Virus record (IMG/VR): IMGVR_UViG_2639762987_000002
Direction: 5' to 3' (one strand)
DNA from: a virus
Lineage: Duplodnaviria; Heunggongvirae; Uroviricota; Caudoviricetes
Length of the DNA: 64,000 nucleotides
Numbering within the stretch: position 1 is the stretch's first letter; each line of letters opens with the position of its first letter. Under the pieces are notes generated by a model, which did no database searches, was not told the DNA's origin, and saw only the letters and a list, made by a program, of their open reading frames with translations. Position numbers and translations under genes: made by a program. This document shows positions 1 to 64,000 of the stretch, piece by piece.

Positions 1-633
1 ACTTTTGTAATGCACGTTGACGACATTATGGCGGCAGAGGATGCGGGTGATGTTATCGCAATCTGGCATTCACATACTGATGAATCAGCAGAAGCATCTG
101 ATGCCGATCGTGCAGGCTGTGAAGCGACGGAAGTTCCGTGGATGATTCTGGCTATTCGCAAGAATGTTGAGGGAGATGCCCCTTTCCATTTTAGCGAGAT
201 GAATGTGATCACACCTGATGGTTTCGAAATGCCATACCTGGGTAGACCGTATGTATTTGGCGTATTCGATTGCTGGATGTTGTGTCGGGACTATTTGAAG
301 CGTGAGTTTAACGTCGAACTAAACCCGAACGCACACCTGCATATTCCATCGTGGTACACCGGCGATAACGACATTCTCGATCAGAACTACCGTAACGAGG
401 GATTGGTGCGTCTTGCGCCCGGAACAGAGCCTCAACGTGGGGACGTATTCTTTATCCAATACGGGAAAATGCCTGACCACTGCGCGGTTTATATCGGCGA
501 TGGAATGATTCTTCATCACCAGATCGACCGCCTAAGTTGTCGTGCTTATTACGGCGGAATGTATCAGAAACATACGACGCATCACTTGCGTCACAGAGAC
601 TTGCTCAAGGGAGATGAGACGTGTCTGAGTTAG
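1..633 (+). CDS. Tail tip assembly protein, lambda gpK-like (JAB/MPN + NlpC/P60), 5' end cut by window edge
   Basis: Frame open from nt 1; HSHTDESAEASD metal motif then NlpC/P60-like Cys (FDCWMLCRDY) and His; followed by I- and J-like genes as in lambda. Confidence 0.7.
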   Translation, partial: TFVMHVDDIMAAEDAGDVIAIWHSHTDESAEASDADRAGCEATEVPWMILAIRKNVEGDAPFHFSEMNVITPDGFEMPYLGRPYVFGVFDCWMLCRDYLKREFNVELNPNAHLHIPSWYTGDNDILDQNYRNEGLVRLAPGTEPQRGDVFFIQYGKMPDHCAVYIGDGMILHHQIDRLSCRAYYGGMYQKHTTHHLRHRDLLKGDETCLS

Positions 634-1211
634 TTCATGTGCAGCTTGGCGGCCCTATGGCCAAACATTTTGGCCGCCACTGGCATCTAAAGGTGCGTAA
701 TACAAAACAGGCTCTGGATTTAATTGAGGCCAACAAGCCTGGGTTTAAAGCATGGATGAAGCGCAATATCAAAACCTATGACAGATACCACATCCAGATC
801 ACCAATAAACAGGGCCACAAGTGGTCTGTGGACGAGAGTGAATATCAGATGATGGGGCAGTCTGACAATATTGCAAAAATCCGCATTACACCTGTTCCGC
901 GAGGAAGCGGTGGATCTGCTTTTGGATGGTTTCAGACGGTTGTTGGAGCAGTATTAATGGTTGCCTCGATATGGGTGCCCGCTCTTGCGCCTCTCGGTTT
1001 GTCACTGATGATGGGCGGTATAGCGCAAATCATATCTCCGCAAGCCACTAACGAAAGTGTGAGGCAGGCGGATAACTCGAACTCTTATTACTTTGATGGA
1101 CCTCAAAACACAACAAACCAGGGGAACCCTGTACAGCTTATCTATGGCGAGGAAATTTTAGTTGGCTCACAGGTCGTGAGTTCTTCTATCACCATCGACC
1201 AGCTTATGTAA
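621..1211 (+). CDS. Tail assembly protein, lambda gpI-like
   Basis: 196 aa; hydrophobic central segment and C-terminal LIYGEEILVGSQVVS motif resembling lambda I; 13-nt overlap with upstream gene. Confidence 0.65.
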   Translation: MSELVHVQLGGPMAKHFGRHWHLKVRNTKQALDLIEANKPGFKAWMKRNIKTYDRYHIQITNKQGHKWSVDESEYQMMGQSDNIAKIRITPVPRGSGGSAFGWFQTVVGAVLMVASIWVPALAPLGLSLMMGGIAQIISPQATNESVRQADNSNSYYFDGPQNTTNQGNPVQLIYGEEILVGSQVVSSSITIDQLM

Positions 1212-1228
1212 TCAAGGATTTTTTGGAC

Positions 1229-4200
1229 ATGGAACAGTTCAAGAAGAAAAAATTACCGCTTCTTATTGCCGGTGCTGGTGGCAAGAAAAGTAAAAGCTCC
1301 AGCCGTACCCCGGTTGAAGCTGATGATACTGTCAATTCTCGTGCTATGGCAGCCATCCTCGACCTTCTTGGCGAGGGGGTTATCGGTGGCCTGGTAAATG
1401 GCGCAAAGTCGATCTTCATCGACGATTTACCGATCTTGAATGAAGATGGCTCTTCCAACTTCAGCGGTATTACATGGGATTTTCGTGACGGCTCACAAGA
1501 CCAGACGCCAATGGCTGGTTTTGATTTTGTTGAAACGCCTAAGTCCGTAAATATTCAGCTTAAAAAAACACACGACGTTACGGTTTCAATCGATAACGAT
1601 GAAGCTGATCGCGTTCGTGTCATCATGAAATTCCCCTCTTTACGTAGCGTTGATAAAAGCTCTGGCGATACAAATGGCACTACGGTGAAGTACAAATTCC
1701 AGATCGCCAACGCAGACGCAACATTTTCTGATGTAGTGGCAGAAGGTGAGAAAAGCGTTGATATCACGCTAACGGCAAAGAAAACAGGCGTGTATTACCG
1801 TAGCTATGAGCTGAAACTACCTAAGCCTGGTCGTGCATACAAGGTTAGGGTGATTCGTCTTACGGATGATAACAGTAGCCAGTACCTCTACAACGATACC
1901 TGGGTTGATTCCATCGGTGAGATTGTAGATACCCCCATGAACTACCCTAACTCTGCACTTGTTGGCTTAAAGGTCAATTCAGAGCAGTTTGGTAGCACAA
2001 TGCCTTCCCGTTCGTATTTGGTGCGCGGTATCAAAATTCGAGTGCCGTCAAACTACAACGAATACACCAATACTTATGTCGGCGTATGGGACGGTACTTT
2101 TAAGCTGTTGTCTTCTTCAAACCCTGCGTGGATTCTCTACGATTTGCTTACCAATACTCGGTATGGTCTTGGGCAATTTGTGTCGGAGTCCATGATTGAC
2201 CTCGGCCAGCTCTACCAGATTGGTCGATATTGTGACGAAGAGGTCGATGATGGCTTTGGGGGTAAAGAGAAACGCTTTGCAATCAATACGCAGATCACCA
2301 GTCGACAGGACGCATACCGATTAATTCAGGATATTGCCGGTGCATTCCGCGGCATGGTGTTTTGGGCTGGTGGCATGGTTAACATCATGCAGGATAGCCC
2401 ATCAGATCCGGTAATGATGTTTACCAACTCCAACGTCAAAGATGGACTGTTTACCTATAAAGGTTCTGCGCGTAAAGATCGCCCATCCGTTGCGCTCGTG
2501 ACCTACAACAACAAGGAGGACGGTTATAAGCAAAACATCGAGTACGTTGAAGATCAGGACGCAATGCGCCGTTATGGTGAGCGTAAAACAGAAGTCGTAG
2601 CATTTGGATGTACAAGCCGAGGCCAGGCCCACCGAGTTGGTTTGTGGCTTTTGTATACCGCCAGAATGGAGTCGGATGTAATTACATTTACTGCCGGCTT
2701 AGACGCCTCATTTCTGATGCCCGGTGAAACCGTTCTGATTCAGAACAAATATCGTGCAGGTAAACGTAACTCCGGTCGAATTGTGGAGTTTACCAAAAAC
2801 AGCATCACTCTCGATGCGCCTGTGTCGTTAGCTAAAAGCGGCAGCTTTATTCGGATATTGAATCAGGAAGGCAAAATCGTTGAACGCGATGTTCTTGAAA
2901 CTGGCGAAAACATAACAAAGGTTACGTTTTCAAAAGCCCTGTCGTCAGCGGAAACGCCTGTTTTGAACGGTGTCTGGACAATTACAGAACCAGATCTTGA
3001 ACCTATGCGCGTTCGCATCGTTAACATCGCGCAGGGGGAAACGCCGGGTAGCTTTGACATCACCGCTGTTGAGAACAATCCGTCTAAATATGAGGCAATC
3101 GACAATGGTGCAACGCTTATCCCGCAGAATACGACGGTATTGGACCCGACTTACTCCAAGCCGTCTAATTTGCAAATCACTGAAGGGACTTACCTCTCAA
3201 GCCCGGGCAACCTGTCAGTAAAACTGACTGCAACATGGGAAGGGAAATCTCCAGAGTATTGGATCAGTTGGCGACGTTCTGATGAAAACAATGTATCGAA
3301 CTGGCAATCGGCGCGTGTAACCGAAGAACAATACGAAATCGTTAATGTCGCGGAGAATGGACGCTACGACTTCCAACTGTATGCGGTTTCATTCAACGGT
3401 AAAAAAACAGAAATTATCAGTACCGTTTATCAGGTGCTGGGAACAATGACACCGCCGGATGCACCAACGTCATTAACGGCCGTTGGAGACTATCGTAATG
3501 TGATACTGAATTGGGTTAATCCAGATTCGGTAGACCTTGATCACATTAATGTTTACGCATCCCAGACCAACAATCTGGATACGGCGAAACTGATCGCAGA
3601 GTCTGCAAGCACCACCTTTACACATGCTGGTCTTGGGGATAGCGAAACGTGGTATTACTGGGTTCGAGCATCGAACAAGCGAGGTATGTTAAGCCCTCCG
3701 AACTCAAACTTGGGTACAGAGGCGACAACTCGCGATGTACTGTCGTTCCTGGCTGGCAAAATTACATCTTCCGAGCTTGGTCAGGCTCTGCTTGAGGACA
3801 TCAACAGCAAAGCCTCTCAAGAAGCAGTTGACGAGTTAAATGAGCATATCAACCAGAGCGTCGAATCTTTGGAGGGGTCGGTAAACGACGTTAAGGAAGA
3901 TATAGCTGAATTAGATAAGCAGTTCAGCGATAACCTCGCGGGTTTTGAAATAAAATTCAACGAGCGTAGCGATGCTTTGGAGAACGCACAAACCGAGCTT
4001 AAAGGTGAGGTTTCGGCAACGATCGACAAGGTCAATGAAGCGTTTGAAAAAATTGATGCTACTGATGCTGCAATTGTTGAAATCGAAAACACCGTATCTG
4101 AACACGATAAAGCTCTCGCTAATACAGTCGAGGCAATAAAGGCTGCAAGAGACGAAGCGGCGGCTCTTATTGCTAAGGAAAGCGAGGCTCGTGTTGAAGG

Positions 4201-5953
4201 TGATGCCGCAAACGCTAAACAACTGGAAGTGTTGCAGTCGACGGTAGAGGAAAGTTCCGCAGCCGTTGAAGAAATGAAAAAGACGGTTGCAGAGGTCGAT
4301 CGTGCCAGTGCAGAACTGACTACGAACATTGAGGCGTTAGCTAAAACAAATATTGACCTGGCTCTTCGTCAAGATGAAGACCAGCACAAGCAGATGGTCA
4401 ATAACGCGAAGATCGCAACAACACAGAAAACCTTTGCTGATGATATGTCTGCAATGGCCACGAAGGTTGAGGAAATTCGCGTAGAAATTGGCGAAGACAT
4501 TAAGGCCAGTATTCTGGAAGAGTCCACCGCTCGTGCCGATGGCGATGAAGCGTTGGCAAAGCGTGTCACTCAGCTGCAATCTAAGTTTGAAGGAGATATC
4601 AGCGCGGCGATTAGTACAGAACAGGAGGCTCGTACATCTGCCGATGAAGCTTTGACGAAACAAATAACTCAGCTTGAGTCGAAAGTAAGCAACGATATTG
4701 TCGCAGCCATTAAGGAAGAGCAAGAAGCCCGAGCAACGGAAGATTCGGCTCTGGCAAGCCAGATCACCCAACTTCAGGCAAAAGTTGATGATGATATTTC
4801 TGCTGCAATACGCAGTGAGCAGGAGGCGCGTGCGAGCGGAGACTCTGCGTTAGCTAAACAAATAAACCAGCTTCAAGCAAAGGTTGACGGTGATATATCC
4901 GCTGCCATCACTCAGGAGCAGGAGGCCAGAGCAAGTGCTGACCAGGCGCTCTCACGAGAAATTAACAGCCTGCGAGCACAAACCGGAACTGATATTGCCG
5001 CAGCGGTTGCTGTAGAGACAAAGGCAAGGACTGATGCCGATAGTGCATTGTCCACTCAGATTTCGTCTCTTACAGCAAAAGCTAATGATCTCGAGGCATC
5101 TCTTGCCAGAGAAACAACGGCTCGTGCTGATGGTGATACCGCTTTAACAAAAGAGGTTTCAAGTTTAAAAGCACAGACAGCGAAAGATATTAGTGCGGCC
5201 GTTGCAGTTGAAACGCAGGCTCGAACTGATGCTGACTCGGCGTTGTCGTCTCAGATCACCAAGCTGACCTCTCAATACAAAGAGGATATTAAAGCGGCTG
5301 TAGCAACCGAAACGAAAACGCGTACAGAGCAAGATGCTGCATTGGCGACTCAAATCACAAACTTAGAGTCTCAAACGGCAGCCAACATTTCCGCGGCGGT
5401 AACAACTGAAACGACAGCGAGAACGCAGGCAGATAATGCTCTGAGTGGGCGAATCGATACTCTGAAAGCAGAGGTGGATGGAAATACCGCGACAATTCAA
5501 CAGCAGGCAACAGCTATTGCTAATACCAACAAAAAAGTGTCAACCGCGTGGACGTTGAAAATGGAAACTTCAACGAGCGGAGGGCAGAAGTATGTTGCTG
5601 GTATTGCGCTTGGTATCGACACCACTGGCCTTTCTCAGTTTTTGGTGCAGGCTGACAGGTTTGGTTTGGTCAACTCTGTTAACGGGAAGATCACCACGCC
5701 ATTTGTTATCGAAAACAGTATCGCCTATATGAATGGTGCGTATATCAAGGATGGCACAATCACCAATGCAAAAGTAGGCGATCTGCAATCTACCAATTTT
5801 GTTAGCGGTAGATCTGGATGGCGGTTCGGCAAAAATGGAACGCTTGAGATCAACGGTAATAGCGGGGGTAATGGGCGACTGGTCATAAATGGTCAGCGGA
5901 TTGACGTTTATGACGATAACAACGTCTTACGAGTAAGAATTGGCCTTCTGTGA
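1229..5953 (+). CDS. Tail tip host-specificity protein, lambda gpJ-like, with inserted coiled-coil repeat stalk
   Basis: About 1574 aa from ATG 1229 (ORF track starts at TTG 1223); blocks NSALVGLKVNSEQFG, GFGGKEKRF, AFGCTSRGQAHRVGLWL, KYVAGIALGI..LSQFLV match lambda J from memory. Confidence 0.8.
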   Translation: MEQFKKKKLPLLIAGAGGKKSKSSSRTPVEADDTVNSRAMAAILDLLGEGVIGGLVNGAKSIFIDDLPILNEDGSSNFSGITWDFRDGSQDQTPMAGFDFVETPKSVNIQLKKTHDVTVSIDNDEADRVRVIMKFPSLRSVDKSSGDTNGTTVKYKFQIANADATFSDVVAEGEKSVDITLTAKKTGVYYRSYELKLPKPGRAYKVRVIRLTDDNSSQYLYNDTWVDSIGEIVDTPMNYPNSALVGLKVNSEQFGSTMPSRSYLVRGIKIRVPSNYNEYTNTYVGVWDGTFKLLSSSNPAWILYDLLTNTRYGLGQFVSESMIDLGQLYQIGRYCDEEVDDGFGGKEKRFAINTQITSRQDAYRLIQDIAGAFRGMVFWAGGMVNIMQDSPSDPVMMFTNSNVKDGLFTYKGSARKDRPSVALVTYNNKEDGYKQNIEYVEDQDAMRRYGERKTEVVAFGCTSRGQAHRVGLWLLYTARMESDVITFTAGLDASFLMPGETVLIQNKYRAGKRNSGRIVEFTKNSITLDAPVSLAKSGSFIRILNQEGKIVERDVLETGENITKVTFSKALSSAETPVLNGVWTITEPDLEPMRVRIVNIAQGETPGSFDITAVENNPSKYEAIDNGATLIPQNTTVLDPTYSKPSNLQITEGTYLSSPGNLSVKLTATWEGKSPEYWISWRRSDENNVSNWQSARVTEEQYEIVNVAENGRYDFQLYAVSFNGKKTEIISTVYQVLGTMTPPDAPTSLTAVGDYRNVILNWVNPDSVDLDHINVYASQTNNLDTAKLIAESASTTFTHAGLGDSETWYYWVRASNKRGMLSPPNSNLGTEATTRDVLSFLAGKITSSELGQALLEDINSKASQEAVDELNEHINQSVESLEGSVNDVKEDIAELDKQFSDNLAGFEIKFNERSDALENAQTELKGEVSATIDKVNEAFEKIDATDAAIVEIENTVSEHDKALANTVEAIKAARDEAAALIAKESEARVEGDAANAKQLEVLQSTVEESSAAVEEMKKTVAEVDRASAELTTNIEALAKTNIDLALRQDEDQHKQMVNNAKIATTQKTFADDMSAMATKVEEIRVEIGEDIKASILEESTARADGDEALAKRVTQLQSKFEGDISAAISTEQEARTSADEALTKQITQLESKVSNDIVAAIKEEQEARATEDSALASQITQLQAKVDDDISAAIRSEQEARASGDSALAKQINQLQAKVDGDISAAITQEQEARASADQALSREINSLRAQTGTDIAAAVAVETKARTDADSALSTQISSLTAKANDLEASLARETTARADGDTALTKEVSSLKAQTAKDISAAVAVETQARTDADSALSSQITKLTSQYKEDIKAAVATETKTRTEQDAALATQITNLESQTAANISAAVTTETTARTQADNALSGRIDTLKAEVDGNTATIQQQATAIANTNKKVSTAWTLKMETSTSGGQKYVAGIALGIDTTGLSQFLVQADRFGLVNSVNGKITTPFVIENSIAYMNGAYIKDGTITNAKVGDLQSTNFVSGRSGWRFGKNGTLEINGNSGGNGRLVINGQRIDVYDDNNVLRVRIGLL
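4500..5480 (+). repeat. About ten in-frame tandem 99-bp (33-aa) repeats inside the gpJ-like gene
   Basis: Repeating unit DISAAIxxEQEARAxxDxALxxQIxQLxxKVxx read in the translation; predicted alpha-helical. Confidence 0.75.
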
Positions 5954-6046
5954 TGGTAGAAAAAAATATTTATATCGGTAAAAATAAGTAGGTACTTACT
6001 TAATGGTGGGCAAGGATAGCCCACCAAATCAAGGAGCATATTCAAC

Positions 6047-9000
6047 ATGTGGTACAGGGAAGGTACTATCACATTTACACAGGGCAGCAATACTCTGGTT
6101 GGGGCAGGTACAGCCTGGAACGTAACAGCTAATGGTGTGTTGCCGGGGATGATCGTCATTGGCCCCGACAATAAGCTGTATGAGATCAAGCGCGTAACCA
6201 GTGATACGAACATTGTTCTCTCAGAACCTTATACCGGCGAAACTCAGTCTGAAGTTCCGTGCCGAATCATTACGACCTATGAAGGCGACTTAACACAGTT
6301 TAGCGCGCGCTTTACAGCACTAATGTCGCGTATGTCGGCTGATTCCAAGTCCATGCGCAGTTGGTTGACTGCTCTGGATGAGGTGACAATCGAGCGTGAA
6401 GACGGTACAGAAGTGACCGTTAAGCCGCTAATGCAGATCGTCAACGAGCACAACGAAAACGTTGAGTGGTATAAAAATAACACTGACGCGATTGATGCTG
6501 CTGGCGACAAAGCTCGTGAGGCGGCGGCCAGTGCTGCCGCAGCAGCAAAAAGCGCCAATGCCGCTGGAGAAAAAGCCTCTCAAGCGTCTCAAAGTGCATC
6601 CGCTGCGGCATCCTCACAAAGTGCCGCAAGTGCGAGTGCAACTGCTGCGAAAAAATCTGAAACGAATGCTGCAGCGTCACAAAAATCTGCAGCCACTTCT
6701 GCATCCACCGCGACCACGAAGGCGTCAGAAGCTGCCACCTCAGCCCGGGATGCGGCGGCCTCAAAAGAGGCAGCAAAATCATCAGAAACGAGCGCAGCCT
6801 CGAGCGCCAGTAATGCCGCTTCCTCGGCAACGGCGGCTGGAAATTCCGCGAAGGCGGCAAAAACGTCCGAGACGAACGCCAGGTCTTCTGAAACGGCAGC
6901 GGGACAGAGCGCCTCGGCTGCGGCAGGCTCAAAAACAGCGGCTGCGTCGTCTGCCAGTGCCGCGTCAACAAGTGCCGGGCAGGCCTCAGCCAGTGCCACC
7001 GCCGCCGGAAAATCGGCAGAAAGTGCCGCATCGTCTGCTTCAACGGCCACAACGAAGGCTGGCGAAGCCACTGAACAGGCCAGCGCAGCAGCGAGGTCTG
7101 CTTCCGCAGCGAAGACATCCGAAACGAACGCGAAAGCGTCGGAAACCCGTGCAGAATCCTCAAAAACGGCAGCCGCATCGTCCGCCAGTTCGGCAGCGTC
7201 ATCGGCATCATCTGCGTCTGCTTCAAAAGATGAGGCGACCAGACAGGCGTCAGCAGCGAAGGGCAGCGCCACGACGGCATCCACGAAAGCAACAGAGGCG
7301 GCAGGCAGTGCGACGGCTGCATCTCAGAGCAAAACTGCTGCCGAATCTGCTGCGACTCGTGCAGAAGCTGCCGCTGATCGTGCTGAAGAGATTGCCGGTG
7401 CAGTTGCGATGGAAGACGCAAGCCTTACAACTAAAGGTGTTGTGAAACTTAGCAGTGCTGTCGATAGCACCAGTGAATCGCTGGCTGCAACGCCAAAGGC
7501 AGTTAAAACTGTTAAAGATAGTTCAGTTCAAAAAACTGGCGACACAATGGGAGGGCAGTTAAAAATCGGCACGATAAATGCTCTTCGAATATTCAACCAA
7601 GCCTTTGGCCTTATTTTTAGGCGTTCCGAAGATTATATTCATCTTATCCCGACTAATGAAGGGGAGGGAGAAAATGGAGACATCGGTTCATTAAGACCAT
7701 TCTCTATAAACTTAAGATCAGGGTTGGTGTCCATCGGTAATGGACTAAAAGTTGGTGGTAGTGTTACTGGTAATTTGACCGGAAACGCAGATACTGCGAC
7801 CAAGATCAAGACAGCACGTAAGATTGGGGGCGTGGCATTTGATGGATCGGCAGATATCAACTTGCCTGGAGTCAACGCTACCGGTAATCAAAACACTACA
7901 GGTAATGCTGCGACCGCCACGAAACTTCAGGCAGCCAGAACGATTAACGGTGTGTCATTTGATGGTAGTGCAAATATCACATTGACCCCTTCAAATATTG
8001 GGGCGTTGGCATTAACTGGAGGGACTCTTTCAGGTGGTTTAACTGCTGCTGGTGAGATTATTTCAAAGTCAGCAAATGGTCTGCGTATTGCCTATGGCAA
8101 CTATGGATTCTTTATCCGAAATGATGGCTCAAATACATATTTTATGTTGACAGATTCGGGTAACAGTCTTGGTACGTACAATAGCTTAAGGCCGTTTATA
8201 ATTAGTAACTCTACTGGCAATGTTACAATTGCAACTAAATTAAACGCGAGTAGTGGTATCACTGGATCTTTATCGGGTAATGCAAGCACAGCAACCAAAT
8301 TGCAGACAGCAAGAACCATCGGTGGTGTTAGCTTCGATGGCACTGCGAATATTAATTTGCCTGGTGTTAATGCTGCCGGTAATCAGAACACTACCGGTAA
8401 CGCGGCCACAGCGACCAAGTTGCAAACAGCTAGAACTATTAACGGGGTGTCGTTTAACGGCTCTGCGAATATTTCAATACCAACAATTACGTCCAGAGGG
8501 CGCGTTACTGCGCTCACCGGTACAACACAAGGTGCTGCGACTGGATTGCAGATGTACGAGGCATATAACAATGGCTACCCTTCGTCTTACGGGAATGTGC
8601 TTCATCTTAAGGGCGCAACGGCCGTTGGTGAAGGTGAGTTGTTCATAGGTTGGAGCGGTACAAGTGGTGCTCATGCACCTGTACATGTACGTTCGCGACG
8701 AGATACGGATACATCCAGTTGGTCTGAATGGGCGCAAGTTTATACGTCCAAAGACTCAATTCCAGGTGTCAATGCCACCGGTAATCAGAACACTACTGGC
8801 AACGCAGCCTCTGCAACGAAGTTGCAGACAGCCAGAACAATTGGAGGTGTGTCGTTTAATGGCACCGCCAATATTAACTTGCCGGGTGTTAATATAGCGG
8901 GTAATCAGAATACGACTGGTAACGCAGCTTCAGCCACGAAGTTACAAACGGCTCGTACTATCGGTGGTGTTAGTTTTAACGGCACAGCCAATATTAACTT

Positions 9001-9571
9001 ACCTGGTGTGAATACGACCGGTAATCAGAACACTACTGGTAATGCTGCAACCGCCACAAAATTGCAGACAGCAAGGAAAATTGCTGGTGTGGCGTTTGAT
9101 GGCTCTGCCGATATAACTTTGACTGCGGCTAACCTTAATGCTTATACGAAAACAGAGGTAACAAACCTTCTCAGTTCCTATGTGAAGAGTAGTTCTCTTC
9201 CAAGCATGACTGTGCGAACTTCCTCTGTTTCTGGTGGGGATATGGGCATGAGTTTGTCCACATTCATTAGCCACCTTAAATCAAATGGGGCATTTAGCAA
9301 AAGTTATTGGATTGGCTTTGGCGATGCTATGGGATTCAATGCTGGCAGTATCAACAATATAACGGGATTTGGTGCTGTAGAATTAGCAGAATCTATAATC
9401 GAAGTTTTTAATCTACCTAACGGTGATTATACAATTCGTTTAACAACGTCACATAAAGCTGACTACGGTGGAGTGACAAACGCAATCCTCGTTTATCACT
9501 ACCGTAGTAATAGAAGTCCGTCAGGTCAATGGCTGAAATTTGCCGGTACTGTTGGGGCAACAAGCAACTGA
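6047..9571 (+). CDS. Tail fibre protein (side-tail-fibre type)
   Basis: 1174 aa after RBS AAGGAG; long Ala/Ser-rich tract; repeated ~40-aa units with GNAATATKLQTARTIGGVSF typical of phage tail-fibre repeats; follows J-like gene. Confidence 0.75.
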   Translation: MWYREGTITFTQGSNTLVGAGTAWNVTANGVLPGMIVIGPDNKLYEIKRVTSDTNIVLSEPYTGETQSEVPCRIITTYEGDLTQFSARFTALMSRMSADSKSMRSWLTALDEVTIEREDGTEVTVKPLMQIVNEHNENVEWYKNNTDAIDAAGDKAREAAASAAAAAKSANAAGEKASQASQSASAAASSQSAASASATAAKKSETNAAASQKSAATSASTATTKASEAATSARDAAASKEAAKSSETSAASSASNAASSATAAGNSAKAAKTSETNARSSETAAGQSASAAAGSKTAAASSASAASTSAGQASASATAAGKSAESAASSASTATTKAGEATEQASAAARSASAAKTSETNAKASETRAESSKTAAASSASSAASSASSASASKDEATRQASAAKGSATTASTKATEAAGSATAASQSKTAAESAATRAEAAADRAEEIAGAVAMEDASLTTKGVVKLSSAVDSTSESLAATPKAVKTVKDSSVQKTGDTMGGQLKIGTINALRIFNQAFGLIFRRSEDYIHLIPTNEGEGENGDIGSLRPFSINLRSGLVSIGNGLKVGGSVTGNLTGNADTATKIKTARKIGGVAFDGSADINLPGVNATGNQNTTGNAATATKLQAARTINGVSFDGSANITLTPSNIGALALTGGTLSGGLTAAGEIISKSANGLRIAYGNYGFFIRNDGSNTYFMLTDSGNSLGTYNSLRPFIISNSTGNVTIATKLNASSGITGSLSGNASTATKLQTARTIGGVSFDGTANINLPGVNAAGNQNTTGNAATATKLQTARTINGVSFNGSANISIPTITSRGRVTALTGTTQGAATGLQMYEAYNNGYPSSYGNVLHLKGATAVGEGELFIGWSGTSGAHAPVHVRSRRDTDTSSWSEWAQVYTSKDSIPGVNATGNQNTTGNAASATKLQTARTIGGVSFNGTANINLPGVNIAGNQNTTGNAASATKLQTARTIGGVSFNGTANINLPGVNTTGNQNTTGNAATATKLQTARKIAGVAFDGSADITLTAANLNAYTKTEVTNLLSSYVKSSSLPSMTVRTSSVSGGDMGMSLSTFISHLKSNGAFSKSYWIGFGDAMGFNAGSINNITGFGAVELAESIIEVFNLPNGDYTIRLTTSHKADYGGVTNAILVYHYRSNRSPSGQWLKFAGTVGATSN
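6480..7390 (+). repeat. Low-complexity Ala/Ser/Thr-rich coding tract in tail fibre gene
   Basis: Protein region of ~300 aa dominated by A, S, T, K, E; generates spurious long ORFs in other frames and on the minus strand. Confidence 0.8.
7780..9125 (+). repeat. Tail-fibre 120-nt (40-aa) repeats
   Basis: Three in-phase consecutive copies at 8761-8880, 8881-9000, 9001-9120 plus diverged copies near 7861 and 8341 and partial copies. Confidence 0.8.
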
Positions 9572-9609
9572 TTTAGACATTATTTCTAATAAGGATAATT
9601 TATAAGATG

Positions 9610-9645
9610 GTTGTGAGGTCGATAAATATGGCCTCACAACCGCAG
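9610..9645 (+). terminator. Possible hairpin terminator after tail fibre gene
   Basis: 10-bp inverted repeat GGTTGTGAGG...CCTCACAACC; no clear T-run. Confidence 0.35.
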
Positions 9646-9661
9646 TTATAAGGATATATTT

Positions 9662-9916
9662 ATGAGCTATGGTGCACAGGTTTGGTCGCCATCAAGACAG
9701 GAGATGGTCGATGCGTTGGCCCCTGTTTATTACCTCGATTATTTTACTCCCTCTGGTTCAGGAAGTAGAACATATGAGGTTGAGGCGGGATTGGGAATCG
9801 ACTATTACATAATGGACGTAACCAATGGAAAATACACAAGTCTTACGGTTTCTGGAAATACCATTTCGTGGTCTGGAGCTAGTGGCAATTTAAACATATT
9901 GGTTTTTCAAAAATAA
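9662..9916 (+). CDS. Hypothetical protein (tail-fibre-associated by position)
   Basis: 84 aa ORF with RBS AAGGA; no recognisable motif. Confidence 0.4.
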   Translation: MSYGAQVWSPSRQEMVDALAPVYYLDYFTPSGSGSRTYEVEAGLGIDYYIMDVTNGKYTSLTVSGNTISWSGASGNLNILVFQK

Positions 9917-10524
9917 TGTACGGAAGCAAGATATATCGATCTGACGGGAAGGTCTGGATGTCTCCTTCTTTGTCTCCTATCGTTTTTCAGAGAAAGCAGG
10001 TTGTTTCTTTGTCTGGCGGGACAGAGTTTAACACCCAAATATCTCCAGATCGTTCACCGATGATTTTTGTTGCCTATTCGAAAGCTGTTTCATTAATAGC
10101 CAACAGAATAGTGCGTAATAACCAGGTGATTTACAGTTTCGGAGGTCAGGGTAGCGACTCTAGTGCCACGATATACGTATTTTCGAAAGGTATAGCCAAA
10201 AAAGAAACTTGGGGCATGAGTTTTTTCAATGCGCGAGGAGAGGAGATCTATAATACGGCAAATATCCCACTTTCATTTACCTTTCTTAATAATACGGAGT
10301 GGAACAGTTCTGGAGGGCATGTTTTTGATTACCCGCCAGCGATAATCCCAACATATGCAAATGTGTTCGCGGTTCCAGTACCGGGCGGGGCCATGACAAT
10401 GGTTTATGGATATGCGGCATATGGAAATACTGTTAGTTCCATATTCGTAAACCAACTTAATGGCGGCCATAGTTTTAGCGTAAATGGCAGAGTACCGGTA
10501 ATAAATAGAAATCTGTATAACTGA
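9916..10524 (+). CDS. Hypothetical protein (tail-fibre-associated by position)
   Basis: 202 aa ORF, start overlaps upstream stop (TAATG); Gly/Ser/Asn-rich; no recognisable motif. Confidence 0.45.
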   Translation: MYGSKIYRSDGKVWMSPSLSPIVFQRKQVVSLSGGTEFNTQISPDRSPMIFVAYSKAVSLIANRIVRNNQVIYSFGGQGSDSSATIYVFSKGIAKKETWGMSFFNARGEEIYNTANIPLSFTFLNNTEWNSSGGHVFDYPPAIIPTYANVFAVPVPGGAMTMVYGYAAYGNTVSSIFVNQLNGGHSFSVNGRVPVINRNLYN

Positions 10525-10534
10525 TGAGTAAACG

Positions 10535-10765
10535 ATGAAAAGATTATTTCTAACAATAGCTGTTGTTCTCTCTCTTACTGGCTGTCAGAAATTGCCGACA
10601 CCCATATGTTATGGTGAGGCTATCATTGGTGGACAGGAGACAGTCATACCTATATATGCTGTTAAAAAGGTTAACGGCTATACCTTATACAAAGCGGGTA
10701 GCATCTATAACTGGCGATGGGTTGGAGTAGGTGCTTTCTCATCAGTGCGTTGCAATGCTGAATGA
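10535..10765 (+). CDS. Small lipoprotein, candidate receptor-blocking / superinfection-exclusion protein
   Basis: 76 aa; signal peptide MKRLFLTIAVVLSLTGC with lipobox LTGC; lies directly downstream of tail fibre genes. Confidence 0.5.
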   Translation: MKRLFLTIAVVLSLTGCQKLPTPICYGEAIIGGQETVIPIYAVKKVNGYTLYKAGSIYNWRWVGVGAFSSVRCNAE

Positions 10766-10846
10766 TAAGTAAGTACACACCTACAACAAAAGGGTGAAAT
10801 GTGATATAAATCCGCCATCCCGATTTGACTTTTCATGGAGGAAAAC

Positions 10847-11170
10847 ATGTCGAACGAGATGGCGGGCGTTACAACAGAGCAAGTTGAGCGTATTGCCGCG
10901 ATCGTTGCTAGGGAGGTTGTTGGCAAATTAGGTAAAGAGCTACGTGAAGAAATTGGCCAGGAGGTCAATAATCAGCTGAAAACCTACTTTGGTGATATGA
11001 CCCCGGCGCAACATAGTATTCAACACTCCAATCTGGACAAACTCCTTAACCGGTTAGATTCCATCTCCAGTGGGTTCTTTGGCGGCATTGTTTCTAAAAT
11101 AACGTCGTTCATTATTACTGCACTGCTTTTGGGGTTAGCCGCGTATGGCGTAAAAAATGGACTGCAATAA
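10847..11170 (+). CDS. Membrane protein with C-terminal TM helix (possible holin)
   Basis: RBS GGAGGA before ATG 10847 (ORF track begins 10835); single C-terminal hydrophobic helix; first gene of putative lysis cassette. Confidence 0.35.
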   Translation: MSNEMAGVTTEQVERIAAIVAREVVGKLGKELREEIGQEVNNQLKTYFGDMTPAQHSIQHSNLDKLLNRLDSISSGFFGGIVSKITSFIITALLLGLAAYGVKNGLQ

Positions 11171-11183
11171 CAGGAGATCAAGG

Positions 11184-11876
11184 ATGAAGACTCCGAGAGG
11201 CATTCGTAATAATAACCCCGGTAATCTTGATAAAGGATCACCGTGGCAAGGTCTGGTTGCGAATCCAGGCGAACCGCGCTTTTGCACGTTTAAAGACCCT
11301 GTTTGGGGAATTCGTGCGCTGGCGGTGACTCTAATTACCTACCACGACAAACGTCGCGCAAAAGACGGCTCAAGTATCGATACCATTCGTGAAGTTATTG
11401 AACGTTGGGCACCGCCGAATGAAAACAATACTGACGCCTACATTAATGAGGTGTCTAAAGCCGTTGGTGTAACCGCAGACATGATCATCGATCTGCATGA
11501 TTACGACATCCTTCGACCTTTGGTTGAGGCAATCATTCGCCACGAGAATGGCCGAGGCCCGCTAAAAACGCTGAACACCTGGTATGCGGCAGAAGTAATT
11601 GAGGAAGGTCTGCGTCGAGCTGGCGTTGTTAAGCCGGTGAAAACCGTGAAGGCTGTTCCTGTAACTAAAGAAACCGCAGGCGCAACTGTTACAGCAGGTA
11701 TTGGTCTGGCGCAGCTGGCCGATGTTATGCCGCAGGTTTCCGCTGCTATGGATAAAGCACAAGGTCATATCTCTAGCGGGGATACAGTACGCATCATCTT
11801 CGGTATTGCCACTATTGTTGTGGCAGGATTCATTGCCTGGTCGCAGGTAAGAAAACACCAGAAAGGGATGGTCTAA
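11184..11876 (+). CDS. Lysis-cassette protein, putative cell-wall hydrolase with C-terminal membrane anchor
   Basis: RBS CAGGAG before ATG 11184; motif IRNNNPGNL; C-terminal hydrophobic helix; position before spanin pair. Function inferred from context only. Confidence 0.35.
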   Translation: MKTPRGIRNNNPGNLDKGSPWQGLVANPGEPRFCTFKDPVWGIRALAVTLITYHDKRRAKDGSSIDTIREVIERWAPPNENNTDAYINEVSKAVGVTADMIIDLHDYDILRPLVEAIIRHENGRGPLKTLNTWYAAEVIEEGLRRAGVVKPVKTVKAVPVTKETAGATVTAGIGLAQLADVMPQVSAAMDKAQGHISSGDTVRIIFGIATIVVAGFIAWSQVRKHQKGMV

Positions 11877-11877
11877 T

Positions 11878-12129
11878 ATGCTAGGCAGCCTGATGACAAA
11901 GCTAAAAGTTGCTTTGATTACGCTGGCTGCCGTTCTTTTCGTTCTTGTCGGCGCTTACACGATGGGCGGGAATGCGGCGCGACGAGCAATGGAAGAGAAG
12001 GCAAAACAGGAAGACAGAAAACGACTTCAAAGCACAGTGGATGTCAAAAATGAAACGGTTAATGAAGTGCGGCAAAAAGATGCCTCTGGTGTTCATCGCG
12101 AGCTGTTTGATAAATGGGTGCGTGATTAA
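11878..12129 (+). CDS. Putative i-spanin (Rz-like)
   Basis: 83 aa; N-terminal TM helix then charged helical region; an overlapping lipoprotein gene lies in another frame. Confidence 0.5.
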   Translation: MLGSLMTKLKVALITLAAVLFVLVGAYTMGGNAARRAMEEKAKQEDRKRLQSTVDVKNETVNEVRQKDASGVHRELFDKWVRD

Positions 12130-12286
12130 GACGCAGGCTCCAGGCGTGCTATTCTGCGATGCTGCAAATCCTATTTATGTGAGTAGAGAGGATTTTATGA
12201 CTGAGGAAACGGAGCGACAGTTGCTTATCCACAATACGATAGGTGAAAGGCTGTGTGAGTGGGGGGCACCTGAACTGAGTCGATGA
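12050..12286 (+). CDS. Putative o-spanin (Rz1-like lipoprotein), overlapping the i-spanin gene
   Basis: Alternate frame of ORF 11945-12286; signal peptide MKRLMKCGKKMPLVFIAS with lipobox IASC; start codon uncertain (12041 or 12050). Confidence 0.45.
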   Translation: MKRLMKCGKKMPLVFIASCLINGCVIKTQAPGVLFCDAANPIYVSREDFMTEETERQLLIHNTIGERLCEWGAPELSR

Positions 12287-12502
12287 TTGATGAGTGGTCT
12301 CAGTTTACCTTTTATCCTAAAGATGGCATCTTCACTCATATACACGCCTGTTCACTCAAGCTCATGTTGAATCATTTAGTAATTTGATGTAGATTTATTA
12401 GGCATCCACGTAAGTGGGCACATACAGGCTACGCATCCTCGTAGCCTTCAACCCCGAGAGGGGTGCCGCAATGACACTTGTGTTAACGGCTAAGGTGGAC
12501 AC

Positions 12503-12886
12503 ATGCTGAACGAGAAACGTTCTATACAAACTATTCGCGATTGCACGAGTATTATCGAGACTCATGTGCTGAATCAGCACAAGCTTGAAGTACGTAAGCT
12601 CAATAATGACGCTATTGAACCGGAAGACTCACGCTTCATCGTTACCTTCAAAGACGATGTTGAGCGCGCTGGTGCAAGCGTGAAGCCATTAGCTGAAGCA
12701 ATTTACCTGAATGGTCGTGTTCGTTTTGTAGTCAAGCCAGCTAAACAGTACCCTGAGCTGTCTCGTTTTATCGAGGCTTTTTCGGAGGTTATTGAACATT
12801 CTATTCGCCGCTTCTTACGCAATCATGGTAGCATTGTCAGCACGGTTAAGGCTGATGATTCTGCTACAAAATGGCTCCTACACTAG
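12503..12886 (+). CDS. Hypothetical protein
   Basis: 127 aa; overlaps next ORF by 16 nt, suggesting a two-gene operon. Confidence 0.45.
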   Translation: MLNEKRSIQTIRDCTSIIETHVLNQHKLEVRKLNNDAIEPEDSRFIVTFKDDVERAGASVKPLAEAIYLNGRVRFVVKPAKQYPELSRFIEAFSEVIEHSIRRFLRNHGSIVSTVKADDSATKWLLH

Positions 12887-13623
12887 ATAGCGCATATTCA
12901 AAAGATCTAAGCGAGTTTCCTCATAAAGGGGAGACTCGTGTTGTTCGTTTTGGCTTTCTTATCAATGAAGCCTCCCTCTATAAAATCTCAGAAATTGAAA
13001 TCATTGAACCAGAAGATGACATTTGCCTGTATGTCTCTATGGAACTTGTAGGTGCGCGCGACCAAGGCGACCTGAGCGAATTCATCTTAGATCGAGCGGA
13101 TGAAGATGCCCCTGAAGAAGAGATTATCAAAGAGGTGCTCCAGTCCGGGCTTCTGGACGAAAACAAAAATACGATCGCTGGTAGGATAGCTCTGCGTGAA
13201 TATAGTTTTGTTGAAGACGGTAATGAGATCGAATGTTACCAGGTAGCCGGTGTCGAAACTGTCAGAGAGCGTCGTCAGCGAGGATTGTGTCACCGTACCT
13301 ATCTCTTTCTTCTTCATTGGTATGAGCATTTAGTCTGCGACGATACACAAACCATTCCTGGTGCTAAGATCTGGGCAGGGCCTCTCATGCGAACCGGCGA
13401 TGTGCGTATATACAATGCCAAAACAGAAACGTTCGAGGATGTGTTAGGTGAGTACGGGATGGGGAAAGAAACCGGATTTTTGCCGTGGAACAGAGGATTG
13501 TTGCTTGATGCAGAGTTAAGCTCTTGGCTCCCAAACAAAGTGCAAGTTAACGTTCAGAAATTTATCGTACTTATCATCTCCCGCAAAACAAGAACTCCAG
13601 TAGGTTTATACCTAAAAGATTAA
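12871..13623 (+). CDS. Hypothetical protein
   Basis: 250 aa, acidic N-terminal half; followed by a terminator. Confidence 0.5.
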   Translation: MAPTLDSAYSKDLSEFPHKGETRVVRFGFLINEASLYKISEIEIIEPEDDICLYVSMELVGARDQGDLSEFILDRADEDAPEEEIIKEVLQSGLLDENKNTIAGRIALREYSFVEDGNEIECYQVAGVETVRERRQRGLCHRTYLFLLHWYEHLVCDDTQTIPGAKIWAGPLMRTGDVRIYNAKTETFEDVLGEYGMGKETGFLPWNRGLLLDAELSSWLPNKVQVNVQKFIVLIISRKTRTPVGLYLKD

Positions 13624-13628
13624 AAATC

Positions 13629-13651
13629 AGGCGACTTTGGTCGCCTTTTTT
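13629..13651 (+). terminator. Rho-independent terminator
   Basis: AGGCGAC-TTTG-GTCGCCT hairpin followed by TTTTT. Confidence 0.8.
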
Positions 13652-13751
13652 GTTAACAGCCATTGATTCTCGCCTAAAAATTCTAAGGCAGCACCTACCA
13701 TTTAACCTTTACACCACAGCCGTAGGCATTTAGGCTATATCACATATAAGA

Positions 13752-13764
13752 AAACAAGTTGTTT
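13752..13764. promoter_or_regulatory. Palindrome AAACAAgTTGTTT upstream of parA (operator-like)
   Basis: 13-bp palindrome AAACAA-N-TTGTTT; similar sites at 16682, 28267, 40681, 54203. Confidence 0.45.
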
Positions 13765-13799
13765 CAGACGATAATTATATACGCAAAGGGAACTCTCCA

Positions 13800-14468
13800 A
13801 TGACCAAGATCTTTGTGGTTGGCGGCACAAAGGGCGGGCCTGGCAAATCCACCGTTGCCCAGCAAATTGCCGTTTGCCTGAAAGTCAAAAAGAAGAAGAA
13901 GGTTTATATCACTGATATAGATATTCAGCGCACGACAACAAGCTGGTGTGAAGACCGTCGACAGAACGAAGACCTTGAGCTGATTCCTTTTGCATACGTT
14001 CAGGATGACATCATTAAGCACCTAAAATCGCTTCAGGGTAGAGCTGAGTTTGTAGTGGTAGATGCTGGTGGCTTCGACTCCGAAATTCAGCGACAAGCGA
14101 TGCTGATGGCTGACGTTATCATTATCCCGCTGCGTCCTAAGCGTCGTGATTTGAAATCTTTACGTGACATCGATCCTATTATCGACAATGTTCGCAATGT
14201 AAACGATAAAGTGAAGGTCCGCGCGGTCATGAACCAGTGCCCGGCTTTGCCATCACAAGTGTCTCGCATTCTGGCGGCTAAAGAGATTGTTGAGACGTTT
14301 GGCATCGAGTCTGCGCCAGTCAATCTATATAACCGCAACGTCTATGATGATGCGGAAGAGTCTGGTCGTTCTATCTTTGAAATGACCGGTAGCGAGCGCG
14401 ACAAAAAGGCGGAAGCCGAGTTTGAAGAATTTGTAGATTATCTGTTGAGTCTGGAGGAAGAAGAATAA
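13800..14468 (+). CDS. parA: ParA-family partition ATPase
   Basis: Deviant Walker A GGTKGGPGKST at N-terminus; 222 aa; followed by a small RHH-like gene. Confidence 0.75.
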   Translation: MTKIFVVGGTKGGPGKSTVAQQIAVCLKVKKKKKVYITDIDIQRTTTSWCEDRRQNEDLELIPFAYVQDDIIKHLKSLQGRAEFVVVDAGGFDSEIQRQAMLMADVIIIPLRPKRRDLKSLRDIDPIIDNVRNVNDKVKVRAVMNQCPALPSQVSRILAAKEIVETFGIESAPVNLYNRNVYDDAEESGRSIFEMTGSERDKKAEAEFEEFVDYLLSLEEEE

Positions 14469-14827
14469 TGTCCATGAAAATGGGTGACCTAGCAAAGCGC
14501 AAAGAGCCTGATGCACCGGCTAAGAACACAACTCCTTTGCGCCAACCAGTCAGACCACAGGGACGCCCGACTCGTGGCAAAGAGAAAATTAAAAGCCGCA
14601 CAATGTCACTGGAGGACGAATACTTCGAACTGCTGGAGATGATGAAGTTCATCCCTCGCTTCGAGAAGTTCACTCGTTCTGACGTGATTCGAGCAGCCAT
14701 TTTCCATCTGGCAGAGAAGTCACCGCAGGAAATCGAGGACATCGTGAAATTGAATGAGGCGATCACCGCTGCCGATGTCACGATGCGTACCGATGAAATT
14801 AAACGAGAGTTGATGAAGAAAGGTTAA
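14468..14827 (+). CDS. Putative centromere-binding protein (ParG/RHH-like)
   Basis: 119 aa; basic disordered N-terminus, C-terminal strand-helix-helix-like region; start overlaps parA stop. Confidence 0.4.
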   Translation: MSMKMGDLAKRKEPDAPAKNTTPLRQPVRPQGRPTRGKEKIKSRTMSLEDEYFELLEMMKFIPRFEKFTRSDVIRAAIFHLAEKSPQEIEDIVKLNEAITAADVTMRTDEIKRELMKKG

Positions 14828-14828
14828 A

Positions 14829-14865
14829 AGTTATGCATTGGCGCAATGTACGCGCCAATGCATAA
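14829..14865. other. Perfect 15-bp inverted repeat between convergent genes
   Basis: GTTATGCATTGGCGC-aatgtac-GCGCCAATGCATAAC; no T-run; terminator or protein-binding site. Confidence 0.5.
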
Positions 14866-14879
14866 CTACAGTGTCAGCT

Positions 14880-15647
14880 TTATGCCGCGCTAACACTATG
14901 TTCAGTCCTAACCACCCCAACCTTCACAAAAGGGCTACCGTAGCTTGGTGGCTTCTTGATTAATTTGCCTACATACAGTTTTCTAATATGCTCATCGGCT
15001 ATTCTGCCAACAAATTCATAACGTTTTGTGTCGGGGCCAAGAGCTATATCCCTTGTAAAGTACTGCTGAGAACCGGCTTTGACCCAGCATTCAATCTGAT
15101 AAACTTCCATTATCAGCCCACCATATGTAGCGTAGGCATATTTGAGATTCTCGTCTCTTGGAACCTTTGCCCATACGCCACGCGTAGCTTCATATAATGC
15201 CAGAGCGGACATTCCTGACTTGTAGGTGCTGTTTAGCAGGAAGGCAAGACCGGCGTGCTCAGGAGCAATTTCAGTTTCCTCTTGCAGCACTAAGTGATGG
15301 TAGGCGTCCAGTGATATTCTGCCCATCATGGAACCACTTCCTCGTACCTTATTCGTAAGCTCTCCGACCCCCATAAGGTCGATGCATGTCGCCTCAACAA
15401 GTTTGGCTGTGGTTTCATCCATACCATGACGAAGTATATCTATGCCTAATTTTTTATTAGCCAAAAGTTCTTTGATCCGCATGGATTTGGGAGAGTCATC
15501 GGGATACTTGATGTGATCGAGACAACGAGTCGATTTGCCTTTTCCTATGTAAAACGGTCTTTTCATCTTGTCTTCTGTATCATAGAGACAGTAAACATAG
15601 TATTTAGCCTTATCCAATGATCTCGCGTATACCGATAAATCGTCCAT
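14880..15647 (-). CDS. GIY-YIG family nuclease
   Basis: 255 aa on minus strand; N-terminal YYVYCLYD...PFYIGKGKSTR matches the GIY-YIG motif; C-terminal domain unassigned. Confidence 0.6.
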   Translation of the reverse strand: MDDLSVYARSLDKAKYYVYCLYDTEDKMKRPFYIGKGKSTRCLDHIKYPDDSPKSMRIKELLANKKLGIDILRHGMDETTAKLVEATCIDLMGVGELTNKVRGSGSMMGRISLDAYHHLVLQEETEIAPEHAGLAFLLNSTYKSGMSALALYEATRGVWAKVPRDENLKYAYATYGGLIMEVYQIECWVKAGSQQYFTRDIALGPDTKRYEFVGRIADEHIRKLYVGKLIKKPPSYGSPFVKVGVVRTEHSVSAA

Positions 15648-15765
15648 TATTGCATCTCTTTGCTACTGACTAATGCGTTCTATTTTACACATAAGTTTTT
15701 AATCAATTTAACAGGCTCAAAGTGTAGAGCTTCTGGGCGTCTAAGACGACAAGTTATGCCTGTTT

Positions 15766-15822
15766 CTGTATATATAAATAATAAGTAACTTATTAAATAT
15801 ATACGGAAGCAGGTCTTTTAAA
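15766..15822. promoter_or_regulatory. AT-rich element with TATAAATA core flanked by imperfect inverted repeats (copy A)
   Basis: CTGTATATATAAATAA...TATACGGAAG(C)AGG; second copy at 61957-62015; lies in divergent intergenic region. Confidence 0.4.
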
Positions 15823-15929
15823 AGACACCACCAGAACAACTCCCTTCCGTTTCCACTTCCAAAAACTGCCACCAGTCGCTATCATCCGCTCATTGTGATA
15901 AGTAAGTAACTACCTACCAGGTGAGCCAC

Positions 15930-16670
15930 ATGAGCCAAATCTTTTTCGATACCATCGACAACGACCAGTACGACTTCATGACAGAGTGGAATACCGCTGT
16001 TATGGACAAGTGGGTCGCTGAAAACATTGGTTTGTCGCGCTGTAAAGACGAGGCTGAACTCTTCGAGACGAAGTGGTTTGATTACCGCGACATGCATCCT
16101 CTCATGGCCACCTGTCTTTTTACGGAGGCATACAAACGTCAGTACTCAAATATCATGCTGACGCACGGTCGCGAACACTTTGAAACAGCTCCGTTCACCA
16201 CCGGGTTAAAACGCCTGCCTTATCAGGAGTTGTCGACTGCCAATAAAACGTCGCTATGGAAAGCACGCCAGTTTGCGGATCGCTATTGCTGCTCATACGA
16301 CTACTTTATCTCCACCGTTCTTTCCGCAGCTGCACGACGGCTGTGGGACAAGCTGCCGCGCCCACAGCATTTGTGGCAGCCAGAACTGATTGAGATATTT
16401 GAAGAGAAATTAGCCAGACGCGCAACAACCCGTCTGGATGACTCTCTGGTTAGCTTTAAGCATATGGGAGACATGCAGTTCAACCCGATTCAGGAAAGCT
16501 ATTTTGAGTGGATTCTGGAGCGTTTGCGCACCATCCCTCGCAGCAAGCGCATACGCGCAATTTTCTCCGCTATCTGGCTAATGGAAATCGTTCCAGAGCG
16601 CCTTATTTCCGCCCACTTTCCAGAAGAACTGGAAGAAGCACGGCGGTTTATTGATCCCCTATCTAATTAA
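15930..16670 (+). CDS. Hypothetical protein
   Basis: RBS AGGTGAG before ATG 15930 (ORF track begins GTG 15921); no motif recognised. Confidence 0.5.
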   Translation: MSQIFFDTIDNDQYDFMTEWNTAVMDKWVAENIGLSRCKDEAELFETKWFDYRDMHPLMATCLFTEAYKRQYSNIMLTHGREHFETAPFTTGLKRLPYQELSTANKTSLWKARQFADRYCCSYDYFISTVLSAAARRLWDKLPRPQHLWQPELIEIFEEKLARRATTRLDDSLVSFKHMGDMQFNPIQESYFEWILERLRTIPRSKRIRAIFSAIWLMEIVPERLISAHFPEELEEARRFIDPLSN

Positions 16671-16681
16671 CTAATACTAGA

Positions 16682-16694
16682 AAACAATTTGTTT
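16682..16694. promoter_or_regulatory. Palindrome AAACAAtTTGTTT upstream of helicase gene
   Basis: Perfect half-sites AAACAA/TTGTTT 20 nt upstream of the ATG. Confidence 0.45.
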
Positions 16695-16713
16695 AAAAAA
16701 CAAAGGAAAGCAC

Positions 16714-18054
16714 ATGACCGAACTTTGCCATACAGGACGCGGGCTGTCCGAAGAGTTTGATGAAGATTTCCAGAACAGACTGACGGCATATTTTTGTCGT
16801 GATCACGAGTTTCTTACTCGTGCGGGAGATCTGGTTGTGCCTAGCCAGTTTGCCAATGCGGCCAATGCCATATTGGTTAATATGGTTTCGGGCTATTACC
16901 GTATGTACAAGAGCGCGCCCTCTTCATCTGCAATTCTGGATATGCTTAAGCGTGCGAAACGCGATAAGACTATCCGTGAGGAACTATTCGCCGATGTTGT
17001 TGCTGCGTTTAAGCGCATTCTTGCAGAAAAATTGTCCGATACCTCGTACATGGTTGACCAGGTATCAACCTTCGCAAAAAGTGTAGCGTTTGATGATGCT
17101 CTGATTAAGGCTGCTGAACTGAAAGAGAAAGGCGACTTTCAGGGGGCGATGGCAATCATGGCCAAGGTTCAGCAGATTGGATCGAACGAAGCGACCGGAA
17201 TCTATGACTACTACACCTCCGCAAGTGAGCGATTGAAAGCGCGTGAATATGAGGCTTCAGAGGAGTATGTACCAAACAGTATTACAACTGGACTCCCTCT
17301 TCTCGATAGGTTGCTGTACCAAAAAGGCTGGGCAAAGCGCGAAATGGTGCTCTTCATGGGGTTCGCTAAATCCGGTAAATCGACCGCAATGGGTGAGTTT
17401 TCCATAAACGCAACGCTTGCTGGCTACAATGTTCTGTATCTCTCGCTGGAGGTTCACACCACCATTTTATCCGACCGTTTTGATGCAAGATTGTCGGAGA
17501 CAGAAATGTCCAAGCTGGTGGAACGGCGCGATGAGGTTCATCGTAAGTTGGCAGAGTTGGGAGCCACGAAGGGGATTGGTAGTTTGTGGGTGGTTGAGCG
17601 TCCGTCAGGAAGTATGTCACCGGCAGATCTGGACCGTATGCTTAACAGCATGAAAGCCAACGGCATGGTACCTGACATGGTTGTTGTCGACTACGCAGAT
17701 TTGATGCGTGCCAGTTATGACCTTCGTGATGATCGCGCCAACATTCGTAGTATCTACACCGATTTACGTGCTCTTTATGACAAGCATAACGTTGCTGGGA
17801 TCACGGCATCGCAGACAAACCGTGAAGGTGGCGCGTCAGAAGTTGCCACAATGATGCACGCTGCCGACAACATCGAAAAAGTACGTATTGCTGACCTGGT
17901 AATAACGATCAACAAAACCGAAGAAGAAGAAGCGAAAGGAGAGGCTCGTCTCTACTTTGCCGGTTCACGTAACCAGCAGGGAGGGATCAGCATTCGCGTT
18001 AAACAAAACCTCGAACAAATGCGCTTCATTGAGCGAATCTTAGACGTTACCTAA
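16714..18054 (+). CDS. Replicative DNA helicase (DnaB-like, RecA-fold)
   Basis: 446 aa; Walker A GFAKSGKST, Walker B-like VVVDYADLM; adjacent to primase. Confidence 0.6.
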   Translation: MTELCHTGRGLSEEFDEDFQNRLTAYFCRDHEFLTRAGDLVVPSQFANAANAILVNMVSGYYRMYKSAPSSSAILDMLKRAKRDKTIREELFADVVAAFKRILAEKLSDTSYMVDQVSTFAKSVAFDDALIKAAELKEKGDFQGAMAIMAKVQQIGSNEATGIYDYYTSASERLKAREYEASEEYVPNSITTGLPLLDRLLYQKGWAKREMVLFMGFAKSGKSTAMGEFSINATLAGYNVLYLSLEVHTTILSDRFDARLSETEMSKLVERRDEVHRKLAELGATKGIGSLWVVERPSGSMSPADLDRMLNSMKANGMVPDMVVVDYADLMRASYDLRDDRANIRSIYTDLRALYDKHNVAGITASQTNREGGASEVATMMHAADNIEKVRIADLVITINKTEEEEAKGEARLYFAGSRNQQGGISIRVKQNLEQMRFIERILDVT

Positions 18055-18135
18055 AAAATAAGCGTGGAGAACACCTCCACGCTTGATTCATTGGTGAAAC
18101 AACTTTTCTTTTGCCAAACCACAAAAGAAAAACAC

Positions 18136-19317
18136 ATGAGCCTTTATGTTATATCAACATTTAGGTTGGTCACAATATTGCCTGTTAAAAGTGGAATTAT
18201 CGTGAGCGAGCTGAAAGAGCTAATTACCGAATTAGATTTTGAACAATGGTTGGATACTGAAGGTATCGTTTATCGACGTGGAGGCGTGAGTACTCGCGGT
18301 CGTGAAGTGAATATCAAGGAGTGTCCGGTATGCGGCAGCTCCAACTGGAAGGTATATTTCAATCTGACCAGTGGCGTCGGTAAATGCTTCGCTGGTGATC
18401 ATCCCGAAGAGATTCAGTTCAATAAGCTGGTCTTCCTCAAGCACTACAGCGGCAAATCACGACGACAGTTCGAGGAATATGTGCAGAACGCCCTTCTTTC
18501 CCAGGGGTGGGCACCAAAGAAAGAAGAGCTAGTGCTTGCAAGCACAGTCGAGTTAGAGGAGCCAGTTGCACTCCCTCGTCATTACGAGCTTCCTATAGAT
18601 GGCCGTCTTCCAGACTATCTGGTTGAACGAAACATATCGCCTGAAATGGCAAAGTATTTTGACCTACGATACTGCGTCGAAGGCAAGCACGCCTATGTAG
18701 ATCCGTATACAGATCAGGTTAAAGGACAGATATTCGATATGCGAATACTGATACCGGTTTACGATCTGGATGGGGTAATGAAGACATTTCAGGGACGAGA
18801 CATTACCGGTACAGCAGAACGCCGCTACCTCTTTCCTATGCAACTTCCAGCTTCAGGTAAGTTTCTCTACAACGGCCATAATGCAGTCGGCAAACAGACT
18901 GTAGTTGTCTGTGAGGGGGCGTTCGATGTTATGGGGGTTAAACGAGCTATTTTTGACGAAGAAACATTACGTGATTACGTGGAACCAATAGGAACGTTCG
19001 GGATGCATCTATCTGGTAACACCACTCAGGATGCAGAAGATCAGTTAGGCGCGTTCCTGACGCTCAAGGCGCGTGGATTACGTAATGTGATCATGATGTG
19101 GGATAGTGAAAAGCAAGCTATACGCAACACGATGGCCGCAGCCAGGCGACTGACCAGTATCGGTCTTAATGTCAAAGTTGCGTGTTTGGGTGAGGAAGGA
19201 CTCGACCCGGGCGGTGCAACGCCAGAACAAATTATCAAAGCCTATTATCGGGCAAAACCGTATACCAAACAGTTGGAGTTGCAAAGCAAGGTTTTGGGCA
19301 TTAAGGCTCTATCATAA
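18136..19317 (+). CDS. DNA primase (DnaG-like zinc finger + TOPRIM)
   Basis: ATG 18136 preceded by AAAAGAAAAACACATG; CPVCGSS...GKCFAGDH zinc motif; VVVCEGAFDVMG and MMWDSEKQ TOPRIM-like motifs. Confidence 0.7.
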   Translation: MSLYVISTFRLVTILPVKSGIIVSELKELITELDFEQWLDTEGIVYRRGGVSTRGREVNIKECPVCGSSNWKVYFNLTSGVGKCFAGDHPEEIQFNKLVFLKHYSGKSRRQFEEYVQNALLSQGWAPKKEELVLASTVELEEPVALPRHYELPIDGRLPDYLVERNISPEMAKYFDLRYCVEGKHAYVDPYTDQVKGQIFDMRILIPVYDLDGVMKTFQGRDITGTAERRYLFPMQLPASGKFLYNGHNAVGKQTVVVCEGAFDVMGVKRAIFDEETLRDYVEPIGTFGMHLSGNTTQDAEDQLGAFLTLKARGLRNVIMMWDSEKQAIRNTMAAARRLTSIGLNVKVACLGEEGLDPGGATPEQIIKAYYRAKPYTKQLELQSKVLGIKALS

Positions 19318-19392
19318 CAATCACCTTTAAAATAAGTAGATGATTACTTATCTTTCTGTGAGAATACTTTCATCTGTTAGCTAGGAGTTGGT

Positions 19393-20169
19393 ATGAAAGA
19401 CGAAATTCAGAAATTAGCCTGCGACATCATTGATAAAACTGGTTTAGAAATCAGCGAGAGCAATCGACTAGACATCATTGAAAAAGCGGTAAAAACAGCA
19501 ATGGATCATATCGCCACTCGTTTGGTCGAGATCCCGCTACCGGGGCTACCTTATCTGAAGGTTAAGTTACACGTATGGGGTGAACCTTCTTGTGCACGAC
19601 GTTCTGCATTAGTTGTTTTTATTAGCAAAGAAAACCCGCTCAGTCTTAAAGTGCAGGTTGGAGCATGGCTTGATGGCAGAGTGATCTACACAAATACCGT
19701 TTTTTGTCTTTCAAACGATGAAACTATTGAAGCGGCCATTCAAGAAGCAGTTCTAGCAATGCGCAGCAGCGGTTTGATGAAGAATAACTACGAAGAGTAC
19801 TTGCGTTCGATAAGTGGTGAAAAGACATTATCTCTGAAAGCAGATTTCGTTACCCCGAAAAATCTGTTGGAAGTCTTGCTTAATAAAGGGGCTAATGATG
19901 CCGTAAATGTAATCAGAGAGAGTGAGTATGCGTCTCTTTGCGACATGTGCAAAAGCCAGTTGGATCTGGTGCATATCGTTATTGATGCTGGGAAGGCATG
20001 TGATGGCGTAATGGCGGAATTTGCTTGGAAGGTGGTCAGGATTGCTAACGAATTACCGATGATAGAGCAAGAGGCTAAATCATACGCCACCAATCATGTC
20101 ACAGAGCTTCTTGCCCCCTATCGCTTAGAAAGCAATCAGCGCAAGATGATTAGCTGGGGAAGTTGGTAA
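19393..20169 (+). CDS. Hypothetical protein
   Basis: 258 aa; RBS AGGAG. Confidence 0.5.
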   Translation: MKDEIQKLACDIIDKTGLEISESNRLDIIEKAVKTAMDHIATRLVEIPLPGLPYLKVKLHVWGEPSCARRSALVVFISKENPLSLKVQVGAWLDGRVIYTNTVFCLSNDETIEAAIQEAVLAMRSSGLMKNNYEEYLRSISGEKTLSLKADFVTPKNLLEVLLNKGANDAVNVIRESEYASLCDMCKSQLDLVHIVIDAGKACDGVMAEFAWKVVRIANELPMIEQEAKSYATNHVTELLAPYRLESNQRKMISWGSW

Positions 20170-20224
20170 TCTCTCCGCGCGTCGTTTTTTACGCAAATAA
20201 CGATAGGTAAGTACAAGATTATTT

Positions 20225-20707
20225 ATGGCGGTAGTTGTGAAAGCTGACTTGTCAAAAATCCCCTCTATTTCAGGAAATAATGGTTATTCACTTCGTTGTG
20301 AGGAAGTAAAGATAAACGGTGAGTCGGCATATTGCAGCTACTCCGTTTGCCAGCACACCATTCTTGCCTTCAAAGAAAACCGTCTTCCTCGAACTTCATT
20401 CCAGTCGTGCGCAACCGCTATCAAAGCAGGCAAATGCAAGGCGTTAAAAATGATGGTTGAAGAGATTCGTAAAGGAGAATCTCTGTATTTCGAAGATATG
20501 ACCGTGCTCATTAAGGAGGTTGAAGAACGGAATAAACAAGCCAGAACTTTAAAACGAAAACGTGACAGTGTAACGATTAATGGCATGGTTAAGAAGAGCA
20601 CCACATCACAAACAGCGATCACTGACGTGTATGCGGCGTTGCTTGAAGAAACAACAAAAGAAACACATGAGCAAATCGATCAACATATGGAGGTAAAACA
20701 ACAATGA
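20225..20707 (+). CDS. Hypothetical protein
   Basis: 160 aa; several Cys; overlaps ligase start. Confidence 0.45.
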   Translation: MAVVVKADLSKIPSISGNNGYSLRCEEVKINGESAYCSYSVCQHTILAFKENRLPRTSFQSCATAIKAGKCKALKMMVEEIRKGESLYFEDMTVLIKEVEERNKQARTLKRKRDSVTINGMVKKSTTSQTAITDVYAALLEETTKETHEQIDQHMEVKQQ

Positions 20708-22026
20708 AAAAGTTGATCGCACTTAAGCATAAGCTGGACGAAATGAAAGCTATGGGAACCAATGCAAAAAAAGAGGCATTGGCCAACATGGATGACTTCG
20801 AGCAAAGCATGGTTTCATTGATGCTCAACCCTTTCATCCGTTTTGGGGTAAAGAAATACAAAGTGGCAGAGCCGCTTAGTGAGTCCATCCCAAGTGACGA
20901 AAAAGCCATTGATGTACTGAATAAGCTGGCCTCTCGCGAGCTAACGGGGAACGCAGCAATAGCAGCTGTTGAGTCTATCGTGGCGTCAATGTGCGCCGAT
21001 GGGCAGGACGTGTTCCGTCGTTTCCTCTTAAAAGACCCGAAAGCAGGTGTTGGGATTAGCCTATGCAACAAGGTTTTTGAAAATCCCATTCCGAAATTCG
21101 AGGTGCAGCTGGCGTCACCGTATAAAGAAAAAGGCGACAAATACCCCTTCAAGCCAAATCCTAAAGCAAAATGGCCGATGATTGGCAGTCTTAAGCTCGA
21201 TGGTTTGCGAGTAATTTGCGAGGTTATTGTTGACGAGGAAGAGGTTAACTTCCTTTCTCGTACTGGTAATCCAATCACGTCTCTCGATCACCTAAAGCCA
21301 GCAATGCTCGAATTAGGCAAACTTTCAGGCCACAAACACATCTTCTTCGATGGTGAAGGAACTGCCGGTTCATTTAACCAGTCCGTATCTGCATTGCGCA
21401 AAAAGAACGTGCAGGCAATTGGCGCTATTTATCATGTTTTCGACTTCTTCCTACCGGAATGGCGAGCACAGGCTAAATCCAAAGAGTATGCAAAGACAGG
21501 TATGAAGCTGAAAGAGCGCCTGGCTATGCTGGTGGCGTTGTTCAAAAACGATCGCAGTGAAGGCTACACACAAGACATTCACCTGCATCCGTTCTATATC
21601 ATCCATAGCCACGAAGACTTCATCGAACGCTTCATGAAACGCCTGGACGATAACGAAGAAGGGGAGATGGGCAAAGATCCGAACTCTGTTTACGAGTTTA
21701 AACGTACCCGCAGCTGGTGGAAGTTAAAAGACGAAGATTCAGAAGATGGTGAAATTATCGACTTTGAGCCGGGCGACCCGGACTCTGGTTTTGCCAACAC
21801 ACTTGGAAAAATTGTTATTCGTCTTGAAAACGGCGTCATCGTTCGTGCGAGCGGCATTAAGCATAAATATCTGGATGAGTTCTGGAACAACAAAGAGAAG
21901 TACCGTGGTCGTATTGTCGAGGTTCATTGTCACGAGAAAACACCGGACGGCAGCTTACGCCACCCACGACTGAAATGGCCGCGTTGCTTACGCGATACAG
22001 AAGATCGAATCGGAGATAAAGAATGA
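20704..22026 (+). CDS. ATP-dependent DNA ligase
   Basis: 440 aa; adenylation motif I SLKLDGLR (KxDG). Confidence 0.7.
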   Translation: MKKLIALKHKLDEMKAMGTNAKKEALANMDDFEQSMVSLMLNPFIRFGVKKYKVAEPLSESIPSDEKAIDVLNKLASRELTGNAAIAAVESIVASMCADGQDVFRRFLLKDPKAGVGISLCNKVFENPIPKFEVQLASPYKEKGDKYPFKPNPKAKWPMIGSLKLDGLRVICEVIVDEEEVNFLSRTGNPITSLDHLKPAMLELGKLSGHKHIFFDGEGTAGSFNQSVSALRKKNVQAIGAIYHVFDFFLPEWRAQAKSKEYAKTGMKLKERLAMLVALFKNDRSEGYTQDIHLHPFYIIHSHEDFIERFMKRLDDNEEGEMGKDPNSVYEFKRTRSWWKLKDEDSEDGEIIDFEPGDPDSGFANTLGKIVIRLENGVIVRASGIKHKYLDEFWNNKEKYRGRIVEVHCHEKTPDGSLRHPRLKWPRCLRDTEDRIGDKE

Positions 22027-22202
22027 TGCTCGGCTGGATGATTGCATTTTTAGCAGTTGGTTTTTTCATAGGTATTGTGGTGATGTCCAGTTGCATCAAT
22101 GACTACATTAAAAGCGGTGTTATAGAAAGACGCGGTCGTATTTATCGCATTGTAGAAATAACCAACACCCTGAAGGAGATTAAGGATGATCGTATTAAGT
22201 AA
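22023..22202 (+). CDS. Small membrane protein, paralog family member A
   Basis: 59 aa, below ORF-track cutoff; ATGA overlap with ligase stop; TM helix then RGRIYRIVEIT motif. Confidence 0.4.
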   Translation: MMLGWMIAFLAVGFFIGIVVMSSCINDYIKSGVIERRGRIYRIVEITNTLKEIKDDRIK

Positions 22203-22401
22203 ACGGGAGAAGGAAACGCTTCATGAAATCAGTAAGTGGCCGGAGTTCCCTGAGTACTGGAAGCCTAAAACGCGAGCTAAGTTAGAGCGTTTAGGGTTGG
22301 TTGCAAACGTTTCTGAAACGTGGTGTTCGGCCAACTACCAGTTAACTGATAAAGGGAAAGTATTGCTACAGCAATTAGTAGAATCAGGAGTGTTAAAATG
22401 A
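22186..22401 (+). CDS. Hypothetical small protein
   Basis: 71 aa; RBS AAGGAG. Confidence 0.45.
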   Translation: MIVLSKREKETLHEISKWPEFPEYWKPKTRAKLERLGLVANVSETWCSANYQLTDKGKVLLQQLVESGVLK

Positions 22402-22550
22402 TTCCATACATCTCATTAGCTTTTATGGGTGGCTTCCTTATCGGCTTCGGCATCTGTCGTGATTTAATTAAGCAGGAACTTAAAACCAAAACACTGTGCA
22501 TCGGAAAGCGTGTGTATCGGGTAGTTCATGAAACAAAGGTGAAAAAATGA
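22398..22550 (+). CDS. Small membrane protein, paralog family member B
   Basis: 50 aa, below ORF-track cutoff; ATGA overlaps at both ends; TM helix then GKRVYRVVHET motif paralogous to 22023-22202. Confidence 0.4.
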   Translation: MIPYISLAFMGGFLIGFGICRDLIKQELKTKTLCIGKRVYRVVHETKVKK

Positions 22551-22837
22551 GCAATTTAACTTCTTGGGAATGGTGGTTGGCCACCTATTTCTTAGCGGCC
22601 GGAGTCGCATTCGCCTTTTACGTAGGTCAGTTAGTCGTAAAACTGTTGCTGATTAAATTTGCTAGTCATAAACGTATCGATGATGGTCTGTGGCGTCTTG
22701 GCACCCTAGTGGAAACTCGCTACGGGCAACTTAAGGAGAACGAAACCATTACTATCCAAGCGAAACGATTCACTGCCACCATTACAAGAACACCTAGTCG
22801 TAGAGTGGCCTTGATCAAAAAAGTCACAACCGAATAA
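22547..22837 (+). CDS. Small membrane protein
   Basis: 96 aa; N-terminal TM helix; start overlaps upstream stop. Confidence 0.45.
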   Translation: MSNLTSWEWWLATYFLAAGVAFAFYVGQLVVKLLLIKFASHKRIDDGLWRLGTLVETRYGQLKENETITIQAKRFTATITRTPSRRVALIKKVTTE

Positions 22838-23039
22838 AAACATATTGATAAGTATTTACTTACTTATCTTTTGTGTATAAGATGACTTTGTTTTCGTTGA
22901 GACGCGACTGTTTGAACTTAAATACAAGTGCAAACGAAGAAGTCTATCTGGCAGTAGCCTAATAAGCCAAACACCAGCGAGGTCAGTTTCCAGCCTCGTT
23001 ACCGAAATGGGACACACTGAGCGAGTGTGATTGCAGAAC

Positions 23040-23420
23040 GCAGGAGGGAACATTCATGTTCCCTCCGATGAAGTAACAGAATGGGCGGTTGGTATATTTT
23101 CAACTCCATATGACTCCCGGATTCTTAGCCACTGACCGCCCATCCTGTTACGTCATTTTGTTCAATTATGTCGTTTATACTGGGTTAAAAAGCGGCGACG
23201 TAGCCCGGCTGGTATGGTTAGCCAGCACACAACGTTGAGGCCATTACATTTTTATCAATTCTAAGGTTCTATTCACAGAGATACCGGCGAGCGTTGATAT
23301 GTAACATGTTGGGCAAACATTCAATCGGAGTAGTGGCCTCAACGTTGTGAAGACGGGATTGTTGTGTAGGTTTAACCACTGTTGCCATTGGTGCCTGTTT
23401 TCACAACAAATGATTCCATA
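23040..23420 (+). ncRNA. Candidate structured non-coding RNA region upstream of tRNA cluster
   Basis: No ORF over 60 codons; perfect hairpin 23043-23066; long-range complementarity 23076-23089 with 23135-23148 and 23228-23244 with 23343-23359. Confidence 0.3.
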
Positions 23421-23615
23421 CATCACATTGTATAAATTACAAAGTAGGTGCTGTCCTCAGAAACATCATCTACTTAAAGATTTTGCCTTCTACTATTGAG
23501 CGAAGTCGAAAGCGTCTGGCACTAACGAAAAGTGCAAGTAGCGGTGCGTTTCCTGGCAGAAACTAAACCGTCGCGATTGGCACTGTTGAGTAATAAATAC
23601 TGGCAGTGCTGAATT

Positions 23616-23690
23616 GATGGTGTAGCTCAGCGGTAGAGCAGTTGGCTGTTAACCAACTGGTCGGTGGTTCGAATCCACCCACCATCGCCA
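23616..23690 (+). tRNA. tRNA-Asn (anticodon GTT)
   Basis: Manual fold: acceptor GATGGTG/CACCATC, anticodon loop CTGTTAA, T-loop TTCGAAT, 3' CCA. Confidence 0.75.
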
Positions 23691-23695
23691 ATTTA

Positions 23696-23782
23696 GGGGA
23701 GTTAGTCCGTAGAGGTAGCGGTGTAGACTGTAAATCTACTGTCATGGCGACTCGGGTGGTTCGACTCCATCACTCCCCACCA
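23696..23782 (+). tRNA. tRNA-Tyr (anticodon GTA), long variable arm
   Basis: 87 nt; acceptor GGGGAGT/ACTCCCC, anticodon loop CTGTAAA, T-loop TTCGACT, 3' CCA. Confidence 0.65.
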
Positions 23783-23786
23783 AATT

Positions 23787-23862
23787 GCCGGTTTAGCTCA
23801 GTTGGTAGAGCGCCTGCCTTGTAAGCAGGATGTCAGCGGTTCGAGTCCGTTAACCGGCACCA
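23787..23862 (+). tRNA. tRNA-Thr (anticodon TGT)
   Basis: 76 nt; acceptor GCCGGTT/AACCGGC, D-loop AGTTGGTAGA, anticodon loop CTTGTAA, T-loop TTCGAGT, 3' CCA. Confidence 0.8.
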
Positions 23863-24079
23863 ACACAACAGGAAAGAGCATTGAAAACCGCCGAGACTGC
23901 CCTGTTTTAAGCGTAAGTCCGTGCAAACGTCATACAGTGCTCTTTTCGTTGTGGTTGATGCGCAGACTGATGCGCGGAAAGAAATGCCCCAGCGACACAC
24001 GAGGCGAGTTCACACACTGCAATGCAGTCAGTAGCCGGGGTCGCTAAGCCGGAGATCAGTACCGGTAACCACAACAATT

Positions 24080-24166
24080 GGAGAGTAGGGAGCATGGTGC
24101 TCAAGCGGTCTTGAAAACCGTCCCATTGTGCAAACGATGATGGTTCGATTCCATTACTCTCCGCCA
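24080..24166 (+). tRNA. tRNA-Ser (anticodon TGA), long variable arm
   Basis: 87 nt; acceptor GGAGAGT/ACTCTCC, anticodon loop CTTGAAA, T-loop TTCGATT, 3' CCA. Confidence 0.65.
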
Positions 24167-24320
24167 GACACAGCGTTGAGCGGTTTGGCCTTTTAATCAA
24201 CTCGATTAAGACTCCGCTAACATAAACCAGACCGCTCAACGCTGTGATAGATAATTACGGCAGACGTTCTTAACCATAGCTTGCTAACATCCTAGCAACA
24301 CTTTTTTCAGCGCAAAATTC

Positions 24321-24343
24321 AAAGGGGCTTCGGCCCCTTTTTT
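24321..24343. terminator. Bidirectional rho-independent terminator
   Basis: AAAGGGGC-TTCG-GCCCCTTT with A-run before and T-run after; sits between tRNA cluster and the end of a minus-strand gene. Confidence 0.8.
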
Positions 24344-24358
24344 GTTGAACAGTGCAAT

Positions 24359-25621
24359 TTACTTTGCATAGTCGCCCAATTTTAATATTTCGCGCTTATA
24401 TTCATTAACCATGCTACTGGATTCAGTATAAATTCGATTTAAAAGATTATCGTTATCTTTATTTTCATTTATCTTAATTAGTGCTAATTTATATTCATAG
24501 TCATCAAATGCCACAATTAAATGGTGGCCTGGGATTATATCTTCGTCACTCTTAAAGTATATATCTTCAAGTATGTAATCTAGTTGATTAGATTTTCTTT
24601 TCTCGATGTAATCTTCAGCCATAGCTATTACATCATTCCTGTCATTTAACCTGTTTTTTTCGGAAGGCACATCTTCGTAATGTTGCACGATTGAACAACC
24701 AATAAGGCGTGGGATGTAAACGTCAAAATGAGTAACTCTATCATTCGCGGTTTTAAGTAGTTCCTCAAAGTAGTTTCTTACATGTAAAGGCAACTTCTCA
24801 AAGTAATCATTAATTATAGGAGAACAAGGAGTTTTATAATTCATAAGAACCGACGGTACGAGCTTTGGGTGTCGAAACATCCAGTCCCTTTTAACGTCCG
24901 ATGGAACATAATAACTTTTAATGATATTATCAAAATAATTTATCATTCGAGATTTGAATATTTTGTTGAATCTAAGGTTTATGAATGTATCCAGATAAGG
25001 CATATTTGAATAAGCATCATCAAAAAATATTTCTTCATTGAAGAAATCATATTTATTTAATAAATAAAACAGTTTTTCCGAATTAATATGTTCACAATAA
25101 TCGATTTTTAATCCAAAGATAGCAATGATCAACTTCATCTGAGGTGGGATTTTAAAAATTAATTGTGACACATACGCTCTTTTTTCCTTGAGACATTCCC
25201 CATCAATATAAAATGAACCATCCACATACTCAAATATATTAATAATATGCTTCACATACTGTATTACCTCATGCTGTCTTACCAATGGATAATATAGTCT
25301 ATGTAACTCATCGCTGTTTAAATTAATTTTGTGTTTATCGATAATTTGTTTTGCAAGAAGACATAACTCATCATGTTGATTTAATAAGGAATCAAACCAT
25401 TGTTTAAATGCACTCTTTCGCATTTCGAACAATGATTCAGTTGTTAATTGAAGGGCTGAAAAAGCCGCTTTTGCACTTTTTCTCGCTTCGTAGGCATTCC
25501 ATGCTGTTGCTATAAAAGCAAATGCTGTAGCCAATGTTCCAACAGTTTGACCATTTAAAACAACCCAATCCCAAAAAATGACGGTGAGCAGTAGTATAAT
25601 AATGAAAATTAAAAAAGGCAT
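24359..25621 (-). CDS. AT-rich membrane-anchored protein of unknown function (candidate exclusion/defence gene)
   Basis: 420 aa on minus strand; two N-terminal TM helices; strongly AT-rich by eye relative to flanks; own terminator. Confidence 0.6.
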   Translation of the reverse strand: MPFLIFIIILLLTVIFWDWVVLNGQTVGTLATAFAFIATAWNAYEARKSAKAAFSALQLTTESLFEMRKSAFKQWFDSLLNQHDELCLLAKQIIDKHKINLNSDELHRLYYPLVRQHEVIQYVKHIINIFEYVDGSFYIDGECLKEKRAYVSQLIFKIPPQMKLIIAIFGLKIDYCEHINSEKLFYLLNKYDFFNEEIFFDDAYSNMPYLDTFINLRFNKIFKSRMINYFDNIIKSYYVPSDVKRDWMFRHPKLVPSVLMNYKTPCSPIINDYFEKLPLHVRNYFEELLKTANDRVTHFDVYIPRLIGCSIVQHYEDVPSEKNRLNDRNDVIAMAEDYIEKRKSNQLDYILEDIYFKSDEDIIPGHHLIVAFDDYEYKLALIKINENKDNDNLLNRIYTESSSMVNEYKREILKLGDYAK

Positions 25622-25713
25622 GTATGTATTTCACTCTACTAACTATAAAATATTAGGCTAATGTTAACCAAACAATGCCTTAATTAATAGATTGATCGAG
25701 GCTTTAATAGCTT

Positions 25714-25753
25714 TATAATGCAGACCGCAAAGATAGGTATGCACATACCTATC
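25714..25753 (+). promoter_or_regulatory. Promoter with TATAAT -10 followed by perfect palindrome GATAGGTATG-ca-CATACCTATC
   Basis: TATAAT at 25714-25719; palindrome 25732-25753 belongs to the dispersed GATA(A/G)GTA...TAC(C/T)TATC family. Confidence 0.5.
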
Positions 25754-25795
25754 TTCTTTGTAAGTAAAGTTACATATCAATTCTACGAGGTCACA

Positions 25796-26041
25796 ATGAC
25801 GATCACTATCTACGGACGAGATAACTGCTCATACTGCAAACGTGCGGTCGAGCTGGCGAAGCAACTAAAGGGACATGGCTACGGTGATTATGAGTACATC
25901 GACATCACCACTGCCGGTATCGACAAGGAAAAACTAAGTGAAATTGTTGGTAAACCGGTAGAGACTATCCCCCAAGTGCTGATCGATGGCCAACCGATTG
26001 GCGGATACACAGAACTGGCTGCATACGTCAGCACCCTCTGA
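25796..26041 (+). CDS. Glutaredoxin/NrdC-like thiol-disulfide protein
   Basis: 81 aa from ATG 25796 with RBS GAGGT (ORF track begins 25718); active-site CSYC; C-terminal GG motif. Confidence 0.65.
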   Translation: MTITIYGRDNCSYCKRAVELAKQLKGHGYGDYEYIDITTAGIDKEKLSEIVGKPVETIPQVLIDGQPIGGYTELAAYVSTL

Positions 26042-26046
26042 TTTTA

Positions 26047-26068
26047 ACGGCTCACAGGAGCCGTTTTT
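26047..26068 (+). terminator. Rho-independent terminator
   Basis: ACGGCTC-ACAG-GAGCCGT hairpin followed by TTTTT. Confidence 0.75.
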
Positions 26069-26251
26069 ATTCCCACCAAACTCACTCCCGTTTCCCTTAA
26101 AATTCAAAAAACAACGTCAAAATGATTCCATACCTACTATGTATGGAATCATTGCTGAAAATGAGTTACTTTTACTCTTGATCCTATAAGAATCTATGCC
26201 TAATATACTGTTTACTTATACAGTGCATCGGCGTAACTCGGTGATTGTCAT

Positions 26252-27355
26252 ATGAAAAATAGCTTTGACAGAGCACGCGCTGCGGAGAACACCTCAAAAG
26301 AGGCGATAGAGTATCTCGAAAGAGCATCTCAAATGCAGGCCGTTATGATCTCGCAGGTTAGCAATGACATGAGATTCTCGGACGCATTCATGTTATTCAC
26401 TCGCTTATCTCTGCTGATAACCAGACGTCGGCCAGAGATCGCTGTTCATTGTATTTTGATACATGTTTTGCCGCACATTGCCGATGTAAAAGTAAGTGAC
26501 ATTAATAGGTTCATGGTGAACCAACTGGTCAACCCACTAATACTGGATGGCAAAATTGTTATGGGCCGCCGCGTTTTCTCTCTGATGAAGCAGTTCCTTA
26601 GCTGGTGCGCCTTCCAGGGGATGATAGACGTGTCACCGTTAAACGATATGTCACTAAACAAAGTTGCCGGTGGCGCAAAGCCCACACCTCGCGAGCGGAA
26701 GCTGACCGACGCAGAGGTATGGGTGTTCTGGAATATATGGGACTACTTCAATGTGTGCGCTGGTACAAAATGGGCGGCCAGGCTGTGTCTTGTATCCGCA
26801 AGACGACCTGACGAAGTACTGCGGGCTAAAAAAAGTGAGTTCAATCTTAAGCGTGGGGTTTGGAATCAAGGCAAGAGGAACAAATCTGCCCGTGAGCATT
26901 CGCTGCCTTTAAGCACATTAATGCGCACATGTATTGAAGAGTTGTTCGAATACGGTAAAGGCAGCCAGTGGCTCGTGCCTTCGAATAAAAAAATCGGGAA
27001 AGACCTTCCTATGTCTAAAGTGGCAATAGCCCAGGCATTACGTCGTATCCTGGAACGACCAGAACTGATGGAGCTTGAGCCATTTACACCCCGAGACTTG
27101 CGCCGTACTGCGCGTAGTTACTTCCCAGCATTAGGCATAAGCCAGGAGGTATCACGTAAAATCATGAACCACAGTCTTGAGGGGATAGATCGAGTCTACG
27201 ACCGGCACGATTATATGGACGAGATGCGAGACGCCTTAGAAAGTTTCTCGACGTACATCGCATCAATCGTAGAGCAACCGGATTTAGACGAAATTGACCA
27301 CAAATTTAAGGGAGATCGTCTATCAACAGAGCTTATTCGTGTAAATTTTTCATAG
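26252..27355 (+). CDS. Tyrosine site-specific recombinase (integrase or resolution recombinase)
   Basis: 367 aa; C-terminal region with ARRPDEVLR, LRRTARSY, NHSLEG...YDRHDY resembling tyrosine recombinase boxes. Confidence 0.6.
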   Translation: MKNSFDRARAAENTSKEAIEYLERASQMQAVMISQVSNDMRFSDAFMLFTRLSLLITRRRPEIAVHCILIHVLPHIADVKVSDINRFMVNQLVNPLILDGKIVMGRRVFSLMKQFLSWCAFQGMIDVSPLNDMSLNKVAGGAKPTPRERKLTDAEVWVFWNIWDYFNVCAGTKWAARLCLVSARRPDEVLRAKKSEFNLKRGVWNQGKRNKSAREHSLPLSTLMRTCIEELFEYGKGSQWLVPSNKKIGKDLPMSKVAIAQALRRILERPELMELEPFTPRDLRRTARSYFPALGISQEVSRKIMNHSLEGIDRVYDRHDYMDEMRDALESFSTYIASIVEQPDLDEIDHKFKGDRLSTELIRVNFS

Positions 27356-27736
27356 AGACTTTATGGCCTCAACAACCTTTTGTGATGCGCCTTTCTCTTT
27401 ACCGAATCGCTCGTTATATGCAGCAAGAACCTGTTTTTCGTCCTCGTTAAGAGGAGCAGTGCCTTCTTTGTATAAAAATGCTGCGAGTTCGGGTTGGCGT
27501 TCTTCCAGCACCATCATCATAAGACGACTTGGCTCAATACCCAGTGCCAGCGCCAGCGGACGAACCTTATCGATAGGCAAAGGAATTTTGCCGCTTTTAA
27601 TTAAAGAAAGGTTGTTGGCGTTTTTATACCCAATTGTTTTGGCTATCTGGGCCTGGCTCATAGGTGAGGATTCAATCAACCCTGCGATAAAAGCAGCGTA
27701 GCGACTTTCTATAAATTCAATCTTGTTATCAGACAT
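27350..27736 (-). CDS. XRE-family helix-turn-helix transcriptional regulator
   Basis: 128 aa on minus strand; HTH segment SQAQIAKTIGYKNANNLSLIKSG; divergent from downstream operon. Confidence 0.6.
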   Translation of the reverse strand: MSDNKIEFIESRYAAFIAGLIESSPMSQAQIAKTIGYKNANNLSLIKSGKIPLPIDKVRPLALALGIEPSRLMMMVLEERQPELAAFLYKEGTAPLNEDEKQVLAAYNERFGKEKGASQKVVEAIKSL

Positions 27737-27767
27737 GGTTACAACCTTTGCGCGTTCAATTCTCTCT

Positions 27768-27781
27768 GGTAAGTGCTTACC
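27768..27781. promoter_or_regulatory. Operator-like palindrome GGTAAGTGCTTACC in divergent promoter region of the XRE regulator
   Basis: Perfect palindrome; same core as the site at 51759-51779. Confidence 0.45.
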
Positions 27782-27987
27782 GATATTACATCAAAGGTTA
27801 GGGTTGTAAAGCTATTATCATTTTTTTCGATAGGCACTTAAAAGACCGGTTAAAGGCCATTGCACGGAGAAAAATTAGCCCAAAATAGGTAAGAAAATTA
27901 ACTTGCATATGATATGAATGTATTCAGTATTGATACAAATTTTAGTAGTATTCCTTACCATAGTATAAGTTAGAATGGATTGATTGA

Positions 27988-28200
27988 ATGAACACCACTA
28001 TTTCCAGCCTAATCGCTCTTGAGATCGGACACGTACAGAAATTAGCTGATGAGTGTGTAGCTGACATCCTCACCGATCTACCGAATGAGCAGATTCAGGT
28101 TGGTGTGAATGACACAACTGGCTTTATATTCGAACTTAACAACAAACGCTTCACGCTTCTCAATACCGGCTCCGAGTCTTTAGCCGTCAGAATCTGTTAA
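27988..28200 (+). CDS. Hypothetical small protein
   Basis: 70 aa; first plus-strand ORF after divergent region; followed by hairpin 28214-28248. Confidence 0.4.
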   Translation: MNTTISSLIALEIGHVQKLADECVADILTDLPNEQIQVGVNDTTGFIFELNNKRFTLLNTGSESLAVRIC

Positions 28201-28298
28201 CCCCTCTTCTCCCTGCGCGAATGGCTTAGTTCCCTGTTCGCGCAGTGCTACATTAAACACACTAGTAAATAATTTGTTTTCATAACAAAGGATTAGCC

Positions 28299-30407
28299 AT
28301 GTCTAAAAAACGTTCCATCAAAGAGGTTCAGGACTTCCGTGACAGTGTAAAACGAGTAGTCGCTCTCCTTTCAGGTAAAAACATCCCTGTTGCAGAACGA
28401 GGAGACGACGCTTATGTACGCTATAACGATGATGGAGAGCCAATTCTCGTAAACATCCCATCAATCCCGGATAACGCAACACCGGCATTGATGAATGCTG
28501 TGCGCGGATTTCTCGATCATGAGGTTGCTCACATTTTGTTTACCGATATTCGTGTGTCCAACAAAATGAGAGAAAAAGAACGCGTTCCTTCTTGGTCGCT
28601 ATGGAATGCCTTAGAAGACGTGTTCATCGAGCGAAAAATGGGGCAGGTCTTTAACGGAACAAGACGTAATCTGATGGCAACTCAGCGCCTTATAATCGAA
28701 AAAGTCTTTAAACCAAAGGCTTCAGAGGCTATTGCTTATTGTGGCAAAGATCAGCGCGCGCTTTTTCTAAACTTCTTTCTCTGTCCGGTTGTAAGAGCCT
28801 GGGATGGCCAAGCACCGTTCGTAGATTTCATGGATGAATACTGGCCTGTCATTGAGAAACCAATTTCATTATTAAAAGAACATGGTATCGATGTGGCCGT
28901 GCGTAACATGTCTTGCACCGAGGATTGTGTAAAGGTGGCTGCGACCATAGCTAAGATCCTCAAAGACACTGAAAGTGAAAGCAAAGGTAAGGAGTCAGCT
29001 CCGGGAAAAACTTCCGATCCTTCAGACGCTGACCAGACGGATGCCTCTGGAGAAAACAGTGAAGACAACGAAGATCATGAGACACCCTCAGCGTTAGATA
29101 ATCACAAATCTATCAAATCAGAATCACATAGTAGGTACAAACATGATAATAACGACAGTGATGATTCAGATAATTCTGAATCATCAGAAACAATATTCGA
29201 TGATACAGAAAATGATAAAGAGGTATCAGATTCTGATGCTTCTGATAACGCGGCGTCAGAATCATTAACCGCTGACCACGAAAAAAGAAAAACGACAGAA
29301 GACGGCTCTTCAGATATCCCAACTCCGTCAAAAATGAGTCTGGAAGAGGCTTTAGAGGAGTTGGATAGCATGGAAGATGAAGTCGGAGGCATGACAGAAG
29401 ATGCGCTATCCGAAACGATTAAAAGCGAGTTAACAGAAAGCTCGAAAAGCGAATACAGGCCATACAATCGCTCATACGACTTCATCGGCTCGATTGATCA
29501 GGCAGAAGCCCATATCAAACGGCTTATTAAAACATTCTCCGATATTGATTTGGGAGGATATCCAATCAGCCGCTATCGCATCGTTCCTGAAGGCAACCAG
29601 CTCTTCGACAAATATATTGAAAAGCACCTTTCGTCAGGTGTTTCGTCGACGCTGGCAAAAGACCTGGAACGTGCAATAGCAAGCAGAAACAGAGTTCAGT
29701 TTATACCTGGCCAGCGTCGGGGGCGCATTCATGGTTCAAGTATCTACAGATTAACAATGAATGATGATCGCGTGTTTCGTAAAAAAGAAGAATCTAAAGC
29801 CGTTAACGCCTGTGTTCAACAAGTGATTGATTTATCGGGTTCAATGAGTGGCGAAACGATAAAACTAGCTCTTGCAAGTGCATATACCATCGCCGATGCA
29901 CTTGATCGAATAAATGTTCCCAACATTATCACCGGCTTCACTACATTTGGCAGTCATATGGCAGCAGGAGAACTTAAGGCTATCAAATATGAGTTCTCTC
30001 GCTTTGAATCTTTAATGCTACCTATCATCAAAAATTGGAATGAAAAAGCAAATTCTCGCGAAGTTCGCTCACGTATGGGGTGCGTAGGCTACACATTCCC
30101 ACTTCTTAATAACGTGGATGGTGAAAGCATAGCCAGCCTTGCATCGTTATTTTCCGGTCGCATGGAGGACAGGAAGATCATGCTTGTTCTGAGTGATGGC
30201 GCGCCGTGGGCTGTTGGGAGAGGTTTTGACGCTCATTTGCGTTCAGTTGCGAAGCAAATTGAAACGCAGACTGATATTGATTTGATGGCAATTGGCATCA
30301 TGACTGACGCACCGGAGAGATTTTACTCAAATCATGCCCTGGTAACGAGCGTTGATAGTCTTGGTTCATCTGTAGTTACTGAACTATCTCGTATCATTTT
30401 AAAGTGA
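28299..30407 (+). CDS. vWA-domain protein (CobT-like) with long acidic linker
   Basis: 702 aa; MIDAS-like VIDLSGSMSG; about 120-aa D/E/S-rich tract; C-terminal VLSDGAPW. Confidence 0.65.
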   Translation: MSKKRSIKEVQDFRDSVKRVVALLSGKNIPVAERGDDAYVRYNDDGEPILVNIPSIPDNATPALMNAVRGFLDHEVAHILFTDIRVSNKMREKERVPSWSLWNALEDVFIERKMGQVFNGTRRNLMATQRLIIEKVFKPKASEAIAYCGKDQRALFLNFFLCPVVRAWDGQAPFVDFMDEYWPVIEKPISLLKEHGIDVAVRNMSCTEDCVKVAATIAKILKDTESESKGKESAPGKTSDPSDADQTDASGENSEDNEDHETPSALDNHKSIKSESHSRYKHDNNDSDDSDNSESSETIFDDTENDKEVSDSDASDNAASESLTADHEKRKTTEDGSSDIPTPSKMSLEEALEELDSMEDEVGGMTEDALSETIKSELTESSKSEYRPYNRSYDFIGSIDQAEAHIKRLIKTFSDIDLGGYPISRYRIVPEGNQLFDKYIEKHLSSGVSSTLAKDLERAIASRNRVQFIPGQRRGRIHGSSIYRLTMNDDRVFRKKEESKAVNACVQQVIDLSGSMSGETIKLALASAYTIADALDRINVPNIITGFTTFGSHMAAGELKAIKYEFSRFESLMLPIIKNWNEKANSREVRSRMGCVGYTFPLLNNVDGESIASLASLFSGRMEDRKIMLVLSDGAPWAVGRGFDAHLRSVAKQIETQTDIDLMAIGIMTDAPERFYSNHALVTSVDSLGSSVVTELSRIILK

Positions 30408-30502
30408 ACAAAACAGCCTTAACGATAAGTAACCACTTACGATAGATAATGATATATTTATATAAGAAGTTGAACGCTCATTAGAAAACAAAGGAAAAAC
30501 GC

Positions 30503-31738
30503 ATGACTACTACTGCACTGCAAAATGAAAAAAATCCTTCTGATTACCTTGTTTGCAAGTGGTGCGGAAAATCATTTCACTATTTTAAGTCCCATGTAGC
30601 CAATGGTAATTGCGAGGGCATTCCTGAGTCAGTAAAAGATGCCGATCCTGACACCGTACTGAAAATGTACACAACACAGTTTCCAGATGAGCCAACGCTA
30701 TCGAAAAAGGCACTTGATGCAATTCAAGCTAAACGTGCCGAGCAAAAAAGCGAAATGGCCAAATCATCTGGCGTGACCAGTAGCCCAGGCTACACAGGCA
30801 CAGTTGAGTACAAGACAGATCTGGTCGCAGCTCACGAACTGCTAAATGTAACGGTGAAAGAACTCGGAACAAAACGTGGGACGCCGCTCATGGTTAGCGT
30901 CAACGTCAATACGCCGTTTCCAGAGTTCGTTCCAGAAGTGAAGAAGGGATACGTATATGGCGACTTCGAACTGATCAAAGACATTTTCATGATGCTTGAA
31001 CTTGGCATACCTGGCTATTTGTGGGGTCATGCAGGAACAGGCAAATCTTCATTGCCTACACAACTATGTGCTTTGCTCAATCGTCCGTTAATCCGTGCCC
31101 AACATACAGCATCAATGGAAGAGGCTCATGTTACGGGACAAATTCTGGCGCGTGATGGCTCTACGTATTTCGAGCCTGGCTTGCTTGCGCTCGCAATGAA
31201 GCATGGCTGGGTTTACCTCGCGGATGAATACGACTTTGCGTTTCCACAGATTCTTGGCGTGTATCAGCCAGTGCTGGAAGGTGAAGCGTTGGTCATCAAA
31301 GAGGCGACTCCAGAATGGCGTCGCATTACTCCGCATGAACGGTTTGCTTTCATTGGCACTGGCAACACGAACGGATCTGGTGATGAAACCGGCTTGTACC
31401 AGGGTACAAACATCCAGAACGCCGCGAACTTTTCGCGTTTTGGCATCGTTTCGAATGTGAAATACATGAGCAAAGAGGCAGAGATCAACATGTTGATAAA
31501 TGCCGGTATCGTGGATGAATACGCAGAAAAGATGGTTAAGTTTGCCGGTATCGTTCGCGATGGATACGAAGAACACCTTATCAGTCAGCCAATTGGCCCT
31601 CGTGAACTTTTGTTGTCGGCCAAGATTGGAATGATGCGAGGCGACTTTGTGACAGGTATTGAGCGTTCTTTCATTAACAAACTCCCTTCAGCTTCTGCAC
31701 AAGCGGCTCGTGAAGTTGTTCAAAAAATATTTGGTTAA
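30503..31738 (+). CDS. AAA+ ATPase (MoxR/CobS-like)
   Basis: 411 aa; Walker A GHAGTGKSS, Walker B VYLADEYD; N-terminal Cys cluster CKWCG...NGNCEG. Confidence 0.65.
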   Translation: MTTTALQNEKNPSDYLVCKWCGKSFHYFKSHVANGNCEGIPESVKDADPDTVLKMYTTQFPDEPTLSKKALDAIQAKRAEQKSEMAKSSGVTSSPGYTGTVEYKTDLVAAHELLNVTVKELGTKRGTPLMVSVNVNTPFPEFVPEVKKGYVYGDFELIKDIFMMLELGIPGYLWGHAGTGKSSLPTQLCALLNRPLIRAQHTASMEEAHVTGQILARDGSTYFEPGLLALAMKHGWVYLADEYDFAFPQILGVYQPVLEGEALVIKEATPEWRRITPHERFAFIGTGNTNGSGDETGLYQGTNIQNAANFSRFGIVSNVKYMSKEAEINMLINAGIVDEYAEKMVKFAGIVRDGYEEHLISQPIGPRELLLSAKIGMMRGDFVTGIERSFINKLPSASAQAAREVVQKIFG

Positions 31739-31740
31739 TC

Positions 31741-31944
31741 GTGCGTAAAGGATGTTTCGGCTCTCTTATCGCTGCTTCTGAAACTGGTAAGGCTTGTCTG
31801 GTGTGTCCAGACAAGCCCGATTGTCACCAATCAGCAAAAGAAGTTGCGATTTCGATGCATGGGAAGTTCGTAGGCTTCCCCAATGACAAAATCAAAAAAA
31901 CCAGAAAGGTAAAAACACATGAAGGCACTGATGGTTCGAACTGA
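31741..31944 (+). CDS. Hypothetical small Cys-containing protein
   Basis: 67 aa from GTG; overlaps dnaE start; weak. Confidence 0.25.
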   Translation: MRKGCFGSLIAASETGKACLVCPDKPDCHQSAKEVAISMHGKFVGFPNDKIKKTRKVKTHEGTDGSN

Positions 31945-34900
31945 CTTCTCACTTGGGGAGTCGGCTCTAAAAGCAGAAAACGCGGTGAAGATTGCCAGAG
32001 AAGCTGGCTACACCGCTGTAATTTCAGCAGATAGCATGAATATTGCGAGCGTTATTCCACTACAACGTGCCGCTGGTGACGACATGGCGGTTATTTGTGG
32101 TGTGAAACTAAACATTGTTGATGATCCCACATACGAGCACCGGGCTAAACTTGCTAAAGAATCTATGAGATGTATGGAATCATTAGAGCGGGGACGTAAC
32201 TACTCGTTTACCGCTCTAATTAAAAATGAGCAAGGATATCGCGACATCTGCGAACTAATGACGGTGGCCAACACACGAGAACAGTTCTACTTTGTACCGC
32301 GTCTCTCGCTCGAACAGTTGGTTTCTACATATGCCAAAGGCAACATCATCCTGCTCACTTCCGACATCGGTAGCGTGTTCCAACGCAACGATTTTGCAAA
32401 AATCATAAGCTCACTGATTACAGCGGGCGGGAAAGACAACTTCTATAGTGTGGTTTATCCGCACCCTACCCCATTCTACGACCAGATTAACGTCCGAGCG
32501 ATGAAAGTCGCCAGCGCACTGAAAATAGAGCCAGTAGCGTTCTATCCCGCTTATTACGAATCGATCGACGATGCAGACATTAAAGACATTGCGCACATGG
32601 TTACGAACAACATAAAAATCGACCAGCCGCATCGTCTGCGTATCCCCCACCAGCGAGATAACGCCATCAATGGTCGTCGCCATCTCCTTGAGGCGCTTAA
32701 AGCCTTCTCCGTTCGCATGGATGTGCCGGTAACAGCTGCAATGGCCTCAACAACGCAGGACTCCATTATCGATGCCTGCACATGGCGCTGGCATGAATTG
32801 CCACCAGCACTGCCCAAGATGGCAGACGACGAACCTGCAACGCTGATGAAACTGGCTGTTGCAGGGCTGCGTAAACGTCTTACCACAAAAGAGTTTGGAT
32901 ACACACCACCTGCTTCTGAGAACAGGGTTTATGTTGAGCGGCTAAAGTACGAAATGGACACGCTGACTCGCCTGGGATTCTGTGGTTACTTCCTGATGGT
33001 ACGCGATCTGATGAATCACAGCCGTGAAACTGGCATTCCTGTCGGGCCTGGTCGTGGTTCCTCTGCCGGTTCTCTGGTGGCGTGGTGCATAGGCATAACC
33101 AACGTCGACCCAATCCGTCACGGTCTTCTGTTTGAGCGTTTCATCAACCCTGAGCGTCTCGACTTGCCGGATGCGGACTTGGACTTCAGCCAGGCACGTC
33201 GCCATGAGGTGATCGAGTATCTGAATGAACGCTACGGCGAAGATTACGTTGCAGGCATTCCGAACTTCACCTACCTGGGCGCAGCCTCTGCACTACGTGA
33301 CACCGCTCGTATTTATGGTGTGGAGTCCGCAGATATGGCGGTATCAAAAGAACTGAAGAACGTCGAGGATGATAGCCTTCCATTGGAAGAGCTGCGCGAA
33401 CAACTGGCAAGTCTCGACAAATACGCAACAAAATATCCTGATGCATTCAATGCAGCCTGCAAGTTACAAAGCCTTATGCGTGGCTTTGGTAGACATGCGG
33501 CAGGGATGATCGTAGCAGGTGTTCCTCTGACAGAACGTACACCGGTTGAACGCCGTGGTGACGCGCGTTGTATCGCATTTGACAAGCGTTACTGCGAGGC
33601 TATGGGCCTAATTAAGCTGGACGTACTTGGTCTGGCAACTCTCGATTTGCTCGATAGTGCAAAACGCTACATAAAAGAGAACACAGGTGAAGATATCAAT
33701 CTTGATGCCATTTCTCTTGAAGATCGCAAGGTGCTGGATGGTTTTGCTGCTGGGTACACTCAAGGTGTTTTCCAGCTTGAATCAGGCCCAATGCGCAAGC
33801 TGCTTAAAGATTTAGGTGGTGGAATTGAGCCAATGAGCTTTAAAACGGTTGTTGCTACGACTGCGCTCTTCCGGCCGGGGCCAATTCAGTCAGGCATGTT
33901 GGATGACTATGTTTCTGTAGCCAAAGGCTTTATGACGCCGGAATCATTACACCCCGTTCTTGATGAACTTACCGCAGAAACAAATGGCGTGATTCTCTAT
34001 CAGGAACAGACGATGAACGCGACTCGATTGCTTGCTGGCTTCACAATGGCTGAAGCTGACGGCGTTCGTAAAGCGATCGGCAAAAAAGACATGGAAAAAA
34101 TGAAGAGCATGGGCGAGAAGTTCATCGTTCAGGCTCAAGCTGGCTGGATAGACGTTGAGCTGGAAGATGGCACTACACAGCGCATTCACCGTGCGGAACA
34201 TTTTAAATGCGAAGACGGAACTCTGAAAACTGTCGAAGAGGCACTTGAGTACGGCGCAAAACTACCTATAAACGCAGTACGCGTTACAGCGTCACATCCA
34301 GGGCTATCAGAGATGAAAGCGAAGGAGATCTGGACCGCATTCGAAAAGAATGGTGCCTACCAGTTCAACAAATCACACTCTGTTGCTTACTCCTTAATCA
34401 GTTATCAATCTATGTGGTTGAAAACTCATTATCCCGCGGAGTTCTTCGCTGCTGCTCTCACTATTCTTGGCGAAGATAAACACCAGGGGCTGGTTAAAGA
34501 TGCGCTGACCTATGGTATTCGCGTATTGCCACCAGACGTTAACGTGTCATCTAACCGAATCGAGATCCGCACGCTTGAAGATGGCAGCCAGGTGCTGTAT
34601 GCGCCCTTCTCTGCTGTGAAAGGGTGTTCTGAGAATGGCTGCCAAGCCATCATGAGAGCGCGAGAAAAAGTTGGCGGCAAATTCGAGTCACTGGCGCAAT
34701 TCGAAGAAGCTGTCGAGAAACGTGCCTGTAATAGTCGAGTGCGCGAATCACTGCAAAAAGTAGGTGCGTTTGCATCCATCGAGCCAGGTAGTCTGCCAGC
34801 AACTGATCCAGAGCGTCTCCGCGACCAGGCTGAATTGATGGGAAACCTTGTCATAGACGCAGTTAAAGCCTCACGTCCGTTTGAGATGAACCCCAAACGT

Positions 34901-35437
34901 TCGGCTGAGATTAACGTGCTCATGACACGGATGGCGGCTGAAATGGGATTAGGTGATGAACTAATCCGCCCTAGCATTGGCATTAAGCCGAAAATCATGA
35001 TCATTCTGGACAATGCGAACGGCAATGATGCTCGAACCGGTTACTTTATGGAGAACGGATACGACGACTTTAAGGCCAAGCTATTGACGGCTGGAGATTT
35101 ACGCATGGGCGATCTCTATGTCACAGGCGTTTGCAAGAAGGTTAAAGACAAAGAAAAAGACTACACCAAAGACGAGATCGGCCAGTTCACCGACTTTATA
35201 CGAGAAGAGATCAATCTGGTGCGTCCGACCTATGTGCTGACGTGTGGCAGCCGGGCAACGGCATTGTTTAACAACAAAAACAAGCCATCCGATTTGGTCG
35301 GCAGGAAGGAGTACCTTCCAGACCTTGACGTTACTGTCTTTTACGGGTTTAACCCCAACATTCTTTACTTCAGACCTGAAGAGGGAGAACGACTAGAAGC
35401 GATATTAGCCGACGTAGCAGAAACCATTAAGACGTGA
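31919..35437 (+). CDS. dnaE: DNA polymerase III alpha-type replicase (DnaE family)
   Basis: 1172 aa; N-terminal PHP-like region; core motif GIPVGPGRGSSAGSLVAWCIGITNVDPI; start preceded by AAAGGTAAAAACACATG. Confidence 0.85.
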   Translation: MKALMVRTDFSLGESALKAENAVKIAREAGYTAVISADSMNIASVIPLQRAAGDDMAVICGVKLNIVDDPTYEHRAKLAKESMRCMESLERGRNYSFTALIKNEQGYRDICELMTVANTREQFYFVPRLSLEQLVSTYAKGNIILLTSDIGSVFQRNDFAKIISSLITAGGKDNFYSVVYPHPTPFYDQINVRAMKVASALKIEPVAFYPAYYESIDDADIKDIAHMVTNNIKIDQPHRLRIPHQRDNAINGRRHLLEALKAFSVRMDVPVTAAMASTTQDSIIDACTWRWHELPPALPKMADDEPATLMKLAVAGLRKRLTTKEFGYTPPASENRVYVERLKYEMDTLTRLGFCGYFLMVRDLMNHSRETGIPVGPGRGSSAGSLVAWCIGITNVDPIRHGLLFERFINPERLDLPDADLDFSQARRHEVIEYLNERYGEDYVAGIPNFTYLGAASALRDTARIYGVESADMAVSKELKNVEDDSLPLEELREQLASLDKYATKYPDAFNAACKLQSLMRGFGRHAAGMIVAGVPLTERTPVERRGDARCIAFDKRYCEAMGLIKLDVLGLATLDLLDSAKRYIKENTGEDINLDAISLEDRKVLDGFAAGYTQGVFQLESGPMRKLLKDLGGGIEPMSFKTVVATTALFRPGPIQSGMLDDYVSVAKGFMTPESLHPVLDELTAETNGVILYQEQTMNATRLLAGFTMAEADGVRKAIGKKDMEKMKSMGEKFIVQAQAGWIDVELEDGTTQRIHRAEHFKCEDGTLKTVEEALEYGAKLPINAVRVTASHPGLSEMKAKEIWTAFEKNGAYQFNKSHSVAYSLISYQSMWLKTHYPAEFFAAALTILGEDKHQGLVKDALTYGIRVLPPDVNVSSNRIEIRTLEDGSQVLYAPFSAVKGCSENGCQAIMRAREKVGGKFESLAQFEEAVEKRACNSRVRESLQKVGAFASIEPGSLPATDPERLRDQAELMGNLVIDAVKASRPFEMNPKRSAEINVLMTRMAAEMGLGDELIRPSIGIKPKIMIILDNANGNDARTGYFMENGYDDFKAKLLTAGDLRMGDLYVTGVCKKVKDKEKDYTKDEIGQFTDFIREEINLVRPTYVLTCGSRATALFNNKNKPSDLVGRKEYLPDLDVTVFYGFNPNILYFRPEEGERLEAILADVAETIKT

Positions 35438-35444
35438 TCCCATA

Positions 35445-35469
35445 AACATGGCCTCTATGGCCATGTTTT
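35445..35469 (+). terminator. Rho-independent terminator
   Basis: AACATGGCC-tctat-GGCCATGTT hairpin followed by T-run. Confidence 0.7.
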
Positions 35470-35562
35470 CCCTTATCCCCTCATATCCCCTATCCTCGAA
35501 CTCCTTGCCTTATCATCACAATGATATAATCAATATAAAATGATAAGTAAAAAGGAAAGCAC

Positions 35563-35994
35563 ATGATCACCGATATTTACGAGAAAATAATGTCTGATCT
35601 CGAGTTTGACCGAGACAATCTGGAGGAAGTCTGGCGTAGACAACCCCGCCTTTTAATGGAGTATGGCTCAAAACTCGCTCATGCAGAAAGAAGTGTCGCA
35701 GAGGCAAAACTTAACCTTGAAGCTGTTGAAGCAAAGCTATACGACACAGAGCGTAAGAACTTGAGTATGAACGGCATTAAGTTCAACGAGTCTGTACTGG
35801 ACGCTAAGGTTAAAACAAACCCACAGTATCTGTCTAAACGGCAGAAGTTGGATGAAGCACGGCACATCGCAGACATATACAAACATGCTGTCGCCGCCTT
35901 TTCGCATCGCCGAGACATGATCGTTCAGGCGTCAAAGATGGCCATCGTTGAATTAGAGCGATTAGGCTCTGAACGCTTTATTACTCCCCGTTGA
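35563..35994 (+). CDS. Hypothetical protein (coiled-coil)
   Basis: 143 aa; start context AAAAGGAAAGCACATG. Confidence 0.5.
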   Translation: MITDIYEKIMSDLEFDRDNLEEVWRRQPRLLMEYGSKLAHAERSVAEAKLNLEAVEAKLYDTERKNLSMNGIKFNESVLDAKVKTNPQYLSKRQKLDEARHIADIYKHAVAAFSHRRDMIVQASKMAIVELERLGSERFITPR

Positions 35995-36111
35995 TTTTTG
36001 ATAGATAATAAGTAAGTACTGATCTATCATTTAACAGCTCGAAAGAGCCACGAATGAACGAAAGCCCAACGCGCATAGCGCCATCGGCCAAATCACAACA
36101 AGGAGAAACAC

Positions 36112-37140
36112 ATGTCTAAGACATTACTTGATTTGCTTAACAAAACTCGTGAAGACATTGCCGCCAAACGTGGTAACAACGTTGATCTGACTCGCTTAAA
36201 AGACGGCGTCAACTATATCCGCATCTTCCCGAATAAAGACGACCCAAACGGTAAGTTCTTCCAGACTTTCGGTATGCACTACGTTAAGTATCAGAACGAG
36301 GAAGGTAAAGAAGCAACCAACGCTTATATTTGTGAGCAACATACTCACGGTCGCGCTTGTCAGCTATGCGAAATGGTGATGGAAGGTCGCGCTCGTCACA
36401 AGGGTAACAAAGCAATGGAAGAACGCATCGGTCAAATGCGTGCCACTCCTCGCTACCTGGTCAACGGCATTCTTTCTGCTCGTGAGGATTTCGCAGATGC
36501 TGAGAAATGCCAGTTAATCGAGCTGCCGTCTACTGTATTCGATGATATCTGCAAAGCAATCACCGAAGACATCGCTGATGATATCGGCAATCCACTGAGC
36601 AAAGAGGAAGGCTACGCATTCCTGATTAAACGTACTGGCTCTGGTCGCGATACCAAATATGACGTCTCGCCTAAGCGTAAAGTCTACAAAGGCGATATCG
36701 AAGATAAATTCTGGAATACCCAGCATGATCTGATCGCATACGCAAATCAGGCTGATGAAACTCGTCTTCTGTCGACAGTTCGCACTATGGGTCGTCTGAT
36801 TGGCATCGCTGCACCAACTGCCGCAGCATCTGCACCAGCAATTTCCTCAACCGCGAAAACATCGGCTGCGGCACTACCTGGATTTGGCTCTGTCACTGGT
36901 CATACAGAAGGAGCGACGGCTGTAGCAACCGCGCACACACCGGCTTCTGAACCAACCAGTCTGGTTGATGAAGAAATCCTCCGTGCCGTTGAAACTGAAT
37001 TTAAACCAGAGGCAAGTTCCGCTGCCGTTGCTGTATCAGTCAAAGAGTCTGAAGCAGTCGCAGCGACATCTGTAGCAACCGCATCTGCGACGGAAGATGA
37101 AGGTCTGGATGACCTACTGAGAGAGCTGGACTCTCTGTAA
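36112..37140 (+). CDS. Single-stranded DNA-binding protein (gp32-like)
   Basis: 342 aa; Cys/His cluster CEQHTHGRACQLCEM; Ala/Ser-rich linker; acidic C-terminal tail EDEGLDDLLRELDSL. Confidence 0.5.
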   Translation: MSKTLLDLLNKTREDIAAKRGNNVDLTRLKDGVNYIRIFPNKDDPNGKFFQTFGMHYVKYQNEEGKEATNAYICEQHTHGRACQLCEMVMEGRARHKGNKAMEERIGQMRATPRYLVNGILSAREDFADAEKCQLIELPSTVFDDICKAITEDIADDIGNPLSKEEGYAFLIKRTGSGRDTKYDVSPKRKVYKGDIEDKFWNTQHDLIAYANQADETRLLSTVRTMGRLIGIAAPTAAASAPAISSTAKTSAAALPGFGSVTGHTEGATAVATAHTPASEPTSLVDEEILRAVETEFKPEASSAAVAVSVKESEAVAATSVATASATEDEGLDDLLRELDSL

Positions 37141-37156
37141 TCCCATTACGTGACCA

Positions 37157-37185
37157 GTAAGGCGTCTACGGACGCCTTACTTTTT
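37157..37185 (+). terminator. Rho-independent terminator
   Basis: GTAAGGCGTC-TACG-GACGCCTTAC followed by TTTTT; lies inside the ORF-track 5' extension of the next gene. Confidence 0.8.
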
Positions 37186-37200
37186 GGAAGGAATGTACCG

Positions 37201-38145
37201 GTGAATTATCTCTTCGTAGATGGCAATAGCCTGGGTTATTACCACCAACAATCTGACAAATTGCACAACGGCGAAATGGAAGTACAGGCTGCTTTCGGCT
37301 TTGTTAAGAACGTCCGTCGTTATGCCTCCATCCTCCATGCCCGACCTATGATTCTTTGGGATGGATTTAGTGACAAGCGTCGCGACTTTTACCCGGACTA
37401 CAAAGCAAATCGCGACGACGATCCTGATATGAAAAAGATGAAGGAAGGCTTTGCTATCCAGAAGCCATACATCCTCAAAATGATGACCGCGCTTGGTGTT
37501 AACCAAATCATTGCAAAAGATGCAGAAGCGGATGATCTGGCCGGGCTGCTGGTATCCCGCATGGCACCGCAGCCAACCGTTGAACACATCTATCTGTTAA
37601 CAGGCGATAGCGACTGGCTTCAGTTAGTTCGCGAAAACGTAAGCTGGGTAAGCCTGCGTGAAGACGCCAAAAACAAGCAGGTTAATTTTGAGCAATTTGC
37701 GGAGCTGACAGGATTCGCCACGCCTCGCGCATTTTTGGAAGCAAAAGCATTACAAGGCGATAACTCGGACAACATTAGCGGTGTTGGTGGCATTGGTGCT
37801 GGCGGTGCGAAAGAGCTGCTGCATGAATGGGGAAGTGTCGCAACGATGGTACGCGGCATCAACGACGGCTCAATCGTGGTTAATAAAGGGCGTCATAAGA
37901 CCGCCTTCAACAAACTAGCGAAGAATGCCTTCAACGAGAAAACAGGCTGTCGAATGCTCGAAGCGTTCAAGAGAAACATCACGCTAATGAACCTGATTGA
38001 GACGAAGTTTCCGCCTACCGAAATCGAAACAATCAAAGGCAATCGTGACGTGAAAGCATTCGAGCAACTGTGCTACGAGCTGAATTTCCGTTCGTTCCTT
38101 GAAGACCTTGAAGTGTTTGTTCTTCCATTCGAAAGGTATTGCTAA
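37201..38145 (+). CDS. 5'-3' exonuclease / flap endonuclease (PIN-like)
   Basis: N-terminal YLFVDGNSLGYY as in Pol I-type 5' nucleases; GDSDWLQLV; start set at GTG 37201 after RBS GGAAGG because the ORF-track start 37150 overlaps the terminator. Confidence 0.7.
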   Translation: MNYLFVDGNSLGYYHQQSDKLHNGEMEVQAAFGFVKNVRRYASILHARPMILWDGFSDKRRDFYPDYKANRDDDPDMKKMKEGFAIQKPYILKMMTALGVNQIIAKDAEADDLAGLLVSRMAPQPTVEHIYLLTGDSDWLQLVRENVSWVSLREDAKNKQVNFEQFAELTGFATPRAFLEAKALQGDNSDNISGVGGIGAGGAKELLHEWGSVATMVRGINDGSIVVNKGRHKTAFNKLAKNAFNEKTGCRMLEAFKRNITLMNLIETKFPPTEIETIKGNRDVKAFEQLCYELNFRSFLEDLEVFVLPFERYC

Positions 38146-38411
38146 TGCTTAAATCGATTATCAATGGCGCTACAACCACCCCTGCCCAACTGGCAAAAGA
38201 GATTGTCTTTTATCACGGTGAGTACGCTGTCATCGCACTGCCGTCAATTCTAGGCGCTGCCGGAATGAAAGCGACAGATCGCGAGTTTGGATTAGTCAGC
38301 GAGCAGGTCGTAAAAATCCTCGCTCGTGTATCCAGACTCCTTAACCACGATGCGATTGTATTCGACGAATCCGCCGCTTTAAAACGAATCAACGAAACAA
38401 AAGGAGCCTGA
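38145..38411 (+). CDS. Hypothetical small protein
   Basis: ATG 38145 overlaps upstream stop (TAATG); ORF track begins TTG 38139. Confidence 0.4.
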   Translation: MLKSIINGATTTPAQLAKEIVFYHGEYAVIALPSILGAAGMKATDREFGLVSEQVVKILARVSRLLNHDAIVFDESAALKRINETKGA

Positions 38412-38413
38412 TC

Positions 38414-39487
38414 ATGGCAAAAGGAAAATCCGCACTGGCACTTGCTCTGAAAAAGAAAATCGGTAGCAACGACGAAATTCAGAAAGTAACTCATTGGATT
38501 GATACAGGCTTTCCACCGTTAAACAAAGCTATTTCTGGTCGTTACGATGGCGGCTTCCCATGTGGTCGTATCGTCGAAGTATTCGGTCCTCCAAGTGCAG
38601 GGAAAACGTTCCTTGCAACAGCAGCGATGATCTCCGCTCAAAAACAAGATGGTCTGGCGGTATTCCTCGATCATGAAAACAGTTTTGACGTTGGTCTGGC
38701 TGTAGCCAATGGCCTGAACGCAGATGAGGATGACGGTCAGTGGGTATACAAGCAGCCTGATACCTTCGAAGACTCTGTAGAGTTGATCGGCACAATTCTT
38801 AAATTGGTACGTGATGAAGAGCTTATTCCTGAATCAGCACCTATCTGTATCGTGGCTGACTCACTTGCGTCTATGGTTCCGAACTCCAAAGCCGAGAAGT
38901 TCGAAAAGATGGCTGAAGGCACTGCCAAAGACAAAGATCAGCTAAACATGAACGACAATACGGCACTGGCTCGTGCGACAAGTGCGAACTTCCCTACTCT
39001 GGCTTTGTGGGCACGCAAATACAACGCCTGCATCATCTTCTTGAATCAGGTTCGCACAAAAATCGGTGTAATGTTTGGCGACCCTACTACGTCGCCAGGT
39101 GGAGATTCACCGAAGTTCTACGCTTCTGTACGTATCCGTCTTGGTGCATCGGTGATGAAGGATGGTAAAGAGAAGATCGGCCAGGACGTAGGCGCAGAAT
39201 GCATCAAAAATAAAGTTGCACCACCGTATGGCAAATGCACCTGGAAATTCTACTTCGATCCTACTCGTGGCCTCGACGTTATCGAATCGCTCGTCGAGTA
39301 CATGCTGGAAGAAGGATACCTGCCAAAGAACGCCAGCGGGCGAGTTGAAATTGGTGACAAGAAATACACCAAATCGCAGATCGTCGAGATGTATCGGGAG
39401 AAGCCACTGGCTGAAATCATTGCGGCTTTGCAGGCAATCGACGACCGAAGAGCAAAAGACAACCCCACCGAGTCAGTAGAAGAGTAA
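38414..39487 (+). CDS. RecA-family recombinase
   Basis: 357 aa; Walker A VFGPPSAGKTFLA; RBS AAAGGAG. Confidence 0.65.
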   Translation: MAKGKSALALALKKKIGSNDEIQKVTHWIDTGFPPLNKAISGRYDGGFPCGRIVEVFGPPSAGKTFLATAAMISAQKQDGLAVFLDHENSFDVGLAVANGLNADEDDGQWVYKQPDTFEDSVELIGTILKLVRDEELIPESAPICIVADSLASMVPNSKAEKFEKMAEGTAKDKDQLNMNDNTALARATSANFPTLALWARKYNACIIFLNQVRTKIGVMFGDPTTSPGGDSPKFYASVRIRLGASVMKDGKEKIGQDVGAECIKNKVAPPYGKCTWKFYFDPTRGLDVIESLVEYMLEEGYLPKNASGRVEIGDKKYTKSQIVEMYREKPLAEIIAALQAIDDRRAKDNPTESVEE

Positions 39488-39493
39488 ACACAA

Positions 39494-39516
39494 GGCGTCC
39501 ACAGGACGCCTTTTTT
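39494..39516 (+). terminator. Rho-independent terminator
   Basis: GGCGTCC-ACA-GGACGCC followed by TTTTTT. Confidence 0.8.
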
Positions 39517-39521
39517 ATCTC

Positions 39522-39550
39522 TTGAAAATATATAAGTACTTACTTATTAT
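39522..39550 (+). promoter_or_regulatory. Sigma70-like promoter with palindrome ATAAGTACTTACTTAT in the spacer
   Basis: TTGAAA (39522-39527), 17-nt spacer, TATTAT (39545-39550); spacer carries the dispersed palindrome family. Confidence 0.5.
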
Positions 39551-39579
39551 TTTCGCATAACAACCACATAGGAAAACAC

Positions 39580-39780
39580 ATGATCAAAATCTATCTATTG
39601 GCAGTAGCCACAGGCCTTTCAGTGGCTCTCATCTACGGTTTACTGGTTCCGTCGCTGATTTCTACCAAGAGTGATTTAGCCGTCATGTTTGGAGTTATCG
39701 TTGGTTTTGGTGCTCCTGTAATCGGTCTTATTGCTGGTCGTAAGTTTATCAACTCATTAATCAAAGCAAAGGGGAAATAA
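39580..39780 (+). CDS. Small membrane protein
   Basis: 66 aa; two hydrophobic helices; immediately upstream of SPFH lipoprotein gene. Confidence 0.5.
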   Translation: MIKIYLLAVATGLSVALIYGLLVPSLISTKSDLAVMFGVIVGFGAPVIGLIAGRKFINSLIKAKGK

Positions 39781-39783
39781 GTA

Positions 39784-40614
39784 ATGAAGAAAGGTTTACT
39801 TGCAGTTGCTCTGGCGGCTATTTGCACAATGGGTCTTACTGGCTGTGATCGCGTGGAGCCTGGATACGTTGGCATCAAAGTAAACAAATTAGGTGAAGAC
39901 AAAGGGATCGGTGAAGTGGTTGGCGTTGGTCGCCAATGGACAGGTCTTAACACCGAACTTTACGTATTCCCGACCTTCAAACAAATGAAGACCTACGACG
40001 AACCGTTCACATTCCAGATGAGTGACGGTACTGCTATTGGTCACAAAATTGGCGTTGCGTATCTGGTTAATCGTGACAAGGTAACGACGGTGTTCCAGAC
40101 CTATCGCAAAGGCGTAGACGATATCACCGAATCAGATCTGCGTCAGAAAATTGCCGACTCTCTAAACCGTTTGGCCAGCCGTATGACCACTGACTCATTT
40201 ATCGACGGTGGTAAGGCGCAATTGCTGGACAACGCACTGAAAGACATTCAGAAAGAGATGTCTCCGGTTGGTATTGAGGTACTGAGCCTGTCATGGGTTG
40301 GAAAGCCTGATTACCCAAAAACCGTCATTGAATCTATCAACGCCAAAGTAACGGCTAACCAGCGTACTCTGCAACGTCAGCAGGAAGTTGAACAGCGTAA
40401 AGCTGAGGCGAATATGCTACGTGAACAGGCTAATGGTGAAGCTGATGCTATCCGTGCTCGTGCGCAAGCAGAAGCCGACGCCATTCGTCTGCGCGGTGAA
40501 GCTCTGCGTCAAAACCCGAACGTTATGGAGCTGGAAGCCATCAATAAATGGAATGGCCAGTTACCGCAGTACATGACTCAAGGGGCTAACACTCCTTTCA
40601 TTACAGTGAAATAA
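39784..40614 (+). CDS. SPFH/band-7 domain lipoprotein
   Basis: 276 aa; lipoprotein signal MKKGLLAVALAAICTMGLTGC; C-terminal EAEANMLREQANGEADAIRARAQAEAD coiled coil typical of HflK/C-like proteins. Confidence 0.55.
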   Translation: MKKGLLAVALAAICTMGLTGCDRVEPGYVGIKVNKLGEDKGIGEVVGVGRQWTGLNTELYVFPTFKQMKTYDEPFTFQMSDGTAIGHKIGVAYLVNRDKVTTVFQTYRKGVDDITESDLRQKIADSLNRLASRMTTDSFIDGGKAQLLDNALKDIQKEMSPVGIEVLSLSWVGKPDYPKTVIESINAKVTANQRTLQRQQEVEQRKAEANMLREQANGEADAIRARAQAEADAIRLRGEALRQNPNVMELEAINKWNGQLPQYMTQGANTPFITVK

Positions 40615-40632
40615 CTCTCATTAAGAAGATCA

Positions 40633-40656
40633 GGCGTCCAGTTGGACGCCGTTTTA
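40633..40656 (+). terminator. Rho-independent terminator
   Basis: GGCGTCC-agtt-GGACGCC followed by GTTTTATT. Confidence 0.7.
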
Positions 40657-40680
40657 TTCTCGTTATTATCACACACAAGA

Positions 40681-40693
40681 AAACAATTTGTTA
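40681..40693. promoter_or_regulatory. Palindrome AAACAAtTTGTTa upstream of gene 40710
   Basis: Member of the AAACAA-N-TTGTTT family. Confidence 0.4.
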
Positions 40694-40709
40694 AAAGGTT
40701 AAGTTAATT

Positions 40710-41534
40710 ATGCCCAACCACATTACAAACGAAATCCGAGTCATAGGTGGTACAAATAAACAACGCTTAGATTTCATACGTGCCATAACTAACAAAAAAG
40801 GTCTAATTGACTTTAATACCATTTGCAGACGTCCGAAAAGTATAGAAATGGAAGAAAACAATCATATCAGGCGCATGGCCTCTGCAATGGCGGGCGAAAC
40901 AGTTTACGACCACATGTTCGGTGAATTAAAGACTCCAGAACAGGTCGAATTAGCTATGCGTGAATCAGGAATGACACGCAAGGAAATTCGCAAAATCAAA
41001 GAGCAGGCTCTTATGCGGCTTGAGAATTATCGTCGCTATGGCTATTACTCATGGTTTGACTGGTCGCGAGCTAATTGGGGAACAAAATGGAATGCCTACA
41101 ACATCGAAATGCCCGTAAAACGTATCCCTACACGTATTAAGTACGGCCATAATTTCCGCCATACACACGTTCGAGCATATGCAAAAAGAATCTATAAAAA
41201 ACGTCTTGCAAGACATGCCGCAACTGGTGGTGAGTTGGTGATTCGCTTTGAAACAGCCTGGTCTATGCCAAAACCAATTTATCAAGCGATGGCTAGAAAG
41301 TTCCCGCACCTTGAGTTTGTAATACGTTATGCAGACGAAGACTTCGGCAATAACTGCGGATTCATTTTACTTCGCAACGGCAAATGGGAATATGACTACA
41401 TTGCACCGGCGAATAACAAACAATCGTCAGAAGAAAAAATCAAATGGCGCAAGTTCGCCTTTGAGTTATGTTGTCCTGGTATCACTCCACAAGAATACGG
41501 TCTAAATGAAGAATACGAATACGCCGGATATTAA
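40710..41534 (+). CDS. Hypothetical protein
   Basis: 274 aa; Trp-rich motif YSWFDWSRANWGTKWNAYNIE; basic. Confidence 0.5.
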   Translation: MPNHITNEIRVIGGTNKQRLDFIRAITNKKGLIDFNTICRRPKSIEMEENNHIRRMASAMAGETVYDHMFGELKTPEQVELAMRESGMTRKEIRKIKEQALMRLENYRRYGYYSWFDWSRANWGTKWNAYNIEMPVKRIPTRIKYGHNFRHTHVRAYAKRIYKKRLARHAATGGELVIRFETAWSMPKPIYQAMARKFPHLEFVIRYADEDFGNNCGFILLRNGKWEYDYIAPANNKQSSEEKIKWRKFAFELCCPGITPQEYGLNEEYEYAGY

Positions 41535-41581
41535 AAAAAATTGTCATTTAGCTTTACGCATGAAGCATAGAGGTTAATAAG

Positions 41582-42322
41582 ATGAAAAGAAAAATTGAAG
41601 AACCAAAAACGACCCTTAATAAACATGGGGAAAAAATTCAAACACATCCAGCGTTCGGTCTTGTGAAAACAAGCCGTGTTAGCACAACTGGCATTCGCCT
41701 ATTTGATTCAGAACTGGAACATAGAGACTATATTGAAATAGGCGTTTACGAGGCGGAACTGTCCTTAGACAATGAACGAACCCGCCCACAAAGAAGTTGC
41801 AATAGACGGCCTTTAGTTGAAATTAGACTTAGCCAGGCACAATGGGCTGCTATGGTTAGCAGTTTTGGAGTGGGCGAAGGTGTGCCATGCACTATTTCAT
41901 ATAAAACCATTGGAGACTCAATTAGAGTTCATGATATTGCCGAGCAAAAAAGTATTCGGCAAAAATTCAACGATCAAATAAAGGCCGCTACGAATAGTGA
42001 GATTGATCGACTTAATCAGCAAGTTTCAGAGCTAGGTGAACTTGTGAAAAAAGGAAGAGCTGGAAAACGTGACCTTGAAGAACTATATAGAAAACTAGCA
42101 TCTGCTGTAGCTAACCTTCCTGAAAATCTGTGCTTTGCTACCGAATTAATGCAGGAACAAATGGATGAAATTGTCTCATCTGGAAAGGCGGAGATTGAGG
42201 CGTATGTTGCGGGCACGGTTATGCGTAAAGGGTTAGCAGCATTAGGCACAGAATCATGCATTAACGATGATCCTACTGTCTCTATCACCAAAATGGAAAG
42301 CGGTAAAGAATTACTGCCATAA
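41582..42322 (+). CDS. Hypothetical protein (coiled-coil)
   Basis: 246 aa; RBS GAGG. Confidence 0.5.
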   Translation: MKRKIEEPKTTLNKHGEKIQTHPAFGLVKTSRVSTTGIRLFDSELEHRDYIEIGVYEAELSLDNERTRPQRSCNRRPLVEIRLSQAQWAAMVSSFGVGEGVPCTISYKTIGDSIRVHDIAEQKSIRQKFNDQIKAATNSEIDRLNQQVSELGELVKKGRAGKRDLEELYRKLASAVANLPENLCFATELMQEQMDEIVSSGKAEIEAYVAGTVMRKGLAALGTESCINDDPTVSITKMESGKELLP

Positions 42323-42342
42323 ATGCATCTGAGGTACTGACA

Positions 42343-42732
42343 ATGCTTTTAATTCAACCTGGGTTCGGTTTAAAGATAAAAAAAGGGCATATGTTTGGTG
42401 AGCGAGATTCCAAACGAAAAATTCTGTCTATTCGATTACCATTTATCACCATTCATTGGTTAAACAGAGAGTCAACCGATTATTGGTATAAATGCGCAAG
42501 AGCAGCATTTAACGACCCTGACTGGTTTGTAGAAAATCACCACGCGGTTCGTCAGGCAAAAAGAAAGGCTAATACGACATATATGAAGGCATATCAGGAT
42601 GCCTGGGAAGAACATCGTGGCCGATACCAAAAAAACATTGAAAAACTTGAATCAGAAAATATGGACCTAAGAAGAAAACTCGGTGAAGCACGTCGAGACA
42701 TCGAAGCATATAAACGTCTTGTATCGGAGTGA
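42343..42732 (+). CDS. Hypothetical protein
   Basis: 129 aa; basic, C-terminal coiled coil. Confidence 0.45.
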   Translation: MLLIQPGFGLKIKKGHMFGERDSKRKILSIRLPFITIHWLNRESTDYWYKCARAAFNDPDWFVENHHAVRQAKRKANTTYMKAYQDAWEEHRGRYQKNIEKLESENMDLRRKLGEARRDIEAYKRLVSE

Positions 42733-42793
42733 ATATATCTTTGCTTTATTTTTTCAAAGGTGATTATTTTCCTATTTATAAGGAGAAGTAAAC

Positions 42794-43219
42794 ATGGCAG
42801 CAATTAAGAAACTCTACGATGCCGCAAACGCGGCTCTGGATGTTATTGATGATGAAGTATCAAAAGGCTTTCCTGAACCTGATTGGGCGCATCAGCTACG
42901 AAACGCTATCGCCGAAATGAATCCACCAGATCCGACCACCGACGAGACAGACTGGCAGCGATTTATCCGTATGTACGCTCAGGAAATAGGTCCAACGCCA
43001 ACGGCAGAGCAAGCAATGCTGCTGAAATACTTCAAAGAGGCGGGAGAGGATTTACCAATTGATGACTCAGCATATTGGTTCCACTGCGCATGGCGTAAGT
43101 ATGACGTGATATTCACACAAGGCATGGGGAGCAAAGATATGGTTGTGTGGCATCTACTCCATATAGACACAGCCGTTGACAGAGTTATTGAACAGTTTTT
43201 CCCTAAACAAGAAGATTGA
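42794..43219 (+). CDS. Hypothetical protein
   Basis: 141 aa; RBS AAGGAG. Confidence 0.5.
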   Translation: MAAIKKLYDAANAALDVIDDEVSKGFPEPDWAHQLRNAIAEMNPPDPTTDETDWQRFIRMYAQEIGPTPTAEQAMLLKYFKEAGEDLPIDDSAYWFHCAWRKYDVIFTQGMGSKDMVVWHLLHIDTAVDRVIEQFFPKQED

Positions 43220-43274
43220 TCGCCTATTCATAACTAACAAAATAAGTAAACACTAACCACAAAAGGAAAAACAC

Positions 43275-43550
43275 ATGAGAGTTTTAGTTCGAATCGTTAC
43301 CAGCACTGTCTATGACGTGTTTCCGCTTTTTATGGTCAAAGCCGATGGCCTTAACGACGAAGAAACTGACGCACTGATCCAGCGTATTCTCGTTGAATAT
43401 ACAGGTCATGACGCTGATTCAGTGATGGTTGATGATGATGGTGTTTGTTGGCATAACGGCAACTGTTGGTACGTAGAAGAGACTCAACAAATCAGTGATG
43501 AAGATGCCGCACATCTTGAGCGTATTTTAAGCATCAGCACTTTTGAGTGA
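43275..43550 (+). CDS. Hypothetical acidic small protein
   Basis: 91 aa; start context AAAAGGAAAAACACATG. Confidence 0.5.
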   Translation: MRVLVRIVTSTVYDVFPLFMVKADGLNDEETDALIQRILVEYTGHDADSVMVDDDGVCWHNGNCWYVEETQQISDEDAAHLERILSISTFE

Positions 43551-43765
43551 GTTTACAGTAAAGTTTATATAAGTTAGTATCTACCTATCATGAAGATTTT
43601 TATTGAATACTTGTTACTCATCGTTTCAATAGCTTTTGTCATCGACTGCATTTTCACTGGTGTCATTCGTAAAGTCTTTTCCCCGGTGCACGACGTAGTC
43701 ATAAACGCTTTGGCTATCGTGCTCGTATTTAATTCAGCATTTGATGTAATCAAAGAGGTGGCAGC

Positions 43766-44101
43766 ATGAAGACCATCCCATTCGCGCTGTTGTTTCTTTC
43801 TTCGATCGTTGTGGCTGACACCACTGTTTATCAGTGTGAAATGTCTGTAGCCGACGTTAAGAATGGCGCTCTTACCGACGTCATAAAAGCACCATATGGA
43901 GCGATGGTCGTAGACAGCGGCGACCAGTTCTATGTTGTGCGTGACGATCGAGTGTTGTCATCCCCATATCTCACAAATCGTAATGGCAAATTAACCGGCG
44001 TCGGAGAAGACCACTTCGTATACAACAAATACAAGGGCTTCTATGGCGTTCACGCTTCTCAGCAAAGCTACCTTTTCGATGACTGCAAGGAGGTTGGGTA
44101 A
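43766..44101 (+). CDS. Secreted small protein (signal peptide)
   Basis: 111 aa; N-terminal MKTIPFALLFLSSIVVA signal; RBS AGAGGTGG. Confidence 0.5.
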   Translation: MKTIPFALLFLSSIVVADTTVYQCEMSVADVKNGALTDVIKAPYGAMVVDSGDQFYVVRDDRVLSSPYLTNRNGKLTGVGEDHFVYNKYKGFYGVHASQQSYLFDDCKEVG

Positions 44102-44313
44102 TGGCATTAACACTGGCAGGTCTGGAAATCGAGAAAACAAGCGGCTACTGGCGTGCTAAGGGTTTCAAGCAGCCTGGCATTCTTGAGCGTCTGGAACGTG
44201 AAGATGGGTATATCGTCCACCAGCGGCGTGAATGGCGTATGTACGATCCAGAAACAGGAAAACTGACTACAAAAGCCGGAACACTTTGGGGTCTGTTGAA
44301 GAAAATACACTAA
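44101..44313 (+). CDS. Hypothetical small protein
   Basis: 70 aa; start overlaps upstream stop (TAATG). Confidence 0.45.
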   Translation: MALTLAGLEIEKTSGYWRAKGFKQPGILERLEREDGYIVHQRREWRMYDPETGKLTTKAGTLWGLLKKIH

Positions 44314-44360
44314 ATGCAAACTGACTGCGGCTCGTTCCGCAGTCATATTTCATAGTCGTC

Positions 44361-44893
44361 ACCGCTGACAGCATACACAATCAACTACCGCTGATAGCAT
44401 ATCGAGAGTCTATCTCACCGCTCACAGCATACTTTACTCGATTTTTTACCGCTGACAGCATACTTAAGAAATTGCATGAATAATGTGTCCCGGTATGGGT
44501 ATAACCAGAACAAAATTACCGCTGGCAGCATACGAATGTCTGACATATACCATTAATTACCGCTGATAGCATATCCAAACAAAAATTCCTCAATAAAACA
44601 CCGCTGACAGCATACGTTCTATCAGGGAGTAGCAGGCAATAAATGCCTTTCACTACAAGCAATCAGCGCAATAGCAATAGAATGTTAGTGAGCGCAAACC
44701 TATATGGAATGCACTCTTCGAGGTTAGTAACCACTGGGGAGGTATGACAGAGCATTGAGTGGTGATAGATGATTTACCGCTCACAGCATACGTTCATCTC
44801 ACTATACCGCTGGTAGCATATCTTTAACCGTTCACAGCATACTTTTCAGAAAAATAGCCGCTGATAGCATACATTTCACCGCTGACAGCATAT
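44361..44893 (+). repeat. Iteron array downstream of rep gene (12 direct repeats, consensus ACCGCTGACAGCATAC)
   Basis: Copies begin at 44361, 44387, 44417, 44448, 44518, 44559, 44600, 44776, 44806, 44827, 44857, 44878; all same orientation, irregular spacing 21-70 bp. Confidence 0.85.
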
Positions 44894-45987
44894 CAAAGCA
44901 GTTTGAGACTATTGGAAAGGATCTCAATCATCTTGATATTTTCAGGCGTCAAATTCTGCGAAAGTTCGGTTATCTTGTTGATAATGTTCTGTTTGGCATC
45001 AATTTCCCCAGCTTTCTCATCTGGTTTTTTGGGTTCGATGTCTTCAGGTTTTGGCGGTGCGACTTTGAGTTTTGGATTGCGGCTGTGAATCTGGATATAG
45101 ATCGACCGCCCACGCTTAATCTCGCTGTATTCGAGATAGCCCAAATCTTGGAGAGCTTTTAAGCCGTTACGTATAGTCTGATTCTGCGAGCTGACATTCC
45201 TGCTACTCAAATTGAGTCGCGCACGCAATCGAGCAAGCGATACCGGCGCAGGCTTGGTTGGAAGACTTTCGATGAAGGTGTACAGAGCCTGTGCTGTTTC
45301 TTTGCGTGGTAGCTTATTGATAACCTTTAACTGCAAAAGAACCTTATGGTCAAAGCGATATAGCTCGGCCAGCTTCGGTTCTGCATAGAACACCACCGTA
45401 TCTTTCTGCTCGTTGTAGTCCACGCTATTGATGAGGTGCACCATCAGAAGCGAGATCTTGTTAGAGCCGTCGACGTTCTTTTCTTCATACGTTCTCTGGA
45501 AAGACAGAGTTGTACGCATGATCTTCAAAAGACTGTTTGTAAGCCGGTCGCGGAGTGTTTTGCGGATCTGTGACGATGGATAGCCACAAAACTTAGCAAA
45601 TTTCGTGATGCTTAACTCGACACGACCGTTAGGTTCGCCGTATTCTGCCAGCGAACGCACAACGCCCACCCACGTTTTGAAATCATGATCCATGTCGAGA
45701 CGAGGACCGGTTATCTTGATATCGGAATAGCCTTCAGAACGGGCTACTTCGAGCTGGACAAGCTCCTTTGAAGCATCGATCTCATTTGGCTTGTTACGTT
45801 TACTGTATTTTGTTCCCTTAAGCGTGGGGACGAACAACCCCAGTCGCATCAACGCAATTGGTTGGACTGTATTGTTGCTATTAGGGACAAGTTCCCCTGT
45901 GTACAATTCAAGGGAACCTTCTTCAAAGTTGTCGATGTTATCTTCTACTTCTTTGTTATTTTTACCTTTTTTATTTTTTGTGGACAT
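44893..45987 (-). CDS. repA: Iteron-binding plasmid-type replication initiator (RepA-like)
   Basis: Minus strand, 364 aa from ATG at 45987 with RBS AAAGG (ORF track extends to 46107 across iterons); flanked on both sides by iterons. Confidence 0.6.
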   Translation of the reverse strand: MSTKNKKGKNNKEVEDNIDNFEEGSLELYTGELVPNSNNTVQPIALMRLGLFVPTLKGTKYSKRNKPNEIDASKELVQLEVARSEGYSDIKITGPRLDMDHDFKTWVGVVRSLAEYGEPNGRVELSITKFAKFCGYPSSQIRKTLRDRLTNSLLKIMRTTLSFQRTYEEKNVDGSNKISLLMVHLINSVDYNEQKDTVVFYAEPKLAELYRFDHKVLLQLKVINKLPRKETAQALYTFIESLPTKPAPVSLARLRARLNLSSRNVSSQNQTIRNGLKALQDLGYLEYSEIKRGRSIYIQIHSRNPKLKVAPPKPEDIEPKKPDEKAGEIDAKQNIINKITELSQNLTPENIKMIEILSNSLKLL

Positions 45988-46007
45988 GTGGACACCTTTG
46001 TCATTCA

Positions 46008-46109
46008 ACCGCTGACAGCATACTTGATTTGCCGCTGACAGAATACCAAAAACAGTTGGCAGCATACGGTGAACCGCTGACAGACTATCAATTACCGCTG
46101 ACAGCATAC
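46008..46109 (+). repeat. Origin-proximal iterons upstream of rep gene (5 copies, about 21-bp periodicity)
   Basis: Copies at 46008, 46031, 46052 (degenerate), 46073, 46094. Confidence 0.8.
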
Positions 46110-46149
46110 ATGAACATGACTTCAGACCAGGCGTGGCGCGGCTTACAGC

Positions 46150-46222
46150 GATCGGGGATCTTATTTGATCTATATAAGGATCTGTCTATGGATCTCTTTA
46201 TTAGGATCTATCCTGTGGATAT
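46150..46222. promoter_or_regulatory. Origin-like region: six clustered GATC sites and a DnaA-box-like TGTGGATAT
   Basis: GATC at 46150, 46157, 46168, 46180, 46191, 46205, four inside (A/T)GGATCT heptamers; TGTGGATAT at 46214-46222 is 8/9 to the DnaA box. Confidence 0.6.
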
Positions 46223-46308
46223 GTGAATAATTAAAACAGGCATTTACTACCTTCGGCGCACCTGGTGGGTTATCGTTGCCTCGGCTAACAATCACAGAAA
46301 AATGACAT

Positions 46309-46953
46309 ATGGATCTAAAACGCACGCGCTGGGTTCGTCGTCTTGAAGACGGCTCCTACACTATCGAATCAAATTCCAACCTGAATAAGCAGAAGTTGCT
46401 TTGTGACATCTGCGGTATAGCGGCGAAGTGCCCGATCTACGAAACCAGAATTAAACTTGATAAGGCTGGTGTGAATTTTCATTTAAACAGTTGCATCAGG
46501 TACGTTCCATTACTCGCATTTCGTAAACCGATCATCGGATTGGATGCTCCCTACTTCAACACACTCCGTTCAGGTGTGACGTGGCGAGATCGTTTATCAC
46601 CAGACAAGCTGATTTGCCTCGTATCCGCAGACACAGGGAAAATCATCCGTTTTGGGAAAGTAGACAAGGTTTACTCAGGCCCAGTAGACGAAATGTTGCG
46701 GAAACACAGCCGGTTTAATCATCTCTGTATGGGTGGTGAGAAAATCGAGAAGGTAGAAGAAGTGATCCGCAAATCCTACGGACACTTTCTGACCAAAGAT
46801 AGCCTGCTCACCGCAATCTACATCAAACATGTAAAACGTGAGTTCGACCTCGAATACCACAGCGAAGAAGAGCTTAACCTTGTTGACCCACGTCCAAAAG
46901 CTGGCGTCATAAGCATAAACGCAGCGCGTAAAAAGCCCACTGACGCGCTGTAA
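46309..46953 (+). CDS. Hypothetical protein
   Basis: 214 aa; several Cys; no motif recognised. Confidence 0.5.
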   Translation: MDLKRTRWVRRLEDGSYTIESNSNLNKQKLLCDICGIAAKCPIYETRIKLDKAGVNFHLNSCIRYVPLLAFRKPIIGLDAPYFNTLRSGVTWRDRLSPDKLICLVSADTGKIIRFGKVDKVYSGPVDEMLRKHSRFNHLCMGGEKIEKVEEVIRKSYGHFLTKDSLLTAIYIKHVKREFDLEYHSEEELNLVDPRPKAGVISINAARKKPTDAL

Positions 46954-47207
46954 CCCTCCAGATCGTATATTGGCGTAGATAGAATCTACGCCTCCTCAAA
47001 ATAGCTCTCATAGCGTTCTACAGTGATTCTGTCTTATTTTTAGTCATATAGACAAGCAAACTTGCGCCACAATAAATAGGTATATACTTACTTATAAATT
47101 TTGTATATTAAGGCGCTCGTTTCATTCCTAACATACCGTTATGCATAGTTGTTTACCTCATCATTGCTCTTAGAATTTGTATCAAAATAACCACAAAGGA
47201 AAAATAC

Positions 47208-48293
47208 ATGACTTTGCCATACGGCGTCATTTCTGACTGCCACTACCACAAATGGGATGCGTTCTCCACGACGAACGCTGAGGGGCTTAACTCCAGACTT
47301 GAAATACAGTTGGAAGCAACGAAAGAAGCAGCCATCGCCATGAAGAAGGCCGGTTGTAAGTACATGTTGGTTGCCGGTGATACATTTCACGTCCGAGGAA
47401 CTGTGTCCCCTTCTGTTTTGCATTACGTAACTGAAACGTACAAGTGGATTATCAACGAGCTTGATCTGATAGTAGTAATGCTGGCCGGTAATCACGATCT
47501 TGAAACCAACGATTCAGTATATAGCGCCAACGCAGCAGCATCGCTGAGTTCTATCGGCGTGGTAATCGTATGTGGCAAGCGCCCACACTCAATAAAAATT
47601 GGTGATGTGACTGTCCACCTGATTAGCTGGCGTAACAATCATGCGGAGCTTATCAGCGATCTGAAAGCATTACGTAAGAGCGTAGAAGGTGATAATCATG
47701 ACGTTGTTATCCATACATCCATTAACAAAGCCATTCCAACAATGCCTGACGTCGGTATCGATGCGCAGGAGTTAAAGGATATCGGCTTTCGTCTCGTGCT
47801 TAGTGGGCATTACCACAACCACAAAGAGGTCATTCCTGGAGTTATCAGTGTCGGTGCGCTGACCCATCAAAATTGGGGAGATGTTGGATCTCTGGCTGGT
47901 TACATGATCGTAAACCCGGACGGCAGTTTCAGTCACTACGAAACCAGTGCGCCTAAATTCATTAACCTGGAAGATTATGTTGCCGATGACCAAATTCGCG
48001 GCAACTACGTGCGTTTCCGCGCCGTAATCGAGAACGATGAAGAAGGCATTAAGTACCAGAACATCCTTAAAACAATGGGTGCAAAAGGTGTTGTGTGCAA
48101 CTTCATCCGTAAGTCATCAATGATGGAAGGGACTGCAAGCACAACGGAAACCAGCAAAATCGATAGCCTGGGAGAGTCGGTATCTGCTTATTGCAAGATT
48201 GTCCACGATACTGACGGCGGATTTGATCTGAGCAAGTTGGATATTTTGTGTCAGGAAATCCTCACCGAAGCGGAGAGTTCGGAGGCTGTGTGA
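47208..48293 (+). CDS. sbcD: SbcD/Mre11-family nuclease
   Basis: 361 aa; phosphoesterase motifs LVAGDTFH, LAGNHD, SGHYHNH; start context AAAGGAAAAATACATG. Confidence 0.75.
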   Translation: MTLPYGVISDCHYHKWDAFSTTNAEGLNSRLEIQLEATKEAAIAMKKAGCKYMLVAGDTFHVRGTVSPSVLHYVTETYKWIINELDLIVVMLAGNHDLETNDSVYSANAAASLSSIGVVIVCGKRPHSIKIGDVTVHLISWRNNHAELISDLKALRKSVEGDNHDVVIHTSINKAIPTMPDVGIDAQELKDIGFRLVLSGHYHNHKEVIPGVISVGALTHQNWGDVGSLAGYMIVNPDGSFSHYETSAPKFINLEDYVADDQIRGNYVRFRAVIENDEEGIKYQNILKTMGAKGVVCNFIRKSSMMEGTASTTETSKIDSLGESVSAYCKIVHDTDGGFDLSKLDILCQEILTEAESSEAV

Positions 48294-48526
48294 GGCAAAG
48301 TCGTTATGGGAGCTTTCGAGACTTTGCCATCACGATGAAAAGACTTGAACGAGGCCAGACGGTGATGTTTCACAAGCCCTACCCGCCACAAGGAAATCCC
48401 GTAGCGTTTTATCTTGGAAGGTTAACCAGAAAAGGCGTATTGAGGCGCAGATCCTTCCCGGCGCATACGGAGTTCAGATTGAAAGAAGGTCAAAAGCTAA
48501 CACACGGTATCAAAGGTGTTATATGA
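48290..48526 (+). CDS. Hypothetical small basic protein between sbcD and sbcC
   Basis: GTG 48290 after RBS GGAGG, GTGA overlap with sbcD stop; ORF track begins GTG 48248. Confidence 0.3.
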   Translation: MRQSRYGSFRDFAITMKRLERGQTVMFHKPYPPQGNPVAFYLGRLTRKGVLRRRSFPAHTEFRLKEGQKLTHGIKGVI

Positions 48527-50439
48527 AGTTTTTAAAGCTCCAGGTTGAGAATTTTATGGCTATCGCCAGCGCGGAGGTCGAGTTAGATCAGCGTGGTTTA
48601 GTGCTCATTCAGGGTGTTAATAGTGATGATAGTTCCGCATCAAGTAATGGCTCTGGAAAGTCAACGCTAATGAATAGCCTGATGTGGTGTCTTTATGGCG
48701 AAACAGCTCATGGTGTGAAGGGTGACGATGTGTTGTCTACCGACCATGAAAAGAACTGTCGTGTTGCAGTAACCATCGAGGATGAAGGCAAGAGATATGC
48801 GATCATTCGTCACCGTAAACACAAAGAGTTCAAAAATCGTCTTATCGTTCGTGGTGAAGATGGCGATATGACGAAAGGCAAAGATGCGCTGACGCAAGAG
48901 TTCGTCGAGCGTCTGATCGGTGCATCTAAAGAGGTTTTCATGGCTTCCATCTATGCGAGCCAAGAAGCTATGCCAGATTTACCTGGAATGTCCGACAAAA
49001 ACCTCAAAACCATCGTAGAAGAAGCCGCTGGCGTTGACAGACTGACACGCGCCTACGCTATTGCTCGTGAGCGAGCTAATGCAGCTGCCGCACGTATGGA
49101 TGTGGTTAAAACCAAATTGGAGTCGACAATCTCGACCATTGAGGCAACACAGTCAGAAATTGAGTCAGCGAAAGCCTCCTCTGAATCATGGGAGCAAGAG
49201 CGTTCTAAACGTTATGACGATGCCCTGGCTGGGCTGGCCAGTGCCGAAGTTGAGTTAACGGAAGTTGAACTTGAGATCCGCACTCTTCCCGAACAGATCC
49301 GTGATACCGAGAAGGCAATCGAAAGTGAGCGCAAAAAGTTAGCCTCAAAAGAAGAACATGACGCCAAGTTGCTCAAAGTTCGTGGTGCGATAACTGATAT
49401 TCGGGCAAGCATCAAAGCTACAGAAAATAGTCAGGCTGATGCAATGAGCCGCGCGCGTAATTTTAAGACCAAAGCAGAAGAGGTTGGTACTAAAGTGGGA
49501 TCACCATGTCCTACTTGTGGCAAAGCCTACTGCGAAGAAGATCTATCAACGGTGAAGGAGAATTTCATTGAACAAGCACGTCAGGAAATTGGTCAGGCGA
49601 AGACACTTGCAGAGGCAATGGCTAAACACAAAACGAATCTTGAGAAAGCGTTAAGCATTGAGTCTGCCCTTGTTAAAACGACACCTGATGTAACGGCTAT
49701 CATTGCCCGGATTGAAGAGCTTACGAAACAACTCTCATCTTTGCGTCATCGTGAGAAGGAGGTTGTTGCTATTGAGTCTCTTGTGACTCGTGCTCGTACT
49801 GAGGTCGATCGTATATCAAAAGAGATTAATCCGTTTATTGCTCTTATCGCCAGACACGAAGATAACTTGGTATCCAGTAAGTCTACCTTCAAGTCCTTAA
49901 AAGATGAGTTGAAGGCTATTCAGGAACAAACGTTGCTATTGGAAAAAGCTCGTCAGGTCTACTCTCCTGCCGGGGTGCGTTCTCATATTTTGACGTCTGT
50001 TACGCCTTTCCTGAATACACGCACTGCCGAGTATCTCAATACGTTGTCTGACGGGAATATTACTGCTGAGTGGTCGACGATGGATGTCACTAAAAAAGGT
50101 GAGTATCGCGACAAATTCAACATTAGTGTGCAGAAGAAAGGTTCAAGTAAGTCGTTCCAGACCCTCTCTGGTGGTGAGAAGCGGAAGGTTCGCATTGCGT
50201 GTTCTTTGGCATTGCAGGATCTGGTTAGTAACCGGGCGAGTAAAAACATCGATTTGTTTATCGGCGACGAAATTGACGATGCACTCGATACAGCCGGTCT
50301 TGAACGCCTCATGGGTATTCTGGAGTCCAAAGCTCGCGAGCGAGGTACTGTGCTGATTATCTCCCATAAAGAGATGAAGTCATGGTTCCGGGAAACTATT
50401 ACGCTGGAAGTTAAAGAGGGGCGCAGCTATGTCGTTTAA
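48523..50439 (+). CDS. sbcC: SbcC/Rad50-family ATPase
   Basis: 638 aa; Walker A NGSGKST, coiled coil with zinc-hook CPTCG, signature LSGGEKRK, Walker B DEIDDALD. Confidence 0.75.
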   Translation: MKFLKLQVENFMAIASAEVELDQRGLVLIQGVNSDDSSASSNGSGKSTLMNSLMWCLYGETAHGVKGDDVLSTDHEKNCRVAVTIEDEGKRYAIIRHRKHKEFKNRLIVRGEDGDMTKGKDALTQEFVERLIGASKEVFMASIYASQEAMPDLPGMSDKNLKTIVEEAAGVDRLTRAYAIARERANAAAARMDVVKTKLESTISTIEATQSEIESAKASSESWEQERSKRYDDALAGLASAEVELTEVELEIRTLPEQIRDTEKAIESERKKLASKEEHDAKLLKVRGAITDIRASIKATENSQADAMSRARNFKTKAEEVGTKVGSPCPTCGKAYCEEDLSTVKENFIEQARQEIGQAKTLAEAMAKHKTNLEKALSIESALVKTTPDVTAIIARIEELTKQLSSLRHREKEVVAIESLVTRARTEVDRISKEINPFIALIARHEDNLVSSKSTFKSLKDELKAIQEQTLLLEKARQVYSPAGVRSHILTSVTPFLNTRTAEYLNTLSDGNITAEWSTMDVTKKGEYRDKFNISVQKKGSSKSFQTLSGGEKRKVRIACSLALQDLVSNRASKNIDLFIGDEIDDALDTAGLERLMGILESKARERGTVLIISHKEMKSWFRETITLEVKEGRSYVV

Positions 50440-51172
50440 ATTAAGCCGCTCGCAGTTTTTGCAGGTATTTGCAGTGATGCAGTCGATAAAACTGATCAAT
50501 GGGCATACTTCCAATGGTGCGGCTCCACGTATTCTGTGGGGCAGCAACAATATTGACGGAGTACAATTTGCCGCGTTGCTTGGTCTAATATCCGAGACGC
50601 CATTGATGCAAAGTTTGAAATCACTACCACCTGGATGTATTGCGCCGATCCTGATTAATCCTTTTGTTGAGGGGGGATATCTTCCCAACGTCGGGCCTGG
50701 GTTTATTGCATCCCATGAAACTGAAGATCTTAACATTAATAGCGAAGGGTTCTTTGGGGGAATGGGTGCGCATCACTGTATGGCTTTCACGAACCTTATT
50801 CGACTTGCCAATAAGCGGGTGGATAGTTTGGCATCGCCAGGTGATGCTTTTACTGGTTTCCTTATCCAAAGGAGGGATAAAAAGTACAGTGCGGACAAAC
50901 TACAGTTTGTTGGTAAGTATGGAGAAATGGTAGAAATCGAACTTCAGCTCCCTCATGTTTTAGCAAACGATAGTGCAGACAGTCGGAGGCTGTTGGGCAT
51001 CATGCGTCATTTCATAGCAAGTGGTGTTAAACATACCGCAGATAAACGTGTCACGCAGGAAAATGAGTATTCAGACTTTGCAAACTATCCCCAACCAACG
51101 TTGCAAACGGCAATAGTAGCCAATTCGTTGGAGGCGAGATTATTGGAAAACCCTATATGGGGAACATGGTAA
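50429..51172 (+). CDS. Hypothetical protein
   Basis: 247 aa; overlaps sbcC stop by 11 nt. Confidence 0.5.
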   Translation: MSFKLSRSQFLQVFAVMQSIKLINGHTSNGAAPRILWGSNNIDGVQFAALLGLISETPLMQSLKSLPPGCIAPILINPFVEGGYLPNVGPGFIASHETEDLNINSEGFFGGMGAHHCMAFTNLIRLANKRVDSLASPGDAFTGFLIQRRDKKYSADKLQFVGKYGEMVEIELQLPHVLANDSADSRRLLGIMRHFIASGVKHTADKRVTQENEYSDFANYPQPTLQTAIVANSLEARLLENPIWGTW

Positions 51173-51181
51173 GGAGACTAT

Positions 51182-51751
51182 ATGAGTAAAAAAATCAGCG
51201 TAGTTGGTGTTGATCCCTCAATGAGCAACTTTGGGCTTGCTGTGGGCACTTTAGACCTTGAGACGGACGAACTTGAGATTCACGGCCTTACTCTTATTGA
51301 GACTAAAGCGGGGAGTAACAAAAAGACCGTTCGTGTGAACAGTGACGATCTGCGCCGAGCCAGTGAAATATGGCGTGTTGCGAAGCCAATCATTGATAAG
51401 GCAAATATGGTTTTTTGTGAGCTACCGGTTGGGAGCCAAAACTCTCGTTCGCAGACGTCTTACGGTATTTGTATCGGTGTACTTGCGTGTGTGGATAAGC
51501 CATTGATCCAGGTTACTCCAAACGAAATCAAGCATTTTGTCGGCAATAAACTTACTACATCGAAAGAAGAGATTATCCAGTGGGCTACGAAAAAACACCC
51601 TAAAGCACCGTGGCTGCGTCGTAAGCAATCTGGACAGGATGTTCTCGTGAACAAAAACGAACATTTGGCTGATGCGGTGGCTGCCATCCATACCGGTATG
51701 CAAACAGATCAGTTCCGCCAGGTGCGCGATGTTCTTAAGTCTCTCATTTGA
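51182..51751 (+). CDS. RuvC-like Holliday junction resolvase
   Basis: 189 aa; N-terminal VVGVDPSMSNFGLAVG, internal FCELPVG, C-terminal DAVAAIHTG resembling RuvC catalytic segments. Confidence 0.6.
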   Translation: MSKKISVVGVDPSMSNFGLAVGTLDLETDELEIHGLTLIETKAGSNKKTVRVNSDDLRRASEIWRVAKPIIDKANMVFCELPVGSQNSRSQTSYGICIGVLACVDKPLIQVTPNEIKHFVGNKLTTSKEEIIQWATKKHPKAPWLRRKQSGQDVLVNKNEHLADAVAAIHTGMQTDQFRQVRDVLKSLI

Positions 51752-51785
51752 TTTCATTGATAGGTAAGTGCTTATCTATTAACAT

Positions 51786-51815
51786 GGGCCACTATATTTA
51801 GTGGCCCTCTTTATT
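51786..51815 (+). terminator. Hairpin terminator
   Basis: GGGCCACT-atattt-AGTGGCCC followed by TCTTTATTT. Confidence 0.6.
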
Positions 51816-51824
51816 TGGTGATAC

Positions 51825-54140
51825 ATGATAAGCATCGTAAAACGTAACGGCCAAACAGAGCCGTTATCCGAAGAAAAATACAACCGCGTCGTAATGTATG
51901 GCGTAGAAGGCATTCGTGGTGTAAGCGCATCCGCTGTAGCAATGGGAGCTGCGGCCAGCATTTTTGATGGGATGACCACCAGCCAGTTGCATGAGGCTTT
52001 GGTTAAATCTGCCGCTGATTTGATCTCACCAGAAGCACCAAATTACTCACAGGTGGCTGCCCGCCTGAACATTTTTAAAATCCGCAAAGATGCCTTCGGT
52101 CGTTACGACTATCCGAACTTCTACCAACACATTGTCAAGAACGTTAACAAGGGCGTTTATGACAAGGATTTGCTGACACATTATTCGTTTGAAGAGATCG
52201 AAGAACTCGGCAATTACATTAAGCCGAAACGTGACGATCTTTTTGGCTATGCAGCTACGGTGCAGTTGCAAAGCAAATACCTCGTTCAAAACCGTGTTAC
52301 TGGTGAGATTCATGAGGGGCCGCAACATATCTATATGCTGGTAGGCATGTGTCTGTTCCAGAATTGGGAAGACGACTGCGCTGGCAAAACACGTATGGAG
52401 ATGGTCAAAGGTTTCTATGACGTTACAAGTACGTTCAAACTGTCTCTGCCCACACCTATCATGGCCGGCGTCCGTACTCCAACCCGTCAGTTCTCCAGTT
52501 GTGTGCTGATTGAGTCTGGCGATAGTCTGAAAGGGATTAGTGCAGCTTCAGCCGCAATTATCGACTACGTTTCACGTCGTGCTGGAATTGGTATTGGTAT
52601 TGGCCGTATCCGTGCGCTGGGCAGCGAGATCCGCAATGGTGAAGCCACCCATACCGGAGTTATTCCATTCCTGAAGCATTTCCAGACGGCTGTTAAATCT
52701 TGTTCGCAAGGTGGTGTTCGTGGTGGCGCAGCAACAGCGTTTTACCCGATCTGGCATCTTGAAGTTGAAAGTCTGCTGGTGGTGAAAAATAACCGTGGTA
52801 TTGATGAAAACCGCGTTCGCCATCTTGATTACGGCGTCATGAGTAACCGTCTAATGTACCGTCGACTCGTCAGAAGCGAGAACATCACTCTGTTCAGCCC
52901 GCATGATGTGCCTGATATGTACGAAGCCTTCTTCACAGACCAGGAGCTGTTTGAAAAGCTGTACCATAAATACGAAGCCGATGATTCAATTCGCAAGAAG
53001 TCAGTACCTGCCATTGAGCTGTTCTCATCTCTGATGCAGGAACGAGCGTCCACGGGCCGAATTTATATTGCGAACGTCGATCATATTAATGAGCATGGCG
53101 CTTTCATTCCTGCTCTTGCACCTGTCCGCCAGTCAAACCTGTGTATGGAGATCACCCTACCCACCCGTCCACTGGCATTTACCGACGACCCGAACGGTGA
53201 GATCGCGCTATGCACTTTATCCGCTTTTAACCTCGGAGCCATCCGTTCACTGGAGTCTCTTAAAGAGGTGGCGTTCTATGCCGTTGCTGCACTGGATTCG
53301 TTACTGGATTATCAAGACTATCCGATGGAGGCAGCCGAAGTGCCTGCCAAAGCTCGTCGTAGCTTGGGAATTGGTGTAACCAACTTTGCTTATTACCTGG
53401 CAAAGAATGGCGTTCGTTATTCTGATACCGCTGGCAATAAACTGGTGCATGAAACGTTCGAAGCTATCCAGTATTACCTTCTTGATGCCAGCTGCCGACT
53501 TGCTGAAGCAAAAGGTGAGTGTGACTGGTTTGAGCAGACCAAATACGCAATTGGTCAGTTGCCGATCGACCATTACCGTTCTTCATTAGACGAAAGTGGC
53601 GAAACCAACTTTGAGTTAAAGATGCCGTGGGAAGAACTGCGTGAACGTATTGCAAAATACGGCCTTCGCAACTCCACACTGACGGCACAAATGCCATGCG
53701 AGACTTCCAGCCAGATCACTAATTCCACCAACGGCATCGAACCGCCTCGTGGCCCGGTGTCGGTGAAATCTTCTAAGGACGGCATCGTTAAGATGGTCGT
53801 GCCTGAGTTTGAAAAACTGAAGGAACAGTATGAATACCTGTGGGATATGCCGGACAACCGCGGCTATCTGACAAAGGTGGCGATCATCCAGAAGTTCTTT
53901 GACCAGGCTATTTCAGCCAATACCAACTATGACCCTTCTCGCTTTGAAGGCGATAAAGTCCCAATGATGACGCTACTGTCAGATTTGCTTCTCGCCTACA
54001 AGATGGGAGTTAAAACGCTTTACTACCACAACACCAGAGATGGTGCAGGAAAGCGTGATGACGACGAACCGCAGAATCCACTGGCGCAAGCTGTAGCCGT
54101 CGAGCCAGAAGATGAGTGCGACGGAGCCTGCAAAATCTGA
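51825..54140 (+). CDS. nrdA: Ribonucleotide reductase class Ia large subunit
   Basis: 771 aa; N-terminal ATP-cone-like VKRNGQTEPL; active-site SNLCMEITLPT and PCETSSQI. Confidence 0.9.
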   Translation: MISIVKRNGQTEPLSEEKYNRVVMYGVEGIRGVSASAVAMGAAASIFDGMTTSQLHEALVKSAADLISPEAPNYSQVAARLNIFKIRKDAFGRYDYPNFYQHIVKNVNKGVYDKDLLTHYSFEEIEELGNYIKPKRDDLFGYAATVQLQSKYLVQNRVTGEIHEGPQHIYMLVGMCLFQNWEDDCAGKTRMEMVKGFYDVTSTFKLSLPTPIMAGVRTPTRQFSSCVLIESGDSLKGISAASAAIIDYVSRRAGIGIGIGRIRALGSEIRNGEATHTGVIPFLKHFQTAVKSCSQGGVRGGAATAFYPIWHLEVESLLVVKNNRGIDENRVRHLDYGVMSNRLMYRRLVRSENITLFSPHDVPDMYEAFFTDQELFEKLYHKYEADDSIRKKSVPAIELFSSLMQERASTGRIYIANVDHINEHGAFIPALAPVRQSNLCMEITLPTRPLAFTDDPNGEIALCTLSAFNLGAIRSLESLKEVAFYAVAALDSLLDYQDYPMEAAEVPAKARRSLGIGVTNFAYYLAKNGVRYSDTAGNKLVHETFEAIQYYLLDASCRLAEAKGECDWFEQTKYAIGQLPIDHYRSSLDESGETNFELKMPWEELRERIAKYGLRNSTLTAQMPCETSSQITNSTNGIEPPRGPVSVKSSKDGIVKMVVPEFEKLKEQYEYLWDMPDNRGYLTKVAIIQKFFDQAISANTNYDPSRFEGDKVPMMTLLSDLLLAYKMGVKTLYYHNTRDGAGKRDDDEPQNPLAQAVAVEPEDECDGACKI

Positions 54141-54202
54141 CATATGGTGGGGGATATCCCCACCTTCTCTTTGATTTGTAAGCCTTGTTTAAACACATAA
54201 GA

Positions 54203-54215
54203 TAACAACTTGTTT
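54203..54215. promoter_or_regulatory. Palindrome tAACAAcTTGTTT upstream of nrdB
   Basis: Member of the AAACAA-N-TTGTTT family. Confidence 0.4.
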
Positions 54216-54246
54216 AAACGCACCAAAAAAGAAAAAGGAAAAACAC

Positions 54247-55389
54247 ATGTCATATTCAACGTTCCGTTTGGGTGCTAATGATGCAACCAAAGAGCCTATG
54301 TTCCTCGGACAATCTGTCAACGTGGCACGTTACGATCAGCAAAAATACCGTGATTTTGAAAAGTTGATTGAACGTCAATTGTCTTTCTTCTGGCGGCCGG
54401 AAGAAGTTGATATTTCGAGCGATCGTATCGACTTCAACACGAAGCTGCGGGACCACGAACGTCACATTTTTCTGAGCAATCTCCGTTATCAAACGTTACT
54501 CGATTCAGTTCAGGGACGTAGTCCAAATGCAACGCTGCTGCCGCTTATCTCTATTCCTGAACTGGAAACGTGGGTTGAAACGTGGTCTTTCTCTGAGACT
54601 ATCCATAGCCGCAGCTACACCCACATTATTCGTGGCATGGTGGACGATCCGAGCATTGTTTTTGACGGTATTGTTACGGATGAAGAAATCATCAACCGAG
54701 CGATCAGTATCTCTGCTGAATATGACAGGCTTTATGGGATGACCTGCGAGCGCCAGTCGTTAGGTGAGAAGGAATTTGAGCGTCTGTACGTAAATGAATA
54801 TGGCTGGGAGCCATACCCTTTGCATCGTCAGCTTTTCCGCACGTTGGTGTCCATTAATGCTCTTGAGGCGATCCGTTTCTACGTAAGTTTTGCATGTACG
54901 TTTGCCTTTGGTGAACGGAAGTTGCTTGAGGGTAACACCAAAATTATGCGCTTTATTGCCCGTGATGAAGCTCTGCATTGCGAAGGAACTGAACGCATGA
55001 TCCGCTTCATGCGTACCGGTCGCGAAGGTTTATTGTGGAAAGAGATTGCTGCTGATGAAGAAAACGTCATTTACGACACCATGAAATCAGTCGCCGAACA
55101 AGAAATGAACTGGGCAGACTATCTCTTCAAAGACGGTTCGATGATTGGTTTAAACGCGGATATTCTCAAAACCTATGTAAAATACCGCACCAATCTGGCT
55201 ATGAATCGTCTTGGCCTGAAGTCTTTATTTCCAGAAGTTACCACTGATCCGCTGGTCTGGATGAACAAGTGGTTGTTAACCGACACACTGCAAATTGCAC
55301 CACAAGAGGCAGAGCAAAGCACATATCTGGTAGGTCAGATCGATTCTACCGTGGATAAGGCTTCTCTAAGCCAGTTTGCAGACCTGTAA
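54247..55389 (+). CDS. nrdB: Ribonucleotide reductase class Ia small subunit
   Basis: 380 aa; di-iron/tyrosyl-radical protein features; directly downstream of nrdA; start context AAAAAGGAAAAACACATG. Confidence 0.9.
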
Positions 55390-55466
55390 ACCGATACAAA
55401 GCATTATGTGGCCTAGCAACGCTGGGCCACAATGGATCACAAGAATTAAGAAGGAACAAAACTAGC

Positions 55467-56336
55467 ATGAACTTTACCAAACTGACTGACCACCTGAAAC
55501 TTGCCACCGATCGACTCATTGGATTTAAGCCAGAACCATATGAATTGCATGAAGGCCATGGTGTAGCCACTGAAAGTATTTACAAGATGGTCGATCAGTT
55601 TCATGAACTCTTCCAGCATCCGAGACGCGTTATGCCGACACCAGAGCTGCTTCGTCTCCGTGCAAGCCTGATTCATGAAGAAGCTGTAGTGGAAGGTATT
55701 CCAGCTGCAATGAATGGGGATATTGAGCAACTGCTGGATGCAATGGCCGACTTTTTATACGTTGGTGTTGGTACGATGGTCGCCATCAAAGGTGGTATTT
55801 CTACCGGCATGACCTATTACACGCAGGAACAGAGCATTGATCGCTTTATGCAGACAATTTTTGTGCCTGGTAACACTGTTTTCGATGATATGGCAATGCC
55901 ATTTCAGGAAGCTCGTGAGGCGTCATGTATGCTCGAAGAGCTGGCAGATAAACTTGAGAAGAAGACTGTTAAGGATTCTGAGCTGATTCAGGAACTGCGC
56001 CGTGTAATGAACAAAATCTATGTGGCGTGCATGATGACTTATCGACTGGCTGATTTTCTCGGTATCAATGTCGTCGAGCTGGTTGGCGAAATTCATCGGT
56101 CCAACATGACAAAATTATGGCCTGCAGATGCCGAAGAGCGTCGCCATGCTGTGGCCAACTGCAAATACGACTCTTCTGACCTGGGATTTCGCCATGCTGA
56201 TGGCACCGATAAGATGATCGGTTTTCGAATTTCCGATGGAAAGATTCTGAAGTCTCCAACCTATAGTGATGTCGATTTATCCTCCTTTGTTGAGCAAGCT
56301 AAAGCCTCAGCAATGTACGGAATGATCAAAAAATAA
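55467..56336 (+). CDS. Possible MazG-like nucleoside triphosphate pyrophosphohydrolase
   Basis: 289 aa; helical EExxE/D-rich segment LIHEEAVVEGIPAAMNGDIEQLLDAMADFLYV; assignment tentative. Confidence 0.4.
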   Translation: MNFTKLTDHLKLATDRLIGFKPEPYELHEGHGVATESIYKMVDQFHELFQHPRRVMPTPELLRLRASLIHEEAVVEGIPAAMNGDIEQLLDAMADFLYVGVGTMVAIKGGISTGMTYYTQEQSIDRFMQTIFVPGNTVFDDMAMPFQEAREASCMLEELADKLEKKTVKDSELIQELRRVMNKIYVACMMTYRLADFLGINVVELVGEIHRSNMTKLWPADAEERRHAVANCKYDSSDLGFRHADGTDKMIGFRISDGKILKSPTYSDVDLSSFVEQAKASAMYGMIKK

Positions 56337-56405
56337 TTGTAGGTAGTTATCTATCTGTGTATATTGCGCTGGCGCGTTAAATTTCTGAAACAACTATTCG
56401 TTTTT

Positions 56406-56431
56406 GGTGGCCTATGGCCACCATTTTTTTA
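56406..56431 (+). terminator. Rho-independent terminator
   Basis: TGGTGGCC-tat-GGCCACCA followed by TTTTTTT. Confidence 0.8.
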
Positions 56432-56507
56432 TCTGTCTGGTCTTGTTCTCTCAATAAATGTAAACTCACGCAATGAATAAGTGGTTACTTATCTTTGTGA
56501 GGTTTTT

Positions 56508-57611
56508 GTGTCACTCCTTTTGAATCGTGAGCATACGAACGGTCAGGTAACAAACGCATCGTATGCAAAAGTTATTGAGACGGTGCTTAAAAGCGGCGTG
56601 CAGGCTGATGATCGCACAGGCACTGGTACTTTAAGCACCTGCTACGTTCCCTCTTACTACATGCTTACTGGTGGGACTGTGCCGCTTATTTCTGGAAAGG
56701 CGGTAAATCTTAAGCCACTGCTTGTCGAACTTGAGTGGTATCTGAAAGGCACGGGCAACATCCAATTTCTCAAGGATAACGGCGTTAAGATTTGGGATGC
56801 ATGGGCCGATGAGAATGGCGATTTGGGGCCGGTTTACGGTAAGCAGTGGCGTCGATGGGAAGATACCCGCATCGTGAGCCATAGTGAATATCTGAGCAAG
56901 ATCGCTACTTTCCGTGAACGCGGGTACAAAGTCGAGGGATACCTGGGTATCAGTGAAGATCGCGTAGTGCTGTCCCGTGAAATCGATCAGCTACAGCGTA
57001 TTGTCGATACACTGCGCACGAACCCTACCGATCGTCGCATCATGCTTAACGCATGGAACGTAGGCGAGCTTGAGGATATGAAACTGCCACCTTGCCACTT
57101 TGTCTTCTCTTTGTGGAGTCGTGAACTGGATTTTGAAACCCGTTTAACGATGGCAACTGACATTGGTCTACAACACAGTCGCCTCGGTTATGAGTCTATC
57201 TACACCAAGATGCTATACGATCTGGAGATGGACGGCAGTGTTACTGAAACTGAACTGGATGAACTTGGAATCCCCAAACGCATCCTCAACTCCTGCCTCG
57301 TACAGCGTAGCGTAGACACTTTTGTTGGTATGCCATTCAATATTGCTGGCTATGGCATTCTCACTCATTTTCTCGCGAAGATTACGGGTCACATGGCCGG
57401 TGCATTTGTGCATTTTGGCTTTGACGTGCATTTGTACAACAACCACATGGAAGGTGTGTGTGAGCTAATGCAACGACAGGCTCCAGAGCATTCAGATCCG
57501 GTCGTTATATTCCCTAATGAATGGTCTGAGCTGGATGATTTCAAATGGGACGAGATTCTTATTCTTGGCTATGCCCCTCTACCGTGGATCAAGGTTCCAG
57601 TGGCGGTGTGA
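56508..57611 (+). CDS. thyA: Thymidylate synthase (ThyA)
   Basis: DRTGTGTLS near N-terminus and catalytic MLNAWNVGELEDMKLPPCHFVFSLW; start uncertain (GTG 56508 after GAGG; ORF track begins GTG 56481). Confidence 0.85.
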   Translation: MSLLLNREHTNGQVTNASYAKVIETVLKSGVQADDRTGTGTLSTCYVPSYYMLTGGTVPLISGKAVNLKPLLVELEWYLKGTGNIQFLKDNGVKIWDAWADENGDLGPVYGKQWRRWEDTRIVSHSEYLSKIATFRERGYKVEGYLGISEDRVVLSREIDQLQRIVDTLRTNPTDRRIMLNAWNVGELEDMKLPPCHFVFSLWSRELDFETRLTMATDIGLQHSRLGYESIYTKMLYDLEMDGSVTETELDELGIPKRILNSCLVQRSVDTFVGMPFNIAGYGILTHFLAKITGHMAGAFVHFGFDVHLYNNHMEGVCELMQRQAPEHSDPVVIFPNEWSELDDFKWDEILILGYAPLPWIKVPVAV

Positions 57612-57612
57612 T

Positions 57613-58026
57613 ATGGCAAGAGGTATGTATGTCTTATGCGAAATTGAAGGTGTGCTGGCAAATACCAGCCATCGTAAATCTGTATCTGACTCGGATGCAG
57701 GCCAATTCATTGCCGGTGATGAACTCATTTTCCCCACCAGCCGTATGTTGCGTGGTTTTGCTCGCTCAGGGGCTGAAGTGGTGCTTATCAGTAGCCGCTC
57801 TGAAACTCTTGAAGCGCCCACTAAACGATGGCTGAAAGATTTTGGTGTTGATTACGACTGGCTTCACCTCGTACCGAATAGCACTAGTTATGAGAAGCAT
57901 ATTAAGCGCACATTAGCGGAGCATAAAGGCGATCTGCTTATCGCTGCGCTGGTGCACGATCCTCGACTCCGTGCCGCTTTAGCTGACTCACATCATAGAC
58001 CGGTCATCTATGAGGTGAGCAAATGA
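57613..58026 (+). CDS. Hypothetical protein
   Basis: ATG 57613 two nt after thyA stop; ORF track begins 57517 inside thyA; no motif recognised. Confidence 0.4.
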   Translation: MARGMYVLCEIEGVLANTSHRKSVSDSDAGQFIAGDELIFPTSRMLRGFARSGAEVVLISSRSETLEAPTKRWLKDFGVDYDWLHLVPNSTSYEKHIKRTLAEHKGDLLIAALVHDPRLRAALADSHHRPVIYEVSK

Positions 58027-58499
58027 AGATGATAGCTGCTGTTGGCCGTAACTATGAGATCGGCATAGCGAACGAACTGCCCTGGCGTTGTTCTACCGAT
58101 CTGAAGCTATTTAAGAGACTCACCAAAAACGCCACTGTCGTTATGGGGCGTAAAACGATGGAAAGTCTCAAACGCCCTCTTCCAGAGCGTCATAACCTCG
58201 TTTTGACGCGCTCTCATGGCTTTGTACCAAATGGATTCTACCCTGCTGGTGTGGATGATGTGTTGCGATTACCAGAGCCTGTGTGGGTGATTGGCGGGGA
58301 ACAAATTTACTCGCTATTCATGCCGCATGTTGAAGAGATTTGGCTCTCCCACATCGGCGTTGATGTGCCAAACGCCGATGCATTCTTCCCGGCAAGCATG
58401 ATGCGTAATTTAGGCTTTGTGCCTGTTGAAACAGCTTATACCCAACGAGCCAGCGAGGAAGAGCCTGGCTTTTCGCAGATCGTATACAGAAGGTCGTAA
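58023..58499 (+). CDS. folA: Dihydrofolate reductase
   Basis: 158 aa; MIAAVGRNYEIGIANELPWR and VVMGRKTMESL match DHFR N-terminal motifs; ATGA overlap with upstream gene. Confidence 0.85.
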   Translation: MKMIAAVGRNYEIGIANELPWRCSTDLKLFKRLTKNATVVMGRKTMESLKRPLPERHNLVLTRSHGFVPNGFYPAGVDDVLRLPEPVWVIGGEQIYSLFMPHVEEIWLSHIGVDVPNADAFFPASMMRNLGFVPVETAYTQRASEEEPGFSQIVYRRS

Positions 58500-59143
58500 T
58501 GGATTACCGGATTGGGATCACTGGTGCTCAGGGCAGTGGGAAAACAACCCTGGCTAAATATATCGACAAACATTACGGAATCCCTTACGTGGATGCTGGT
58601 GTCGGAAGTTTGATGAGCCGCCTCGGTGTTCGAGTAGGTGATTCTATGCCTCTATATGAGCGGCTTCAGATTCAAATGGAAATAGCAAAGCATATAGAGC
58701 TACTTACGCGTGGTGCTGAAGGCTTTGTTATCGATCGCACACCTGCTGATGTTATGGCCTACACGTTGGATTTGGTCGGCCATACAAATGAAGATCGGTG
58801 TATTGAGTTAGCCCTCGATATCGAAAAGTTTTGCCACAAAACTGCTATTTCAAACTTTAACGCCATTGCTGGCCTACGCCCGGGGGTCGCTCTCTCAGAG
58901 CGAGATTACTTGCGGTCACAACGAGCATCATTAGACCGTCTGTATGTCGCTCGTATTGATGCGTTGATGTGCGGGGAACTGACAAAAATTCACCTGCATC
59001 CGCAAAGGGGAGATCTGCAAACCTTCGTCGTTTCCAACCGGTATCGCACAGTTGAAGCAAGAGCCAGATCAGTGATGAGAATGCTAGATAACGCGGTAGA
59101 AAAGATAGAAAACCGGTTCTGTGGCCGAGTGACCGTTCATTAG
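58499..59143 (+). CDS. P-loop nucleotide kinase (possible dNMP kinase)
   Basis: 214 aa; Walker A GITGAQGSGKTT at N-terminus; sits in nucleotide-metabolism cluster. Confidence 0.45.
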   Translation: MDYRIGITGAQGSGKTTLAKYIDKHYGIPYVDAGVGSLMSRLGVRVGDSMPLYERLQIQMEIAKHIELLTRGAEGFVIDRTPADVMAYTLDLVGHTNEDRCIELALDIEKFCHKTAISNFNAIAGLRPGVALSERDYLRSQRASLDRLYVARIDALMCGELTKIHLHPQRGDLQTFVVSNRYRTVEARARSVMRMLDNAVEKIENRFCGRVTVH

Positions 59144-59204
59144 AAATTGTTCGCCTCTTCGACATTGCGACAATAAAACTCTCAAAATGGGTTAAGGATA
59201 AAAA

Positions 59205-59624
59205 ATGTTTAGTGAAATGTTGCTTGAAGATGAACTGGATCGGAAAACAACAGAGGCTTTGATTCGTGTAGCGGACGAACATTCCCGGTCGCTTATGAGC
59301 GATCGAGAGGCTCGTCTGGCTATTCGTGCCATATTCGAAACTGCGCAGGGGCTTGTTGGTACACAAGTGGGTGAAGCCATTAACATCGCCATGTCTCAGT
59401 TCAGTGAAGGCAGTAAAAAGTCTCTGTTTCCTATGCATTTGATGCTGGCTGGTGGCACGGTGCTTTATATCTCTGTTTGTCTGGATAGCAACCAAATCAA
59501 TATTCTCAACACTGTGTCAGGTAAGTGGAAAGATCCGATTGTCTGTGAAACCAGTGAAGAAACTTTGAAAAAAGCGGCTCAATTTGTACGTAGCGCACTA
59601 CTTAAGGGCGCTAAGAAGTTGTAA
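59205..59624 (+). CDS. Hypothetical protein
   Basis: 139 aa; helical. Confidence 0.5.
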   Translation: MFSEMLLEDELDRKTTEALIRVADEHSRSLMSDREARLAIRAIFETAQGLVGTQVGEAINIAMSQFSEGSKKSLFPMHLMLAGGTVLYISVCLDSNQINILNTVSGKWKDPIVCETSEETLKKAAQFVRSALLKGAKKL

Positions 59625-59633
59625 GGAGTTCTG

Positions 59634-60191
59634 ATGACAACGATTGTTGCAGGCATCGATATCGAGTCTACGGGACTGGATTTCCTTGCTGGTCATAAAA
59701 TTATTGAAATCGCAATTACCCGCTATGAACTGGAGACACAGAGACATATTGATAGTCTGGAGATGCGTTTTAACCCTCGCAGAAACATAGATCCGAAAGC
59801 TCAAGCCGTTCATGGCATTTCATTGGAACAGCTCGCAGCTGAACCTTTGTTGTCAAATCATGCCAGCGAAATTGGCGCTTATATGGGGGCATGTAGTGTG
59901 TGGGTTGCTCATAACGGCGAAGCATTTGATATACCATTTATTCGACACGAGTTTTCAGGGTATGGAGTAAGACTGCCAGAAGTTCCTGTTATAGATACTA
60001 TGTTATCGGGATTGTGGGCCACAGAAGACGGCAAACGTCCCCGCCTTGAAGAGTTGGCCTTCTCTCTTGGCTATATATACGATCATGCCAAAGCACATAG
60101 TGCCTTATATGACACAAACTTAATGATGCAATGCTTCTTTAAGGCACGTAATAAGTACGGATTTTTTAAATTACCCTCTGAAATTGTGTAA
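59634..60191 (+). CDS. DnaQ-like 3'-5' exonuclease (DEDDh)
   Basis: 185 aa; Exo I GIDIESTGL, Exo II HNGEAFD, Exo III HSALYDT. Confidence 0.75.
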   Translation: MTTIVAGIDIESTGLDFLAGHKIIEIAITRYELETQRHIDSLEMRFNPRRNIDPKAQAVHGISLEQLAAEPLLSNHASEIGAYMGACSVWVAHNGEAFDIPFIRHEFSGYGVRLPEVPVIDTMLSGLWATEDGKRPRLEELAFSLGYIYDHAKAHSALYDTNLMMQCFFKARNKYGFFKLPSEIV

Positions 60192-60195
60192 AACA

Positions 60196-60233
60196 AAAGC
60201 CTACTTTAAAAAGTTTAAAGTAGGCTTTCTTTT
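60196..60233 (+). terminator. Rho-independent terminator
   Basis: AAAGCCTACTTT-loop-AAAGTAGGCTTT followed by CTTTT. Confidence 0.8.
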
Positions 60234-60349
60234 AAAGAACAGTAGCCTTTCAATCATTTCCTGCCTGTATTTAATACTTTTCCGCCTGATAGGTTTAGTC
60301 AAAATGCAGCCATCGAAACGCAAATGTAACCAAACAGAAGGAGACTTAC

Positions 60350-61159
60350 ATGAGTTCGGTTGAAAATGTAATGACAAATGATGATCTGGACGAGCTGACA
60401 GCCATGTTGCAATCACTTGATGAACCAGTAAAAAAAGCTGCACAGGTTGAAAATACTGATGATATTGACGATCTGCTGCTCGGCCTAGATGCTGGCGTAG
60501 CCATGAGTTCTGATGATGTTGCCGAAGAACTGTTCAATGAAGAAAAAGCAGGTGATTTCAGCTCTGCTTTAAATGAGTTGGAGTTAGCGCATGAGCCTAT
60601 AAACGTAATTAACGCTGAAAGTGTTGAAGCTGCCGAAAACGAGCCAGAACAATTGGGATTTATTGAGGTTGAAGAGTGTGTTGAGGTTAATGATGAATTA
60701 AAAGTTCAACAGTCAAATGATAGCAATACAAATAAAAAAGCTCGTACTGCAAGAGGTCCTCGTTTTACTTTAAGTGATAAAGATGATTCGTTTTTCAATA
60801 AAGCGGGCTTAGAAAAAGATATTTTCTTAGACGCTTACGATAACGCGCCTGTCAAAGCAAAGGATAAGATATTAAACCTTCTTAATTGGTTTAGCGGAGG
60901 TCCAGATATTAGTGTTTACACGGTAATTTCCATGAGACACCTTCTCACAGAAAAGAAGGCTACAAGTAATAGTATTAAGATTGCTTTAATGAGCAATCCA
61001 GAAAAACCGTATCCGCTTAATACTGCGTCAACTCAGGCTGGGCAAATGATGGCTGTATTTCCAGCGACAGGAATTGCCGTTAGAGACGGTGGAAATCTAA
61101 CATTGAACGAAGAATCACCGATCGTTAAGAAGTTTGTCGCGGAGTACACTATTGGATGA
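60350..61159 (+). CDS. Hypothetical acidic protein
   Basis: 269 aa; D/E-rich N-terminal half; RBS AAGGAG. Confidence 0.5.
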   Translation: MSSVENVMTNDDLDELTAMLQSLDEPVKKAAQVENTDDIDDLLLGLDAGVAMSSDDVAEELFNEEKAGDFSSALNELELAHEPINVINAESVEAAENEPEQLGFIEVEECVEVNDELKVQQSNDSNTNKKARTARGPRFTLSDKDDSFFNKAGLEKDIFLDAYDNAPVKAKDKILNLLNWFSGGPDISVYTVISMRHLLTEKKATSNSIKIALMSNPEKPYPLNTASTQAGQMMAVFPATGIAVRDGGNLTLNEESPIVKKFVAEYTIG

Positions 61160-61342
61160 CGTTCCCCTACTTAAAATAAAGCCCATAGAGAGCTTTATAG
61201 TACTGGGTAAGCCAATCACATACCCAGCACCACAAAAACGCGCCAGAGAGCTTCTCGTTTGCATTTCTGGCGCGTTTTATTTGATTGCCAGACATAAAAT
61301 CAAATGCAAAAATAGGTATATACTTACCTATCGAGAAAGAAG

Positions 61343-61936
61343 ATGATTGCAGCCGAAAAAATCAAACAGCGAAAGCGCGACAACTCTCTTCGTGACCTCT
61401 GGAGAACACCTGACTGGCTGTTTTCTGCCATTCAACGTTATCTTGGAGTGACATTTGATGTTGACGTTGCCTGCAACAAGGACAATGCAAAGCTGCCTAA
61501 TTTCATAGGCGTTGAGCGTGATGCTTTGAAATCTGAATGGGGACAGCCAGGTACAATTGCCTTCCTCAATCCACCCTACTCCAAAATCTCCCCCTGGATT
61601 GATGCGGCTATACGTGAGCAGGCTCGCGGAGTTACAACAGTGATGCTAATTCCTCAATCCCTAGATACAAAGTGGTATGAGCGTGCAACAGAGTGTGCGA
61701 ATGAGACGATTATTCTGTCTGGTGGCCGCGTAGCGTTTGTCGAGCCTGACGTAAATCTGGGTCAGGTAGAAGTAAACATCAACCCAGGTGGCAGTATGCT
61801 CGTTGTTTTTCGAGGATTCTGTCAGGACGCTGGGCACTCTATAAGCAAGATCCCTTTGGACGTCATGAAAAGTCTGGGAGGGTATGATCCTGCGAATGTG
61901 ATCAGGAAAAAAAGACCATCAAAGAAGGCTGCTTAG
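61343..61936 (+). CDS. DNA N6-adenine methyltransferase (phage Dam-like)
   Basis: 197 aa; catalytic FLNPPYSKISPW (NPPY) motif. Confidence 0.7.
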   Translation: MIAAEKIKQRKRDNSLRDLWRTPDWLFSAIQRYLGVTFDVDVACNKDNAKLPNFIGVERDALKSEWGQPGTIAFLNPPYSKISPWIDAAIREQARGVTTVMLIPQSLDTKWYERATECANETIILSGGRVAFVEPDVNLGQVEVNINPGGSMLVVFRGFCQDAGHSISKIPLDVMKSLGGYDPANVIRKKRPSKKAA

Positions 61937-61956
61937 TTTGTTCTGGTGTCTGTAAT

Positions 61957-62015
61957 TAGCCTGCTTCTGTATATATAAATAACTACATATTAATTATTAA
62001 TATACGGAAGAAGGC
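61957..62015. promoter_or_regulatory. AT-rich element with TATAAATA core flanked by imperfect inverted repeats (copy B)
   Basis: CTGTATATATAAATAA...TATACGGAAGAAGG; paralogous to 15766-15822. Confidence 0.4.
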
Positions 62016-62121
62016 TGTTTTGTATCAGAGACTCCAGACCTGAACATCACTACAGAATCCACTAGAACCCCTTCCCAGACGCTTTAAAATCGATTTTATG
62101 AACCACTTTAAGGAAACCAAC

Positions 62122-62349
62122 ATGTCATACCCGACTAATGTCGTTGCGCTCGTAGAGAGCGATTTTCTGGCCCAGGCTCGTGAAATGATGAAAGATCGTG
62201 AGCAGGCTTTCAACTTGTACGAATGGGCAATTAAGTGCTTGCATCTTGGCGAGCATCGCGAACTTGTTGAACAGCTTTTAGGTGAGTTGATCAATGAGGT
62301 GTTTGCCTTGAATGTTCAACTACATGGTAGAGAAAATAATCAATCATAA
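62122..62349 (+). CDS. Hypothetical small protein
   Basis: 75 aa from ATG 62122 with RBS AAGGAAA (ORF track begins 62098). Confidence 0.45.
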   Translation: MSYPTNVVALVESDFLAQAREMMKDREQAFNLYEWAIKCLHLGEHRELVEQLLGELINEVFALNVQLHGRENNQS

Positions 62350-62399
62350 TGATAGATAAGTACAAACTATTCATAAAGTGAATTGTAAGTGCTAAGATC

Positions 62400-62850
62400 T
62401 GATAGTTTCCAGTCGTAGACTGGAGACTCGACCTGATGGGTGGGGGTAAGCGTCACTGGCGTCAGGTTTAAAAAAGCTCACTACCAGCGTAGAACTGGTG
62501 CCGTTTAGGTGTCGGGGAAGGGGGAACCAAAGTGAGCAGAGACAAGGGTCACTTTATGATTGTCGAGTCTGGGGTGTTTCGAGAGGTTGAATCCAGTACT
62601 CCCCTTCATAAAGTGTGGGAAGATCTCGGTTCTGGGGTGCTGTCATCCATAACTTCCCAAGTCTAAGCTGGCAGTAGACTTAGACCATAACTTTTCAGGT
62701 TATGAAACGACCAGGTTGGTGAGAGATTTTTATACTCACCTCCCTGGGAGAGTATTACCTGAAAAGACAACCTCTCACTTCGTTCGAGGTGAACTTCACT
62801 CACTTCGTTCGTTCAGTTCAGGTTTATAAAAACCTGTTCTGGGAAGTAAT
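62400..62850 (+). ncRNA. Candidate structured RNA or regulatory leader in an ORF-free region
   Basis: No ORF; complementary AGACTCGAC (62424-62432) and GTCGAGTCT (62562-62570); repeated TCTGGGGTG and CACTTCGTTCG motifs. Confidence 0.25.
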
Positions 62851-62872
62851 TTGTTTATTTTAATAATTATTA

Positions 62873-62897
62873 ACACGCACGCGTGTGCGCACGCGCG
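62873..62897. other. 25-nt strictly alternating purine-pyrimidine tract (Z-DNA-prone)
   Basis: ACACGCACGCGTGTGCGCACGCGCG containing palindromes CACGCGTG and GTGCGCAC; upstream of RNase H start. Confidence 0.6.
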
Positions 62898-62934
62898 AGG
62901 AAAAATCGGCGCGGCGCTTGATTCAGGAGTTTAT

Positions 62935-63525
62935 ATGACGACGAAGACACCAGCCCGATCGCAAGCAAAAACTCGCAAAAAAGCCAAAAACAAAAATTCC
63001 CCCCGCACCAATCCCACAACGCCTGTCGTAGAGTTCAATCCCCAGCTTAAAACCGTGAAAATCTTTAGTGATGGCTCTTGCCTTAAAAATCCGGGTGGCC
63101 CGGGCGGTTACGGTATCGTTCTCCAGTATCGTGGTGAGGAACGCGAGTTCTCAGATGGTTTTCATAGCACCACCAATAACCGCATGGAGATGATGGGGGC
63201 ACTTATCGGGCTGGAGCGTTTGAAATATCCATGCAACGTTATTTTGCACTCTGATAGCCAGTATCTGAAAAACGGCATGACACAGTGGATGAAATGGTGG
63301 AAACGCAATGGATGGATGACTTCTGACAAAAAACCGGTAAAGAATGTTGATCTGTGGAAGCGTCTGGATGAGGCCGCAAGTCGACATAATGTTCGCTGGA
63401 AGTGGGTTAAAGGCCACGCCGGGCATCGTGAGAATGAAATATGCGATCGACTCGCGAAGATCGCAGCTTTTTCAGCAGCAGATATGCCTCACAAGAAAGA
63501 TATTGGTTTTGTTTATAATAAGTAG
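62935..63525 (+). CDS. rnhA: Ribonuclease HI with basic N-terminal extension
   Basis: ATG 62935 after RBS CAGGAG (ORF track begins 62851); [48 protein letters not shown] closely match bacterial RNase HI from memory. Confidence 0.9.
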
Positions 63526-63673
63526 TAAGTAAGTGTTTACCTATCATTTTAAATCATGTATCTTATCGGCGTCAGGATGACAATGTGTCGGTAAGACACA
63601 GTTCCAGGATGGAACGAGAAAGGCGGCTGGCAATCGCCAGCCGCAACTCTTTCTGACACTGGATGGGGTCCAC

Positions 63674-63982
63674 ATGGCACGTCAAACCTATTTCACTTCT
63701 GCAACTAAACGTCCTCGTTCTTTACGTCAAATTTTGGCCGAATTATTTAGCGGTCGTGTTATGTCACGTCTTGATGAACTAGAGACTACCGTTCGGTTGC
63801 TGAATGAACGTTTAGATAATCAAGCGTCAGTTGTTGCGAACGTGGGGGCGATTGTTGCCTCTGGTTCTTCACGCGAAGCGAAAAGTACACGGCCTTTAGT
63901 GAAGGAGAAAAACAACAAGGACAGTTCGAATGGAAAATTTTCAAAGAAAGAGGCTGAAACCAATGGCCTACGTTCTCATTAG
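63674..63982 (+). CDS. Hypothetical protein
   Basis: 102 aa; preceded by GC-rich hairpin GCGGCTGGC-aatc-GCCAGCCGC at about 63623-63645. Confidence 0.45.
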   Translation: MARQTYFTSATKRPRSLRQILAELFSGRVMSRLDELETTVRLLNERLDNQASVVANVGAIVASGSSREAKSTRPLVKEKNNKDSSNGKFSKKEAETNGLRSH

Positions 63983-64000
63983 AGTTTCACTGGCGACGGT

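Follow-up and report, generated by a model that had tools for sequence, protein, structure and literature searches.

The five palindromic sites in the window (the whole 64,000-nt stretch analysed, which is SSU5/pHCM2-type phage-plasmid DNA) belong to a family of 14–19 near-identical 16-nt elements per genome that almost certainly forms the shared control site of one regulator. With about even confidence, the palindrome is read here as an operator for one repressor, a dimeric, sequence-specific DNA-binding protein encoded by the phage and controlling a regulon dispersed over the genome. Within this widespread group of E. coli, Salmonella and Klebsiella phage-plasmids, most genes for early functions, replication and packaging have a family site just upstream.

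Sequence and copy number of the element

The initial annotation described a 13-bp palindrome ahead of parA, helicase, vWA, gene 40710 and nrdB as a second cis-element family distinct from GATAAGTA, and a discrete family of this kind was confirmed. All five coordinates were right, all on the + strand; the exact pattern AAACAANTTGTTT was matched at two of the five, 13752 (AAACAAGTTGTTT) and 16682 (AAACAATTTGTTT), and single mismatches were present at 28267 (AAATAATTTGTTT), 40681 (AAACAATTTGTTA) and 54203 (TAACAACTTGTTT). Start codons were said to follow within 20–50 nt, which agrees when distances are counted from the palindrome start; those below run from the palindrome end to the ATG.

13749–13764, + strand: site 1, core AGAAAACAAGTTGTTT, exact palindrome, 35 nt ahead of the parA ATG (13800)
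16679–16694, + strand: site 2, core AGAAAACAATTTGTTT, exact palindrome, 19 nt ahead of the DnaB-like helicase ATG (16714)
28264–28279, + strand: site 3, core AGTAAATAATTTGTTT, one mismatch, 19 nt ahead of the vWA/CobT-like ATG (28299)
40678–40693, + strand: site 4, core AGAAAACAATTTGTTA, one mismatch, 16 nt ahead of the ATG of gene 40710–41534
54200–54215, + strand: site 5, core AGATAACAACTTGTTT, one mismatch, 31 nt ahead of the nrdB ATG (54247)

The exact pattern was found twice in the window, against 0.03 expected and 0 of 100 shuffles, and the bare palindrome with ≤2 mismatches 10 times against 6.3 expected, which was not significant. The family is real despite the non-significant count at ≤2 mismatches, since upstream of the palindrome all five sites share an asymmetric extension (T at −14, A at −8/−6, AG at −3/−2). 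The actual element is a 16-nt asymmetric core, AGAAAACAAnTTGTTT. When a 34-nt weight matrix was used to rank ~128,000 positions over the two strands, leaving out one site at a time, every held-out site came right behind the four training sites (sites 19–34.5; best non-site 9.6–14).

Not all of the family lies in the window, and whole genomes carry more sites. Cores were present at 14–19 copies per ~105-kb genome, against 0.7 expected, in lineages from Escherichia, Salmonella, Klebsiella, Enterobacter and Nissabacter, and four intact copies survive in Yersinia pestis pMT1. With ≤1 mismatch, 18 sites were counted in the related whole plasmid pAVS0968-B, 17 in Cyrano, 19 in SSU5 and 17 in pJN2-26, against 0.7 ± 0.8 in Markov-1 random sequence of Cyrano composition. 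The family occurs far above background frequency. An unbiased census of every palindrome with 6-nt arms and gaps of 0–6 ranked AAACAA-N1-TTGTTT as the top family in Cyrano, with nine exact copies.

Positions 1–6 perfectly complement positions 8–13, both arms vary hardly at all, the centre is free (0.1 bit), and departures from the consensus are not compensated across the dyad. Among 32 non-identical sites in the same orientation, T at −14 was invariant (32/32), and T −14, A −12, C −9, A −6 and AGA −3 to −1 were each present in 25–32.

Conservation across lineages

Sites stay at orthologous promoters even after the flanks cease to align, and are found at orthologous genes in lineages whose marker proteins are just 48–57% identical. 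When the regions 5' of parA were compared across five lineages, the flanks did not align and the site 1 core stood out as the only contiguous invariant block. Orthologues of site 2 were present in SSU5, pJN2-26, p4727, L145 and L149, and those of site 3 in SSU5, pJN2-26, p4727 and pMT1 are exact palindromes. The site 4 position, 3' of the SPFH gene terminator, was kept in Cyrano (58595), SSU5 (56848), p4727 (89663) and pMT1 (63809), although the downstream gene differs between those genomes.

The 21-kb syntenic loci of relatives from Moellerella, Xenorhabdus and Morganella, parA upstream included, contained no site at ≤1 mismatch, and in the complete 108-kb Moellerella plasmid, the sole Morganellaceae relative checked at that scale, the motif was absent genome-wide. 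The parA upstream regions of these relatives carry ATAA(C/T)AAGGC direct repeats instead. This distribution, together with the invariance of the motif across phage lineages whose own proteins have diverged to ~50% identity, would suit a site for a conserved Enterobacteriaceae host factor, used to sense host state. The motif is found in Yersiniaceae hosts as well (Nissabacter, Y. pestis), and we know of no E. coli regulator with such a consensus (CusR, KdgR, PurR, IHF and others do not fit); a host factor is most improbable.

Placement relative to promoters

In the majority layout, a terminator is followed by a −10-like element, by the core 13 nt downstream of the −10, and by the start codon 16–35 nt further. 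About three-quarters of sites are co-oriented with the gene and lie, with their asymmetric flank, inside the predicted 5' leader. Terminator-like hairpins directly precede sites, as do −10-like hexamers, and the following were located in the window.

13629–13646, + strand: terminator-like hairpin at the end of the unit upstream of site 1 (pattern scan)
28213–28245, + strand: hairpin CTGCGCGAA...TTCGCGCAG directly 5' of the site 3 promoter region (inverted repeat I8)
28246–28254, + strand: predicted extended −10 TGcTACATT of site 3 (by eye)
40633–40650, + strand: terminator-like hairpin, ending 28 nt ahead of site 4 (pattern scan)
40664–40669, + strand: predicted −10 TATTAT of site 4 (by eye)
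54146–54164, + strand: terminator-like hairpin between nrdA and site 5 (pattern scan)

The SSU5 counterpart of the site 3 extended −10 reads TGaTAAATT in the same register. A simple sigma-70 scan did not call these promoters; their −10 and −35 elements were assigned by eye. The register varies at helicase and nrdB, where the −10, likewise placed by eye, overlaps or abuts the core, which is typical of an operator and not of a promoter element. The conserved TAACAA deviation at nrdB is explained by the overlapping −10 (by eye): the A-to-T change at site 5, also present in Cyrano, SSU5 and pJN2-26, completes the hexamer TAAGAT at 54198–54203.

In a minority class, an inverted copy lies over the promoter −35 region, sometimes paired with a proximal copy, and has its flank on the opposite side (TTGTTTTCT, the reverse complement of AGAAAACAA). 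These copies stand 18–19 nt upstream of extended −10 elements, for example TGTGAAAAT and TGAGATAAT, and paired sites are exactly 51 bp apart (Cyrano 93114/93165; SSU5 88319/88370 and 93662/93713; pJN2-26 24759/24810 and 28539/28590). The reverse-complement equivalence of the two orientations is as predicted for recognition of duplex DNA.

Expression in the lysogen and proposed mechanism

RNA-seq of an E. coli LF82 lysogen of the 97–98%-identical phage Cyrano, with a background median of 9.8 (PMC9928086, supplementary table), showed the parA operon (50/89/55) as the only motif-bearing unit expressed; terS (7.1), vWA (7.8), nrdB (12.9), CYRAN_58 (5.7), CYRAN_101 (7.5) and the others were at background. 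Several of the silent motif-bearing genes have near-consensus extended −10 promoters.

The silence in the lysogen, the long, asymmetric conservation (25–32 of the 32 sites) and the start of the block immediately 3' of terminators could also be accounted for if the stretch from about −15 to +16 were an initiation region or promoter specific to the phage. Either a phage polymerase, or host RNA polymerase aided by a phage factor, would recognise it, and the palindrome would belong to the initially transcribed sequence and not be a repressor site. Site 3 also bears a loose in-register resemblance to T7/T3/SP6-type promoters (CACTA-GT). We regard this as very unlikely: the four annotated genomes contain no RNA polymerase or sigma-like gene, an ordinary extended −10 and start region adequately explains the upstream part, inverted copies of the palindrome are found at −35, its register shifts at helicase and nrdB, and polymerase promoters are not characterised by perfect dyad symmetry.

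For the preferred operator reading, we infer transcription start sites, DNA-level binding and repression as follows. Each unit would consist of a preceding terminator, a sigma-70 promoter, the 16-bp core, a Shine-Dalgarno sequence and the first gene, the promoter being mostly −35-independent and often of the extended −10 type TGnGATAAT. With the core beginning ~13 nt after the −10, at roughly +5 to +20 of the predicted transcript, repressor binding would prevent open-complex formation or escape from the promoter. The minority promoters have a second, inverted copy over the −35 region, and its distance of 51 bp, or five helical turns, would let repressors bind cooperatively or form a small loop around the −10. 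The effect would be to keep small early genes and those for replication, nucleotide metabolism and packaging silent in the plasmid-prophage state.

Candidate binding proteins

The initial annotation proposed a second dimeric DNA-binding regulator, possibly the ParG-like protein encoded next to parA or an unassigned small protein. The perfect dyad symmetry fits a dimeric regulator; action at the level of DNA is less secure, the one motif-tracking nucleic-acid-binding gene found having an RNA-binding (Hfq-like) fold.

13800–14468, + strand: parA (ParA/CbiA/MipZ matches on homologues)
14468–14827, + strand: ParA partner, 119 aa, directly 3' of parA, the "ParG-like" candidate

Were this partner the binder, the palindrome would be both its operator and its centromere, and the ParG/omega-like protein would double as a global repressor like omega (pSM19035) or KorB (RK2). 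Encoded immediately after a small Walker-type ParA, the partner has a sequence (...GKEKIKSRTMSLEDEYFELLEMM...FTRSDVIRAAIFHLAEKS...) that reads as ribbon-helix-helix (RHH)-like, the N-terminal tail being basic and disordered; the parA promoter carries a site in every motif-bearing lineage, no other repeat array adjoins the par operon, and expression of this operon alone is what negative autoregulation predicts. Half-sites lie 7 bp apart, a spacing that, as in the heptads bound by omega, would suit two RHH dimers. The RHH assignment had no statistical support, with no Pfam match, no PDB sequence match, no significant hhalign alignment to ParG or CopG, and no fold match for the monomer model (pLDDT 64). 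The partner is disfavoured because partner and motif do not co-occur across lineages: ParA is retained in the three Morganellaceae relatives, as is a partner whose putative DNA-reading strand is nearly unchanged (VIKSRTVSMEDEY versus KIKSRTMSLEDEY; the same strand, IKSRTVSMEDEY, in Moellerella, Xenorhabdus and Morganella), yet their syntenic loci have no palindrome, and pMT1 lacks ParA and partner yet has four intact sites. We consider this assignment improbable.

The binder may be an unassigned small protein, but no DNA-binding candidate survived the tests applied. The integrase-adjacent HTH protein is absent from SSU5, present in the motif-less Moellerella and has its own GGTAAG..CTTACC repeats; the winged-helix-like 71-aa protein (22186–22398) is missing in 5 of 12 SSU5-like phages, including p4727 with its 14 sites; a Cra-like protein was rejected since P1 carries cra, yet has no site in its first 50 kb; and the RHH-like CYRAN_117 differs in predicted DNA-facing residues among lineages with a common motif. 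The two ParB-like genes (5 and 9.5 versus 9.8) and CYRAN_123 were rejected as not expressed in the lysogen (PMC9928086).

The only nucleic-acid-binding gene found to track the motif encodes, outside the window, a FljA-family protein (CYRAN_114/SSU5_121; Pfam PF03614, E = 1e-80). An RNA element would also explain co-oriented leader sites with an asymmetric flank, and an RNA-leader mechanism is a live rival because this protein has a tandem Hfq-like fold. The core would then be read in the mRNA leader (5'-...AGAAAACAAnUUGUUUAAGG...), translation being repressed and the mRNAs destabilised by this protein, much as Salmonella FljA acts on the fliC 5'UTR, with inverted copies serving as leaders of short minus-strand RNAs or as 3'-end elements.

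The gene was present in all eight motif-bearing genomes examined (Cyrano, SSU5, pJN2-26, p4727, pAVS0968-B, L141, L143, pMT1) and absent from the syntenic, motif-less Moellerella plasmid, and PLSDB per-genus counts of FljA-family genes matched those of the helicase (Klebsiella 345 versus 344, Escherichia 229 versus 222, Enterobacter 92 versus 91). Klebsiella, in which it is conserved, is non-motile, so flagellin is not its target there. An AlphaFold model (pLDDT 83) showed two tandem Sm domains, each of a helix plus five strands, and its top PDB matches were all Hfq (probability 1.0, target-normalised TM-score 0.7–0.8). FljA-type regulators block translation of fliC mRNA (PMC2652032). The Salmonella/Citrobacter fliC leader has CAAGUUGU centred 24 nt ahead of the AUG, and site centres lie 23–26 nt ahead in three of the five window sites. 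Most sites are co-oriented with the gene and come after a −10-like element but before the SD; AGA flanks them on one side only, and AAGG on the right.

Several observations nevertheless make RNA recognition the less probable mechanism, although we give it an appreciable minority chance. On single-stranded RNA, an exact dyad would serve no obvious purpose; the element is unstable as a hairpin (−0.7 kcal/mol), predicted folding of the five leaders was no better than that of shuffled sequences (z −0.7 to +1.3), and departures from the palindrome are uncompensated. Inverted copies lie upstream of the downstream gene's −10 and 3' of the upstream gene's hairpin, and give the reverse complement on the coding strand, which would not be equivalent for an RNA-binding protein. 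From the promoters placed by eye at helicase and nrdB, transcripts would begin within the element or beyond it. The fliC likeness covers just 8 of 12 specified positions and was spotted post hoc, and the LB lysogen contains little FljA-like mRNA (18 versus a background of 9.8; PMC9928086).

Comparison with known systems

FljA and the fliC 5'UTR of Salmonella phase variation resemble the present system in that a FljA-family gene is core to every motif-bearing lineage, the element usually lies in a predicted leader ~20–40 nt before the AUG, and the fliC leader carries a partially similar sequence at the same AUG distance. Here, unlike there, the element is a perfect DNA dyad, also inverted upstream of promoters, with no stable RNA structure.

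The RHH partition adaptors omega (pSM19035) and ParG (TP228) share a small ParA followed by a small RHH-looking partner, a site in the parA promoter and half-sites 7 bp apart. They differ in that here the partner and motif do not co-occur, a single dyad stands by the par operon with no repeat array, and the partner is RHH-like in sequence appearance, a fold that searches and model did not confirm.

KorB of RK2 has a 13-bp 6-1-6 palindrome as its operator, in 12 copies. Like the present family, the KorA/KorB operators of RK2/RP4 (IncP) are short, perfectly symmetric and placed at many replication, partition and transfer promoters, and are bound by dimeric repressors acting cooperatively (PMC2665229). 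The KorB operator is unrelated in sequence to the palindrome, however, and KorB is a ParB-family protein, whereas the ParB-like genes here are silent in the lysogen and present in the motif-less Moellerella.

Phage P1 operators are asymmetric 17-mers and not a 13-bp dyad; they are annotated as 'monovalent' and are dissimilar in sequence to the palindrome, AAACAAnTTGTTT was absent from the first 50 kb of P1, and no C1 homologue is annotated in SSU5-like genomes. In its plan, the C1 system is similar: P1 is likewise a phage-plasmid whose scattered lytic operons, replication genes among them, are each shut separately by a short operator on or just after the promoter, as in the P1 annotation, where Ossb (21015–21031) is immediately 3' of the −10 (21009–21014) and Oref lies between −35 and −10.

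Identity of the window and of the motif family

Judged by its sequence, the window is part of an E. coli SSU5/pHCM2-type phage-plasmid. Positions 13000-20000 match plasmid pAVS0968-B (NZ_CP124394.1) at 100% identity, Escherichia phages Cyrano, PhiR41_1 and CMS-2020a at 97-98%, and Salmonella phage SSU5 at 82%. Relative to window 1223-5953, the tail gene of pAVS0968-B, otherwise identical, is interrupted by an IS66-family insertion, and the segment after the AAA-ATPase gene (~59200-64000) is arranged differently in that plasmid (inversion); the window therefore does not come from that record itself. The initial annotation had placed five copies of the palindrome AAACAA-N-TTGTTT upstream of genes, and the coordinates of all five were correct:

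13752, + strand, site upstream of parA (small Walker-type ParA)
16682, + strand, site upstream of the helicase gene (DnaB-like helicase)
28267, + strand, site upstream of the vWA gene (vWA/CobT-like protein)
40681, + strand, site upstream of gene 40710-41534 (274-aa hypothetical protein)
54203, + strand, site upstream of nrdB (NrdB)

The 13-bp palindrome said to be shared by these sites is exact, as AAACAANTTGTTT, at two of the five (2 found, 0.03 expected), but has one mismatch at each of the other three. The bare pattern at up to 2 mismatches is not significant (10 found, 6.3 expected), but the whole-genome family is far over chance. Aligned on the palindrome, with negative positions counted back from it, the five sites have in common T at -14, A at -8 and -6, and AG at -3/-2, and because of this asymmetric context they form one family; in a leave-one-out weight-matrix test (all positions, both strands), each held-out site ranked right after the four training sites. 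At least 8 further copies were found in pAVS0968-B outside the window, each just 5' of a co-oriented gene. Sites with at most one mismatch number 17 in Cyrano, 19 in SSU5, 17 in Klebsiella phage pJN2-26, 18 in pAVS0968-B and 14 in Klebsiella phage vB_KpnS_p4727, with 0.7 expected in random sequence of Cyrano's composition. In Cyrano, AAACAA-N1-TTGTTT came out as the top family (9 exact copies) of an unbiased census that took in all palindromes with 6-nt arms and gaps of 0-6. Chance occurrence is excluded by the counts, the leave-one-out test and the census together. A scan of IMG/VR for the 16-mer gave mostly single chance matches, plus SSU5-like contigs.

Conservation across lineages

Orthologous sites are kept in SSU5, pJN2-26 and p4727 at parA, the helicase gene, the vWA gene, the gene after the SPFH gene, nrdB and terS, and also in lineages whose marker proteins have no more than 48-57% identity (Nissabacter, Enterobacter wuhouensis and a second Klebsiella lineage). 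When the parA upstream regions of five lineages were aligned, the core was the only contiguous invariant block. Y. pestis pMT1, a relative, has lost parA, the helicase gene and the small-gene array, yet four sites are still intact there: a pair before terS and single ones before a DUF2591 gene and the vWA gene. No family member was found in the 21-kb syntenic loci of the Morganellaceae relatives (Moellerella, Xenorhabdus, Morganella); the complete 108-kb Moellerella plasmid gave only three one-mismatch matches, a number close to chance, with the AGA flank missing from all three, and no substitute palindrome was found in place of the motif in these relatives. Covariation of motif and regulator across divergent lineages was uninformative, because the motif is invariant wherever present.

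Sequence and symmetry of the element

A logo computed from 32 non-identical, same-orientation sites gave the 16-nt core AGAAAACAAnTTGTTT, in which positions 1-6 and 8-13 of the palindrome are complementary (1.2-2.0 bits each), the centre is free (0.1 bit), and the G at -2 is invariant (32/32). The right flank reads AAg instead of the symmetric TCT, and the element is therefore a perfect dyad with a one-sided extension. AAACAA-n-TTGTTT has the dyad symmetry (~12-20 bp) expected of a dimeric-repressor operator, and the enrichment, intergenic placement and conservation at orthologous promoters despite diverged flanks are as expected for an operator.

TAnAAG beside the palindrome was ruled out as a sigma-70 -10 element by the invariant G at its last position (32/32); the actual -10-like element is farther upstream. 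An activator site at -41.5 was ruled out by the position of the dyad centre, only 23-42 nt from the start codon. An RNA hairpin, intrinsic terminator or structured RNA was also ruled out, the core alone folding at -0.7 kcal/mol; leader folding z-scores against shuffled controls ranged from -0.7 to +1.3, and no compensatory variation was found across the dyad. In the helicase (16688-16705) and vWA (28273-28291) leaders, pairing is possible between the motif right half UUUGUUU and a downstream AACAAAGG of which the Shine-Dalgarno sequence is part, with predicted energies of -2.3 and -5.2 kcal/mol, respectively, no better than shuffles; this feature is missing from the other three sites.

Promoter context

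All -10 and -35 elements were assigned by eye, and a simple sigma-70 scan did not call the motif-associated promoters. About three quarters of sites follow a common plan: the terminator-like hairpin of the preceding unit comes first, next a -10-like hexamer whose end is 13 nt from the palindrome, then a CA-rich stretch and AAGA leading into the palindrome, with the Shine-Dalgarno sequence and ATG after it. In the small-gene array outside the window, the hexamer is often an extended -10, e.g., TGCGATAAT or TGAGATAAT. Given a correct -10 assignment, the transcript would carry the palindrome at about +7 to +19. Hairpins of preceding units were located by pattern scan:

13629-13646, terminator-like hairpin
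40633-40650, terminator-like hairpin
54146-54164, terminator-like hairpin

The best by-eye promoters of the helicase gene (TTGATC-16-AATACT) and nrdB (TTGTAA-16-TAAGAT) stand in a register different from the common plan. At nrdB, the last T of the by-eye -10 is the first base of TAACAA, and this departure from consensus is kept in all four genomes, which would be because its T completes the -10. An inverted minority of sites, in which the coding strand reads AAACAAnTTGTTTTCT, lies directly 3' of a hairpin and 18-19 nt 5' of an extended -10 (TGTGAAAAT or TGAGATAAT), therefore over the -35 region, and a distal inverted copy and a proximal copy are exactly 51 bp apart in at least five promoters from three genomes. 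Provided that the predicted -10 elements are genuine, some three quarters of the sites would lie in the 5' leader in sense orientation, an arrangement at odds with the inverted copies and with the by-eye promoters of the helicase gene and nrdB. With sites lying beside -10-like hexamers in more than one register and orientation, it is very unlikely that the element is itself a phage-specific promoter element.

The late operon (terS onward) has one or two motif copies upstream (Cyrano 57-135, SSU5 56-134, pJN2-26 38628-38683), and a GC-rich hairpin with a T-run (gagcgcatggacgcgctc tgtgtgtttt) lies between these and the terS start codon. This hairpin resembles the promoter-proximal terminators of Q-type antitermination control.

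Expression in the Cyrano lysogen

Normalised read counts were taken from published RNA-seq of an LF82 lysogen of Cyrano in LB (PMC9928086 supplementary table; background median 9.8).

Table. Normalised reads of motif-bearing units in the Cyrano lysogen
terS: 7.1
helicase gene: 21
vWA gene: 7.8
CYRAN_58: 5.7
nrdB: 12.9
CYRAN_85: 7.0
CYRAN_87: 7.1
CYRAN_93: 6.3
CYRAN_101: 7.5
CYRAN_105: 12.8
CYRAN_106: 12.2
CYRAN_108: 5.7
CYRAN_110: 6.7
CYRAN_111: 25.5
parA operon, three genes: 50, 89, 55

All motif-bearing units are at or near background, the parA operon alone excepted. Several of the silent genes have a near-consensus extended -10 (by eye), and therefore something presumably keeps them off.

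Separately, window ~62380-62830, including the 'CYRAN_81' ORF (62532-62660), shows very high conservation (91-98% as translated) and strong expression in the lysogen (117, background 9.8), and is absent from Moellerella and pMT1. Its only ORF is implausible (GTG start, 44 codons), and Rfam on 61900-62900 gave only spurious miRNA matches, none credible; the stretch is probably a non-coding RNA.

Candidate binding proteins

None of the DNA-binding candidates put through comparative tests survived as the cognate protein. The ParG-like, putatively RHH partner of ParA (119 aa, 14468-14827), proposed in the initial annotation as a possible binder, is disfavoured, as it is kept in motif-less Morganellaceae elements and missing from pMT1, which has sites. 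Co-occurrence of protein and sites fails at three Morganellaceae loci and on the whole Moellerella plasmid, all with the partner and without sites, and the putative DNA-reading strand of the Morganellaceae partner is nearly unchanged. The gene order is of the ParG/omega type, a small ParA (13800-14468) followed by a small putative centromere-binding protein (14468-14827). Only a by-eye sequence pattern suggests the RHH fold, with no support from Pfam, PDB or hhalign; the monomer model has a pLDDT of 64, and because of this low confidence a fold search with it gave no match. A partition centromere of this type would have an array of repeats beside the par operon; a single dyad and no direct-repeat family were found in 13560-13810, and repeats in 14800-15930 have no relation to the motif. 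A large imperfect inverted repeat, CCTGTTTCTGTATATAT ... ATATATACGGAAGCAGG with centre ATAAGTAACTTAT, occupies 15759-15813, within the 270 intergenic bp that separate the minus-strand gene 14880-15647 from gene 15921.

The partner gene is annotated in Cyrano as 'RelE/ParE putative toxin'. Its product has an invariant N-terminal MGDLAKR, a basic disordered tail and then a ribbon-helix-helix-like pattern, and reads more like a partition adaptor than a toxin. Morganellaceae parA upstream regions carry, instead of the palindrome, two direct repeats ATAA(C/T)AAGGC ~21 bp apart:

L152, 6843-6942, Morganellaceae parA upstream region
L153, 5998-6097, Morganellaceae parA upstream region
L154, 6657-6756, Morganellaceae parA upstream region

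The E. coli lineage has TAAGGCA / GTAGGCA / TTAGGCT 5' of its parA palindrome, and it may be to repeats of the ATAA(C/T)AAGGC type that the ParA partner actually binds.

The integrase-adjacent HTH protein (27350-27736, minus strand) is disfavoured, being absent from SSU5, present in Moellerella and provided with GGTAAG..CTTACC repeats of its own (27765-27960). In the divergent region 27737-27988, between this repressor gene and a 70-aa gene (27988-28200), GGTAAGTGCTTACC lies at 27767-27780 and further GGTAAG / CTTACC copies at 27888 and 27954; these are likely operators of the HTH repressor, a classic immunity region.

Two candidates belong to the genes common to Cyrano, SSU5 and pJN2-26 but absent from Moellerella. 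A 71-aa winged-helix-like protein (22186-22398) was ruled out, as it is missing in 5 of 12 SSU5-like phages, including p4727 (14 sites). A Cra-like protein (44101-44310) is unlikely, the cra-carrying first 50 kb of P1 having no site. Of the other candidates, RHH-like CYRAN_117 was disfavoured in the comparative test, ParB-like proteins and CYRAN_123 by being lysogen-silent and present in Moellerella, and S24-only CYRAN_98 by being an accessory gene. It is very unlikely that the motif is a binding site for a host factor.

The remaining listed gene with nucleic-acid-binding character encodes an FljA-family protein (PF03614, E = 1e-80), outside the 64-kb window:

Cyrano 100780-101301, minus strand, FljA-like gene (CYRAN_114)
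SSU5_121, FljA-like gene of SSU5
pJN226_0046, FljA-like gene of pJN2-26
pAVS0968-B 83124-83648, minus strand, FljA-like gene

It is core in every motif-bearing lineage examined, including pMT1, and absent from Moellerella, and its PLSDB counts per genus match the helicase counts. The family ('repressor of phase-1 flagellin') is predicted from the structural model to be a tandem Sm/Hfq-like protein, Foldseek returning Hfq matches at probability 1.0. FljA-type proteins block fliC mRNA translation (PMC2652032). The Salmonella and Citrobacter fliC leader carries CAAGUUGU 24 nt before the AUG. Klebsiella is not known to be motile. The FljA-like gene is core in SSU5-like plasmids of Klebsiella and in pMT1, which suggests that Salmonella fljA is of phage-plasmid origin.

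Mechanism

Reading of the element in the mRNA leader by the FljA-like protein would agree with the core status of that gene in motif-bearing lineages, its predicted Hfq-like fold and the CAAGUUGU of the fliC leader, but is opposed by the dyad symmetry, by the inverted copies 5' of promoters and by the lack of stable RNA structure, and we regard it as somewhat unlikely. A fuller version, which we consider unlikely, would make the element the RNA operator of a phage tandem-Sm FljA-family repressor that post-transcriptionally silences ~15-20 lytic and maintenance units, possibly helped by short RNAs from inverted copies, with the Salmonella FljA-fliC switch as its domesticated offshoot.

The likeliest reading, to which we give about half of our confidence, is that the element is a duplex-DNA operator; this reading draws on dyad symmetry, reverse-complement equivalence of the two orientations, 51-bp pairs, variable promoter register and lysogen silence together. 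The binder would be a dimeric phage repressor acting at many dispersed promoters.

A further palindrome family

A family with full form GATAAGTA-N4-6-TACTTATC was also enriched (GATAAGTA, 10 found, 1.4 expected):

10764, GATAAGTA family
13568, minus strand, GATAAGTA family
15897, GATAAGTA family
19345, minus strand, GATAAGTA family
22847/22861, GATAAGTA family
30424, GATAAGTA family
35542, GATAAGTA family
56486, minus strand, GATAAGTA family
62355, GATAAGTA family

In Cyrano, TAAGTA..TACTTA ranks second among palindromes by frequency; Moellerella shares it and has the variant AGGTATTnAAATACCT at the orthologous promoter. Because the annotated P1 late promoter LPs contains GATAAGTAACTT and the P1 '-22 box' is AAGTnACTT, the family may, by analogy, represent P1-type (Lpa-dependent) late promoters rather than repressor sites.

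Significance and comparison with known systems

Clinical Enterobacteriaceae very commonly carry SSU5/pHCM2-type phage-plasmids (the helicase region or protein has matches in 738-926 PLSDB records); Salmonella Typhi pHCM2 and Y. pestis pMT1 are members. Elements of this type carry resistance genes (PMC9600943, PMC12217456). Searchable literature, including a full-text search for the motif sequence, gave no description of the motif or of SSU5-type regulation, and nothing was found there on how these elements choose between plasmid maintenance and lytic growth. The element would define a regulon of partition, helicase-primase, vWA/MoxR, nrdB, the late operon and an array of small early genes; it gives a 16-bp handle for finding the master regulator, and offers a way to de-repress or lock these phage-plasmids. 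If the FljA/Hfq-like protein does read it, this would be an unusual regulon-wide, RNA-level control of lysogeny, and the origin of the Salmonella flagellar phase repressor would be explained.

This motif was not found described, but regulons of dispersed operators are a well-known kind of system on plasmids and phage-plasmids. Several P1 C1 operators also lie directly after the -10 (P1 annotation), as motif sites do, but the sequences are unlike, the first 50 kb of P1 is without the motif, and annotations of SSU5-like genomes list no C1-like gene. The RK2 KorA/KorB operators are dispersed repressor sites, as is proposed here for the motif.

Follow-up and report, generated by a model that had tools for sequence, protein, structure and literature searches.

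The closest described system is CMoRE, the name that Liu et al. (2026) gave to the protein previously called PD-T4-3, which is a single-protein type IV restriction endonuclease (PMC12923530). CMoRE binds and cuts DNA carrying 5hmC or glucosyl-5hmC and spares DNA with C or 5mC. The cut follows the pattern CN11/N9G and leaves 2-nt 3' overhangs. In E. coli, the protection against T2, T4, and T6 was about five logs, and it was obtained without abortive infection. The structures (PDB 9U7U, 9U75, 9U7Z, and 9U8D) revealed a tetramer, with an interface formed by V92/L96 and the beta1-beta2 loop, and the GIYxY-YIG motif consists of Y17, Y19, and Y31. A 15-residue acidic loop autoinhibits the enzyme, and a 4A mutant of this loop was toxic and cut ordinary DNA. 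This loop is found in 'most', not all, members of the family (all from PMC12923530). A further member, PD-T4-3Capno from Capnocytophaga, shares 48% identity with PD-T4-3. It likewise depends on modification, and it cuts Mu DNA as well (PMC12366544). Among the systems of a native clinical isolate of E. coli, PD-T4-3 was one of only two that were active. For the experimentally tested PD-T4-3 of NILS69, the source paper gives no gene location. A 2025 preprint that used DefenseFinder has at least 44 table entries for PD-T4-3 in E. coli and Shigella phage-plasmids of the SSU5 group.

Here, a 64,000-nucleotide stretch of viral DNA, called the window below, was analysed around a gene for a GIY-YIG nuclease. 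The gene occupied positions 14880-15647 on the minus strand, started with ATG, and encoded 255 amino acids. In the E. coli plasmid pAVS0968-B, which was 99.9% identical to the region, the RefSeq gene with identical coordinates was WP_000342417.1. The segment YYVYCLYD...PFYIGKGK at residues 16-38 formed the GIY-YIG motif. Pfam LEM-3_GIY-YIG (PF22945) scored 30.1 bits over residues 32-104 (cutoff 27). The term LEM-3-like, which RefSeq currently uses as the product name, is a domain-level label only. An NCBIfam search with the protein gave no match. The reading frame matched PHROG 5356 (E 1e-99) and had 288 homologues at E<=1e-5, so it was no chance ORF.

Every neighbour of the gene was on the plus strand. 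On one side were parA, coding for the ParA ATPase (13800-14468), and a small parB-like gene (14468-14827). On the other side were a conserved gene for a 249-aa protein (15921-16670), a DnaB-like helicase gene (16714-18054), and a primase gene (18064-19317). The preliminary description had placed a GIY-YIG gene of this length against the prevailing direction and between partition and replication modules, and both the reading frame with its motif and the plus-strand neighbours agreed with it.

The region was 98-99% identical to the Escherichia phages PhiR41_1 and CMS-2020a, and the flanks shared about 84% identity with Salmonella phage SSU5. The closest plasmid encoded capsid, terminase, tape-measure, and tail genes together with par genes, DnaB, primase, DnaE, NrdAB, and ThyA. 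Since phage structural genes and plasmid genes were combined in this relative, the window was assigned to an SSU5-like phage-plasmid of E. coli, a member of the SSU5 supergroup. A literature search on phage PhiR41_1 returned nothing relevant. Four tRNA genes (Asn-GTT, Tyr-GTA, Thr-TGT, and Ser-TGA) were clustered at 23616-24166. A second variable slot was located at about 12400-13692, between the lysis genes and parA, and many relatives lost homology to the window left of 13693. The two ORFs of the window in this slot (12503-12886 and 12871-13623) had no Pfam or PADLOC match. The same slot held a KacT-type toxin-antitoxin pair in Cyrano and a minus-strand gene of ~185 aa in pHCM2 and a Klebsiella plasmid (183 and 185 aa).

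The family of the nuclease was assigned by several comparisons. The PADLOC model for PD-T4-3 matched residues 11-231 (E 1.3e-23, 81.9 bits), covering positions 11-238 of the 256-position profile (89%). When phmmer was run against PDB sequences, only 9U7U and 9U75, both CMoRE, were found (E 2e-15), and the match spanned residues 12-230, which included both domains. An AlphaFold model built with 52 homologues reached a pLDDT of 86; confidence was low in the linker (residues 98-106). The top four Foldseek hits of this model were CMoRE chains, aligned over the full length with E of about 1e-12. These results showed from sequence and predicted structure that the nuclease is a divergent relative of CMoRE (PD-T4-3). 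The family is large, with 3113 representatives at 50% clustering and E<=1e-3.

The protein was composed of two domains. The N-terminal nuclease domain (15357-15647, minus strand) carried the GIYxY-YIG motif (Y17, Y19, and Y33), R41, E85, and N99, and a shortened alpha2-alpha3 loop with the sequence YPDDS. The C-terminal domain, residues 107-247 (14907-15329, minus strand), was homologous to the modification-sensing domain of CMoRE. This identity followed from the phmmer and Foldseek matches, which ran across both domains. The C-terminal domain had been described as unassigned, which is out of date, since the homologous domain of CMoRE was assigned by the 2026 crystal structure (PMC12923530). 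At 255 aa, the nuclease had no further Pfam domains and was the single gene of its cassette, and this was the single-gene, two-domain (type I) architecture of CMoRE / PD-T4-3.

We compared the nuclease with CMoRE residue by residue. The identity to CMoRE of E. coli O157:H7 was about 31% overall and was higher in the nuclease domain (40%) than in the sensing domain (29%). Both are single genes of about 250 aa with an N-terminal GIYxY-YIG domain and a catalytic Arg and Glu, and the flexible linker of CMoRE corresponded to the low-pLDDT residues 98-106 of our model. In the pairwise alignment, Y17, Y19, and Y33 corresponded to Y17, Y19, and Y31 of CMoRE. Y17, Y19, Y33, R41, H45, E85, and N99 were invariant in 52 homologues that were 50-79% identical to the query. 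A wider alignment of 112 sequences consisted of 110 near-full-length family representatives, this nuclease, and the O157 CMoRE. All six of Y17, Y19, Y33, R41, E85, and N99 were kept in 108 of them. R80 and V92 at the dimer interface of CMoRE corresponded to the conserved R73 and V84. However, L96 of CMoRE was replaced by Cys88, which was invariant in the subfamily. The nuclease also differed from CMoRE in the beta1-beta2 loop, which was longer by 2 residues, and at the C-terminus, where it had a tail of about 25 additional aa. The characterised CMoRE proteins are those of E. coli ECOR68, APEC O1, and O157:H7; unlike them, the present nuclease was borne by a phage-plasmid.

The largest difference was found in the acidic 'safety-catch' loop between alpha2 and alpha3. 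The segment from H45 to L61 had 17 aa (HIKYPDDSPKSMRIKEL), in contrast to 22 for CMoRE in the pairwise alignment and 25 in the 112-sequence alignment. The loop was about 5 residues shorter and contained DD (D51-D52) where CMoRE has DDDD or DDDE. The 15-residue loop with four consecutive acidic residues, which is a trait of CMoRE, was absent from this nuclease. When the loop was removed from the CMoRE of O157:H7, that enzyme became toxic and cut ordinary DNA. The short form was present in 69 of the 112 aligned sequences and was commonest among the nearest family representatives. An acidic run of at least three residues in the loop was found in four of the 112. Because the loop was shorter and less acidic than in CMoRE, self-discrimination may work differently in this nuclease.

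Based on the above results, we consider it quite probable that the gene encodes a modification-dependent restriction endonuclease of the CMoRE type, which the phage-plasmid carries as a defence cassette and which would protect both host and element against T-even-type phages. An exclusion or defence nuclease had been one of two functions suggested before, and it gained support because the protein was a full-length homologue of the validated PD-T4-3/CMoRE and the gene was accessory and patchy. The mechanism is proposed by homology to the solved CMoRE enzyme. The C-terminal domain would bind hypermodified DNA, most likely containing 5-hydroxymethyl- or glucosyl-hydroxymethyl-cytosine. Using Mg2+ or Mn2+, the GIY-YIG domain at the N-terminus would then make a double-strand cut whose distance to the modified bases is fixed. 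Incoming DNA of T-even-type phages would be destroyed directly and the cell would survive. The host chromosome and the phage-plasmid, both with ordinary cytosine, would be spared, and the phage-plasmid would gain by protecting its resident cell. By the same homology, the dependence on modification, the spectrum of targets, and the oligomeric state of the nuclease may resemble those of CMoRE. The gene would be expressed in the plasmid (lysogenic) state. We also infer that self-DNA is spared despite the shortened and weakly acidic autoinhibitory loop.

The target base of the enzyme was considered separately. The same family and architecture might serve a different modified base and a phage range other than the T-even phages, with Mu-type carbamoylmethyl-adenine, arabinosyl-hmC, or 5hmU derivatives as candidate bases. 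This would agree with the sensing domain being only 29% identical to that of CMoRE, with the loop architecture, which differed throughout the subfamily, and with the degradation of Mu DNA by PD-T4-3Capno (PMC12366544). PD-T4-3Capno belongs to the same family as this nuclease, and its modification dependence indicated that function is kept in divergent members. However, it comes from another host phylum and was compared by description. Since the 5hmC contact of CMoRE is made by a main-chain atom, specificity is unreadable from the sequence. All family members tested so far restrict T-even phages, and a different base was judged unlikely on this ground.

A restriction enzyme of the CMoRE type raises the question of whether the element modifies its own DNA. 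The element encoded a 367-aa ThyA-like protein that passed the TIGR03284 thymidylate synthase cutoff. It kept the catalytic Cys and the dUMP-specifying Asn (PFNIAGY), as judged against a sequence taken to be that of E. coli ThyA. The gene adjoined a dihydrofolate reductase (DHFR) gene. In the annotation of the closest plasmid, there was no dCMP hydroxymethylase or glucosyltransferase. Taken together, the ThyA residues, the DHFR neighbour, and the lack of hydroxymethylase and glucosyltransferase annotations suggested that the cytosines of the element are probably unmodified, so that its DNA would be no substrate and would be spared by the nuclease. A modification of the element's DNA derived from dUMP is possible.

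The ThyA gene was part of a nucleotide-metabolism cluster at 54247-59143. This cluster contained NrdB, a MazG-like pyrophosphohydrolase (55467-56336), ThyA with two large insertions (56508-57611), a HAD/PNKP-like phosphatase, DHFR, and an NMP-kinase-like P-loop protein. The long ThyA-like gene and its MazG-like, kinase-like, and HAD-like neighbours led us to consider that the element makes hydroxymethyl-cytosine. This was rejected because the Asn and the Cys were kept, TIGR03284 was passed, and DHFR was adjacent.

The borders of the insertion were determined from homology breaks and junction alignments. The nuclease gene was contained in an accessory cassette at 14826-15758 (minus strand), which comprised a terminator, the gene, and its own promoter region. 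This cassette of 0.93 kb was self-contained and occupied a variable slot between the stop codon of the parB-like gene and a conserved palindrome of the backbone. The homology to Cyrano, whose flanks were 97-98% identical, ended at 14825 and restarted at 15749. The homology to SSU5 also ended at 14825 and restarted at 15759. Position 14825 lay within the stop codon of the parB-like gene.

A perfect palindrome (14829-14867), which had been noted beside the gene before, was located downstream of it, with 16-nt arms (14829-14844 and 14852-14867) that were 100% complementary and a 7-nt loop. No other such palindrome occurred in the window, and the number expected by chance was 0. As RNA, it had a dG of -28.5 kcal/mol and a z of -6.6. 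The hairpin began 12 nt past the stop codon of the nuclease, and UUUUAACCUUUCUUC followed the stem on the minus strand, that is, on the nuclease transcript. These features indicated that the palindrome is likely the intrinsic terminator of this transcript. It was also the hairpin directly after the convergent parAB-like operon. The scan with a promoter/terminator tool did not call the hairpin terminator, because the U-tract contained only 4 U in 8. In PhiR41_1 (L001, 3136-3175), the loop of the palindrome was inverted, GTACATT versus AATGTAC, and the left arm was degenerate. These differences suggested recombination or inversion at the hairpin. The palindrome was also inspected as an integron attC site, which was rejected because its core sites did not fit GTTRRRY/RYYYAAC.

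On the other side of the gene, the GC content was 0.33 at 15600-15799, compared with about 0.46-0.49 nearby. The AT-rich element reported in the preliminary description was therefore recovered upstream of the nuclease gene. The cassette-borne AT-rich 5' region extended over ~110 bp (15648-15758, minus strand). A loose hexamer scan located a candidate sigma-70 promoter there, with TTAAAT as -35 (15711-15706), an 18-nt spacer, and TAAAAT as -10 (15687-15682). This match to the consensus was weak, and the sequence might represent the nuclease promoter. A stricter tool scan of the region called no promoter. The 5' region also contained a weak Shine-Dalgarno sequence, AAGAG.

A 9-bp direct repeat, AAGTTATGC, was found at both ends of the cassette on the plus strand. 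The left copy (14828-14836) was also part of a palindrome arm, and the right copy (15751-15759) was at the right junction. Only these two plus-strand copies were present in the 64 kb, where 0.24 were expected. The repeat bracketed the cassette exactly. The right border of the slot was a 55-bp AT-rich imperfect palindrome (CCTGTTTCTG...CGGAAGCAGG) at 15759-15813. It was kept in every relative examined, including SSU5, Cyrano, and a plasmid with an empty slot, which meant that it belonged to the backbone and was outside the cassette. Beyond it, upstream of the 249-aa gene, were two direct repeats of 20 nt, spaced 41 nt apart (15815-15875). Candidate roles for the 55-bp palindrome and these repeats are those of a partition site, operator, or origin element.

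The distribution of the gene was examined in PLSDB, where about 730 plasmids shared the flanks. The nuclease gene was present in 136 of them, 134 at an identity of at least 99%, and almost all were from Escherichia. This patchy presence among relatives, which the preliminary description had proposed to check, identified the gene as accessory. Among the SSU5-like PLSDB plasmids of Escherichia/Shigella, about half carried it (135 of 249). In complete E. coli genomes, the cassette was found in 107 of 5426 (2%), always on a plasmid and never on the chromosome. Homologues 73-76% identical to the nuclease were found in Salmonella and Providencia as solitary chromosomal genes between housekeeping genes.

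The slot was rarely empty, and a 30-bp spacer alone was found in six of 729 plasmids. A DUF2971 protein was present as several alleles in Cyrano/pLF82, SSU5, pHCM2, pECOH89, and Klebsiella plasmids, and it matched the PADLOC candidate defence family PDC-S31. The slot also held a KAP-family NTPase, which matched the candidate family PDC-S49. Two other minus-strand genes were found in the same slot, one for a 357-aa protein in S. sonnei pMHMC-002 (L017, 4763-5836) and one for a 351-aa protein in pHCM2 (L016, 5576-6631). Neither protein had a Pfam or PADLOC match, and both are defence gene candidates by position. Each type of cargo had its own, different hairpin directly after the stop codon of the parB-like gene, and the empty slot had none. 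Cassettes appear to be exchanged in this slot between backbones that are otherwise 97-98% identical.

These results also bore on the other function suggested in the preliminary description, a free-standing GIY-YIG homing endonuclease of the Seg or I-TevI type that cuts a specific site and spreads by repair-mediated copying. The catalytic domain is a trait of homing endonucleases, the gene was present or absent between conserved genes of the relatives, its copies were nearly identical (at least 99%), and homologues in jumbo phages are annotated as homing nucleases. However, the protein had no sequence-reading DNA-binding module (no NUMOD, IENR1, HTH, or zinc-finger module was found by Pfam), and its C-terminal half was the CMoRE sensing domain. 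I-TevI, the Seg proteins, and T4 EndoII have an entirely different C-terminal domain. Their genomic behaviour also differs, since the gene studied here was in a cargo slot with alternative genes. Simple presence or absence with an intact target in gene-less relatives was not observed; these relatives mostly held unrelated cargo in the slot, and empty sites were as rare as given above. The gene had its own promoter region and terminator and formed an autonomous transcription unit, and its close homologues were the single chromosomal genes between housekeeping genes. Because of the missing reading module, the rare empty sites filled by other cargo, the autonomous unit, and the solitary chromosomal homologues, homing was judged very improbable, and this part of the earlier proposal was not supported.

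An equally faint prospect was a nuclease of the lytic cycle that attacks the DNA of the host or of competitors whether or not it is modified, like T4 EndoII or a superinfection-exclusion nuclease. In favour of this, an acidic loop as short as the one found here could be less autoinhibitory. However, the element with its probably ordinary bases would itself be a target, EndoII has no second domain, and the gene would be transcribed alone from a plasmid-maintenance region and had homologues that were stable in bacterial chromosomes.

Full-length homologues of the nuclease were also found in Serratia phage Moabite (gp009; L019, 2968-3732) and in Serratia/Pectobacterium jumbo phages. They were about 28% identical over residues 12-236 and are currently annotated as GIY-YIG or homing endonucleases. 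These proteins may instead act in the manner of CMoRE, as weapons against co-infecting phages whose DNA is modified.

Returning to the defence cassette, three broader proposals were made. The short-loop subfamily may avoid cutting self DNA although it lacks the acidic safety catch, and the hypermodified base that it reads may be a different one. In SSU5-supergroup phage-plasmids, the parB-rep junction may serve as a hotspot dedicated to single-gene defence; no paper specifically on an SSU5 defence hotspot was found in a literature search. The predicted model gave a hint that the CMoRE sensing domain could be a remote PUA-like (ASCH/EVE/YTH) reader and no new fold. The type IV enzymes with PUA readers (VcaM4I, McrB N-domains, and EVE/ASCH/YTH-nuclease fusions) have HNH or McrC as nuclease, whereas the present one has GIY-YIG, and the fold relation to them was remote and based on the predicted model. 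We regard the combination of a distinct short-loop branch of CMoRE, a hotspot at the parB-rep junction, and a remote PUA-like reader as tentative and rather doubtful as a whole.

The family, its structure (2026), and the occurrence of PD-T4-3 in SSU5-group phage-plasmids (2025 preprint) were already known. New here are the exact gene and cassette borders, the variant with the short loop, the hint at a PUA-like fold, and the reading of the parB-rep junction as a slot for single-gene cargo. Current concepts are unchanged by the nuclease. The finding explains a gene that has been recorded as "hypothetical" or "LEM-3-like". Hosts of these widespread phage-plasmids are probably made resistant to T4-like phages, which is relevant to phage therapy and to phage typing of E. 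coli and Shigella. In addition, the variable slot could be mined for further single-gene defence candidates, and the variant with the short loop provides a natural test of the proposed acidic "safety-catch" mechanism.

Follow-up and report, generated by a model that had tools for sequence, protein, structure and literature searches.

The 64,000-nt stretch of viral DNA analysed here (the window) comes from an SSU5-like phage-plasmid and carries two copies of one element with a 55-nt core hairpin, which is a family-specific cis-acting palindrome of SSU5/pHCM2/pMT1-type phage-plasmids marking the three boundaries of their main co-oriented gene blocks. The element looks like a transcription boundary (terminator or anti-terminator) hairpin rather than the T4-type late promoter that a sequence-only reading had proposed, and our leading though still tentative explanation is that it may act as a block-boundary terminator or attenuator hairpin recognised by a putative specific factor. 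It is apparently new to the literature, as we found no paper describing such a palindrome of about 55 bp (about 130 bp in its extended form) present three times per genome, and no Rfam family matched it.

Structure, copy number and genomic positions

Each copy consists of conserved inverted arms, CCTGyTTCyGTATAT and ATATACrGAAGCAGG, separated by a nearly pure A+T centre of 25–30 nt, and this core sits within a longer imperfect palindrome, TCTGG ... CCAGA. The sequence-only reading had correctly recognised two copies of one element: CTTCTGTATATATAAATAA occurs at 15763-15781 with one mismatch and at 61964-61982 with none, the only two matches in the window (0.01 expected by chance; two matches reached in 0 of 100 shuffles), followed in both copies by TATACGGAAG (15801-15810 and 62002-62011). 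Similarity between the copies extends past the coordinates first proposed, to about 15730-15840 and 61940-62060, and takes in an outer inverted repeat, TTCTGG/CCAGAA. The proposed stem of complementary flanks around an AT-rich loop is likewise borne out by folding, with RNA energies of -27.8 kcal/mol (z -6.8) for copy 1 and -22.1 kcal/mol (z -3.9) for copy 2, and DNA z-scores of -6.4 and -6.0, respectively. Read from the gene strand, the stem has a G+C clamp (CCUGCUUC/GAAGCAGG) and an A+U-rich upper part; in the main clade the duplex spans 23–26 bp, more than two helical turns, with small conserved internal mismatches (tandem A.A and U.G), and copy 3 is predicted to form larger folds, reaching about 150 nt.

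Using a covariance model, we found exactly three copies per complete genome (PhiR41_1 and SSU5). The third lies outside the window, at 45581-45637 of the PhiR41_1 record, and the search for further copies that had been suggested also returned hundreds of homologous copies in related elements; by BLAST, the element is present in 800 PLSDB plasmids (Klebsiella, Escherichia, Enterobacter, Yersinia pMT1 and Salmonella pHCM2). All three copies are intergenic and lie on the gene strand, each heading one of the main gene blocks, which run from packaging, structure, lysis and par through replication and nucleotide metabolism to accessory and regulatory genes. Their positions are syntenic and do not change between Salmonella, Escherichia, Klebsiella and Yersinia. 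Copy 1 precedes the helicase-primase block, copy 2 comes after dam and copy 3 precedes terS/terL, about 30, 46 and 32 kb apart around the circle, and none lies inside the immunity region. Copy 1 sits 0.03–2 kb downstream of parAB (a small ParA and a 119-aa partner) and directly upstream of an operon encoding an uncharacterised 246-aa protein, a DnaB-like helicase and a DnaG-like primase; in the window, the gene upstream of it (14880-15647) is on the opposite strand. The plasmid replicon (rep gene) is located elsewhere, and the phage encodes its own replisome. Assemblies frequently break within the element.

Table 1. Positions of the two copies and their associated features in the window.
Feature	Position	Strand	Description
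Copy 1 core palindrome/hairpin	15759..15813	+	arms 15759-15775 (CCTGTTTCTGTATATAT) and 15797-15813 (ATATATACGGAAGCAGG)
Copy 1 A+T centre	within 15759..15813	+	inner palindrome AATAAGT-A-ACTTATT
Copy 1 covariance-model match	15745-15860	+	120.7 bits
TATAAATA, left half of copy 1	15773..15780	+	belongs to TA-rich stem; not family-conserved
T-tract (TCTTTT) directly after copy 1 hairpin	15814..15826	+	within small palindrome GTCTTTTAAAAGAC
Copy 1 outer left box TTCTGG	15731..15736	+	pairs with/mirrors CCAGAA at 15831-15836
Copy 1 outer right box CCAGAA	15831..15836	+	CAGA at +45 in 91% of copy 1 variants
Conserved leader of replication block	15842..15885	+	CCCTTCCGTTTCCACTTCCAAAAA 15842-15865, CCAGTCGC 15872-15879, -10-like TATCAT 15880-15885; candidate weak promoter for 246-aa ORF (ATG 15930), dnaB-like helicase and primase genes
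Copy 2 core palindrome/hairpin	61960..62014	+	CCTGCTTCTGTATAT ... ATATACGGAAGAAGG; one G/A mismatch specific to this genome
Copy 2 covariance-model match	61946-62066	+	116.3 bits
TATAAATA in copy 2	61974..61981	+	
T-tract after copy 2 (CTGTTTTGT)	62015..62023	+	
Copy 2 outer left boxes GTTCTGG, GTCTG	61940..61952	+	start 4 nt past stop codon of dam-like gene (61343-61936)
Copy 2 right-hand CAGA boxes	62034..62090	+	CCAGAC 62034-62039, CAGAA 62053-62057, CCAGACGC 62075-62082; putative promoter region
-10-like TAAAAT near copy 2	62085-62090	+	upstream of 75-aa ORF (ATG 62122)

Conserved arms around a variable centre

The arms are kept in relatives whose neighbouring protein is only 45–64% identical, while the centre diverges and is sometimes flipped. 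Arm pairing reaches 92.4% over 29 distinct arm pairs, a level attained in 1 of 500 shuffles, with changes on both sides in 5 pairs, and the hairpin survives both centre flips and TA-repeat slippage. Slippage gives element lengths of 51–57 nt and varies the arm-to-arm spacing by up to 6 bp; total length stays at 51–59 nt also in variants with an unpaired centre, and distant relatives (L173, L201, L220) have a 15-bp stem with an unpaired loop of about 23 nt. Conservation extends past pairing to the arm sequence itself, among the three copies as well as in distant relatives, in some of which both arms change jointly (G-C to C-G in L175; CCTGCTTTCTA on both arms in L178). Arm and outer-box sequences are also conserved within non-homologous flanks: the upstream flank of copy 1 is mosaic between lineages, and the TTCTGG box recurs about 17–25 nt upstream of the hairpin even where these flanks are non-homologous. 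In all three copies TCTG boxes lie only left of the centre and CAGA boxes only right of it. Copies within one genome evolve in concert, with identical copy 1 and copy 3 centres in some genomes.

This pattern bears on the main idea of the sequence-only reading, which took TATAAATA as a conserved core and likened it to a T4-type late promoter. A promoter in the A+T centre, of that type or of the sigma-70 type, would suit copies upstream of operons, and 96 of 114 distinct main-clade variants do have TATAAATA on the gene strand. However, the octamer is replaced in some variants by TATAACTA, GATAAATA or TATTAAATA, lies on the other strand in those with flipped centres (Cyrano, L031, L038, L221) and is missing from distant relatives that retain the arms (L173, L175, L178, L201); TA slippage shifts its distance to the arm, and by itself it is weakly enriched in the window (5 matches vs 1.9 expected; at least 5 in 6 of 100 shuffles). 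A sigma-70 scan detected no gene-strand promoter at copy 1 or copy 2, the annotations of PhiR41_1 and SSU5 include no sigma factor, late or otherwise, and no gp55/gp33-type factors, and the recognisable promoters of the genome look different (TTGaca-like -35 and GATAAT -10). The octamer shared by both window copies is therefore not the conserved core, and we regard a promoter in the centre as very improbable. Nor did the small RNA gene that had also been suggested find a matching Rfam family or a promoter.

Conservation of arm and outer-box sequence in excess of pairing, concerted evolution and the joint arm changes, together with the position of the copies at the heads of three operon blocks, would also suit a double-stranded DNA operator, enhancer or roadblock, where a symmetric regulator on the arms controls or insulates the blocks without an RNA hairpin, comparable to mycobacteriophage stoperators or an upstream activator site. 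We consider this quite unlikely, as the distance from hairpin to the nearest -10-like hexamer differs among the copies (about 66, 70 and 20 nt), the variable arm spacing is awkward for a rigid dimer, the immunity region holds no copy, the promoter-associated operator that abounds in this genome is another palindrome (AAACAAnTTGTTT) and no cognate protein has been identified.

Even less probable is a dispersed partition centromere of the N15 sop kind, or a functionless selfish or recombination-prone palindrome kept by gene conversion. Dispersed palindromes on a low-copy plasmid-prophage, the closeness of copy 1 to parAB, its mosaic upstream flank and the assembly breaks would all be in keeping with such an element, but fixed syntenic positions in four genera are unlike those of a mobile repeat, conservation between such distant relatives argues for function, and the element is retained in plasmids with reportedly different par systems (P1-type in pMT1). 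The N15 sop sites are reportedly four separated palindromes, short, compact and bound by SopB; our element likewise forms a small number of palindromes dispersed on a plasmid-prophage, some heading phage operons, but its arms are about 25–30 bp of A+T apart and the par genes are of a different type.

T-tracts, neighbouring terminators and a possible origin

At least five T occur in the 8 nt after the hairpin in 49 of 53 distinct copy 1 variants (mirror A-tract in 16 of 53) and in 29 of 29 copy 2 variants (mirror A-tract in 0 of 29), and the copy 1 tract persists in distant lineages (L178, L201, L191). Copy 3 has a T-tract in none of its 32 variants, and termination therefore cannot be a function common to all three copies. 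About 90 nt after copy 3, directly before the terS ribosome-binding site, lies a classic terminator, a GAGCGC..GCGCTC hairpin followed by TGTGTGTTTT, for which a compensatory variant exists (GAGCAC..GTGCTC); similarly, the distant copy 2 of L220, without its own T-tract, has a small hairpin and T7 about 20 nt downstream. In Morganella-type relatives (neighbouring protein 48–49% identical) the palindrome is absent from the copy 1 position, which bears instead an unrelated G+C hairpin with a T-tract (GGGAGCA..TGCTCCC TTTCTTT); this hairpin seems to incorporate the former right arm (ATGGGAGCA vs ATGGGAAGCAGG in L175).

These one-sided tracts and separate terminators, the Morganella-type replacement, the intergenic gene-strand positions at block heads (copy 2 directly past the dam stop codon) and a strong hairpin with two-sided changes that outlasts flips and slippage are consistent with a terminator or attenuator. 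Besides the missing copy 3 tract, several observations weigh against it. The hairpin, whether a 23–26 bp duplex or a 15-bp stem with an unpaired loop, does not resemble the canonical terminators found elsewhere in this genome, with their 7–9 bp G+C stems, tetraloops and long T-runs (e.g. 13624-13651), and nearly constant length without centre pairing, combined with conserved arms and boxes, fits a constraint of spacing and sequence on double-stranded DNA better than an RNA hairpin. Folding energy shows no consistent gene-strand advantage over the three copies (gene strand more stable in 46 of 53 copy 1 variants, but 12 vs 16 for copy 2 and 18 vs 14 for copy 3), and in the window little transcription may reach copy 1 because the upstream gene is on the opposite strand.

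The main rival, which we judge unlikely and which takes up the origin-like site of the sequence-only reading, is a palindromic lytic replication origin or unwinding element, three per genome, in which a phage initiator or helicase loader would bind the inverted 15-bp arms and outer TCTGG/CCAGA boxes, the 25–30 bp pure A+T spacer would melt or extrude, and two DnaB-like hexamers would be loaded in opposite directions. The near-constant spacer length between sequence-conserved arms, also where the spacer is unpaired, the left- and right-handed box arrangement, the tolerance of centre flips, the lack of consistent strand bias, the wide spread of the sites, the helicase-primase operon beside copy 1 and a phage-encoded replisome, with the rep replicon located elsewhere, all fit this reading. 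As in HSV-1 oriS/oriL, baculovirus hr and archaeal ORB-DUE-ORB, an A+T core lies between inverted repeats resembling protein sites, in several dispersed copies of which one adjoins replication genes; unlike those origins, the candidate here has no identified initiator. Bacterial and phage origins normally carry direct iterons beside the unwinding element, not around it. Moreover, neither GC nor AT skew changes at any copy, skew instead tracking gene orientation around the whole genome; the T-tracts of copies 1 and 2 are left unexplained; positions at block boundaries directly after stop codons are not needed by an origin; and the plain terminator-like hairpin that takes its place in Morganella-type relatives speaks against copy 1 being an essential origin.

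An RNase III processing or mRNA-stability site, in which the A+U-rich 23–26 bp duplex would be cut in read-through transcripts and so separate the block mRNAs, much as RNase III does between genes of T7 or at lambda sib, is improbable. The long main-clade duplex with conserved mismatches, intergenic copies alike in sequence and the large predicted copy 3 folds accord with it, but the 15-bp stem of distant relatives is shorter than an RNase III substrate and the enzyme has no need for the sequence conservation observed.

A proposed transcription boundary

The terminator or attenuator reading has partial counterparts in known systems. Copies 1 and 2 resemble intrinsic (Rho-independent) terminators as G+C-clamped stem-loops with a 3' T-tract, but their stem, composed mainly of A+U, has two to three times the length, and the element occurs as three near-identical copies with sequence-conserved arms, one without a T-tract. 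Its place after an upstream gene and before a long operon recalls the leader terminators of antitermination-controlled phage operons (lambda tR1/tL1 with nut, pR'-tR' with Q), the terminator between copy 3 and the late (terS) genes recalls the lambda-type layout, and a conserved hairpin upstream of terminators follows the logic of nut boxB; unlike in lambda, no N- or Q-like protein or boxA was identified, and the terminator function is predicted. The promoter-early stem-loop (PeSL) cassettes of T4-type phages are reportedly regulatory stem-loop cassettes where neighbouring genes are shuffled, said to be numerous in hyperplastic regions and to pair an early promoter that can be recognised with a short stem-loop of terminator type. 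Our element is likewise a repeated intergenic stem-loop at module junctions with a mosaic flank at copy 1, but it has only three copies, fixed syntenic positions and no recognisable promoter.

We propose that the gene-strand transcript would form the long G+C-clamped stem-loop described above, A+U-rich in its upper part, and that copies 1 and 2, with a U-tract directly after the hairpin, should therefore halt or attenuate transcription into the next block, whereas at copy 3 the hairpin without a U-tract would be followed by the classic terminator just before terS. Because arm sequence, not pairing alone, is conserved, we infer recognition of the stem or arms by a dedicated factor of phage or host, which would decide between stop and read-through (conditional termination or antitermination) or processing. 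The element would then serve as an insulator between the blocks of a circular genome that is transcribed almost wholly one way.

Three copies of a palindrome at gene-block boundaries

The segment 15000-17000 of the window shares 99.3% identity with Escherichia phage CMS-2020a and 98.8% with Escherichia phage PhiR41_1, which has a circular genome of 108 kb, and the part of this segment from about 15760 to 17000 is 81.6% identical to Salmonella phage SSU5. These matches identify the window as about 60% of an SSU5-like phage-plasmid genome, in which nearly all genes lie on the + strand (the gene strand). A sequence-only reading had noticed two copies of an AT-rich element here, and both are real: the 19-mer CTTCTGTATATATAAATAA is found at 15763-15781 (with one mismatch) and at 61964-61982, against a chance expectation of 0.01. 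The core of each copy is an imperfect 55-nt palindrome with arms CCTG(T/C)TTCTGTATAT and ATATACGGAAG(C/A)AGG, separated by a centre that consists of A+T only and in copy 1 is nearly palindromic in itself, and similarity between the copies spans about 115–120 nt. The flanking inverted repeats and the stem around an AT-rich loop described in that reading are borne out at both copies, which on the gene strand fold as RNA at −27.8 and −22.1 kcal/mol (z −6.8 and −3.9 for copies 1 and 2) and as DNA with z scores of −6.4 and −6.0.

The search for further copies that the same reading had proposed yielded a third locus per genome, as well as copies in relatives. Specifically, a covariance model built from five copies and searched against the window and the complete PhiR41_1 and SSU5 genomes detected exactly three loci per genome and nothing further up to E = 10, the extra minus-strand matches being the same palindromes in reverse reading. 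In PhiR41_1 the copies lie at about 13.4, 45.6 and 75.1 kb, where they split the circle into three blocks: one for packaging, structure, lysis and par, one for replication and nucleotide metabolism, and one that is accessory/regulatory. The neighbouring proteins offered no functional clue: the 246-aa protein next to copy 1 had no informative homologue or fold match, and the 75-aa protein encoded past copy 2 is a member of a helical family without any annotation. Because other lineages hold unrelated genes upstream of copy 1 (a DUF2971 gene in SSU5), we regard this flank as a mosaic, or insertion hotspot; the window has a gene for a protein with a GIY-YIG nuclease domain there. It also carries a cluster of three tRNAs.

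Positions of the three copies and of other features (window coordinates unless another record is named; L-numbers denote loci of relatives)
Feature	Position	Sequence	Context
Copy 1	15759-15813		Before the 246-aa protein gene, then DnaB-like helicase and DnaG-like primase genes
Outer inverted repeat, copy 1	15731-15736 / 15831-15836	TTCTGG / CCAGAA	
Copy 2	61960-62014		4 nt past the stop codon of a dam-family methylase gene; ahead of the 75-aa protein gene
Outer inverted repeat, copy 2	61940-61946 / 62034-62039	GTTCTGG / CCAGAC	
Copy 3	Outside the window		Ahead of terS/terL and structural genes
Copy 3 at SSU5 record ends	L007 6250-6299; L005 1-65		Reference linearised in the centre of the copy
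GIY-YIG nuclease gene	14880-15647 (− strand)		255-aa protein, LEM-3-like domain (Pfam E 5.5e-7); directly upstream of copy 1
Perfect 16-bp inverted repeat	14829-14867	AGTTATGCATTGGCGC-N7-GCGCCAATGCATAACT	2 nt past the stop of the 119-aa gene behind parA; shortly ahead of where the convergent GIY-YIG gene ends
Canonical compact terminator	13624-13651	CAGGCGAC-tttg-GTCGCC + TTTTTTGTT	Upstream of the parA promoter
Commoner intergenic palindrome (6-1-6)	13752-13764, 16682-16694, 28267-28279, 40681-40693, 54203-54215	AAACAAnTTGTTT	
Accessory-region cassette	PhiR41_1 record ~21150-21200, ~26230-26290; SSU5 record ~85580-85640, ~87600-87650, ~88300-88340	AAGGCCAC-N5-GTGGCCTT, at once AAACAAnTTGTTTTCTAC	Terminator-like hairpin, then a promoter-like stretch
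Three-tRNA cluster	23616-23859		Rfam tRNA scores 75.5, 41.6 and 74.9 bits
Hfq-like gene	L174 10787-11023; L176 2787-3041		Between the 246-aa protein and dnaB-like genes

Conservation and distribution

In the main clade, 44 distinct hairpins differ in their arms at just four positions (CCTG[C/T][T/G]T[C/T][C/T]GTATAT). Once distant relatives are included, which were found via homologues of the 246-aa protein with 45–64% identity, 92.4% of cells in 29 distinct arm pairs are paired and at 5 of the 15 arm base pairs both sides have changed; a pairing or covariation score as high as the observed one came up in only 1 of 500 shuffles, a figure of the kind that relatedness of the sequences inflates. 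For example, locus L175 has the arms CCTGCTCCCCAT/ATGGGAAGCAGG, in which one pair is switched from G-C to C-G, L178 has CCTGCTTTCTA in both arms, and L173 and L201 keep the arms exactly around unrelated, unpaired centres. Total element length stays at 51–59 nt throughout, also in a scan that permitted 34–64 nt. The centre is flipped in phage Cyrano and in L031, L038 and L221, and TA-repeat slippage shifts its length by 2–6 nt. Within a genome type, copies 1 and 3 have similar centres, which differ between types, and in some genomes the two hairpins are identical, a likeness that indicates concerted evolution. The outer boxes follow one pattern in all three copies, with TCTG only to the left of the centre and CAGA only to the right, and TCTGG recurs upstream of copy 1 even in flanks that are otherwise non-homologous between lineages. 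The 44 hairpins contain 39 G.U-type against 5 C.A-type pairs, but we do not count this bias as evidence for RNA because neither strand is consistently favoured in folding energy at copies 2 and 3 (gene strand better in 46 of 53 variants of copy 1, 12 vs 16 for copy 2 and 18 vs 14 for copy 3).

A 68-nt core matches 800 PLSDB plasmids, 759 of them typed as non-mobilizable, from Klebsiella (313), Escherichia (237), Enterobacter (92), Yersinia (62), Salmonella (49), Citrobacter (25) and Cronobacter (10). These include Yersinia pestis pMT1 and Salmonella Typhi pHCM2-type plasmids, and the Y. pestis pMT match corresponds to copy 3, ahead of the terminase genes. In IMG/VR, at least about 150 loci gathered via conserved flanks or the arm pattern all fall in the same three contexts, and the matches listed in the arm-pattern scan contained no fourth. 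These exactly three, syntenic positions led us to reject a REP/MITE-like selfish repeat, which would have many non-syntenic copies, and we consider any centromere or selfish repeat quite improbable, although copy 1 does lie close to parAB, as an N15-type dispersed centromere might. A scan of species-representative genomes gave 8 true matches (Kluyvera, Buttiauxella, Yersinia and mis-binned MAGs) and 2 chance matches. Against Rfam 15, only tRNAs in the window pass the gathering threshold, and at the element itself there are only sub-threshold microRNA-precursor hairpin models, at no more than 21 bits against cut-offs of at least 47.

The SSU5 reference, NC_018843.1, is linearised in copy 3, and several IMG/VR metagenomic contigs likewise start or end inside a copy (L023, L032 and L057). 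The simplest explanation of such record ends is that assembly broke at a three-copy repeat, and they therefore should not be taken for physical genome ends. The family is genuine and strongly conserved, its members being repeated intergenic regulatory palindromes, and it is apparently undescribed: full-text literature searches found no published description, the one SSU5-related 2026 preprint being represented in them by term counts alone. In those counts this bioRxiv preprint on an SSU5-like phage-plasmid (10.64898/2026.08.19.745698) registers no stem-loops, palindromes or antitermination.

Terminators, promoters and other palindromes

A T-tract directly 3′ of the hairpin on the gene strand is present in 49 of 53 distinct variants of copy 1 and in 29 of 29 of copy 2, the mirror-side A-tract in 16 of 53 and 0 of 29, respectively; none of 32 variants of copy 3 has a T-tract. 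Like an intrinsic terminator, the element thus has a stable stem-loop with a G+C base and, at copies 1 and 2, a one-sided T-tract. It does not form a compact hairpin (stem of about 5–14 bp, loop of 3–8 nt), as stems in the main clade measure 23–26 bp and the hairpins of L173, L201 and L220 have a 15-bp stem and a loop of about 23 nt, and a terminator scan of the window elements called neither copy 1 nor copy 2. The genome's canonical terminators are compact, in contrast to this long A+T-rich palindrome. Downstream of copy 3 there are two AAACAAGTTG(G/T)TT palindromes, behind which a classic terminator (GAGCGC-loop-GCGCTC + TGTGTGTTTT) abuts the terS ribosome-binding site; a compensatory variant of this terminator, GAGCAC/GTGCTC, exists. 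L220, a distant copy 2 that itself lacks a T-tract, has a small hairpin with T7 about 20 nt downstream. The Morganella-type loci L174 and L176 have no such palindrome ahead of the replication block; an ordinary G+C hairpin followed by a T-tract stands there instead, and the 5′ half of this hairpin is similar to the old right arm. These two loci also contain a small Hfq-like gene (faint to weak Pfam Hfq matches), which the window's genome lacks.

The suggestion that the core is a T4-type late promoter box did not hold. Of 114 main-clade variants, 96 have the octamer in question, TATAAATA, on the gene strand of the A+T centre, only 2 have it solely on the other strand and 16 lack it, and hence it is not invariant; it is absent or inverted in L173, L175, L178, L201, L220 and L221. 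The annotations of PhiR41_1 and SSU5 include no late sigma (gp55-like) or co-activator. We rejected a T4-type late promoter on these grounds, namely that what is conserved in the element is not the octamer, which also flips and varies in its spacing, and that no suitable sigma is annotated. Sigma-70 promoters (−35/−10 boxes 16–18 bp apart) had no gene-strand match at either copy, and the scan at copy 2 gave only two matches, on the opposite strand and at chance level. The genome's recognisable promoters also differ in look from the element, and any promoter in the A+T centre seems very improbable. As read from the sequence, CTGTATATATAAATAA fits only the first half-site of a LexA box, the CAG of the second half being missing, so this candidate was set aside; an integron attC site proved irrelevant on checking PMC9892861, and inspection by eye found no IHF, DnaA-box or sigma-54 consensus.

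Separately, a second and far commoner intergenic palindrome occurs in about 18–20 copies per genome (PhiR41_1 and SSU5; loci L002-L007). Most copies lie 12–14 nt past a −10 box of the GATAAT/TATTAT type and just ahead of a ribosome-binding site, the genes behind them including parA, a dnaB-like gene, nrdB and many small accessory genes; two lie within the leader between copy 3 and terS. It looks like a candidate operator of a global regulator, with a layout comparable to the KorB OB sites of RK2 and to mycobacteriophage start-associated sequences. The accessory-region cassette, in which terminator, operator and promoter form one unit, recalls the PeSL cassettes of T4, and the perfect 16-bp inverted repeat near parA could be a bidirectional terminator or a par centromere.

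Candidate roles of the element

All lineages share sequence-conserved inverted arms, about 25 nt of A+T between them, a position at a block boundary and a nearby T-tract terminator, and we therefore favour, tentatively, a transcriptional boundary element. From the structure, positions and T-tract asymmetry we infer that the hairpin at copies 1 and 2 would terminate or attenuate entry into the next block, that the copy 3 hairpin would precede a separate terminator, and that a specific factor may recognise the conserved stem and so set read-through. Processing by RNase III is improbable; the necessary length (near-continuous dsRNA of at least about 20 bp) is reached in the main clade but not in the distant relatives.

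A double-stranded DNA site fits several observations at least as well, namely the missing T-tract at copy 3, a hairpin unlike the genome's canonical terminators, the constrained spacer length, and the conserved sequences of the arms and outer boxes. Among such sites, a palindromic lytic origin beside the helicase-primase genes is rather unlikely, and a DNA operator or roadblock slightly more so. The A+T-rich core between inverted repeats is as expected of an origin, but GC skew is positive nearly all round and unchanged at the three sites, a weak test given that the genes are co-oriented and one that cannot separate an origin from an operator or roadblock. More speculatively, there is some chance that the three palindromes serve a new lytic-cycle machine as loading sites, either as dispersed palindromic lytic origins of the oriS or hr kind, which would be unusual for a phage, or as hairpin-type recruitment sites for a processive antiterminator, where recruitment would switch on all three gene blocks together.

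To our knowledge, the transcription programme and lytic origin of SSU5/pHCM2/pMT1-type phage-plasmids are essentially unmapped. These phage-plasmids are common in clinical Enterobacterales. Resistance genes occur in members of the group (PMC9600943, PMC12217456). In practice the element is a recurrent assembly breakpoint, as in the SSU5 reference, and its three copies at exactly three block boundaries give a handle on how lytic genes are silenced in the plasmid state and switched on. If the palindromes are indeed loading sites of a lytic-cycle machine, the switch from plasmid to phage would be under the control of one family of cis-elements in a group that is present in 800 PLSDB plasmids, some with resistance genes.
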